DNA of 64,000 nt, taken from positions 327,856,001 to 327,920,000 of the forward strand of contig OZ024742.1 in assembly GCA_964016885.1 (NCBI GenBank), written 5' to 3'. The translations under genes were made by a program, and so were the position numbers. Under the pieces are notes generated by a model. The model made no database searches and was not told the origin of the DNA. It worked only from the letters and a program-made list of their open reading frames with translations. Below, piece after piece: positions 1 through 64,000 of this stretch (the first letter of the stretch is position 1; every line of letters starts with the position of its first letter). Source of the DNA: Eledone cirrhosa. Taxonomy: Eukaryota.

Positions 1-225
1 TATGAAGAAATAATAGATAAATAAACGACAGCCATCTATTTGCAATCAACAGCCATAGAATAGTTACACAGAATTTCAATAGCACGTGGAAATCGATTAA
101 ATATACCGTCAACCATACACAATTAGGTATAATATTAAAGTTAGAAGAAAAAATGCATATACACATACCAGGATTACGTTTCTACCCTTTAGGGTTTCGT
201 TCGCTTTCGGATATATATATATATA

Positions 226-730
226 CTAGCTAAACTACCCGTCCATTGGACGGTTCCAGTAGCTTTCGGTGTAGCTCATTAAACTAAACAAAGTAAATTT
301 GACCATATTTGAACATCAAGCTTGAAACGATAAATTATACAATGTCAAATCTATAACTTAACTTAGTAATCTGTTAGAAATTGGTGGTTGTGAAATATAC
401 AAAATAATATTGTTATTTTCTTTGTTTTAAGTACAAAAAGTAAATTAAAATCCGAATGAGCCGAATTACGAAAGATAACTCTTGATTACGAAAGATGTCT
501 TACTTAATCACGAAAATTCACACAAATAACCGAAATTTTTTAATGTCTCCAAAGGCCCCAATATCGATTTTTGAAAGCCTTTGGAGGTCATGTACAGGTT
601 TTCTGCAAGGAGAAGCTCTGTAAAAAATTTCAAAGAAATCGCATGAATGGTTTATAATATATGAGCCCTCATTAAAAATTGTCCACACACATATACACAT
701 ACATACAGAAAACTACAGATTTATATATAT
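226..730 (-). mobile_element. Non-autonomous Helitron-like element
   Basis: CTAG at 226-229 is 9 nt from a perfect 7-bp hairpin CCGTCCA-T-TGGACGG (239-253), i.e. a Helitron 3' end on the minus strand. The far end has a (CA)/(CATA) microsatellite running into TATATA, as in many non-autonomous Helitrons. The right boundary is approximate. Confidence 0.6.
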
Positions 731-827
731 ACATATATATATATATAACGAAGAAAATGTGGTAAGGAACCAGGTGGACCATAACGCACCAAAGTACTCA
801 ATACATAGGGTAGTAGAGTGGGTAATA

Positions 828-927
828 GGAACAAGTAAGACCCCGACGGCTGAGCGCAAGCCGTTTCGACGTCCAGAATTAGCCGTCGAAACGGCTTGAG
901 CTCAGCCTTCGGGGTCTTACTTGTTCC
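828..927. repeat. 44-bp-arm inverted repeat (hairpin)
   Basis: GGAACAAGTAAGACCCCGACGGCTGAGCGCAAGCCGTTTCGACG (828-871) versus its near-perfect reverse complement (884-927), with 2 mismatches and a 12-nt loop. A related diverged hairpin lies at ~1045-1104. Confidence 0.85.
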
Positions 928-942
928 CATATATATATATAC

Positions 943-978
<36 letters not shown>

Positions 979-1268
979 TTATGTGTGTGTGTGGGGGGGG
1001 GGGGTCTGTGTGTGTGTGTGTGTATGTGTTTTAGAAAGTCGGAGCCCGATGACTGAGCGTTTGCCGTTTCGACAGAAAATACTTGAATTTGTTGTCGAAA
1101 CAGCCCAGCAACAATTAGAAATTTACGTTGGTGCTCGGAAATAGTGATTGTTGAAGCTAGGTATGGGACTTTAGTAACTGCCTTAAATTCATAGCGAAAG
1201 TCTTTCAAAGTATTTTAAAATAAACATACTCAATATTACATATTACTAAATATAAAATACGTACCTTC

Positions 1269-1290
1269 ATATATGTTTCAGAACACCAAC

Positions 1291-1358
<68 letters not shown>

Positions 1359-1371
1359 GGTGGTGTTCTGA

Positions 1372-1380
<9 letters not shown>
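1269..1380. repeat. Palindrome with (TA)n centre
   Basis: TGTTTCAGAACACCAACACAAA-(TA)n-TTTGTGGTGGTGTTCTGAAACA, with 1 mismatch between the arms. Confidence 0.85.
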
Positions 1381-1407
<27 letters not shown>

Positions 1408-1745
1408 AGAAGTATAAGTCAACAGGTTAAAATTAACTTTATATATTCATAGCCGGTGTTATATATATTTCGGTGTTAACCGTTATGCAACAGCTATGAC
1501 CTCATCAAACAGCGAGAATTTGAACAGAAAAAAACAAAAAGATGGAATAAAGCTTACTTCTGTTGTTTCAATTCCTTGTTAAGCTCCGTGCTAAAATGTG
1601 TTGGTGTTTCAAGCCCCTGGTCTGTCCGGCCTCCTGTATATATATATATATATTGAGTATATGTTGGTTGTTTACCGACACATCAATATGCAGATTGGAG
1701 CACTCGACGAAGTACGCAGGTTGGTTTGTTTACTCCGGAGTAATG

Positions 1746-1999
1746 TAAAATAGTTAAGTAAAATATGTAAAATTTGGCTTCGTTTATTACAAATTATAGA
1801 TATACTGCTATATATATATTTCCGTGACAGCCATCATTGGTGTGTTTTACTCCGTCAATACATCGATATGTCCAGCTCCTGGTATTGTTGTTATTTCTCT
1901 TAGCAACTGCAATCATATGATGGCTGTCACCGAAATATATATAGCAGTATATCTATAATTTTTAATAAACGAAGCCAAATTTTACATATTTGACTTAAT

Positions 2000-2006
<7 letters not shown>
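1746..2006. mobile_element. ~90-bp inverted repeat pair (MITE-like or inverted retroelement ends)
   Basis: Arm 1746-1837 (TAAAATAGTTAAG...GTGACAGCCATCAT) is the reverse complement of 1917-2006 with few mismatches. The spacer is ~80 bp and the right arm abuts (TA)n. Confidence 0.65.

Positions 2007-2068
<62 letters not shown>
2005..2068. repeat. (TA)n microsatellite
   Basis: Pure TA run. Others lie at ~1295-1354, 3325-3408, 4760-5070 and 63139-63184. Confidence 0.95.
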
Positions 2069-2071
<3 letters not shown>

Positions 2072-3108
2072 ATTCCTTTGTCTAACACTTTTGAATGACC
2101 CGCCAAAAACCGGGGGTTATTTCCATTGTTGGAAATAACAAGTGACAACTAAATGTCCGAATGGCTTGATGTAAGCAGCACCATTTAATGTTCGCCCCGT
2201 TCTTTGGTAGGACGAAATTCCTGTTGATGAAATGAGTCCTCTATTCGATCATGAATACCACGAGCTTGTCAGTTACGTAAGTCTGATATTTGATTTCGGA
2301 TTCATAGAAACACTTTAAACGTATAACGTTTGATTTGTCCAGGTGTATTTTTTCAAACTGTTAGTTCTCTCGTTACTTTGGTATTGTGTGTTAGATTTTG
2401 CCTACCACAATGTTCAATTTTTCAAGCTATTTAAACGTATGTTATTACTCTAAGGACCTACCCTGGTCGAGTGCTTTGCTAACTCATTCATATCGTACGT
2501 CGAATTTGCTTGCACACTGCCAGAGATTCGATTTTACTAAGCCTCCAATTATATATATATATATATATATAGTAGAATAATCGAGTATCGAAAAATCGGC
2601 TCACGAGTTTACGATAAACAAATTCGACATGAGAGGCAGAGGGCTCAATAATTCAGATAAATCAGAGCTATAACTATCGTTAAAATACCAACACACAAAG
2701 AATATGTCTAAAATCACCCATGCGACCGAAAAATTACGATCAGGAAGATTCGGGTCACTCAGATAAAATATCAATAAATCAATAAATCATATGAATGTAA
2801 AAAGCTTACCCGGACCCACTAGAAAGATGGTAAATCTAGCTTCTTGGGTTTCTGTAATTCCTTAATCCGCCCCCTATCAGCCCACATAAAAATATATAAG
2901 ACTTCTAGAGAGCGGCGGACGGGAATACTTTATCAACGGGCTTTGTCCAAACGAATAAAAAAGCCAACCCTAGTTGAGACGCACATGGTGTCCAGCAAGG
3001 GAGATAACCTCTATATACGCGAAAGATATTCGGAAATGTGGGAAATCACATATCGAATAAGAGTGCTCAATAGACATGTTAAAATAAACAGGAGCTATTC
3101 ATCATTTA

Positions 3109-3164
3109 ATGTGGTGACAGTCGAGTTTGCAATTTGAAAATTGCAAACTCGACTGTCACCACAT
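3109..3164. repeat. Perfect 27-bp-arm palindrome
   Basis: ATGTGGTGACAGTCGAGTTTGCAATTT-GA-AAATTGCAAACTCGACTGTCACCACAT. Confidence 0.95.
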
Positions 3165-3168
3165 ATCA

Positions 3169-3207
3169 TGAACCTGAAGATTGCGAAAGCATGAAAGTAC
3201 TTGTTCA
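3169..3207 (+). ncRNA. Minimal type I hammerhead ribozyme motif (Penelope-like element type)
   Basis: UGAAC-CUGAAGA-U-UGC GAAA GCA-U-GAAA-GUAC-UU-GUUCA. It has the core boxes CUGANGA and GAAA, stem II with a GAAA tetraloop, palindromic stem III (AAGUACUU) and stem I UGAAC/GUUCA. Confidence 0.6.
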
Positions 3208-3321
3208 ATTAACACTTAGAATTTAATATTCTATCCTACTATTTCATTATAATACCATTATATATATTTTAAAGGATTGTAAATAAAACGAGTAAATCAG
3301 ACAAAGTTGAAATTCCTCTTA

Positions 3322-3409
<88 letters not shown>

Positions 3410-3502
3410 CACACACAGATATAGCTGTTATATCTAGCATTCTGAGTGACTACTAAGAGATTCTCTCCGTCGCTCGTTAATTCGTTGGCAATCATTATAT
3501 AG

Positions 3503-4031
3503 ATGATGATGCTGGCTGTAAAGCTGGTGATAGTTGCCATGGAGATGAAAATATTGGTAGCAATGTTAGTTGTAGTGATCATGTTGATTATGATGAGAAT
3601 GTTGATGGTGATGTTTGTGATAGTGATGATAATGTTGATGTTGATGATAATTGTATTAATGGTGGTCCTTGTGGTGGTGCTAGTGGTGGTGATGGTGTTT
3701 GTGATGATGAAAATGTTGGTGAGGGTGATAATAATGACGACGATGATGATGATGATGATAATGATGATGATGAGAAGGAGGAGGAGGAGAGGGAGGAAAG
3801 GGAGTATAATGACGATGATGATGATGATGATGTTGATAATGATGACGATGATGATTATGAGAAGGAGAAGAAGGAGAGGGAAGAGGAGGAAAGGGAGCAT
3901 AGTGTTGATGGGATGACGATGAAAATATTGACATGATGATGTTGAAAGTGATGTTGTGTTATTTTTGTCTCAGCATGATCATGATGATTGATCATCACCA
4001 TCACCATCACCATAATCACTACCACCATCAC

Positions 4032-4063
<32 letters not shown>

Positions 4064-4116
4064 CCACAATTGCCAACACCATCACCATAATCACTACGAC
4101 CATTACCATCACCATT

Positions 4117-4147
<31 letters not shown>

Positions 4148-4286
4148 CCACAATTGCCAACACCATCACCATAATCACTACGACCATTACCATCACCATC
4201 ATCATCATCATCACCATCATCATCATCGTCACCTCAATTGCCAACACCATCACCATAATCACTACCACCCTCACCATCACCATCAC

Positions 4287-4318
<32 letters not shown>

Positions 4319-4379
4319 CCATCACCATAATAGCAAACATCATCACCATATTCAACACCATCATCGTCATCACCATCAC

Positions 4380-4436
<57 letters not shown>

Positions 4437-4470
4437 GACCATCATCAACATCACTATCATCATCGTATCT
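3503..4470. repeat. Degenerate (GAT)n then (CAT)n trinucleotide low-complexity tract
   Basis: GAT/GGT-rich at 3503-3990, switching to CAT/CAC-rich at 3990-4470. It contains three copies of CAATTGCCAACACCATCACCATAATCACTAC at ~84-bp spacing. Confidence 0.85.
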
Positions 4471-4754
4471 AGACAACTCTTCTCCAAGAAAATGATACAC
4501 TTATGTGGCAATTTGTTTTAAATGCGATCGAACATTTTCAATTGAACTGTTGCTTGATCGATCATTGAAAGCAGAGGAACAGATTGGTCGGTGGGATAGA
4601 GGGTCAGTGAAGTGAAGCCAGAACAGTATACGGTTATATGCACTTAAATAGTGTTACACACAGATACGTATGTCCGCAGACACATATATACACATATTAT
4701 ATACTGTATGTATGTATGTGGATTTGAGTGTGTCTATGTGTGAACACGCGCGCG

Positions 4755-4806
<52 letters not shown>

Positions 4807-4810
4807 GTAT

Positions 4811-4874
<64 letters not shown>

Positions 4875-4882
4875 TATATACA

Positions 4883-4936
<54 letters not shown>

Positions 4937-4965
4937 AGAAAATATACATGCATATTTAAATATTG

Positions 4966-5020
<55 letters not shown>

Positions 5021-5047
5021 AAGAGAAGGAGAGTGACGGAGAGAAAG

Positions 5048-5084
<37 letters not shown>

Positions 5085-5238
5085 CGGAGAGAAAGAAGTC
5101 CCGAACGTGGGGCCAACCGGTTTTATCTATCTCACTATCTATTCTGAATTTCCACATGCATTGTGTACTCCCATAATTAGTGGTCACCCCAGTGGCAAGG
5201 AATATATTAGGTTAATGCTAGAAATAGCAGGAAGCGTG

Positions 5239-5274
5239 TCTTAACGTTTCGGATGCTAGTCCTTCATCAGAAGA
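5239..5274 (-). ncRNA. Minimal type I hammerhead ribozyme motif (Penelope-like element type)
   Basis: The minus strand reads UCUU-CUGAUGA-A-GGA CUAGCA UCC-GAAAC-GUU-AAGA: canonical core, 3-bp stem II, palindromic AACGUU stem III and stem I UCUU/AAGA. Confidence 0.65.
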
Positions 5275-6076
5275 AGGAATGAGAAATAAGATTGATTGAA
5301 GGACGGGTGGGGTGGAATTGGAAAAATATGTCCTTAGATAAAAATAACAGGTCCATACATGTTGACACCTTTATATATATATATATATATATATATTACG
5401 TAATCGGTTGTGTCGATTCGATCGATGCCGATTATTCGGCTACTAATTTCCTATAATCCAAGTATGCATTGTCTTTCCAGTAATTTCCAGTTGTGTAGAC
5501 CAGCAAGTTTGAGCCTTAGGAACAGAGTTATATTGCACCACTTGGCTTAGAGTGTGTTTCATAGGAAATAGCATGTTTTTTATGTTTCTACTTGTTGATT
5601 CAATGGTTTTCTGGTTCCAGTTTACGTTTCTATGAAAAGCTATTTATCGACACAATGGACTATATCACCCATACCAATTATCCGCCGATTAATTGGTGCA
5701 ACCGAAATATATATATACATTTACACACACGCATGCGTATGTATGTTCCCACTTAAACCAACACATTCATGTTTGTATATGTATATATAAATATATATAT
5801 ATATATATTATATTATATTTACATATATATATATATGTAATATATTTACACATACACACACATATATATGTGTCTGTATGTATATATATATGTATGTATA
5901 TATGAATGTGTATATATATATATATATATATAGATATAGATGTGTGTGAGTGTGTGCATGTGTGTGTTTGTGTGTGAATCATGCAATATAATGTAATATA
6001 ATATAATAGTTTGTCAACAAGACGGTTTAATGATCGCAGGTGATCAATCAAATGTTGACAGTTACCATTTCAAAGA

Positions 6077-6140
6077 CATTTAGAGACTTAATGTAAAATA
6101 AGAGAATGTACCATTACGTTCCACATAAAGAACTGCACCT
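6077..6140. repeat. Array-boundary linker copy L1
   Basis: CATTTAGAGACTTAATGTAAAATAAGAGAATGTACCATTACGTTCCACATAAAGAACTGCACCT. It is 51/64 identical, ungapped, to 55474-55537. Confidence 0.85.
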
Positions 6141-9100
6141 ACTTCCCTGCCATCGCCAGCATACCCAATATCACATACACAAAGACCACCATTAACACAT
6201 CCACCACAAATACCATCGCTGTCATCACTACCAACAACACCAGAAACATCTCCATCACAACCACAACAAATACCAGCGCTGTCAACACTGTCAACAACAC
6301 CAACAACACCACCATCCCAACCACCACAAACACCATCACCTGCAACACCACCAGCAACACCAACAACACCAACATCACAACCACCACAAATACCATCACC
6401 TTTATCACCACCAACAACACCAACAACACCACCATCACAACCACCACAAATACCATCACCTTCATCACCACCAGCAACACCAACAACACCAACATCACAA
6501 CCACCACAAATACCATCACCTTTATCACCACCAACAACACCAACAACACCACCATCACAACCACCACAAATACCATCACCTTCAACACCACCAACAACAC
6601 CAACAACACCAACATCACAACCACCACAAATACCATCACCTTCAACACCACCAACAACACCAACAACACCACCATCACAACCACCACAAATACCATCACC
6701 TTCAACACCACCAACAACACCAACAACACCACCATCACAACCACCACAAATACCATCACCTTCAACACCACCAACAACACCAACAACACCACCATCACAA
6801 CCACCACAAATACCATCACCTTCAACACCACCAACAACACCAACAACACCACCATCACAACCACCACAAATACCATCACCTTCAACACCACCAACAACAC
6901 CAACAGCACCACCATCACAACCACCACAAATACCATCACCTTCATCACCACCAACAACACCAACAACACCACCATCACAACCACCACAAATACCATCACC
7001 TTCATCACCACCAACAACACCAACAACACCACCATCACAACCACCACAAATACCATCACCTTCAACACCACCAACAACACCAACAACACCACCATCACAA
7101 CCACCACAAATACCATCACCTTCAACACCACCAACAACACCAACAGCACCACCATCACAACCACCACAAATACCATCACCTTCATCACCACCAACAACAC
7201 CAACAACACCACCATCACAACCACCACAAATACCATCACCTTCAACACCATCAACAACACCAGCAACACCACCATCACAACCACCACAAATACCATCACC
7301 TTCAACACCACCAACAACACCAACAACACCACCATCACAACCACCACAAATACCATCACCTTCAACACCACCAACAACACCAACAACACCACCATCACAA
7401 CCACCACAAATACCATCACCTTCAACACCACCAACAACACCAACAACACCACCATCACAACCACCACAAATACCATCACCTTCAACACCACCAACAACAC
7501 CAACAACACCACCATCACAACCACCACAAATACCATCACCTTCATCACCACCAACAACAACACCACCATCACATCCACCACAAATACCATCACCTTCATC
7601 ACCACCAACAACACCAGCAACACCACCATCACAACCACCACAAATACCATCACCTTCAACACCACCAACAACACCAACAACACCACCATCACAACCACCA
7701 CAAATACCATCACCTTCATCACCACCAACACCACCAACAACAACACCACCATCACATCCACCACAAATACCATCACCTTCATCACCACCAACAACACCAA
7801 CAACACCACCATCACAACCACCACAAATAACATCACCTTCATCACCACCAACAACACCAACAACACCACCATCACAACCACCACAAATACCATCACCTTC
7901 ATCACCACCAACAACAACACAACCATCACATCCACCACAAATACCATCACCTTCATCACCACCAACACCACCAACAACAACACCACCATCACATCCACCA
8001 CAAATACCATCACCTTCATCACCACCAACAACACCAACAACACCACCATCACAACCACCACAAATACCATCACCTTCATCACCACCAACAACACCAACAA
8101 CACCACCATCACAACCACCACAAATACCATCACCTTCATCACCACCAACAACAACACCACCATCACAACCACCACAAATACCATCACCTTCATCACCACC
8201 AACAACACCAACAACACCACCATCACAACCACCACAAATACCATCACCTTCATCACCACCAACAACAACACCACCATCACATCCACCACAAATACCACCA
8301 TCTTCATCACCACCAACAACACCAGCAACACCACCATCACAACCACCACAAATACCATCACCTTCAACACCACCAACAACACCAGCAACACCACCATCAC
8401 AACCAACACAAATACCATCACCTTCATCACCACCAACAACACCTTCATCACCACCATCACAACCACTACAAATACCATCACCTTCAACACCACCAACAAC
8501 AGCACCACCATCACAACCACCACAAATACCATCACCTTCAACACCACCAACAAAACCAACAACACCACCATCACAACCACCACAAATACCATCACCTTCA
8601 ACACCACCAACAAAACCAACAACACCACCATCACAACCACCACAAATACCATCACCTTCAACACCACCAACAACACCAGCAACACCACCATCACAACCAC
8701 CACAAATACCATCACCTTCAACACCACCAACAACACCAACAGCACCACCATCACAACCACCACAAATACCATCACCTTCAACACCACCAACAACACCAGC
8801 AACACCACCATCACAACCACCACAAATACCATCACCTTCAACACCACCAACAAAACCAACAACTCCACCATCACAACCACCACAAATACCATCACCTTCA
8901 ACACCACCAACAACACCAACAACACCACCATCACAACCAGCACGAATACCATCACCTTCAACACCACCAACAAAACCAACAACACCACCATCACAACCAC
9001 CACAAATATCATCACCTTCAACACCACCAACAACACCAACATCACCACCATCACAACCACCACAAATACCATCACCTTCATCACCACCAACAACAACACC

Positions 9101-9854
9101 GCCATCACAACCACCACAAATACCATCACCTTCAACACCACCAACAACACCAACAACACCAACATCACAACCACCACAAATACCATCACCTTCAACACCA
9201 CCAACAACACCAACAACACCACCATCACAACCAGCACGAATACCATCACCTTCAACACCACCAACAACACCAACAACACCACCATCACAACCACCACAAA
9301 TACCATCACCTTCAACACCACCAACAAAACCAACAACACCACCATCACGACCACCACAAATACCATCAACTTCAACACCATCAACACCACCAACAACACC
9401 ACCATCACAACCACCTCAAATACCATCACCTTCAACACCACCAACAACACCAGCAACACCACCATTACAACCACCACAAATACCATCACCTTCATCACCA
9501 CCATCACAACCACCACAAATACCATCACCTACATCACCACCAATAACACCAGCAACACCACCATCACAACCACCACAAATACCATCACCTTCATCACCAC
9601 CAACAACACCAACAACACCACCATCACAACCACCACAAATACCATCACCTTCATCACCACCAACAACACCAACAACACCACCATCACAACCACCACAAAT
9701 ACCATCACCTACATCACCACCAATAACACCAGCAACACCACCATCACAACCACCACAAATACCATCACCTTCATCACCACCAACAACACCAACAGCACCA
9801 CCATCACAACACTAAAAATACCATCAACATCATCACCATCAACAATACCAATAA
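6129..9854 (+). CDS. Possible mucin-like Pro/Thr/Ser exon or pseudo-exon (PPSQPPQIPSPSTPPTTPTT repeats); no start codon
   Basis: Stop-free frame from RTAPTSLPSPAYPISHTQRPP... up to a -1 indel at ~9811 and TAA at 9852-9854. There is no ATG, so it would need splicing. Openness is expected from composition alone. Confidence 0.2.
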
Positions 9855-12800
9855 CAACAGCATCACAACAACCACAAATACCATCACCTTCATCACCACC
9901 ATCACAACCACCACAAATACCATCAACATCACCACCACCAACAACACCACCATCACAACCACCACAAATACCATCACCTTCATCCCCACCAACAGCACCA
10001 CCATCACAACCACCACAAATACCATCACCTTCATTACCACCAACAACACCAGCAACACCACCATCACAACAACCACAAATAACATCAACATCATCACCAT
10101 CAATAATACCAATAACACCACCATCACAACAACCACAAATAACATCAACATCATCACCACCAACAACACCAACAACACCACCATCACAACCACCACAAAT
10201 ACCATCACCTTCATCACCACCAACAACACCAACAAAACCACCATCACAACCACCACAAATACCATCACCTTCATCACCACCAACAACACCAACAGCACCA
10301 CCATCACAACCACTACAAATACCATCACCTTCAACACCACCAACAACACCAACAACACCACCATCACAACCACCACAAATACCATCACCTTCAACACCAT
10401 CAACACCACCAACAACACCACCATCACAACCACCACAAATACCATCACCTTCAACACCACCAACAACTCCAGCAACACCACCATCACAACCACCACAAAT
10501 ACCATCACCTTCATCACCACCATCACAACCACCACAAATACCATCACCTACATCACCACCAATAACACCAGCAACACCACCATCACAACCACCACAAATA
10601 CCATCACCTTCATCACCACCAACAACACCAGCAACACCACCATCACAACCACCACAAATACCATCACCTTCATCACCACCAACAACACCAACAGCACCAC
10701 CATCACAACACTAAAAATACCATCAACATCATCACCATCAACAATACCAATAACAACAGCATCACAACAACCACAAATACCATCACCTTCATCACCACCA
10801 TCACAACCACCACAAATACCATCAACATCACCACCACCAACAACACCACCATCACCACCACCACAAATACCATCACCTTCATCACCACCAACAACACCAC
10901 AATCACAACCACCACAAATACCATCACCTTCATCCTCACCAACAGCACCACCATCACAACCACCACAAATACCATCACCTTCAACACCACCAACAAAACC
11001 AACAACACCACCATCACAACCACCACAAATACCATCACCTTCATCACCACCAACAACACCAACAACACCACCATCACAACCACCACAAATACCATCACCT
11101 TCATCACCACCAACAATACCAACAGCACCACCATCACATCCACCACAAATACCATCACCTTCAACACCACCAACAACACCAGCAACACCATCACAACAAC
11201 CACAAATACCATCACCTTCATCACCATCACCACCAACAACAACACCACCATCACAACCACCACAAATAACATCAACATCATCACCACCAGCAACACCAAC
11301 AACACCACCATCACAACCACCACAAATACCATCACCTTCATTACCACCAACAACACCAGCAACACCACCATCAAAACAACCACAAATAACATCAACATCA
11401 TCACCATCAACAATACCAATAACACCACCATCACAACAACCACAAATAACATCAACATCATCACCACCAACAACACCAGCAACACCACCATCACATCCAC
11501 CACAAATACCATCACCTTCATTACCACCAACAACACCAGCAACACCACCATCACAACAACCACAAATAACATCAACATCATCACCATCAACAATACCAAT
11601 AACACCACCATCACAACAACCACAAATAACATCAACATCATCACCACCAACAACACCAACAACACCACCATCACAACCACCACAAATACCATCACCTTCA
11701 TCACCACCAACAACACCAACAACACCACCATCACAACCACCACAAATACCATCACCTTCATCACCACCAACAACACCAACAGCACCACCATCAAAACCAC
11801 CACAAATACCATCACCTTCATCACCACCAACAACACCAACAGCACCACCATCACAACACTAAAAATACCATCAACATCATCACCATCAACAATACCAATA
11901 ACAACAGCATCACAACAACCACAAATACCATCACCTTCATCACCACCATCACAACCACCACAAATACCATCAACATCACCACCACCAACAACACCACCAT
12001 CACCACCACCACAAATACCATCACCTTCATCACCACCAACAACACCACCATCACAACCACCACAAATACCATCACCTTCATCCCCACCAACAGCACCACC
12101 ATCACAACCACCACAAATACCATCACCTTCAACACCACCAACAAAACCAACAACACCACCATCACAACCACCACAAATACCATCACCTTCATCACCACCA
12201 ACAACACCAACAACACCACCATCACAACCACCACAAATACCATCACCTTCATCACCACCAACAATACCAACAGCACCACCATCACATCCACCACAAATAC
12301 CATCACCTTCAACACCACCAACAACACCAGCAACACCATCACAACAACCACAAATACCATCACCTTCATCACCATCACCACCAACAACAACACCACCATC
12401 ACAACCACCACAAATAACATCAACATCATCACCACCAGCAACACCAACAACACCACCATCACAGCCACCACAAATACCATCACCTTCATTACCACCAACA
12501 ACACCAGCAACACCACCATCAAAACAACCACAAATAACATCAACATCATCACCATCAACAATACCAATAACACCACCATCACAACAACCACAAATAACAT
12601 CAACATCATCACCACCAACAACACCAGCAACACCACCATCACATCCACCACAAATACCATCACCTTCATTACCACCAACAACACCAGCAACACCACCATC
12701 ACAACAACCACAAATAACATCAACATCATCACCATCAACAATACCAATAACACCACCATCACAACAACCACAAATAACATCAACATCATCACCACCAACA

Positions 12801-15800
12801 ACACCAACAACACCACCATCACAACCACCACAAATACCATCACCTTCATCACCACCAACAACACCAACAACACCACCATCACAACCACCACAAATACCAT
12901 CACCTTCATCACCACCAACAACACCAACAGCACCACCATCAAAACCACCACAAATACCATCACCTTCATCACCACCAACAACACCAACAACACCACCATC
13001 ACAACCACCACAAATACCATCACCTTCATCACCACCAACAACACCAACAACACCACCATCACATCCACCACAAATACCATCATCTTTATCACCACCAACA
13101 ATACCAACAGCACCACCATCACAACCACCACAAATACCATCACCTTCAACACCACCAACAACAGCACCACCATCACAACCACCACAAATACCATCACCTT
13201 CAACACCACCAACAACAACACCACCATCACAACCACCACAAATACCATCACCTTCAACACCACCAACAACACCAACAACACCACCATCACATCCACCACA
13301 AATACCATCACCTTCATCACCACCAACAACACCAACAACACCACCATCACAACCACCACAAATACCATCATCTTCATCACCACCAACAACAACACCGCCA
13401 TCACAACCACCACAAATACCATCACCTTCAACACCACCAACAACAGCACCACCATCACAACCACCACAAATACCATCACCTTCAACACCACCAACAACAA
13501 CACCACCATCACAACCACCACAAATACCATCACCTTCAACACCACCAACAACACCAACAACACCACCATCACATCCACCACAAATACCATCACCTTCATC
13601 ACCACCAACAACACCAACAACACCACCATCACAACCACCACAAATACCATCATCTTCATCACCACCAACAACAACACCGCCATCACAACCACCACAAATA
13701 CCATCACCTTCAACACCACCAACAACAACATCACCATCACAACCACCACAAATACCATCACCTTCATCACCATCAACAACACCAACAACACCGCCATCAC
13801 AACCACCACAAATACCATCACCTTCATCACCACCAACAACAACACCGCCATCACAACCACCACAAATACCATCACCTTTATCACCACCAACAACACCAAC
13901 AACATCACCATCACAACCACCACAAATACCATCACCTTCATCACCATCAACAACACCAACAACATCACCATCACAACCACCACAAATACCATCACCTTCA
14001 TCACCATCAACAACACCAACAACACCGCCATCACAACCACCACAAATACCATCACCTTCAACACCACCAACAACACCAACAACACCACCATCACAACCAG
14101 CACGAATACCATCACCTTCAACACCACCAACAAAACCAACAACACCACCATCACAACCACCACAAATACCATCACCTTCAACACCACCAACAACACCAGC
14201 AACACCACCATCACAACCAGCACGAATACCATCACCTTCAACACCACCAACAAAACCAACAACACCACCATCACGACCACCACAAATACCATCAACTTCA
14301 ACACCATCAACACCACCAACAACACCACCATCACAACCACCACAAATACCATCACCTTCAACACCACCAACAACACCAGCAACACCACCATCACAACCAC
14401 CACAAATACCATCACCTTCATCACCACCATCACAACCACCACAAATACCATCACCTACATCACCACCAATAACACCAGCAACACCACCATCACAACCACC
14501 ACAAATACCATCACCTTCATCACCACCAACAACACCAACAACACCACCATCACAACCACCACAAATACCATCACCTTCATCACCACCAACAACACCAACA
14601 ACACCACCATCACAACCACCACAAATACCATCACCTACATCACCACCAATAACACCAGCAACACCACCATCACAACCACCACAAATACCATCACCTTCAT
14701 CACCACCAACAACACCAACAGCACCACCATCACAACACTAAAAATACCATCAACATCATCACCATCAACAATACCAATAACAACAGCATCACAACAACCA
14801 CAAATACCATCACCTTCATCACCACCATCACAACCACCACAAATACCATCAACATCACCACCACCAACAACACCACCATCACAACCACCACAAATACCAT
14901 CACCTTCATCCCCACCAACAGCACCACCATCACAACCACCACAAATACCATCACCTTCATTACCACCAACAACACCAGCAACACCACCATCACAACAACC
15001 ACAAATAACATCAACATCATCACCATCAATAATACCAATAACACCACCATCACAACAACCACAAATAACATCAACATCATCACCACCAACAACACCAACA
15101 ACACCACCATCACAACCACCACAAATACCATCACCTTCATCACCACCAACAACACCAACAAAACCACCATCACAACCACCACAAATACCATCACCTTCAT
15201 CACCACCAACAACACCAACAGCACCACCATCACAACCACTACAAATACCATCACCTTCAACACCACCAACAACACCAACAACACCACCATCACAACCACC
15301 ACAAATACCATCACCTTCAACACCATCAACACCACCAACAACACCACCATCACAACCACCACAAATACCATCACCTTCAACACCACCAACAACTCCAGCA
15401 ACACCACCATCACAACCACCACAAATACCATCACCTTCATCACCACCATCACAACCACCACAAATACCATCACCTACATCACCACCAATAACACCAGCAA
15501 CACCACCATCACAACCACCACAAATACCATCACCTTCATCACCACCAACAACACCAGCAACACCACCATCACAACCACCACAAATACCATCACCTTCATC
15601 ACCACCAACAACACCAACAGCACCACCATCACAACACTAAAAATACCATCAACATCATCACCATCAACAATACCAATAACAACAGCATCACAACAACCAC
15701 AAATACCATCACCTTCATCACCACCATCACAACCACCACAAATACCATCAACATCACCACCACCAACAACACCACCATCACCACCACCACAAATACCATC

Positions 15801-18800
15801 ACCTTCATCACCACCAACAACACCACCATCACAACAACCACAAATACCATCACCTTCATCACCACCATCACAACCACCACAAATACCATCAACATCACCA
15901 CCACCAACAACACCACCATCACCACCACCACAAATACCATCACCTTCATCCCCACCAACAGCACCACCATCACAACCACCACAAATACCATCACCTTCAA
16001 CACCACCAACAAAACCAACAACACCACCATCACAACCACCACAAATACCATCACCTTCATCACCACCAACAACACCAACAACACCACCATCACAACCACC
16101 ACAAATACCATCACCTTCATCACCACCAACAATACCAACAGCACCACCATCACATCCACCACAAATACCATCACCTTCAACACCACCAACAACACCAGCA
16201 ACACCATCACAACAACCACAAATACCATCACCTTCATCACCATCACCACCAACAACAACACCACCATCACAACCACCACAAATAACATCAACATCATCAC
16301 CACCAGCAACACCAACAACACCACCATCACAACCACCACAAATAACATCAACATCATCACCATCAACAATACCAATAACACCACCATCACAACAACCACA
16401 AATAACATCAACATCATCACCACCAACAACACCAGCAACACCACCATCACATCCACCACAAATACCATCACCTTCATTACCACCAACAACACCAGCAACA
16501 CCACCATCACAACAACCACAAATAACATCAACATCATCACCATCAACAATACCAATAACACCACCATCACAACAACCACAAATAACATCAACATCATCAC
16601 CACCAACAACACCAACAACACCACCATCACAACCACCACAAATACCATCACCTTCATCACCACCAACAACACCAACAGCACCACCATCAAAACCACCACA
16701 AATACCATCACCTTCATCACCACCAACAACACCAACAACACCACCATCACAACCACCACAAATACCATCACCTTCATCACCACCAACAACACCAACAACA
16801 CCACCATCACATCCACCACAAATACCATCATCTTTATCACCACCAACAATACCAACAGCACCACCATCACAACCACCACAAATACCATCATCTTCATCAC
16901 CACCAACAACAACACCGCCATCACAACCACCACAAATACCATCACCTTCAACACCACCAACAACAGCACCACCATCACAACCACCACAAATACCATCACC
17001 TTCAACACCACCAACAACAACACCACCATCACAACCACCACAAATACCATCACCTTCAACACCACCAACAACACCAACAACACCACCATCACATCCACCA
17101 CAAATACCATCACCTTCATCACCACCAACAACACCAACAACACCACCATCACAACCACCACAAATACCATCACCTTCATCACCACCAACAATACCAACAG
17201 CACCACCATCACATCCACCACAAATACCATCACCTTCAACACCACCAACAACACCAGCAACACCATCACAACAACCACAAATACCATCACCTTCATCACC
17301 ATCACCACCAACAACAACACCACCATCACAACCACCACAAATAACATCAACATCATCACCACCAGCAACACCAACAACACCACCATCACAACCACCACAA
17401 ATAACATCAACATCATCACCATCAACAATACCAATAACACCACCATCACAACAACCACAAATAACATCAACATCATCACCACCAACAACACCAGCAACAC
17501 CACCATCACATCCACCACAAATACCATCACCTTCATTACCACCAACAACACCAGCAACACCACCATCACAACAACCACAAATAACATCAACATCATCACC
17601 ATCAACAATACCAATAACACCACCATCACAACAACCACAAATAACATCAACATCATCACCACCAACAACACCAACAACACCACCATCACAACCACCACAA
17701 ATACCATCACCTTCATCACCACCAACAACACCAACAGCACCACCATCAAAACCACCACAAATACCATCACCTTCATCACCACCAACAACACCAACAACAC
17801 CACCATCACAACCACCACAAATACCATCACCTTCATCACCACCAACAACACCAACAACACCACCATCACATCCACCACAAATACCATCATCTTTATCACC
17901 ACCAACAATACCAACAGCACCACCATCACAACCACCACAAATACCATCATCTTCATCACCACCAACAACAACACCGCCATCACAACCACCACAAATACCA
18001 TCACCTTCAACACCACCAACAACAGCACCACCATCACAACCACCACAAATACCATCACCTTCAACACCACCAACAACAACACCACCATCACAACCACCAC
18101 AAATACCATCACCTTCAACACCACCAACAACACCAACAACACCACCATCACATCCACCACAAATACCATCACCTTCATCACCACCAACAACACCAACAAC
18201 ACCACCATCACAACCACCACAAATACCATCATCTTCATCACCACCAACAACAACACCGCCATCACAACCACCACAAATACCATCACCTTCAACACCACCA
18301 ACAACAACATCACCATCACAACCACCACAAATACCATCACCTTCATCACCATCAACAACACCAACAACACCGCCATCACAACCACCACAAATACCATCAC
18401 CTTCATCACCACCAACAACAACACCGCCATCACAACCACCACAAATACCATCACCTTTATCACCACCAACAACACCAACAACATCACCATCACAACCACC
18501 ACAAATACCATCACCTTCATCACCATCAACAACACCAACAACATCACCATCACAACCACCACAAATACCATCACCTTCATCACCATCAACAACACCAACA
18601 ACACCGCCATCACAACCACCACAAATACCATCACCTTCAACACCACCAACAACACCAACAACACCACCATCACAACCACCACAAATACCATCACCTTCAA
18701 CACCACCAACAACACCAGCAACACCACCATCACAACCACCACAAATACCATCACCTTCAACACCACCAACAACACCAACAACACCACCATCACAACCACC

Positions 18801-21800
18801 ACAAATACCATCACCTTCATCACCACCATCACAACCACCACAAATACCATCACCTTCATCACCACCAACAACAACACCACCATCACAACCACCACAAATA
18901 CCATCACCTTCAACACCACCAACAACACCAGCAACACCACCATCACAACCACCACAAATACCATCACCTTCAACACCACCAACAACACCATCACCATCAC
19001 AACCACCACAAATACCATCACCTTCATCACCATCAACAACACCAGCAACACCACCATCACAACCACCACAAATACCATCACCTTCATCACCACCACCAAC
19101 AACACCACCATCACAACCACCACAAATACCATCACCTTCATCACCACCAACAACAACACCACCATCACAACCACCACAAATACCATCACCTTCAACACCA
19201 TCAACAACACCAACAACACCACCATCACAACCACCACAAATACCATCACCTTCAACACCACCAACACCACCAACAACAACACCGCCATCACAACCACCAC
19301 AAATACCATCACCTTCAACACCACCAACAACAACACCACCATCACAACCACCACAAATACCATCACCTTCAACACCAGCAACAACACCAACAACACCACC
19401 ATCACAACCACCACAAATACCATCACCTTCATCACCACCAACAACAACACCGCCATCACAACCACCACAAATACCATCACCTTCAACACCACCAACAACA
19501 ACACCACCATCACAACCACCACAAATACCACCACATTCAACACCAGCAACAACACCAACAACACCACCATCACATCCACCACAAATACCATCACCTTCAT
19601 CACCATCAACAACACCAACAACACCACCATCACAACCACCACAAATACCATCACCTTCAACACCACCAACAACACAAACAACACCACCATCACAACCACC
19701 ACAAATACCATCACCTTCATCACCACCAACAACAACACCGCCATCACAACCACCACAAATACCATCACCTTCAACACCACCACCAACAACAACAACACCG
19801 CCATCACAACCACCACAAATACCATCACCTTCAACACCACCAACAACACAAACAACACCACCATCACAACCACCACAAATACCATCACCTTCAACACCAC
19901 CAACAACAACAACAACACCACCATCACAACAACCACAAATACCATCACCTTCAACACCACCAACAACACAAACAACACCACCATCACAACCACCACAAAT
20001 ACCATCACCTTCATCACCACCAACAACAACACCGCCATCACAACCACCACAAATACCATCACCTTCAACACCACCAACAACAACAACAACACCGCCATCA
20101 CAACCACCACAAATACCATCACCTTCAACACCATCAACAACACCACCATCACAACCACCACAAATACCATCACCTTCAACACCAGCAACAACACCAACAA
20201 CACCACCATCACAACCACCACAAATACCATCACCTTCAACACCACCAACAACATCACCATCACACCAACACAAATACCATCACCTTCATCACCACCAACA
20301 ACACCAACAACACCACCATCACATCCACCACAAATACCATCACCTTCAACACCACCAACAACACCACCATCACATCCACCACAAATACCATCACCTTCAA
20401 CACCACCAACAACACCAACAACACCACCATCACAACCACCACAGATACCATCACCTTCATCACCACCAACAACAACACCGCCATCACAACCACCACAAAT
20501 ACCATCACCTTCAACACCACCAACAACACCAACAACTCCACCATCACAACCACCACAAATACCATTACCTTCATCACCACCAACAACAACACCACCATCA
20601 CAACCACCACAAATACCATCACCTTCAACACCACCAACAACAACAACAACACCACCATCACAACAACCACAAATACCATCACCTTCAACACCACCAACAA
20701 CACCAACAACACCGCCATGACAACCACCACAAATACCATCACCTTCAACACCACCAACAACAACAACAACACCACCATCACAACCACCACAAATACCATC
20801 ACCTTCAACACCAGCAACAACACCAACAACACCACCATCACAACCACCACAAATACCATCACCTTCAACACCACCAACAACATCACCATCACACCAACAC
20901 AAATACCATCACCTTCATCACCACCAACAACACCAGCAACACCACCATCACAACCACCACAAATACCATCACCTTCAACACCACCAACACCACCAACAAC
21001 ACCACCATCACAACCACCACAAATACCATCACCTTCAACACCATCAACAACACCAGCAACACCACCATCACAACCACCACAAATACCATCACCTTCAACA
21101 CCACCAACAACACCAACATCACCACCATCACAACCACCACCTTCATCACCACCAACAACACCAACATCACCACCATCACAACCACCACAAATACCATCAC
21201 CTTCATCACCACCAACAACACCAACATCACCACCATCACAACCACCACCTTCATCACCACCAACAACACCAACATCACCACCATCACAACCACCACAAAT
21301 ACCATCACCTTCATCACCACCAACAACACCAACATCACCACCATCACAACCACCACCTTCATCACCACCAACAACACCAACAACACCACCATCACAACCA
21401 CCACAAATACCATCACCTTCATCACAACCAACATCACCAGCAATACCACCATCACAACCACCACAAATACCATCACCTTCATCACCACCAACAACAACAC
21501 CACCATCACATCCACCACAAATACCATCACCTTCAACACCACCAACAACACCAACAACACCACCATCACAACCACCACAAATACCATCACCTTCATCACC
21601 ACCAACAATACCAACAGCACCACCATCACATCCACCACAAATATCATCACCTTCATCACCACCAACAACACCAAGAACACCACCATCACATCCACCACAA
21701 ATACCATCACCATCAACACCAACAACACTACAATCACATCCACCACAAATACCATCACCATCAACACCAACAACACCACCATCACAAATAACATAACCTT

Positions 21801-24800
21801 CATCACAACCAACAACACCAGCAACACCACCATCACAACCACCACAAATACCATCACCTTCAACACCACCAACAACACCAACAGCACCAAAATCACAACC
21901 ACCACAAATACCATCACCTTCAACACCACCAACAACACCAACAGCACCACCATCACAACCACCACAAATACCATCACCTTCAACACCAGCAACAACACCA
22001 ACAGCACCACCATCACAACCACCACAAATACCATCACCTTCAACACCACCAACAACACCAACAGCACCACCATCACAACCACCACAAATACCATCACCTT
22101 CAACACCACCAACAACACCAACAGCACCACCATCACAACCACCACAAATACCATCACCTTTAACACCACCAACAACACCAACAGCACCAAAATCACAACC
22201 ACCACAAATACCATCACCTTCAACACCACCAACAACACCAACAGCACCACCATCACAACCACCACAAATACCATCACCTTCATCACCACCAACAGCACCA
22301 CCATCACAACCACCACAAATACCATCACCTTCAACACCACCAACAACACCAACAGCACCAAAATCACAACCACCACAAATACCATCACCTTCAACACCAC
22401 CAACAACACCAACAGCACCACCATCACAACCACCACAAATACCATCACCTTCAACACCACCAACAACACCAACAGCACCTAAATCACAACCACCACAAAT
22501 ACCATCACCTTCAACACCACCAACAACAACACCACCATCACAACCACCACAAATACCATCACCTTCAACACCACCAACAACACCAACAACACCACCATCA
22601 CAACCACCACAAATACCATCACCTTCAACACCACCAACAACACCAACAGCACCACCATCACAACCACCACTAATACCATCACCTTCAACACCAGCAACAA
22701 CACCAACAGCACCACCATCACAACCACCACAAATACCATCACCTTCAACACCACCAACAACACCAACAGCACCAAAATCACAACCACCACAAATACCATC
22801 ACCTTCAACACCACCAACAACACCAGCAACACCACCATCACAACCACCACAAATACCATCACCTTCAACACCAGCAACAACACCAACAGCACCACCATCA
22901 CAACCACCACAAATACCATCACCTTCAACACCACCAACAACACCAACAGCACCAAAATCACAACCACCACAAATACCATCACCTTCAACACCACCAACAA
23001 CACCAACAGCACCACCATCACAACCACCACAAATACCATCACCTTCATCACCATCAACAACAACAACAACACAACCATCACATCCACCACAAATACCATC
23101 ACCATCAACACCAACAACACCACCATCACAAATATCATAACCTTCATCACAACCAACAACACCAGCAACACCACCATCACAACCACCACAAATACCATCA
23201 CCTTCAACACCACCAACAACACCAACAACACCAAAATCACAACCACCACAAATACCATCACCTTCAACACCACCAACAACACCAACAACACCAAAATCAC
23301 AACCACCACAAATACCATCACCTTCAACACCACCAACAACACCAACAGCACCACCATCACAACCACCACAAATACCATCACCTTCATCACCATCAACAAC
23401 AACAACAACACAACCATCACATCCACCACAAATACCATCACCATCAACACCAACAACACCACCATCACAAATAACATAACCTTCATCACAACCAACAACA
23501 CCAGCAACACCACCATCACAACCACCACAAATACCATCACCTTCAACACCACCAACAACACCAACAACACCAAAATCACAACCACCACAAATACCATCAC
23601 CTTCAACACCACCAACAACACCAACAACACCAAAATCACAACCACCACAAATACCATCACCTTCAACACCACCAACAACACCAACAACACCAAAATCACA
23701 ACCACCACAAATACCATCACCTTCAACACCACCAACAACACCAACAACACCAAAATCACATCCACCACAAATACCATCACCATCAACACCAACAACACCA
23801 CCATCACAAATAACATAACCTTCATCACAACCAACAACACCAGCAACACCACCATCACAACCACCACAAATACCATCACCTTCAACACCACCAACAACAC
23901 CAACAACACCAAAATCACAACCACCACAAATACCATCACCTTCAACACCACCAACAACACCAACAACACCAAAATCACAACCACCACAAATACCATCACC
24001 TTCAACACCACCAACAACACCAACAACACCAAAATCACATCCACCACAAATACCATCACCATCAACACCAACAACACCACCATCACAAATAACATAACCT
24101 TCATCACAACCAACAACACCAGCAACACCACCATCACAACCACCACAAATACCATCACCTTCAACACCACCAACAACACCAACAACACCAAAATCACAAC
24201 CACCACAAATACCATCACCTTCAACACCACCAACAACACCAACAACACCAAAATCACAACCACCACAAATACCATCACCTTCAACACCACCAACAACACC
24301 AACAACACCAAAATCACAACCACCACAAATACCATCACCTTCAACACCACCAACAACACCAACAGCACCAAAATCACAACCACCACAAATACCATCACCT
24401 TCAACAGCACCAACAACACCAACAACACCACCATCACAACCACCACAAATACCATCACCTTCAACACCACCAACAACACCAACAGCACCACCATCACAAC
24501 CACCACAAATACCATCACCTTCAACACCAGCAACAACACCAACAACACCAACATCACAACCACCACAAATACCATCACCATCAACACCAACAACACTACA
24601 ATCACATCCACCACAAATACCATCACCATCAACACCAACAACACCACCATCACAAATAACATAACCTTCATCACAACCAACAACACCAGCAACACCACCA
24701 TCACAACCACCACAAATACCATCACCTTCAACACCACCAACAACACCAACAGCACCAAAATCACAACCACCACAAATACCATCACCTTCAACACCACCAA

Positions 24801-27800
24801 CAACACCAACAGCACCACCATCACAACCACCACAAATACCATCACCTTCAACACCAGCAACAACACCAACAGCACCACCATCACAACCACCACAAATACC
24901 ATCACCTTCAACACCACCAACAACACCAACAGCACCACCATCACAACCACCACAAATACCATCACCTTCAACACCACCAACAACACCAACAGCACCACCA
25001 TCACAACCACCACAAATACCATCACCTTTAACACCACCAACAACACCAACAGCACCAAAATCACAACCACCACAAATACCATCACCTTCAACACCACCAA
25101 CAACACCAACAGCACCACCATCACAACCACCACAAATACCATCACCTTCATCACCACCAACAGCACCACCATCACAACCACCACAAATACCATCACCTTC
25201 AACACCACCAACAACACCAACAGCACCAAAATCACAACCACCACAAATACCATCACCTTCAACACCACCAACAACACCAACAGCACCACCATCACAACCA
25301 CCACAAATACCATCACCTTCAACACCACCAACAACACCAACAGCACCTAAATCACAACCACCACAAATACCATCACCTTCAACACCACCAACAACAACAC
25401 CACCATCACAACCACCACAAATACCATCACCTTCAACACCACCAACAACACCAACAACACCACCATCACAACCACCACAAATACCATCACCTTCAACACC
25501 ACCAACAACACCAACAGCACCACCATCACAACCACCACTAATACCATCACCTTCAACACCAGCAACAACACCAACAGCACCACCATCACAACCACCACAA
25601 ATACCATCACCTTCAACACCACCAACAACACCAACAGCACCAAAATCACAACCACCACAAATACCATCACCTTCAACACCACCAACAACACCAGCAACAC
25701 CACCATCACAACCACCACAAATACCATCACCTTCAACACCAGCAACAACACCAACAGCACCACCATCACAACCACCACAAATACCATCACCTTCAACACC
25801 ACCAACAACACCAACAGCACCAAAATCACAACCACCACAAATACCATCACCTTCAACACCACCAACAACACCAACAGCACCACCATCACAACCACCACAA
25901 ATACCATCACCTTCATCACCATCAACAACAACAACAACACAACCATCACATCCACCACAAATACCATCACCATCAACACCAACAACACCACCATCACAAA
26001 TAACATAACCTTCATCACAACCAACAACACCAGCAACACCACCATCACAACCACCACAAATACCATCACCTTCAACACCACCAACAACACCAACAACACC
26101 AAAATCACAACCACCACAAATACCATCACCTTCAACACCACCAACAACACCAACAACACCAAAATCACAACCACCACAAATACCATCACCTTCAACACCA
26201 CCAACAACACCAACAGCACCACCATCACAACCACCACAAATACCATCACCTTCATCACCATCAACAACAACAACAACACAACCATCACATCCACCACAAA
26301 TACCATCACCATCAACACCAACAACACCACCATCACAAATAACATAACCTTCATCACAACCAACAACACCAGCAACACCACCATCACAACCACCACAAAT
26401 ACCATCACCTTCAACACCACCAACAACACCAACAACACCAAAATCACAACCACCACAAATACCATCACCTTCAACACCACCAACAACACCAACAACACCA
26501 AAATCACAACCACCACAAATACCATCACCTTCAACACCACCAACAACACCAACAACACCAAAATCACAACCACCACAAATACCATCACCTTCAACACCAC
26601 CAACAACACCAACAACACCAAAATCACATCCACCACAAATACCATCACCATCAACACCAACAACACCACCATCACAAATAACATAACCTTCATCACAACC
26701 AACAACACCAGCAACACCACCATCACAACCACCACAAATACCATCACCTTCAACACCACCAACAACACCAACAACACCAAAATCACAACCACCACAAATA
26801 CCATCACCTTCAACACCACCAACAACACCAACAACACCAAAATCACAACCACCACAAATACCATCACCTTCAACACCACCAACAACACCAACAACACCAA
26901 AATCACATCCACCACAAATACCATCACCATCAACACCAACAACACCACCATCACAAATAACATAACCTTCATCACAACCAACAACACCAGCAACACCACC
27001 ATCACAACCACCACAAATACCATCACCTTCAACACCACCAACAACACCAACAACACCAAAATCACAACCACCACAAATACCATCACCTTCAACACCACCA
27101 ACAACACCAACAACACCAAAATCACAACCACCACAAATACCATCACCTTCAACACCACCAACAACACCAACAACACCAAAATCACAACCACCACAAATAC
27201 CATCACCTTCAACACCACCAACAACACCAACAGCACCAAAATCACAACCACCACAAATACCATCACCTTCAACACCACCAACAACACCAACAACACCACC
27301 ATCACAACCACCACAAATACCATCACCTTCAACACCACCAACAACACCAACAGCACCACCATCACAACCACCACAAATACCATCACCTTCAACACCAGCA
27401 ACAACACCAACAACACCAACATCACAACCACCACAAATACCATCACCTTCAACACCACCAACAACACCAACAGCACCACCATCACAACCACCACAAATAC
27501 CATCACCTTCAACACCACCAACAACACCAACAACACCACCATCACAACCACCACAAATACCATCACCTTCAACACCATCAACAACACCAGCAACACCACC
27601 ATCACAACCACCACAAATACTATCACCACCAACACCACCAACAACACCAACATCACCACCATCACAACCACCACAAATACCATCACCTTCAACACCACCA
27701 ACAACACCAACAGCACCAAAATCACAACCACCACAAATACCATCACCTTCAACACCACCAACAACACCAACAGCACCAAAATCACAACCACCACAAATAC

Positions 27801-30800
27801 CATCACCTTCATCACCACCAACAATACCAACAGCACCACCATCACAACCACCACAAATACCATCACCTTCAACACCACCAACAACACCAACAACACCACC
27901 ATCACAACCACCACAAATACCATCACCTTCATCACCACCAACAACACCAACAGCACCACCATCACAACCACCACAAATACCATCACCTTCATCACAAACA
28001 ACAACACCAACATCACCACCATCACAACCACCACAAATACCATCACCTTCAACACCATCAACAACACCAGCAACACCACCATCACAACCACCACAAATAC
28101 TATCACCACCAACACCACCAACAACACCAACATCACCACCATCACAACCACCACAAATACTATCACCTTCAACACCACCAACAACACCAACATCACCACC
28201 ATCACAACCACCACAAATACCATCACCTTCATCACCACCAACAACACCAGCAACACCACCATCACAACCACCACAAATACCATCACCTTCAACACCACCA
28301 GCAACACCACCATCACAACCACCACAAATACCATCACCTTCAACACCACCAACAAAACCAACAACACCACCATCACAACCATCACAAATGCCACCACCTT
28401 CATCACAAACAACAACACCAACATCACCACCATCACAACCACCACAAATACCATCACCTTCAACACCACCAACAAAACCAACAACACCAAAATCACAACC
28501 ACCACAAATACCATCACCTTCAACACCACCAACAACACCAACAGCACCACCATCACAACCACCACAAATACCATCACCTTCAACACCACCAGCAACACCA
28601 CCATCACAACCACCACAAATACCATCACCTTCAACACCACCAACAAAACCAACAACACCACCATCACAACCATCACAAATGCCACCACCTTCATCACAAA
28701 CAACAACACCAACATCACCACCATCACAACCACCACAAATACCATCACCTTCAACACCACCAACAACACCAACAGCACCAAAATCACAACCACCACAAAT
28801 ACCATCACCTTCAACACCACCAACAACACCAACAGCACCACCATCACAACCACCACAAATACCATCACCTTCAACACCAGCAACAACACCAACAGCACCA
28901 CCATCACAACCACCACAAATACCATCACCTTCAACACCACCAGCAACACCACCATCACAACCACCACAAATACCATCACCTTCAACACCACCAACAACAC
29001 CAACAGCACCACCATCACAACCACCACAAATACCATCACCTTCAACACCACCAACAACACCAACAGCACAACCATCACAACTACCACAAATACCATCACC
29101 TTCAACACAACCAACAACACCACCATCACAACCACCACAAATACGATCACCATCTTCATCACCACCAACAACATCAACAGCACCACCATCACAACCACCA
29201 CAAATACTATCACCTTCAACACCACCAACAACACCAACAGCACCAAAATCACAACCACCACAAATACCATCACCTTCAACACCACCAACACCACCAACAA
29301 CACCACCATCACAACAACCACAAATAACATCAACATCATCACCACCAACAACACCAACAACACCACCATCACAACCACCACAAATACCATCACCTTCATC
29401 ACCACCAACAACACCAACAACACCACCATCACAACCATCACAAATACTATCACCACCAACACCACCAACAACACCAACAGCACCAAAATCACAACCACCA
29501 CAAATACCATCACCTTCAACACCACCAACAACACCAACAGCACCACCATCACAACCACCACAAATACCATCACCTTCAACACCACCAACAACACCAACAG
29601 CACCACCATCACAACCACCACAAATACCATCACCTTCAACACCACCAACAAAACCAACAACACCACCATCACAACCACCACAAATACCATCACCTTCAAC
29701 ACCACCACCAACAACAACAGCACCACCATCACAACCACCACAAATACCATCACCTTCAACACCACCAACAACACCAACAGCACCACCATCACAACCACCA
29801 CAAATACCATCACCTTCAACACCACCACCAACAACAACAGCACCACCATCACAACCACCACAAATACCATCACCTTCAACACCACCACCAACAACAACAG
29901 CACCACCATCACAACCACCACAAATACCATCACCTTCAACACCACCAACAACACCAACAGCACCACCATCACAACCACCACAAATACCATCACCTTCAAC
30001 ACCACCAACAACACCAACAGCACCACCATCACAACCACCACAAATACCATCACCTTCAACACCACCACCAACAACAACACCACCATCACAACCACCACAA
30101 ATACCATCACCTTCAACACCACCAACAACACCAACAACACCACCATCACAACCAGCACAAATACCATCACCTTCAACACCACCAACAACACCAGCAACAC
30201 CACCATCACAACCACCACAAATACCATCACCTTCAACACCACCAACAACACCAGCAACACCACCATCACATCCACCACAAATACCATCACCTTCAACACC
30301 ACCACCAACAACAACAGCACCACCATCACAACCACCACAAATACCATCACCTTTATCACCACCAACAACACCAACAACATCACCATCACAACCACCACAA
30401 ATACCATCACCTTCAACACCACCAACAACACCAACAACACCAAAATCACAACCACCACAAATACCATCACCTTCAACACCACCAACAACACCAACAACAC
30501 CAAAATCACAACCACCACAAATACCATCAACTTCAACACCACCAACAACACCAACAACACCACCATCACAACCACCACAAATACCATCACCTTCAACACC
30601 ACCAACAACACCAACAACACCACCATCACAACCACCACAAATACCATCACCTTCAACACCACCAACAACACCAGCAACACCACCATCACATCCACCACAA
30701 ATACCATCACCTTCAACACCACCAACAAAACCAACAACACCAAAATCACAACCACCACAAATACCATCACCTTCAACACCACCAACAACACCAACAGCAC

Positions 30801-33800
30801 CAAAATCACAACCACCACAAATACCATCACCTTCAACACCACCAACAACACCAACAGCACCACCATCACAACCACCACAAATACCATCACCTTCAACACC
30901 ACCAACAACACCAACAGCACCAAAATCACAACCACCACAAATACCATCACCTTCAACACCACCAACAACACCAACAACACCAAAATCACATCCACCACAA
31001 ATACCATCACCTTCAACACCACCAACAAAACCAACAACACCAAAATCACAACCACCACAAATACCATCACCTTCAACACCACCAACAACACCAACAGCAC
31101 CACCATCACAACCACCACAAATACCATCACCTTCAACACCACCAACAACACCAACAACACCACCATCACAACCACCACAAATACCATCACCTTCAACAGC
31201 ACCAACACCACCAACAACACCACCATCACAACCACCACAAATACCATCACCTTCAACACCACCAACAACACCAACAACACCACCATCACAACCACCACAA
31301 ATACCATCACCTTCAACACCACCAACAACACCAACAACACCACCATCACAACCACCACAAATACCATCACCTTCAACACCACCAACAACAGCAACAACAC
31401 CACCATCACAACCACCACAAATACCATCACCTTCATCACCACCAACAACACCAACAACACCACCATCACAACCACCACAAATACCATCACCTTCAATAGC
31501 ACCAACACCACCAACAACACCACCATCACAACCACCACAAATACCATCACCTTCAACAGCACCAACACCACCAACAACACCACCATCACAACCACCACAA
31601 ATACCATCACCTTCAACACCACCAACAACACCAACAGCACCAAAATCACAACCACCACAAATACCATCACCTTCAACACCACCAACAACACCAACAACAC
31701 CACCATCACAACCACCACAAATACCATCACCTTCAACACCATCAACAACACCAGCAACACCACCATCACAACCACCACAAATACTATCACCACCAACACC
31801 ACCAACAACACCAACATCACCACCATCACAACCACCACAAATACCATCACCTTCAACACCACCAACAACACCAACAGCACCAAAATCACAACCACCACAA
31901 ATACCATCACCTTCATCACCACCAACAACACCAACATCACCACCATCACAACCACCACAAATACTATCACCTTCAACACCACCAACAACACCAACATCAC
32001 CACCATCACAACCACCACAAATACCATCACCTTCATCACCACCAACAACACCAGCAACACCACCATCACAACCACCACAAATACCATCACCTTCAACACC
32101 ACCAGCAACACCACCATCACAACCACCACAAATACCATCACCTTCAACACCACCAACAAAACCAACAACACCACCATCACAACCACCACAAATACCATCA
32201 CCTTCATCACAAACAACAACACCAACATCACCACCATCACAACCACCACAAATACCATCGCCTTCAACACCACCAACAACACCAACAACACCACCATCAC
32301 AACCACCACAAATACCATCACCTTCATCACAAACAACAACACCAACAACACCACCATCACAACCACCACAAATACCGTCACCTTCAACACCACCACCAAC
32401 AACACCAACAACACCACCATCACAACCACCACAAATACCATCACCTTCAACACCACCAACAACACCAACAGCACAACCATCACAACTACCACAAATACCA
32501 TCACCTTCAACACAACCAACAACACCACCATCACAACCACCACAAATACGATCACCTTCATCACCACCAACAACACCAACAACACCACCATCACAACCAC
32601 CACAAATACCATCACCTTCATCACCACCAACAACACCGCCATCACAACCACCACAAATACCATCACCTTCAACACCACCAACAACACCGCCATCACAACC
32701 ACCACAAATACCATCACCTTCAACACCACCAACAACACCACCTTCACAACCACCACAAATACCATCACCTTCAACACCACCAACAACACCACCTTCACAA
32801 CCACCACAAATACCATCACCTTCAACACCACCAGCAACACCAACAACACCACCATCACAACCACCACAAATACCATCACCTTCAACACCACCAACAACAC
32901 CAGCAACACCACCATCACAACCACCACAAATACCATCACATTCAACACCACCAACAACATCAACAACACCACCATCACAACAACCACAAATACCATCACC
33001 TTCAACACCACCAACAACAACACCACCATCACATCCACCACAAATACCATCAACATCATCACCACCAACAACACCAATAACACCACCATCACAACAACCA
33101 CAAATAACATCAACATCATCACCACCAGCAACACCAGCAACGCCACCATCACAACCACCACAAATACCATCACCTTCATCACCGCCAACAACACCAACAA
33201 CACCACCATCACAACCACCACAAATACCATCACCTTCATCACCACCAACAACACCAACAACACCACCATCACAACCACCACAAATACCATCCCCTTCATC
33301 ACCACCAACACCAACAACACCACCATCACAACCACCACAAATACCATCACCTTCATCACAACCAACATCACCAGCAACACCACCATCACAACCACACCAC
33401 AAATACCATCACCTTCATCACCACCAACAACACCAACAACACCACCATCATAACCACCACAAATATCATCAACATCATCACCACCAACAACACCACCATC
33501 ACAACCCCCGCAAATACCATCACCTTCATCACCACCAACAACACCAACAACACCACCATCACAACCACCACAAATACCATCACCTTCATCACAACCAACA
33601 TCACCAGCAACACCACCATCACAACGACACCACAAATACCATCACCTTCATCACCACCAACAACACCAACAACACCACCATCACAACTACCACAAATACC
33701 ATCACCTTCATCACCACCACCAACAACACCAACAACACCACCATCACAACCACCACAAATACCATCACCTTCATCACCACCGCCAACAACACCAACAACA

Positions 33801-36800
33801 CCACCATCAAAACCACCACAAATACCATCACCTTCAACACAACCAACATCACCAGCAACACCACCATCACAACCACACCACAAATACCATCACCTTCATC
33901 ACAACCAACAACACCGACAACACCACCGTCACAACCACACCACAAATACCATCACCTTCATCACCACCAACAACACCAACAACACCACCATCACAACCAC
34001 CACAAATACCATCACCTTCATCACAACCAACAACACCGACAACACCACCATCACAACCACCACAAATACCATCACCTTCATCACAACCAACAACACCAAC
34101 AACACCACCATCACAACCATACCACAAATACCATCACCTTCAACACCACCAACAACACCAACAACACCACCATCACAACCATCACAAATACCATCACCTT
34201 CATCACAACCAACATCACCAGCAACACCACCATCACAACAACCACAAATACCATCACCTTCATCACAACCAACAACACCGACAACACCACCGTCACAACC
34301 ACACCACAAATACCATCACCTTCATCACAACCAACAACACCAACATCACCACCATCACAACCACACCACAAATACCATCACCTTCATCACCACCAACAAC
34401 ACCAACAACACCAGCATCACAACCACCACAAATACCATCACCTTCATCACCACCAACAACACCAACAACACCACCATCACAACCACCACAAATACCATCA
34501 CCTTCATCACCACCAACAACACCAACAACACCACCATCACATCCACCACAAATACCATCACCTTCATCACCACCAACAACACCAACAACACCACCATCAC
34601 AACCACCACATATACCATCACCTTCATCACAACCAACATCACCAGCAACACCACCATCACAACCACACCACAAATACCATCACCTTCATCACCACCAACA
34701 ACACCAACAACACCACCATCATAACCACCACAAATATCATCAACATCATCACCACCAACAACACCACCATCACAACCCCCGCAAATACCATCACCTTCAT
34801 CACCACCAACAACACCAACAACACCACCATCACAACCACCACAAATACCATCACCTTCATCACAACCAACATCACCAGCAACACCACCATCACAACGACA
34901 CCACAAATACCATCACCTTCATCACCACCAACAACACCAACAACACCACCATCACAACTACCACAAATACCATCACCTTCATCACCACCACCAACAACAC
35001 CAACAACACCACCATCACAACCACCACAGATACCATCACCTTCATCACCACCGCCAACAACACAAACAACACCACCATCAAAACCACCACAAATACCATC
35101 ACCTTCATCACAACCAACAACACCGACAACACCACCGTCACAACCACACCACAAATACCATCACCTTCATCACCACCAACAACACCAACAACACCACCAT
35201 CACAACCACCACAAATACCATCACCTTCATCACCACCACCAACAACACCAACAACACCACCATCACAACCACCACAAATACCATCACCTTCATCACAACC
35301 AACAACACCGACAACACCACAATCACAACCACCACAAATACCATCACCTTCATCACCACCATCACAACCACCACAAATACCATCAACATCACCACCACCA
35401 ACAACACCACCATCACCACCACCACAAATACCATCACCTTCATCACCACCAACAACACCACCATCACAACCACCACAAATACCATCACCTTCATCCCCAC
35501 CAACAGCACCACCATCACAACCACCACAAATACCATCACCTTCAACACCACCAACAAAACCAACAACACCACCATCACAACCACCACAAATACCATCACC
35601 TTCATCACCACCAACAACACCAACAACACCACCATCACAACCACCACAAATACCATCACCTTCATCACCACCAACAATACCAACAGCACCACCATCACAT
35701 CCACCACAAATACCATCACCTTCAACACCACCAACAACACCAGCAACACCATCACAACAACCACAAATACCATCACCTTCATCACCATCACCACCAACAA
35801 CAACACCACCATCACAACCATCACAAATAACATCAACATCATCACCACCAGCAACACCAACAACACCACCATCACAACCACCACAAATACCATCACCTTC
35901 ATTACCACCAACAACACCAGCAACACCACCATCAAAACAACCACAAATAACATCAACATCATCACCATCAACAATACCAATAACACCACCATCACAACAA
36001 CCACAAATAACATCAACATCATCACCACCAACAACACCAGCAACACCACCATCACATCCACCACAAATACCATCACCTTCATTACCACCAACAACACCAG
36101 CAACACCACCATCACAACAACCACAAATAACATCAACATCATCACCATCAACAATACCAATAACACCACCATCACAACAACCACAAATAACATCAACATC
36201 ATCACCACCAACAACACCAACAACACCACCATCACAACCACCACAAATACCATCACCTTCATCACCACCAACAACACCAACAACACCACCATCACAACCA
36301 CCACAAATACCATCACCTTCATCACCACCAACAACACCAACAGCACCACCATCAAAACCACCACAAATACCATCACCTTCATCACCACCAACAACACCAA
36401 CAACACCACCATCACAACCACCACAAATACCATCACCTTCATCACCACCAACAACACCAACAACACCACCATCACATCCACCACAAATACCATCATCTTT
36501 ATCACCACCAACAATACCAACAGCACCACCATCACAACCACCACAAATACCATCATCTTCATCACCACCAACAACACCAACAACACCACCATCACAACCA
36601 CCACAAATACCATCACCTTCAACACCACCAACAACAGCACCACCATCACAACCACCACAAATACCATCACCTTCAACACCACCAACAACAACACCACCAT
36701 CACAACCACCACAAATACCATCACCTTCAACACCACCAACAACACCAACAACACCACCATCACATCCACCACAAATACCATCACCTTCATCACCACCAAC

Positions 36801-39800
36801 AACACCAACAACACCACCATCACAACCACCACAAATACCATCATCTTCATCACCACCAACAACAACACCGCCATCACAACCACCACAAATACCATCACCT
36901 TCAACACCACCAACAACAACATCACCATCAAAACCACCACAAATACCATCACCTTCATCACCATCAACAACACCAACAACACCGCCATCACAACCACCAC
37001 AAATACCATCACCTTCATCACCACCAACAACAACACCGCCATCACAACCACCACAAATACCATCACCTTTATCACCACCAACAACACCAACAACATCACC
37101 ATCACAACCACCACAAATACCATCACCTTCATCACCATCAACAACACCAACAACATCACCATCACAACCACCACAAATACCATCACCTTCATCACCATCA
37201 ACAACACCAACAACACCGCCATCACAACCACCACAAATACCATCACCTTCAACACCACCAACAACACCAACAACACCACCATCACAACCACCACAAATAC
37301 CATCACCTTCATCACCACCATCACAACCACCACAAATACCATCACCTTCATCACCATCAACAACACCAACAACATCACCATCACAACCACCACAAATACC
37401 ATCACCTTCAACACCACCAACAACACCAGCAACACCACCATCACAACCACCACAAATACCATCACCTTCAACACCACCAACAACACCAACAACACCACCA
37501 TCACAACCACCACAAATACCATCACCTTCATCACCACCATCACAACCACCACAAATACCATCACCTTCATCACCACCAACAACAACACCACCATCACAAC
37601 CACCACAAATACCATCACCTTCAACACCACCAACAACACCAGCAACACCACCATCACAACCACCACAAATACCATCACCTTCAACACCACCAACAACACC
37701 ATCACCATCACAACCACCACAAATACCATCACCTTCATCACCATCAACAACACCAGCAACACCACCATCACAACCACCACAAATACCATCACCTTCATCA
37801 CCACCACCAACAACACCACCATCACAACCACCACAAATACCATCACCTTCATCACCACCAACAACAACACCACCATCACAACCACCACAAATACCATCAC
37901 CTTCAACACCATCAACAACACCAACAACACCACCATCACAACCACCACAAATACCATCACCTTCAACACCACCAACACCACCAACAACAACACCGCCATC
38001 ACAACCACCACAAATACCATCACCTTCAACACCACCAACAACAACACCACCATCACAACCACCACAAATGCCATCACCTTCAACACCAGCAACAACACCA
38101 ACAACACCACCATCACAACCACCACAAATACCATCACCTTCATCACCACCAACAACAACACCGCCATCACAACCACCACAAATACCATCACCTTCAACAC
38201 CACCAACAACAACACCACCATCACAACCACCACAAATACCACCACATTCAACACCAGCAACAACACCAACAACACCACCATCACATCCACCACAAATACC
38301 ATCACCTTCATCACCATCAACAACACCAACAACACCACCATCACAACCACCACAAATACCATCACCTTCAACACCACCAACAACACAAACAACACCACCA
38401 TCACAACCACCACAAATACCATCACCTTCATCACCACCAACAACAACACCGCCATCACAACCACCACAAATACCATCACCTTCAACACCACCACCAACAA
38501 CAACAACACCGCCATCACAACCACCACAAATACCATCACCTTCAACACCACCAACAACACAAACAACACCACCATCACAACCACCACAAATACCATCACC
38601 TTCAACACCACCAACAACAACAACAACACCACCATCACAACAACCACAAATACCATCACCTTCAACACCACCAACAACACAAACAACACCACCATCACAA
38701 CCACCACAAATACCATCACCTTCATCACCACCAACAACAACACCGCCATCACAACCACCACAAATACCATCACCTTCAACACCACCAACAACAACAACAA
38801 CACCGCCATCACAACCACCACAAATACCATCACCTTCAACACCATCAACAACACCACCATCACAACCACCACAAATACCATCACCTTCAACACCAGCAAC
38901 AACACCAACAACACCACCATCACAACCACCACAAATACCATCACCTTCAACACCACCAACAACATCACCATCACACCAACACAAATACCATCACCTTCAT
39001 CACCACCAACAACACCAACAACACCACCATCACATCCACCACAAATACCATCACCTTCAACACCACCAACAACACCACCATCACATCCACCACAAATACC
39101 ATCACCTTCAACACCACCAACAACACCAACAACACCACCATCACAACCACCACAGATACCATCACCTTCATCACCACCAACAACAACACCGCCATCACAA
39201 CCACCACAAATACCATCACCTTCAACACCACCAACAACACCAACAACTCCACCATCACAACCACCACAAATACCATTACCTTCATCACCACCAACAACAA
39301 CACCACCATCACAACCACCACAAATACCATCACCTTCAACACCACCAACAACAACAACAACACAACCATCACAACAACCACAAATACCATCACCTTCAAC
39401 ACCACCAACAACACCAACAACACCGCCATGACAACCACCACAAATACCATCACCTTCAACACCACCAACAACAACAACAACACCACCATCACAACCACCA
39501 CAAATACCATCACCTTCAACACCAGCAACAACACCAACAACACCACCATCACAACCACCACAAATACCATCACCTTCAACACCACCAACAACATCACCAT
39601 CACACCAACACAAATACCATCACCTTCATCACCACCAACAACACCAGCAACACCACCATCACAACCACCACAAATACCATCACCTTCAACACCACCAACA
39701 CCACCAACAACACCACCATCACAACCACCACAAATACCATCACCTTCAACACCATCAACAACACCAGCAACACCACCATCACAACCACCACAAATACCAT

Positions 39801-42800
39801 CACTTTCAACACCACCAACAACACCAACATCACCACCATCACAACCACCACCTTCATCACCACCAACAACACCAACATCACCACCATCACAACCACCACA
39901 AATACCATCACCTTCATCACCACCAACAACACCAACATCACCACCATCACAACCACCACCTTCATCACCACCAACAACACCAACATCACCACCATCACAA
40001 CCACCACAAATACCATCACCTTCAACACCACTAACAACACCAACATCACCACCATCACAACCACCACCTTCATCACCACCAACAACACCAACATCACCAC
40101 CATCACAACCACCACAAATACCATCACCTTCATCACCACCAACAACACCAACATCACCACCATCACAACCACCACCTTCATCACCACCAACAACACCAAC
40201 AACACCACCATCACAACCACCACAGATACCATCACCTTCATCACCACCAACAACAACACCACCATCACATCCACCACAAATACCATCACCTTCAACACCA
40301 CCAACAACACCAAGAACACCACCATCACAACCACCACAAATACCATCACCTTCATCACCACCAACAACACCAACATCACCACTATCACAACCACCACAAA
40401 TACCATCACCTTCAACACCACCAACAACACCAACAACACCACCATCACAACCACCACAAATAGCATCACCTTCATCACCACCAACAACACCAACAACACC
40501 ACCATCACAACCACCACAAATAGCATCACCTTCATCACCACCAACAACACCAGCAACACCACCATCACAACCACCACAAATACCATCACCTTCAACACCA
40601 CCAACAACACCAACAGCACCAAAATCACAACCACCACAAATACCATCACCTTCAACACCACCAACAACACCAACAGCACCACCATCACAACCACCACAAA
40701 TACCATCACCTTCAACACCAGCAACAACACCAACAGCACCACCATCACAACCACCACAAATACCATCACCTTCAACACCACCAACAACACCAACAGCACC
40801 ACCATCACAACCACCACAAATACCATCACCTTCAACACCACCAACAACACCAACAGCACCACCATCACAACCACCACAAATACCATCACCTTCAACACCA
40901 CCAACAACACCAACAGCACCACCATCACAACCACCACAAATACCATCACCTTCAACACCACCAACAACACCAACAGCACCACCATCACAACCACCACAAA
41001 TACCATCACCTTCAACACCACCAACAACACCAACAGCACCACCATCACAACCACCACAAATACCATCACCTTCAACACCACCAACAACACCAACAGCACC
41101 ACCATCACAACCACCACAAATACCATCACCTTCATCACCACCAACAGCACCACCATCACAACCACCACAAATACCATCACCTTCAACACCACCAACAACA
41201 CCAACAGCACCAAAATCACAACCACCACAAATACCATCACCTTCAACACCACCAACAACACCAACAGCACCACCATCACAACCACCACAAATACCATCAC
41301 CTTCAACACCACCAACAACACCAACAGCACCAAAATCACAACCACCACAAATACCATCACCTTCAACACCACCAACAACAACACCACCATCACAACCACC
41401 ACAAATACCATCACCTTCAACACCACCAACAACACCAACAACACCACCATCACAACCACCACAAATACCATCACCTTCAACACCACCAACAACACCAACA
41501 GCACCACCATCACAACCACCACAAATACCATCACCTTCAACACCAGCAACAACACCAACAGCACCACCATCACAACCACCACAAATACCATCACCTTCAA
41601 CACCACCAACAACACCAACAGCACCAAAATCACAACCACCACAAATACCATCACCTTCAACACCACCAACAACACCAGCAACACCACCATCACAACCACC
41701 ACAAATACCATCACCTTCAACACCAGCAACAACACCAACAGCACCACCATCACAACCACCACAAATACCATCACCTTCAACACCACCAACAACACCAACA
41801 GCACCAAAATCACAACCACCACAAATACCATCACCTTCAACACCACCAACAACACCAACAGCACCACCATCACAACCACCACAAATACCATCACCTTCAT
41901 CACCATCAACAACAACAACAACACAACCATCACATCCACCACAAATACCATCACCATCAACACCAACAACACCACCATCACAAATAACATAACCTTCATC
42001 ACAACCAACAACACCAGCAACACCACCATCACAACCACCACAAATACCATCACCTTCAACACCACCAACAACACCAACAACACCAAAATCACAACCACCA
42101 CAAATACCATCACCTTCAACACCACCAACAACACCAACAACACCAAAATCACAACCACCACAAATACCATCACCTTCAACACCACCAACAACACCAACAG
42201 CACCACCATCACAACCACCACAAATACCATCACCTTCATCACCATCAACAACAACAACAACACAACCATCACAACCACCACAAATACCATCACCTTCAAC
42301 ACCACCAACAACACCAACAACACCACCATCACAACCACCACAAATACCATCACCTTCAACACCACCAACAACACCAACAACACCAAAATCACAACCACCA
42401 CAAATACCATCACCTTCAACACCACCAACAACACCAACAGCACCACCATCACAACCACCACAAATACCATCACCTTCAACACCACCAACAACATCAACAA
42501 CACCACCATCTCAACCACCACAAATACCATCACCTTCAACACAACCAACAACACCAACAACACCACCATCACAACCACCACAAATACCATCACCTTCAAC
42601 ACCACCAACAACACCAACAGCACCACCATCACAACCACCACAAATACCATCACCTTCAACACCACCAACAACACCAACAACACCAAAATCACATCCACCA
42701 CAAATACCATCACCATCAACACCAACAACACCACCATCACAAATAACATAACCTTCATCACAACCAACAACACCAGCAACACCACCATCACAACCACCAC

Positions 42801-45800
42801 AAATACCATCACCTTCAACACCACCAACAACACCAACAGCACCACCATCACAACCACCACAAATACCATCACCTTCAACACCACCAACAACACCAACAGC
42901 ACCACCATCACAACCACCACAAATACCATCACCTTCAACACCAGCAACAACACCAACAACACCAACATCACAACCACCACAAATACCATCACCTTCAACA
43001 CCACCAACAACACCAACAGCACCAAAATCACAACCACCACAAATACCATCACCTTCAACACCACCAACAACACCAACAACACCACCATCACAACCACCAC
43101 AAATACCATCACCTTCAACACCACCAACAACACCAACAGCACCACCATCACAACCACCACAAATACCATCACCTTCAACACCAGCAACAACACCAACAAC
43201 ACCAACATCACAACCACCACAAATACCATCACCTTCAACACCACCAACAACACCAACAGCACCACCATCACAACCACCACAAATACCATCACCTTCAACA
43301 CCATCAACAACACCAGCAACACCACCATCACAACCACCACAAATACCATCACCTTCAACACCATCAACAACACCAGCAACACCACCATCACAACCACCAC
43401 AAATACTATCACCACCAACACCACCAACAACACCAACATCACCACCATCACAACCACCACAAATACCATCACCTTCATCACCACCAACAACATCAACAAC
43501 ACCACCATCACAACCACCACAAATACCATCACCTTCAACACCACCAACAACACCAACAGCACCAAAATCACAACCACCACAAATACCATCACCTTCAACA
43601 CCACCAACAACACCAACAGCACCAAAATCACAACCACCACAAATACCATCACCTTCATCACCACCAACAATACCAACAGCACCACCATCACAACCACCAC
43701 AAATACCATCACCTTCAACACCACCAACAACACCAACAACACCACCATCACAACCACCACAGATACCATCACCTTCATCACCACCAACAACACCAACAGC
43801 ACCACCATCACAACCACCACAAATACCATCACCTTCATCACAAACAACAACACCAACATCACCACCATCACAACCACCACAAATACCATCACCTTCAACA
43901 CCATCAACAACACCAGCAACACCACCATCACAACCACCACAAATACTATCACCACCAACACCACCAACAACACCAACATCACCACCATCACAACCACCAC
44001 AAATACTATCACCTTCAACACCACCAACAACACCAACATCACCACCATCACAACCACCACAAATACCATCACCTTCATCACCACCAACAACACCAGCAAC
44101 ACCACCATCACAACCACCACAAATACCATCACCTTCAACACCACCAGCAACACCACCATCACAACCACCACAAATACCATCACCTTCAACACCACCAACA
44201 AAACCAACAACACCACCATCACAACCATCACAAATGCCACCACCTTCATCACAAACAACAACACCAACATCACCACCATCACAACCACCACAAATACCAT
44301 CACCTTCAACACCACCAACAAAACCAACAACACCAAAATCACAACCACCACAAATACCATCACCTTCAACACCACCAACAACACCAACAGCACCACCATC
44401 ACAACCACCACAAATACCATCACCTTCAACACCACCAACAACACCAACAGCACCACCATCACAACCACCACAAATACCATCACCTTCAACACCACCAGCA
44501 ACACCACCATCACAACCACCACAAATACCATCACCTTCAACACCACCAACAAAACCAACAACACCACCATCACAACCATCACAAATGCCACCACCTTCAT
44601 CACAAACAACAACACCAACATCACCACCATCACAACCACCACAAATACCATCACCTTCAACACCACCAACAACACCAACAGCACCAAAATCACAACCACC
44701 ACAAATACCATCACCTTCAACACCACCAACAACACCAACAGCACAACCATCACAACTACCACAAATACCATCACCTTCAACACAACCAACAACACCACCA
44801 TCACAACCACCACAAATACGATCACCATCTTCATCACCACCAACAACATCAACAACACCACCATCACAACCACCACAAATACGATCACCATCTTCATCAC
44901 CACCAACAACATCAACAACACCACCATCACAACCACCACAAATACTATCACCTTCAACACCACCAACAACACCAACAGCACCAAAATCACAACCACCACA
45001 AATACCATCACCTTCAACACCACCAACACCACCAACAACACCACCATCACAACAACCACAAATAACATCAACATCATCACCACCAACAACACCAACAACA
45101 CCACCATCACAACCACCACAAATACCATCACCTTCATCACCACCAACAACACCAACAACACCACCATCACAACCACCACAAATACTATCACCACCAACAC
45201 CACCAACAACACCAACAGCACCAAAATCACAACCACCACAAATACCATCACCTTCAACACCACCAACAACAGCACCACCATCACAACCACCACAAATACC
45301 ATCACCTTCAACACCACCAACAACACCAACAGCACCACCATCACAACCACCACAAATACCATCACCTTCAACACCATCAACAACACCAACAGCACCAAAA
45401 TCACAACCACCACAAATACTATCACCTTCAACACCACCAACAACACCAACAACACCACCATCACAACCACCACAAATACCATCACCTTCAACACCACCAA
45501 CAACACCAACAGCACCAAAATCACAACCACCACAAATACCATCACCTTCAACACCACCAACAACACCAACAGCACCAAAATCACAACCACCACAAATACC
45601 ATCACCTTCAACACCACCAACAACACCAGCAACACCACCATCACAACCACCACAAATACCATCACCTTCAACACCACCAACAACACCAACAACACCAAAA
45701 TCACAACCACCACAAATACCATCACCTTCAACACCACCAACAACACCAGCAACACCACCATCACAACCACCACAAATACCATCACCTTCAACACCACCAA

Positions 45801-48800
45801 CAACACCAACAGCACCAAAATCACAACCACCACAAATACCATCACCTTCAACACCACCAACAACACCAGCAACACCACCATCACAACCACCACAAATACC
45901 ATCACCTTCAACACCACCAACAACACCAACAACACCAAAATCACAACCACCACAAATACCATCACCTTCAACACCACCAACAAAACCAACAACACCAAAA
46001 TCACAACCACCACAAATACCATCACCTTCAACACCACCAACAACACCAACAGCACCACCATCACAACCACCACAAATACCATCACCTTCATCACCACCAA
46101 CAACACCAGCAACACCACCATCACAACCACCACAAATACCATCACCTTCAACACCACCAACAACACCAACAGCACCACCATCACAACCACCACAAATACC
46201 ATCACCTTCAACACCACCACCAACAACAACACCACCATCACAACCACCACAAATACCATCACCTTCAACACCACCAACAACACCAACAGCACCAAAATCA
46301 CAACCACCACAAATACCATCACCTTCAACACCACCACCAACAACAACACCACCATCACAACCACCACAAATACCATCACCTTCAACACCACCAACAACAC
46401 CAACAGCACCACCATCACAACCACCACAAATACCATCACCTTCAACACCACCACCAACAACAACACCACCATCACAACCACCACAAATACCATCACCTTC
46501 AACACCACCAACAACACCAACAACACCAAAATCACAACCACCACAAATACCATCACCTTCAACACCACCAACAACACCAACAACACCAAAATCACAACCA
46601 CCACAAATACCATCACCTTCAACACCACCAACAACACCAACAACACCACCATCACAACCACCACAAATACCATCACCTTCAACACCACCAACAACACCAA
46701 CAACACCACCATCACAACCACCACAAATACCATCACCTTCAACACCACCAACAACACCAACAGCACCAAAATCACAACCACCACAAATACCATCACCTTC
46801 AACACCACCAACAAAACCAACAACACCAAAATCACAACCACCACAAATACCATCACCTTCAACACCACCAACAACACCAACAACACCACCATCACATCCA
46901 CCACAAATACCATCACCTTCAACACCACCAACAACACCAACAACACCAAAATCACAACCACCACAAATACCATCACCTTCAACACCACCAACAAAACCAA
47001 CAACACCAAAATCACAACCACCACAAATACCATCACCTTCAACACCACCAACAACACCAACAACACCACCATCACATCCACCACAAATACCATCACCTTC
47101 AACACCACCAACAACACCAACAACACCAAAATCACAACCACCACAAATACCATCACCTTCAACACCACCAACAACACCAACAGCACCACCATCACAACCA
47201 CCACAAATACCATCACCTTCAACACCATCAACAACACCAACAGCACCAAAATCACAACCACCACAAATACTATCACCTTCAACACCACCAACAACACCAA
47301 CAACACCACCATCACAACCACCACAAATACCATCACCTTCAACACCACCAACAACACCAACAGCACCAAAATCACAACCACCACAAATACCATCACCTTC
47401 AACACCACCAACAACACCAACAGCACCAAAATCACAACCACCACAAATACCATCACCTTCAACACCACCAACAACACCAGCAACACCACCATCACAACCA
47501 CCACAAATACCATCACCTTCAACACCACCAACAACACCAACAACACCAAAATCACAACCACCACAAATACCATCACCTTCAACACCACCAACAACACCAG
47601 CAACACCACCATCACAACCACCACAAATACCATCACCTTCAACACCACCAACAACACCAACAGCACCAAAATCACAACCACCACAAATACCATCACCTTC
47701 AACACCACCAACAACACCAGCAACACCACCATCACAACCACCACAAATACCATCACCTTCAACACCACCAACAACACCAACAACACCAAAATCACAACCA
47801 CCACAAATACCATCACCTTCAACACCACCAACAAAACCAACAACACCAAAATCACAACCACCACAAATACCATCACCTTCAACACCACCAACAACACCAA
47901 CAGCACCACCATCACAACCACCACAAATACCATCACCTTCATCACCACCAACAACACCAGCAACACCACCATCACAACCACCACAAATACCATCACCTTC
48001 AACACCACCAACAACACCAACAGCACCACCATCACAACCACCACAAATACCATCACCTTCAACACCACCACCAACAACAACACCACCATCACAACCACCA
48101 CAAATACCATCACCTTCAACACCACCAACAACACCAACAGCACCAAAATCACAACCACCACAAATACCATCACCTTCAACACCTCCACCAACAACAACAC
48201 CACCATCACAACCACCACAAATACCATCACCTTCAACACCACCAACAACACCAACAGCACCACCATCACAACCACCACAAATACCATCACCTTCAACACC
48301 ACCACCAACAACAACACCACCATCACAACCACCACAAATACCATCACCTTCAACACCACCAACAACACCAACAACACCAAAATCACAACCACCACAAATA
48401 CCATCACCTTCAACACCACCAACAACACCAACAACACCAAAATCACAACCACCACAAATACCATCACCTTCAACACCACCAACAACACCAACAACACCAC
48501 CATCACAACCACCACAAATACCATCACCTTCAACACCACCAACAACACCAACAACACCACCATCACAACCACCACAAATACCATCACCTTCAACACCACC
48601 AACAACACCAACAGCACCAAAATCACAACCACCACAAATACCATCACCTTCAACACCACCAACAAAACCAACAACACCAAAATCACAACCACCACAAATA
48701 CCATCACCTTCAACACCACCAACAACACCAACAACACCACCATCACATCCACCACAAATACCATCACCTTCAACACCACCAACAACACCAACAACACCAA

Positions 48801-51800
48801 AATCACAACCACCACAAATACCATCACCTTCAACACCACCAACAAAACCAACAACACCAAAATCACAACCACCACAAATACCATCACCTTCAACACCACC
48901 AACAACACCAACAACACCACCATCACATCCACCACAAATACCATCACCTTCAACACCACCAACAACACCAACAACACCAAAATCACAACCACCACAAATA
49001 CCATCACCTTCAACACCACCAACAAAACCAACAACACCAAAATCACAACCACCACAAATACCATCACCTTCAACACCACCAACAACACCAACAGCACCAA
49101 AATCACAACCACCACAAATACCATCACCTTCAACACCACCAACAACACCAACAGCACCACCATCACAACCACCACAAATACCATCACCTTCAACACCACC
49201 AACAACACCAACAGCACCAAAATCACAACCACCACAAATACCATCACCTTCAACACCACCAACAACACCAACAGCACCACCATCACAACCACCACAAATA
49301 CCATCACCTTCAACACCACCAACAACACCAACAGCACCAAAATCACAACCACCACAAATACCATCACCTTCAACACCACCAACAACACCAACAACACCAA
49401 AATCACATCCACCACAAATACCATCACCTTCAACACCACCAACAAAACCAACAACACCAAAATCACAACCACCACAAATACCATCACCTTCAACATCACC
49501 AACAACACCAACAGCACCAAAATCACAACCACCACAAATACCATCACCTTCAACACCACCAACAACACCAACAGCACCACCATCACAACCACCACAAATA
49601 CCATCACCTTCAACACCACCAACAACACCAACAACACCACTATCACAACCACCACAAATACCATCACCTTCAACAGCACCAACACCACCAACAACACCAC
49701 CATCACAACCACCACAAATACCATCACCTTCAACACCACCAACAACACCAACAACACCACCATCACAACCACCACAAATACCATCACCTTCAACACCACC
49801 AACAACACCAACAACACCACCATCACAACCACCACAAATACCATCACCTTCAACACCACCAACAACAGCAACAACACCACCATCACAACCACCACAAATA
49901 CCATCACCTTCATCACCACCAACAACACCAACAACACCACCATCACAACCACCACAAATACCATCACCTTCAACAGCACCAACACCACCAACAACACCAC
50001 CATCACAACCACCACAAATACCATCACCTTCAACAGCACCAACACCACCAACAACACCACCATCACAACCACCACAAATACCATCACCTTCAACACCATC
50101 AACAACACCAGCAACACCACCATCACATCCACCACAAATACCATCACCTTCAACACCACCAACAACACCAACAGCACCAAAATCACAACCACCACAAATA
50201 CCATCACCTTCAACACCACCAACAACACCAACAACACCACCATCACAACCACCACAAATACCATCACCTTCAACACCATCAACAACACCAGCAACACCAC
50301 CATCACAACCACCACAAATACTATCACCACCAACACCACCAACAACACCAACATCACCACCATCACAACCACCACAAATACCATCACCTTCAACACCACC
50401 AACAACACCAACAGCACCAAAATCACAACCACCACAAATACCATCACCTTCATCACCACCAACAACACCAACATCACCACCATCACAACCACCACAAATA
50501 CTATCACCTTCAACACCACCAACAACACCAACATCACCACCATCACAACCACCACAAATACCATCACCTTCATCACCACCAACAACACCAGCAACACCAC
50601 CATCACAACCACCACAAATACCATCACCTTCAACACCACCAGCAACACCACCATCACAACCACCACAAATACCATCACCTTCAACACCACCAACAAAACC
50701 AACAACACCACCATCACAACCACCACAAATACCATCACCTTCATCACAAACAACAACACCAACATCACCACCATCACAACCACCACAAATACCATCGCCT
50801 TCAACACCACCAACAACACCAACAACACCACCATCACAACCACCACAAATACCATCACCTTCATCACAAACAACAACACCAACAACACCACCATCACAAC
50901 CACCACAAATACCATCACCTTCAACACCACCAACAACACCAACAGCACAACCATCACAACTACCACAAATACCATCACCTTCAACACAACCAACAACACC
51001 ACCATCACAACCACCACAAATACGATCACCATCTTCATCACCACCAACAACAGCAACACCACCACCATCACAACCACCACAAATACTATCACCTTCAACA
51101 CCACCAACAACACCAACAACACCACCATCACAACCACCACAAATACCATCACCTTCATCACCACCAACAACACCGCCATCACAACCACCACAAATACCAT
51201 CACCTTCAACACCACCAACAACACCACCATCACAACCACCACAAATACCGTCACCTTCAACACCACCAGCAACACCAACAACACCACCATCACAACCACC
51301 ACAAATACCATCACCTTCAACACCACCAACAACACCGCCATCACAACCACCACAAATACCATCACCTTCAACACCACCAACAACACCACCTTCACAACCA
51401 CCACAAATACCGTCACCTTCAACACCACCAGCAACACCAACAACACCACCATCACAACCACCACAAATACCATCACCTTCAACACCACCAACAACACCAG
51501 CAACACCACCATCACAACCACCACAAATACCATCACATTCAACACCACCAACAACATCAACAACACCACCATCACAACAACCACAAATACCATCACCTTC
51601 AACACCACCAACAACAACACCACCATCACATCCACCACAAATACCATCAACATCATCACCACCAACAACACCAATAACACCACCATCACAACAACCACAA
51701 ATAACATCAACATCATCACCACCAGCAACACCAGCAACGCCACCATCACAACCACCACAAATACCATCACCTTCATCACCGCCAACAACACCAACAACAC

Positions 51801-54800
51801 CACCATCACAACCACCACAAATACCATCACCTTCATCACCACCAACAACACCAACAACACCACCATCACAACCACCACAAATACCATCACCTTCATCACC
51901 ACCAACACCAACAACACCACCATCACAACCACCACAAATACCATCACCTTCATCACAACCAACATCACCAGCAACACCACCATCACAACCACACCACAAA
52001 TACCATCACCTTCATCACCACCAACAACACCAACAACACCACCATCATAACCACCACAAATATCATCAACATCATCACCACCAACAACACCACCATCACA
52101 ACCCCCGCAAATACCATCACCTTCATCACCACCAACAACACCAACAACACCACCATCACAACCACCACAAATACCATCACCTTCATCACAACCAACATCA
52201 CCAGCAACACCACCATCACAACGACACCACAAATACCATCACCTTCATCACCACCAACAACACCAACAACACCACCATCACAACTACCACAAATACCATC
52301 ACCTTCATCACCACCACCAACAACAACAACAACACCACCATCAAAACCACCACAAATACCATCACCTTCAACACAACCAACATCACCAGCAACACCACTA
52401 TCACAACCACACCACAAATACCATCACCTTCATCACAACCAACAACACCGACAACACCACCGTCACAACCACACCACAAATACCATCACCTTCATCACCA
52501 CCAACAACACCAACAACACCACCATCACAACCACCACAAATACCATCACCTTCATCACCACCACCAACAACACCAACAACACCACCATCACAACCACCAC
52601 AAATACCATCACCTTCATCACAACCAACAACACCGACAACACCACCATCACAACCACCACAAATACCATCACCTTCATCACCACCAACAACACCAACAAC
52701 ATCACCATCACAACCACCACAAATACCATCACCTTCATCACAACCAACAACACCAACAACACCACCATCACAACCATACCACAAATACCATCACCTTCAA
52801 CACCACCAACAACACCAACAACACCACCATCACAACCATCACAAATACCATCACCTTCATCACAACCAACATCACCAGCAACACCACCATCACAACAACC
52901 ACAAATACCATCACCTTCATCACAACCAACAACACCGACAACACCACCGTCACAACCACACCACAAATACCATCACCTTCATCACAACCAACAACACCAA
53001 CATCACCACCATCACAACCACACCACAAATACCATCACCTTCATCACCACCAACAACACCAACAACACCAGCATCACAACCACCACAAATACCATCACCT
53101 TCATCACCACCAACAACACCAACAACACCACCATCACAACCACCACAAATACCATCACCTTCATCACCACCAACAACACCAACAACGCCACCATCACATC
53201 CACCACAAATACCATCACCTTCATCACCACCAACAACACCAACAACACCACCATCACAACCACCACAAATACCATCACCTTCATCACAACCAACATCACC
53301 AGCAACACCACCATCACAACCACACCACAAATACCATCACCTTCATCACCACCAACAACACCAACAACACCACCATCATAACCACCACAAATATCATCAA
53401 CATCATCACCACCAACAACACCACCATCACAACCCCCGCAAATACCATCACCTTCATCACCACCAACAACACCAACAACACCACCATCACAACCACCACA
53501 AATACCATCACCTTCATCACAACCAACATCACCAGCAACACCACCATCACAACGACACCACAAATACCATCACCTTCATCACCACCAACAACACCAACAA
53601 CACCACCATCACAACTACCACAAATACCATCACCTTCATCACCACCACCAACAACACCAACAACACCACCATCACAACCACCACAAATACCATCACCTTC
53701 ATCACCACCGCCAACAACACAAACAACACCACCATCAAAACCACCACAAATACCATCACCTTCATCACAACCAACAACACCGACAACACCACCGTCACAA
53801 CCACACCACAAATACCATCACCTTCATCACCACCAACAACACCAACAACACCACCATCACAACCACCACAAATACCATCACCTTCATCACCACCACCAAC
53901 AACACCAACAACACCACCATCACAACCACCACAAATACCATCACCTTCATCACAACCAACAACACCGACAACACCACCATCACAACCACCACAAATACCA
54001 TCACCTTCATCACCACCAACAACACCAACAACATCACCATCACAACCACCACAAATACCATCACCTTCATCACAACCAACAACACCAACAACACCACCAT
54101 CACAACCATACCACAAATACCATCACCTTCAACACCACCAACAACACCAACAACACCACCATCACAACCATCACAAATACCATCACCTTCATCACAACCA
54201 ACATCACCAGCAACACCACCATCACAACAACCACAAATACCATCACCTTCATCACAACCAACAACACCGACAACACCACCGTCACAACCACACCACAAAT
54301 ACCATCACCTTCATCACAACCAACAACACCAACATCACCACCATCACAACCACACCACAAATACCATCACCTTCATCACCACCAACAACACCAACAACAC
54401 CACCATCACAACCACCACAAATACCATCACCTTCATCACCACCAACAACACCAACAACACCACCATCACAACCACCACAAATACCATCACCTTCATCACC
54501 ACCAACAACACCAACAACACCACCATCACATCCACCACAAATACCATCACCTTCATCACCACCAACAACACCAACAACACCACCATCACAACCACCACAA
54601 ATACCATCACCTTCATCACAACCAACAACACCAACAACACCACCATCACAACCACCACAAATACCATCACCTTCATCACCACCAACAACACCAACAACAC
54701 CACCATCACAACCAATACAAATATCATCACCTTCAACACCACCAACAACACCAACAACACCACCATCACAACCACCACAAATACCATCACCTTCATCACC

Positions 54801-55470
54801 ACCAACAACACCAACAACACCACCATCACAACCACCACAAATACCATCACCTTCATCACCACCAACAACACCAACAACACCACCATCACAACCAATACAA
54901 ATACCATCACCTTCATCACAACCAACAACACCAACAACACGACCATCACAACCACACCACAAATACCATCACCTTCATCACCACCAACAACACCAACAAC
55001 ACCACCATCACAACCAATACAAATACCATCACCTTCATCCCAACCAACAACACCAACAACACGACCATCACAACCACACCACAAATACGATCACCTTCAT
55101 CACCACCAACAACACCAACAACACCACCATCACAACCACACCACAAATACGATCACCTTCATCACAACCAACAACACCGAGAACACCACCATCACAACCA
55201 CACCACAAATACCATCACCTTCATCACAACCAACAACACTAACAACACCACCATCACAACCACCACAAATACCATCACCTTCATCACCACCAACAACACC
55301 AAAAACACCACCATCACAACCACCACAAATACCATCACCTTCAACACCACCAACAACACCAACAACACCACCATCACAACCACCACAAACACCATCACCT
55401 GCAACACCACCAGCATCACTGGAACCATCTCCGTCACAACTAACACAATTAATATCAACACCTCTGATAT
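6140..55470. repeat. Giant 60-bp tandem array (~49 kb, roughly 800-900 units) with higher-order structure
   Basis: Consensus CACCATCACAACCACCACAAATACCATCACCTTCA(A/T)CACCACCAACAACACCAACAACAC. Unit-length variants differ mostly by multiples of 3 (39, 48, 51, 57, 63 bp). Edge units are diverged. Confidence 0.97.
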
Positions 55471-55473
55471 TAC

Positions 55474-55537
55474 CATTTAGGGATTTAATAAAAATTAGTA
55501 GAATGTAGCATTAACTTTCACATAGATAACTGCACCT
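55474..55537. repeat. Array-boundary linker copy L2
   Basis: CATTTAGGGATTTAATAAAAATTAGTAGAATGTAGCATTAACTTTCACATAGATAACTGCACCT. It contains an acceptor-like TTAAC-TTTCACATAG ending at 55525. Confidence 0.85.
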
Positions 55538-58500
55538 CCATCACCATCACCACCCACAGCACTACCACCTACACGACTACCACCACCAGTACTACTACCA
55601 TCACCACCTACACCACTACCATCACCACCTGCAGCACTACCATCACCACCTACACCACTACCATCACCACCTACACGACTACCACCACCAGCACTACTAC
55701 CATCACCACCTACACCACTACCATCACCACCTGCAGCACTACCATCACCACCTACACCACTACCATCACCACCTACACCACTACCATCACCACCTACACC
55801 ACTACCATCACCACCTGCAGCACTACCATCACCACCTACACCACTACCATCACCACCTACACCACTACCATCACCACCTGCAGCACTACCATCACCACCT
55901 ACACCACTACCATCACCACCTACACCACTACCAGCACTACTACCATCATCACCTACACCACTACCACCACCACCAGCACTACTACCATCACCACCTACAC
56001 CACTACCATCACCACCTGCAGCACTACCATCACCACCTACACCACTACCATCACCACCTACACCACTACCACCACCAGCACTACTACCATCATCACCTAC
56101 ACCACTACCACCACCACCACCACCACCAGCACTACTACCATCACCACCTACACCACTACCATCACCACCTGCAGCACTACCATCACCACCTACACCACTA
56201 CCATCACCACCTACACCACTACCATCACCACCTGCAGCATTACCATCACCACCTACACCACTACCACCACCACCAGCACTACTACCATCACCACCTACAC
56301 CACTACCATCACCACCTACACTACTACCATCACCACCTACACCACTACCATCACCACCTACACTACTACCATCACCACCTACACCACTACCATCACCACC
56401 TACACCACTACCATCACCACCTACACCATTACCATCACCACCTACAACACTACCATCACCACCTACACTACTACAATCACTACCTACACCACTACCATCA
56501 CCACCTACAACCCCTACACCACTACCATCACCACCTACAACACTACCATCATCACCTACACCACTACCATCACCACCTACAACACTACCATCACCACCTA
56601 CACCACTACCATCACCACGTACAGCACTACCATCACCACCTACAGCACTACCATCATCACCTACACTACTACCATCACTACCTACACCACTAACATCACC
56701 ACCTACACCACTACCATCACCACCTGCACCACTATCATCACCACCTGCACCACTACCCTCACCACCTGCACCACTATCATCACCACCTGCACCACTACCC
56801 TCACCACCTGCACCACTATCATCACCACCTGCACCACTACCCTCACCACCTACACCACTACCATCACCACCTGCACCACTATCATCACCACCTGCACCAC
56901 TACCCTCACCACCTACACCATTACCATCACCACCTACACCACTACCATCACCACCTACAACACTACCATCACCACCTACAACACTACCATCACCACCTGC
57001 ACCACTACCATCACCACCTGCACCACTACCATCACCACCTACAACACTACCATCACCACCTACACCACTACCATCACCACCTGCACCACTATCATCAACA
57101 CCTGCACCACTACCCTCACCACCTACACCACTACCATCACCACCTGCACCACTACCATCACCACCTACACCACTACCATCACCACCTACACCACTACCCT
57201 CACCACCTACACCATTACCATCACCACCTATACCACTACCATCACCACCTGCACCACTACCATCACCACCTACAACACTACCATCACCACCTACACCACT
57301 ACCATCACCACCTGCACCACTACCATCACCATCTGCACCACTACCATCACCACCTACACCACTACCATCACCACCTACACCAATACCATCACCACCTGCA
57401 CCACTACCATCACCACCTACACCACTACCATCACCACCTACAACACTACCATCACCACCTACAACACTACCATCATCACCTACACCACTACCATCACCAC
57501 CTACACCACTACCATCACCACCTACACCACTACCATCACCACCTGCACCACTACCATCACCACCTACACCACTACTATCACCACCTACACCACTACTATC
57601 ACCTCCTGCACCACTACCATCACCACCTACACCACTACCATCACCACCTACACCACTACCATCACCACCTACAGCACTACCATCACCACCTACACCACTA
57701 CCATCACCACCTACACCACTACTATCACCACCTACACCACTACCATCACCACCTACACGACTACCACCACCAGTACTACTACCATCATCACCTACACCAC
57801 TACCATCACCACCTGCAGCACTACCATCACCACCTACACCACTACCATCACCACCTACACCACTACCATCACCACCTGCAGCACTACCATCACCACCTAC
57901 ACCACTACCATCACCACCTACACCACTACCACCACCAGCACTACTACCATCATCACCTACACCACTACCATCACCACCTACAACACTACCATCACCACCT
58001 ACACCACTACCACCACCACCAGCACTACTACCATCACCACCTACACCACTACCATCACCACCTGCAGCACTACCATCACCACCTACACCACTACCATCAC
58101 CACCTACACCACTACCACCACCAGCACTACTACCATCATCACCTACACCACTACCACCACCACCAGCACTACTACCATCACCACCTACACCACTACCATC
58201 ACCACCTGCAGCACTACCATCACCACCTACACCACTACCATCACCACCTACACCACTACCATCACCACCTGCAGCATTACCATCACCACCTACACCACTA
58301 CCACCACCACCAGCACTACTACCATCACCACCTACACCACTACCATCACCACCTACACTACTACCATCACCACCTACACCACTACCATCACCACCTACAC
58401 TACTACCATCACCACCTACAACACTACCATCACCACCTACACCACTACCATCACCACCTACACCACTACCATCACCACCTACACCACTACCATCACCACC

Positions 58501-61500
58501 TACACCACTACCATCACCACCTACAACACTACCATCACCACCTACACTACTACCATCACTACCTACACCACTACCATCACCACCTACAACCCCTACACCA
58601 CTACCATCACCACCTACAACACTACCATCATCACCTACACCACTACCATCACCACGTACAGCACTACCATCATCACCTACACCACTACCATCACCACGTA
58701 CAGCACTACCATCACCACCTACAGCACTACCATCATCACCTACACTACTACCATCACCACCTACAACACTACCATCAACACCTACACCACTACCATCACC
58801 ACCTGCACCACTATCATCACCACCTGCACCACTACCCTCACCACCTACACCACTACCATCACCACCTGCACCACTACCATCACCACCTACACCACTACCA
58901 TCACCACCTACACCACTACCCTCACCACCTACACCATTACCATCACCACCTATACCACTACCATCACCACCTGCACCACTACCATCACCACCTACAACAC
59001 TACCATCACCACCTACACCACTACCATCACCACCTGCACCACTACCATCACCACCTGCACCACTACCATCACCACCTACACCACTACCATCACCACCTAC
59101 ACCAATACCATCACTACCTGCACCACTACCATCACCACCTACACCACTACCATCACCACCTGCAGCACTACCATCATCACCTACACTACTACCATCATCA
59201 CCTACACCACTACCATCACCACCTACACCACTACCATCACCACCTACACCACTACCATCACCACCTGCACCACTACCATCACCACCTACACCACTACTAT
59301 CACCACCTACACCACTACTATCACCTCCTGCACCACTACCATCTCCACCTACACCACTACCATCACCACCTACACCACTACCATCACCACCTACAGCACT
59401 ACCATCACCACCTACACCACTACCATCACCACCTACACCACTACTATCACCACCTACACCACTACCATCACCACCTACACGACTACCACCACCATTACTA
59501 CTACCATCATCACCTACACCACTACCACCACCACCAGCACTACTACCACCACCACCAGCACCACTACCATCACCACCTGCAGCACTACCATCATCACCTA
59601 CACTACTACCATCATCACCTACACCACTACCATCACCACCTACACCACTACCATCACCACCTACACCACTACCATCACCACCTACACCACTACCATCACC
59701 ACCTACACCACTACCATCACCACCTACACCACTACCATCTCCACCTGCACCACTACCATCACCACCTACACCACTACCACCACCACCAGCACTACTACCA
59801 TCACCACCTACACCACTACCATCACCACCTACACCACTACCCTCACCACCTACACCATTACCATCACCACCTATACCACTACCATCACCACCTGCACCAC
59901 TACCATCACCACCTACAACACTACCATCACCACCTTTACCACTACCATCACCACCTACACCACTACCATCTCCACCTGCAGCATTACCATCACCACCTAC
60001 ACCACTACCACCACCACCAGCACTACTACCATCACCACCTACACCACTACCATCACCACCTACAACACTACCATCACCACCTACACCACTACCATCACCA
60101 CCTACACCACTACTATCACCACCTACACCACTACCATCACCACGTACACCACTACCATCATCACCTACACCACTACCATCACCACCTACACCACTACCAT
60201 CACCACCTACACCACTACTATCACCACCTACACCACTACCATCACCACCTACAACACTACCATCACCACCTACACCACTACCATCACCACCTACACCACT
60301 ACTATCACCACCTACACCACTACCATCACCACCTACAGCACTACCATCACCACCTACACCACTACCATCACCACCTACACCACTACCATCACCACCTACA
60401 CAACTACCATCACCACCTACACCACTACCATCACCACCTACACCACTACCATCACCACCTACACCACTACCATCACCATCTACACCACTACCACCACCAC
60501 CAGCACTACTACCATCACCACCTACACCACTACCATCACCACCTACACCACTACCATCACCACCTACAACACTACCATCACCACCTACACCACTACCACC
60601 ACCACCAGCACTACTACCATCACCACCTACACCACTACCATCACCACGTACAGCACTACCATCATCACCTACACTACTACCATCACTACCTACACCACTA
60701 CCATCACCACCTACACCACTACCATCACCACCTACAGCACTACCATCACCACCTACACTACTACCATCACTACCTACACCACTACCATCACCACCTACAC
60801 CACTACCATCACCACCTACAGCACTACCATCACCACCTACACCACTACCATCACCACGTACAGCACTACCATCATCACCTACACTACTACCATCACTACC
60901 TACACCACTACCATCACCACCTGCACCACTACCATCACCACCTACAGCACTACCATCACCACCTACACCACTACCATCACCACCTACATCACTACCATCA
61001 CCACCTACACCACTACCATCACCACCTACACCACTACCATCACCACCTGCACCACTACCATCACCACCTACACCACTACCATCACCACCTACACCACTAC
61101 CATCACCACCTACACCACTACCATCACCACCTACACCACTACCATCACCACCTGCACCACTACCATCACCACCTACACAACTACCATCACCACCTACACC
61201 ACTACCATCACCACCTACACCACTACCATCACCACCTACAACACTACCATCACCACCTACACCACTACCACCAGCACCGCTACCATCACCACCTGCACCA
61301 CTATCATCACCACCTACACCACTACCATCACCACCAGCACGACTACCATTATCACCTACACCACTACCACCAACACCACCACCTCTACCATCACCAGCTG
61401 CACCACTACATCCCCTCCTGCACCACAACCATCACCACCTGCACCACTACCATCACCACCAGCACCACTTTCATCACCACCTACACCACTACCATCACCA

Positions 61501-62023
61501 CCTGCACCACTACCATCACCACCTCCAACCCCATCACCACTACCATCACCCTCAGCACCACTACCGTCACAACCTACACCACTACCACCACCAACAACAA
61601 CAACACCAGCACCGCTACCATCACCAGCTGCACCACTACATCACCACCTACACCACTACCATCACCACCTGCACCACTACCATCACCACCTCCAACACCA
61701 TCACCTCTACCATCACCCCCTACACCACTACCATCACCACTACCATCACCACCTACACCACTACCAACACCTCCTCCAACCCCATCACCACTACATCACC
61801 ACCTACACCACTACCATCACCACCTGCACCACTACCATCACCACCTCCAACACCATCACCTCTACCATCACCACCTGCACCACTACCATCACCACCTCCA
61901 ACCCCATCACCTCTACCATCACCACCTGCACCACTACCATCACCACTGTTTAGAGAATTAATAGATGGCATCGATGCTCATGAAATTAAGATGAAAGTAA
62001 CGGAGCATTCTAGAGAAACGTAA
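55526..62023 (+). CDS. Possible extensin/mucin-like Pro-rich exon (PLPSPPT repeats, ~2160 codons)
   Basis: After the putative acceptor CATAG|, the frame [15 protein letters not shown]... is stop-free to TAA at 62021-62023. Three -1 indels (~61410, 61640, 61795) restore the frame before ...PSPLFRELI. The last ~20 codons derive from the SINE. The antisense Gly-rich ORF 55495-61428 is an equally open alternative. Confidence 0.3.
55538..61947. repeat. 21-bp tandem array (~6.4 kb, ~300 units)
   Basis: Consensus ACCACTACCATCACCACCTAC. Internal block duplications are marked by rare variants 2079 bp (56511/58590) and 1722 bp (57380/59102) apart. Confidence 0.97.
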
Positions 62024-62226
62024 ACCCTTAACGTGACAATGCTAGCCCGTTGAATTACAAATACAGTCCATCCGACGGACTTCCAAATATCTTCCGACAA
62101 CCCAGGTTAACTGAGAAGGTAGGGGTCGACTCGAAGCTACCGTAAATAACATTTACTCAACATAGGAGGCAGTTGAATCGAACCCGAAACCGAATGACTT
62201 AAACCATTCATTCATGCTGTATCTAC
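61963..62226 (-). mobile_element. Degenerate tRNA-derived SINE with 12-bp target-site duplication
   Basis: Flanked by the direct repeat TAGAGAATTAAT (61951-61962 and 62227-62238). A B-box-like GGGTTCGATTC lies on the minus strand at ~62174-62185. Confidence 0.6.
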
Positions 62227-62244
62227 TAGAGAATTAATGTAAAA

Positions 62245-62587
62245 CTAGCAGATTTACCCGGCGTTGCCCGGGGTTTGAAATTCAACAAAGTGTAAACAAG
62301 AAACAAACGATAATATTAGTGATTTATCGTCAAATTAATCTGATGTTTATATTTCTGTCAATAAAATTGGTTATCTCCCTTACATCAATTTTGTTACCGA
62401 TAATTTTGATATCGATTTTTTGTTGCTCAACGTGGGTCTATTTGAACATTTTTGTGATGTGACCATCTTAGCGACCTGTGCAACGTGCACAAAATTTGAT
62501 CAAATTCGGTTGGTAATTGTAAAAGCCTTAGGTATCCAAAGTTGTACACAGACACACACACATCCTCGCTTTTATATATATAGAAGA
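62245..62587 (-). mobile_element. Non-autonomous Helitron
   Basis: The minus strand begins TCTTCTATATATA..., carries a (TG)n tract, and ends with the hairpin CCCGG-GCAACG-CCGGG followed by CTAG (62245-62248). Confidence 0.7.
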
Positions 62588-62624
62588 CTAGCAGAAAACC
62601 ACCCGGTGGGCGGTTTTCTGCTAG
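62588..62624. repeat. CTAG-bounded palindrome
   Basis: CTAGCAGAAAACCACCC-GGT-GGGCGGTTTTCTGCTAG, with 17-bp arms and 1 mismatch. Confidence 0.85.
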
Positions 62625-63104
62625 CAAATCTAGTGTATATACTGATATTGTTGAGATTTGGATGAGAAATGTTTTCGGCACCACATGTTCACCGTCTTTC
62701 GGTGTGTCTTTTATGCATGTATAAATATATATGTTATCTATACGGTGAAATCTTTGAAATAAATATATGTTAAAACGAAAAAGGAGAAAAAGAGAATAGT
62801 GACGGAAATATAAACGTTATGATACATAAACGTTATGATATAACGATGGAAATATATCTTCAAATGGTTCTTGGCATGGTGTCAAGTCAGAACCGCCTCG
62901 AACTGGTTACTTCTGGCTTGTGCAAGGTGTCTCTATAGCAACCAGCGATTCCCTCGGCCTCAGTGACCAAAGTCAGTGGAGAGGTGAAGGTAATGTTTCT
63001 ATAGCGACAGTGTTTCTCTTGGTAGTACCAAAGTGGAGAAAGGAAGGGGAAGGTAATATTTCTGTAGCACCTACATTTGAGTTTTAGGGAAGGACAGACA
63101 GACA

Positions 63105-63128
63105 AACAGAGAAATGCCCATATATTTC

Positions 63129-63187
<59 letters not shown>

Positions 63188-63213
63188 CACACACAGAAAT
63201 GTATATATATTTC

Positions 63214-63256
<43 letters not shown>

Positions 63257-63415
63257 CACACACAGAAATGTATATATATTTCTGTGTGGATATATATATA
63301 TATATATTACACACACAGAAATGTAAATATATATTTCTGTGTGTATATATATATATATTTCTGTGTGTGTATATATATATATATATTACACACACAGAAA
63401 TGTATATATATTTCT
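63105..63415. repeat. Alternating head-to-head/tail-to-tail minisatellite
   Basis: ACACACAGAAAT and ATTTCTGTGTGT alternate about four times, separated by (TA)n runs of variable length. Confidence 0.85.
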
Positions 63416-63540
63416 TAGAACAAAATTATTATTAATGTTTTGCTGTTCATAACAATTGGAATTGAAAAATTACTTTTGAAATTGTTAGTTATTTTACTAA
63501 TGCTTAGATATGTAAAAATGAAGCAATGTTTCTAATAATT

Positions 63541-63726
63541 GTTTCTACTTTTGGCACAAGGCCAGCAATTATCCAGTACATTACTGGTACTTTATTTTAT
63601 CGACCCCGTGAGGAGGAAAAGCAAAGTTAACCTTGGCGGTATTTGAACTCAGACCGTAAAGGGACGTAACTCCATGCTATGAAGCATGGTGTCCGACTCT
63701 CTACAGATTCTGCCAATCCACTGCCC
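63541..63726 (-). mobile_element. tRNA-derived SINE (octopus-type, Meta-domain-like core)
   Basis: The minus strand has an A-box-like TGGCAGAATC and a B-box GAGTTCAAATACC, then TTTGCTTTTCCTCCTCACGGGGTCGATAAAATAAAGTACCAG, which resembles the MetaSINE central domain. The family assignment is from memory. Confidence 0.75.
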
Positions 63727-64000
63727 TAATGTCTGTACGTAATGAGGGAGTGAGAGGGGAGAGAAAGAAAGGCAGAGGTGAAGTGACGAAGTGACTCTCT
63801 CCTCCTCCTCCTCCTCCTCCATCTCCCCATTCGTCACAGCGATAGAGGGGAGGAATGTCAGTGTGTTAGAAAGAGAAAGAGTGAGAGTGAGAGAAACAGA
63901 CAGACTAAAAGAGAGGGGTAGCTGGAGAGAGAGAGAGGTAGCAACCACGCGCGCACGTGTTTCCACTGTCGGACAGACAGACAGAGAAATTGCTGGTTAT

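What the first reader, a model, noticed from the sequence alone, without database searches (positions are those of the whole stretch)
6062..62250. Two different giant arrays sit inside one repeated cassette: linker-array-linker-array-linker
Seen: the 64 bp before the 60-bp array (6077-6140) and before the 21-bp array (55474-55537) align without gaps at 51/64, and both end in AACTGCACCT exactly where the repeats start. A third partial linker (TTTAGAGAATTAAT[SINE]GTAAAA, 61949-62244) closes array 2. Both arrays give Pro/Thr/Ser-rich text in the same phase relative to the linker (both start T-A-P). Inference: an ancestral short module was tandemly duplicated, and each copy then grew its own minisatellite (period 60 versus 21). 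The result is either a modular mucin/extensin-like structural-protein locus or a repeat-seeding cassette, rather than two unrelated satellites.
Basis: partly seen in the sequence, partly recalled or inferred. Interest (0 to 1): 0.8.

Follow-up and report, generated by a model that had tools for sequence, protein, structure and literature searches.

The report
Twin minisatellites in an old triplication
A short AT-rich spacer occurs three times at one place in this animal genome, with a 49-kb and a 6-kb tandem repeat between the copies; this is likely an old local duplication whose simple-repeat parts grew into separate non-coding arrays, and likely not a mucin gene or a mobile cassette.

Summary
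The anatomy is real. The two 64-bp linkers match at 51/64 (shuffles reach 33-37). A third copy, split by an old SINE with a 12-bp target-site duplication and cut off by a younger dispersed element, matches linker 1 at 19/20. Linker and both monomers occur only at this locus of the 3.0-Gb assembly, at the stringency searched. One same-sample contig spans the middle junction.

Array 1 carries 36 internal frameshifts and 19 Pro-frame stops, amplified with its higher-order blocks. Neither array shows a synonymous excess in any of six frames, array 1 has no GTRA donor, and the middle linker has stops in all three forward frames. T-A-P is encoded by the shared linker itself. The linker is not dispersed and has no Helentron ends. 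Arrays of the same C/A triplets with 29- and 89-bp periods lie 4 kb away.

Verdict: most likely a non-coding, single-locus compound minisatellite (0.75). A terminal Pro-rich exon in array 2 is not excluded (0.12), because no RNA run of this species was listed. Interest is low.

The parts
6077..6140 (.). Linker 1: AT-rich 64-bp spacer; its last ~10 bp already read as decayed C/A triplets
   Evidence: single-locus
6141..55473 (.). Array 1: 60-bp monomer (20 triplets), about 830-840 copies, decayed at both ends, with nested higher-order blocks 99.8-100% identical at offsets of 1,059-23,413 bp; 36 internal frameshifting indels and 19 Pro-frame stops
   Evidence: 614 pattern hits genome-wide = 614 in the window
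55474..55537 (.). Linker 2: 51/64 identical to linker 1; stops in all three forward frames; an AG at 55524-55525 behind a short pyrimidine run is the one plausible splice acceptor
   Evidence: junction in one 628-bp contig of run X1
55538..61948 (.). Array 2: 21-bp monomer (7 triplets), 310 monomers; no frameshift until 61408, then three copies of one -1 deletion (61408, 61638, 61793)
   Evidence: 40 exact pattern hits genome-wide, all 40 in this array
61949..61962 (.). Linker 3, left piece; holds the left target-site duplication (61951-61962)
61963..62226 (-). Old SINE-like insertion (264 bp) with an RNA polymerase III B-box-like motif on the minus strand; 39 other listed copies are 70-80% identical
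   Evidence: the tRNA-SINE label is recalled from the motif, from no call
62227..62244 (.). Right target-site duplication (62227-62238) and the last 6 bp of linker 3
62245..62590 (+). Younger dispersed element of about 345 bp that begins exactly where linker 3 stops; 2021 candidates, the 39 other full-length copies listed 88-95% identical; Helitron/Helentron-like by its ends (label recalled)

Best explanation
Three copies of one short spacer bound two single-locus tandem arrays, and the whole is likely a non-coding compound minisatellite that arose when a small unit of spacer plus C/A-triplet tract was duplicated in tandem and each tract then likely expanded on its own. Shown: the three spacer copies, their uniqueness in the assembly at the stringency searched, the nested near-identical blocks, the decayed array ends, the amplified frameshifts and stops, and the two insertions in the third spacer. 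Inferred steps: (1) an old local duplication gave at least two and a part units; (2) triplet slippage set a 20-triplet period in one tract and a 7-triplet period in the other; (3) unequal exchange or conversion multiplied blocks of 1-23 kb, homogenising the interior while the ends and spacers, which cannot mispair, decayed; (4) a SINE and later a younger element landed in the third spacer. The Pro/Thr/Ser text is a by-product of an xCA triplet vocabulary with almost no G or T.
For: Linker identity far above shuffles. Single locus: each half of the linker has 2 hits genome-wide at up to 2 mismatches, both here; 60-mer 614 of 614; 21-mer 40 of 40. Array 1: 37 of 216 indel events shift the frame, 36 of them internal, from at least 3 origins, copied 4 to 27 times; 19 Pro-frame stops. 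Pro-frame synonymous changes: 17 observed against 20.4 expected in array 1, 11 against 12.5 in array 2, with no excess in any of six frames; the Pro-frame third position is the least variable (144 variant copies against 383 and 983). The decayed ends show no clear third-position excess (8/6/6 and 3/4/9 for positions 3/2/1). No GTRA in either array. The Thr frame of array 2 is open just as far as the Pro frame (2153 against 2165 codons), so openness is compositional. Same-vocabulary arrays with non-triplet periods of 29 and 89 bp lie about 4 kb beyond array 2 on the other strand; the 29-mer pattern is also single-locus (35 of 35). In the 100 kb of flanks, 9 of the 11 Pfam-positive ORFs among the 150 sent are retroelement pieces.
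Against: No RNA of this species was listed, so expression is untested. Array 2 keeps its Pro frame for 5.87 kb behind a plausible acceptor, and 18 of its 22 indel events are in frame. In array 1, 179 of 216 events are in frame too; triplet slippage predicts this, but so would weak selection. Net phase is the same at the start and end of both arrays (about 1 in 9 by chance). Substitution counts in homogenised repeats have little power (87 and 37 distinct alleles). The flank scan misses exons under 85 codons, so the locus may lie in an intron or carry unseen small exons. No orthologous locus could be examined.
Confidence: 0.75

Rival explanations
1. Array 2 (or the first 3.7 kb of array 1) is a long terminal exon of a secreted Pro/Thr/Ser-rich mucin- or extensin-like protein; the linker would be the 3' end of an intron, duplicated with its exon, and most of array 1 a decayed or untranslated copy.
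For: An AG after a short pyrimidine run at 55525 opens in phase on an ORF of 2165 codons (55526-62020), about 1960 of them in the Pro register; array 1 opens with 1228 Pro-rich codons (6129-9812). AATAAA at 62360 and 62758. The best-kept part of the linker is its 3' end (10 of 10).
Against: No synonymous excess. The equivalent AG in linker 1 is displaced by 2 bases and so gives another phase. The array 2 ORF passes through His and Thr registers and ends inside the SINE. Both AATAAA sites lie in or beyond the younger element. 0 of 8 array translations hit Pfam. The 80-residue Thr-frame text over linker 1 had no hit at E<=0.01 among 1807 candidates (weak evidence). No start codon with a signal peptide is seen next to either array.
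Confidence: 0.12
2. The linker is the end of a non-autonomous mobile element (Cg_HINE or Pearl type) that carries and seeds tandem arrays.
For: Conserved short boxes flanking arrays, in one case two different arrays in a row, are described for oyster Cg_HINE elements (PMC7492417, passages). A Helitron-like element abuts linker 3.
Against: Linker and monomers are single-locus. The 9 extra 3-mismatch hits listed (8 shown from one 28-bp array on C1572, 3 single sites, controls 5) give only 30-35/64 in the 7 loci aligned. No self-inverted 7-mer or hairpin in the linker (z -0.46 to +0.82), and the only 11-bp inverted matches between the flanks are TG/CA runs plus one AT-rich word inside the younger element. 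The copies are direct repeats in tandem, not left and right ends. Five other copies of the adjacent element have no linker at their 5' side.
Confidence: 0.05
3. The locus is non-coding but functional, for example a long repeat RNA or a structural chromatin block, and the spacers are kept for a role.
For: Extreme strand asymmetry over 56 kb (GC skew about -0.95), large size, and spacers still recognisable after 20% divergence.
Against: No conservation or expression data. Divergence is spread along the spacer (13 changes), the third copy was broken by two insertions, and no tRNA gene lies in the window.
Confidence: 0.05
4. The arrangement or the 49-kb length is an assembly artefact.
For: Some higher-order blocks are 100% identical over 0.8-1.4 kb.
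Against: The middle junction lies in one 628-bp contig with 0 differences (same sample as the assembly, not independent). 139 distinct monomers among 627 gap-free ones and recurring diagnostic variants argue for real copies. The 20% spacer divergence cannot come from a false duplication.
Confidence: 0.03

Closest known systems
Large single-locus tandem arrays with higher-order structure (the SL class of the mouse survey, PMC3218096; passages seen)
   Same: One locus, short monomer (17-54 bp examples there), array of many kb, higher-order blocks.
   Different: Here two different periods sit in the successive units of an older tandem duplication whose spacers survive; array 1 (49 kb) is longer than the 4-12 kb of the five rows seen in that table.
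Microsatellite-derived minisatellites evolving by slippage and unequal exchange (classical model; recalled, no paper read)
   Same: Monomers built from one triplet vocabulary, mostly whole-triplet indels, homogeneous interior, decayed ends.
   Different: Nothing in mechanism; only the size and the surviving spacers stand out.
Cg_HINE / Pearl non-autonomous Helentrons of bivalves (PMC7492417; passages)
   Same: Short conserved flanks next to tandem arrays; two different arrays in one element in one case.
   Different: Not dispersed; no subTIR, inverted repeat or 3' palindrome; the flanks are direct copies of one sequence.
Entamoeba tRNA-gene arrays with variable short tandem repeats between conserved units (PMC2652664; abstract and outline)
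   Same: Conserved unit alternating with repeats that change sequence.
   Different: No tRNA or other gene in the spacer; only two and a part units; the spacer is 20% diverged, not conserved.
Mucin PTS exons and plant extensins (features recalled)
   Same: One frame gives Pro/Thr/Ser text in tandem units.
   Different: Frame not kept, no synonymous excess, no signal peptide or flanking domain found, no transcript evidence.

Membership tests
Mucin / extensin-like PTS gene | One reading frame kept through the repeat domain | tested here: not met
   Array 1: 36 internal frameshifts, 19 Pro-frame stops. Array 2: stop-free, but changes register three times after 61408.
Mucin / extensin-like PTS gene | Pro/Thr/Ser-rich tandem text | tested here: met
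   follows from xCA triplets, and the His/Gln and Thr/Asn frames are also largely open.
Mucin / extensin-like PTS gene | Codon-level purifying signal (synonymous excess) | tested here: not met
   17 vs 20.4 expected and 11 vs 12.5 expected; none in six frames. Power is limited.
Mucin / extensin-like PTS gene | Linkers that join modules by read-through or splicing | tested here: not met
   Stops in all three forward frames of linker 2; no GTRA in either array.
Mucin / extensin-like PTS gene | Signal peptide or mucin-associated domains (VWD, C8, CysD, SEA; recalled) in neighbouring exons | tested here: inconclusive
   None among the 150 longest of 218 flank ORFs or 8 array translations; exons under 85 codons were not scanned.
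Mucin / extensin-like PTS gene | Transcribed and spliced | not testable with these tools
   No RNA run of organism A among the 23 rows.
Cg_HINE / Helentron-borne arrays | Dispersed copies across the genome | tested here: not met
   2 hits per linker half, both here; extras at 3 mismatches do not extend. Copies below about 85-90% identity would be missed.
Cg_HINE / Helentron-borne arrays | 5' subTIR with inverted repeat; 3' subTIR with palindrome | tested here: not met
Single-locus large minisatellite with higher-order repeats | Head-to-tail short monomers over kilobases | tested here: met
Single-locus large minisatellite with higher-order repeats | Confined to one locus | tested here: met
   614 of 614 and 40 of 40 pattern hits.
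Single-locus large minisatellite with higher-order repeats | Near-identical higher-order blocks and decayed ends | tested here: met
Single-locus large minisatellite with higher-order repeats | Length polymorphism among individuals | not testable with these tools
   Only one sample holds the stretch.

The most novel reading that the evidence does not exclude
The spacer is a duplicated splice-acceptor end, and array 2 is a live 6.5-kb terminal exon for an extensin-like (PLPSPPT)n secreted protein that ends in an exapted SINE, while its sister exon (array 1) ran away to 49 kb and lost its frame: a structural-protein gene caught turning into satellite DNA, or being born from it.
Probability: 0.1. 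Interest if true: 0.65.

Novelty: new member of a known kind. Interest (0 to 1): 0.2.

Why it matters
On the best reading it is a tidy natural record of minisatellite birth. Two sister tracts from one duplication, in the same neighbourhood, settled on different periods (60 and 21 bp) and sizes (49 and 6 kb), and the spacers and two insertions give the order of events. It is also a warning for annotation: C/A-triplet arrays give stop-free frames of thousands of codons that gene finders can call mucins. It shows no new mechanism. If array 2 proved to be translated, it would be a striking case of traffic between satellite DNA and a structural-protein exon.

Tried and rejected
A DNA search of the genome with linker 1 found only itself, not even linker 2, so it is too insensitive; patterns were used instead.

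Homology upstream of the linkers: none beyond the stated start. Homology between array starts or ends beyond composition: 116 and 167 of 500 triplet shuffles reach the score. The remaining 42 bp of linker 3 were sought in 164 kb: best 26/42, not found.

Contigs laid on the linker 1 junction: none of 4 runs covers 5990-6165, including two runs of the source sample; a hole in filtered, roughly 5x contigs proves nothing. Runs of other organisms (X4, X6, X7, X18) cover only the low-complexity parts, not the linker. The 20 rows with shares of 0.05-0.08, the 5 RNA rows among them, are not evidence; I laid 4 of those 20.

A C2H2 hit about 11 kb upstream looked like a host gene, but 6 of its 56 relatives carry a reverse-transcriptase domain, so it is read as a LINE tail. 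A minus-strand Gly-rich reading was rejected: no synonymous excess, and the acceptor-like AG occurs only at linker 3.

Earlier findings of the scan: none returned. Six paper searches listed no description of this locus or arrangement; I saw listings only, except for the four papers named, and opened no supplements.
Full report
Setting. The window lies on a 379-Mb contig of a 3.0-Gb assembly. Its flanks are rich in TA and TG microsatellites and retroelement pieces. In Octopus vulgaris about 66% of the genome is repeats, with SINEs at 11.6% (PMC13282606, first of three parts read).

The 64-bp stretches at 6077-6140 and 55474-55537 agree at 51 positions without gaps. The next best match in 164 kb is 34/64 and 100 shuffles reach 33-37. 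A third copy starts at 61949, directly after array 2. It is split by a 264-bp insertion with an exact 12-bp target-site duplication, and its 20 bases match linker 1 at 19 and linker 2 at 15. The insertion has at least 39 relatives at 70-80% identity, so it is old. The third copy stops at 62244, exactly where a younger dispersed element of about 345 bp begins (88-95% identity to the 39 other full-length copies listed); the missing 42 bp were not found in 164 kb. A 628-bp contig from a run of the probable source sample spans 55395-55600 with no difference; this supports the junction but is not independent. The first junction was not covered in 4 runs, which proves nothing.

Everything is single-locus. 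Patterns for the two halves of the linker gave 2 hits each at up to 2 mismatches, both in the window. At 3 mismatches a 25-base pattern counted 13 hits against 5 for the reversed control; of the 11 extra hits 8 come from one unrelated 28-bp array, and the 7 loci aligned reach only 30-35/64. The 60-mer pattern has 614 hits genome-wide and 614 in the window. All 40 exact hits of the 21-mer pattern are in array 2. These searches would miss linker relatives below about 85-90% identity.

Array anatomy. Both monomers are strings of xCA triplets: 20 triplets in array 1, 7 in array 2. They are no more alike than shuffled triplets (1033 of 2000). Array 1 has 844 monomers by wraparound alignment, 627 gap-free, 139 distinct. 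Blocks of 0.8-2.7 kb recur at 99.8-100% identity at offsets from 1,059 to 23,413 bp. The interior is about 96% identical to the column majority; the first 60 and last 75 bases fall to 71-75%. Old, 20%-diverged spacers around young, near-identical blocks are what slippage followed by unequal exchange would leave (model recalled).

It does not behave like a coding repeat. Of 216 indel events in array 1, 179 keep the frame and 37 shift it; 36 are internal and come from at least three origins (-1 in 5 copies, -10 in 4, +2 in 27) spread with the blocks. The Pro register carries 19 stops, and the first Pro-frame ORF ends at 9812. Synonymous changes are not in excess in any of six frames of either array; for the Pro frame 17 against 20.4 expected and 11 against 12.5. 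The Pro-frame third position is the least variable of the three. Neither array contains GTRA on the plus strand, and linker 2 has stops in all three forward frames, so the modules can be joined neither by read-through nor by ordinary splicing. T-A-P is encoded by the shared linker, so the common phase is inherited, not independent evidence. Long open frames are compositional: the Thr frame of array 2 is open for 2153 codons and the Pro frame for 2165.

Against my reading. Array 2 follows a plausible acceptor, stays in the Pro register for 5.87 kb, and its three -1 deletions add up to restore the register before the stop at 62021. But array 1 has frameshift-free runs of 12.5 kb, so 5.9 kb is not exceptional. 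The substitution tests have little power in homogenised repeats. No RNA run of this organism was listed. The flank scan covered the 150 longest of 218 candidate ORFs; 11 had Pfam hits, 9 of them retroelement pieces and 2 below their cut-offs. Small exons would be missed.

It is not a mobile cassette of the known kind. Oyster Cg_HINE elements are dispersed and have subTIRs, an inverted repeat and a 3' palindrome (PMC7492417, passages). The linker has none of these and no hairpin, and it is not dispersed.

Local controls. About 4 kb beyond array 2, on the other strand, lie abutting arrays of the same vocabulary with periods of 89 and 29 bp, which cannot hold a frame; the 29-mer pattern is also single-locus (35 of 35). 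An 84-bp unit of spacer plus variable triplet tract repeats 5.5 times at 3996-4464, a small version of the proposed ancestor. Several hundred contigs per run align to the low-complexity start of array 2, also in runs of another organism, so the vocabulary is common.

Verdict. A single-locus compound minisatellite inside an old local triplication, most likely non-coding (0.75). The closest known class is the large single-locus array with higher-order structure (PMC3218096, passages). I found no description of this locus in six searches, in which I saw mostly listings. The arrangement is a neat record of repeat birth, not a new kind of system. The exon reading for array 2 stays open at about 0.1 until RNA is available.

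Noticed in passing
L007:1820-6900 (about 1.8-6.9 kb past the window end): Abutting arrays of 89 bp (8.8 copies), 29 bp (118 copies) and GGT-type tracts, same triplet vocabulary on the other strand; the 29-mer pattern is single-locus.
   Followed up: partly
window 3996-4464: 84-bp repeat, 5.5 copies, of a short unique part plus a variable ATC/ACC tract: a miniature spacer-plus-microsatellite array.
   Followed up: partly
window 63153-63415: Repeat of a short unique core with (TA)n of variable length, periods 53-79.
   Followed up: no
window 9809-55198: All 36 internal frameshifts of array 1 are -1 modulo 3 and fall at monomer positions 51-54, although they have at least three origins; a local slippage hot spot is the likely cause.
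   Followed up: partly
window 6079-6098, 55476-55495, 61949-62244: Linker 3 is closer to linker 1 (19/20) than to its neighbour linker 2 (15/20); 20 bases are too few to order the duplications.
   Followed up: no
window 62588-62625: A short palindromic stub resembling the 5' end of the preceding element follows it directly.
   Followed up: no
L003:8188-9000 (+): Three C2H2-like fingers at the end of a LINE-type ORF; relatives at 38-63% identity, 6 of 56 with a reverse-transcriptase domain.
   Followed up: yes
L006:445-2991, L005:519-2174, L003:3668-4993, L004:8826-9635, L010:728-5617: Reverse-transcriptase ORFs of LINE type and one with a GIY-YIG domain (Penelope-like) in the flanks.
   Followed up: no
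L041 (contig C1572): An unrelated 28-bp tandem array of at least 3 kb with a variable (AC)n part on a small contig.
   Followed up: no
window 1798-1988 and 3110-3165: Long inverted repeats by eye in the upstream flank, probably small non-autonomous DNA transposons.
   Followed up: no
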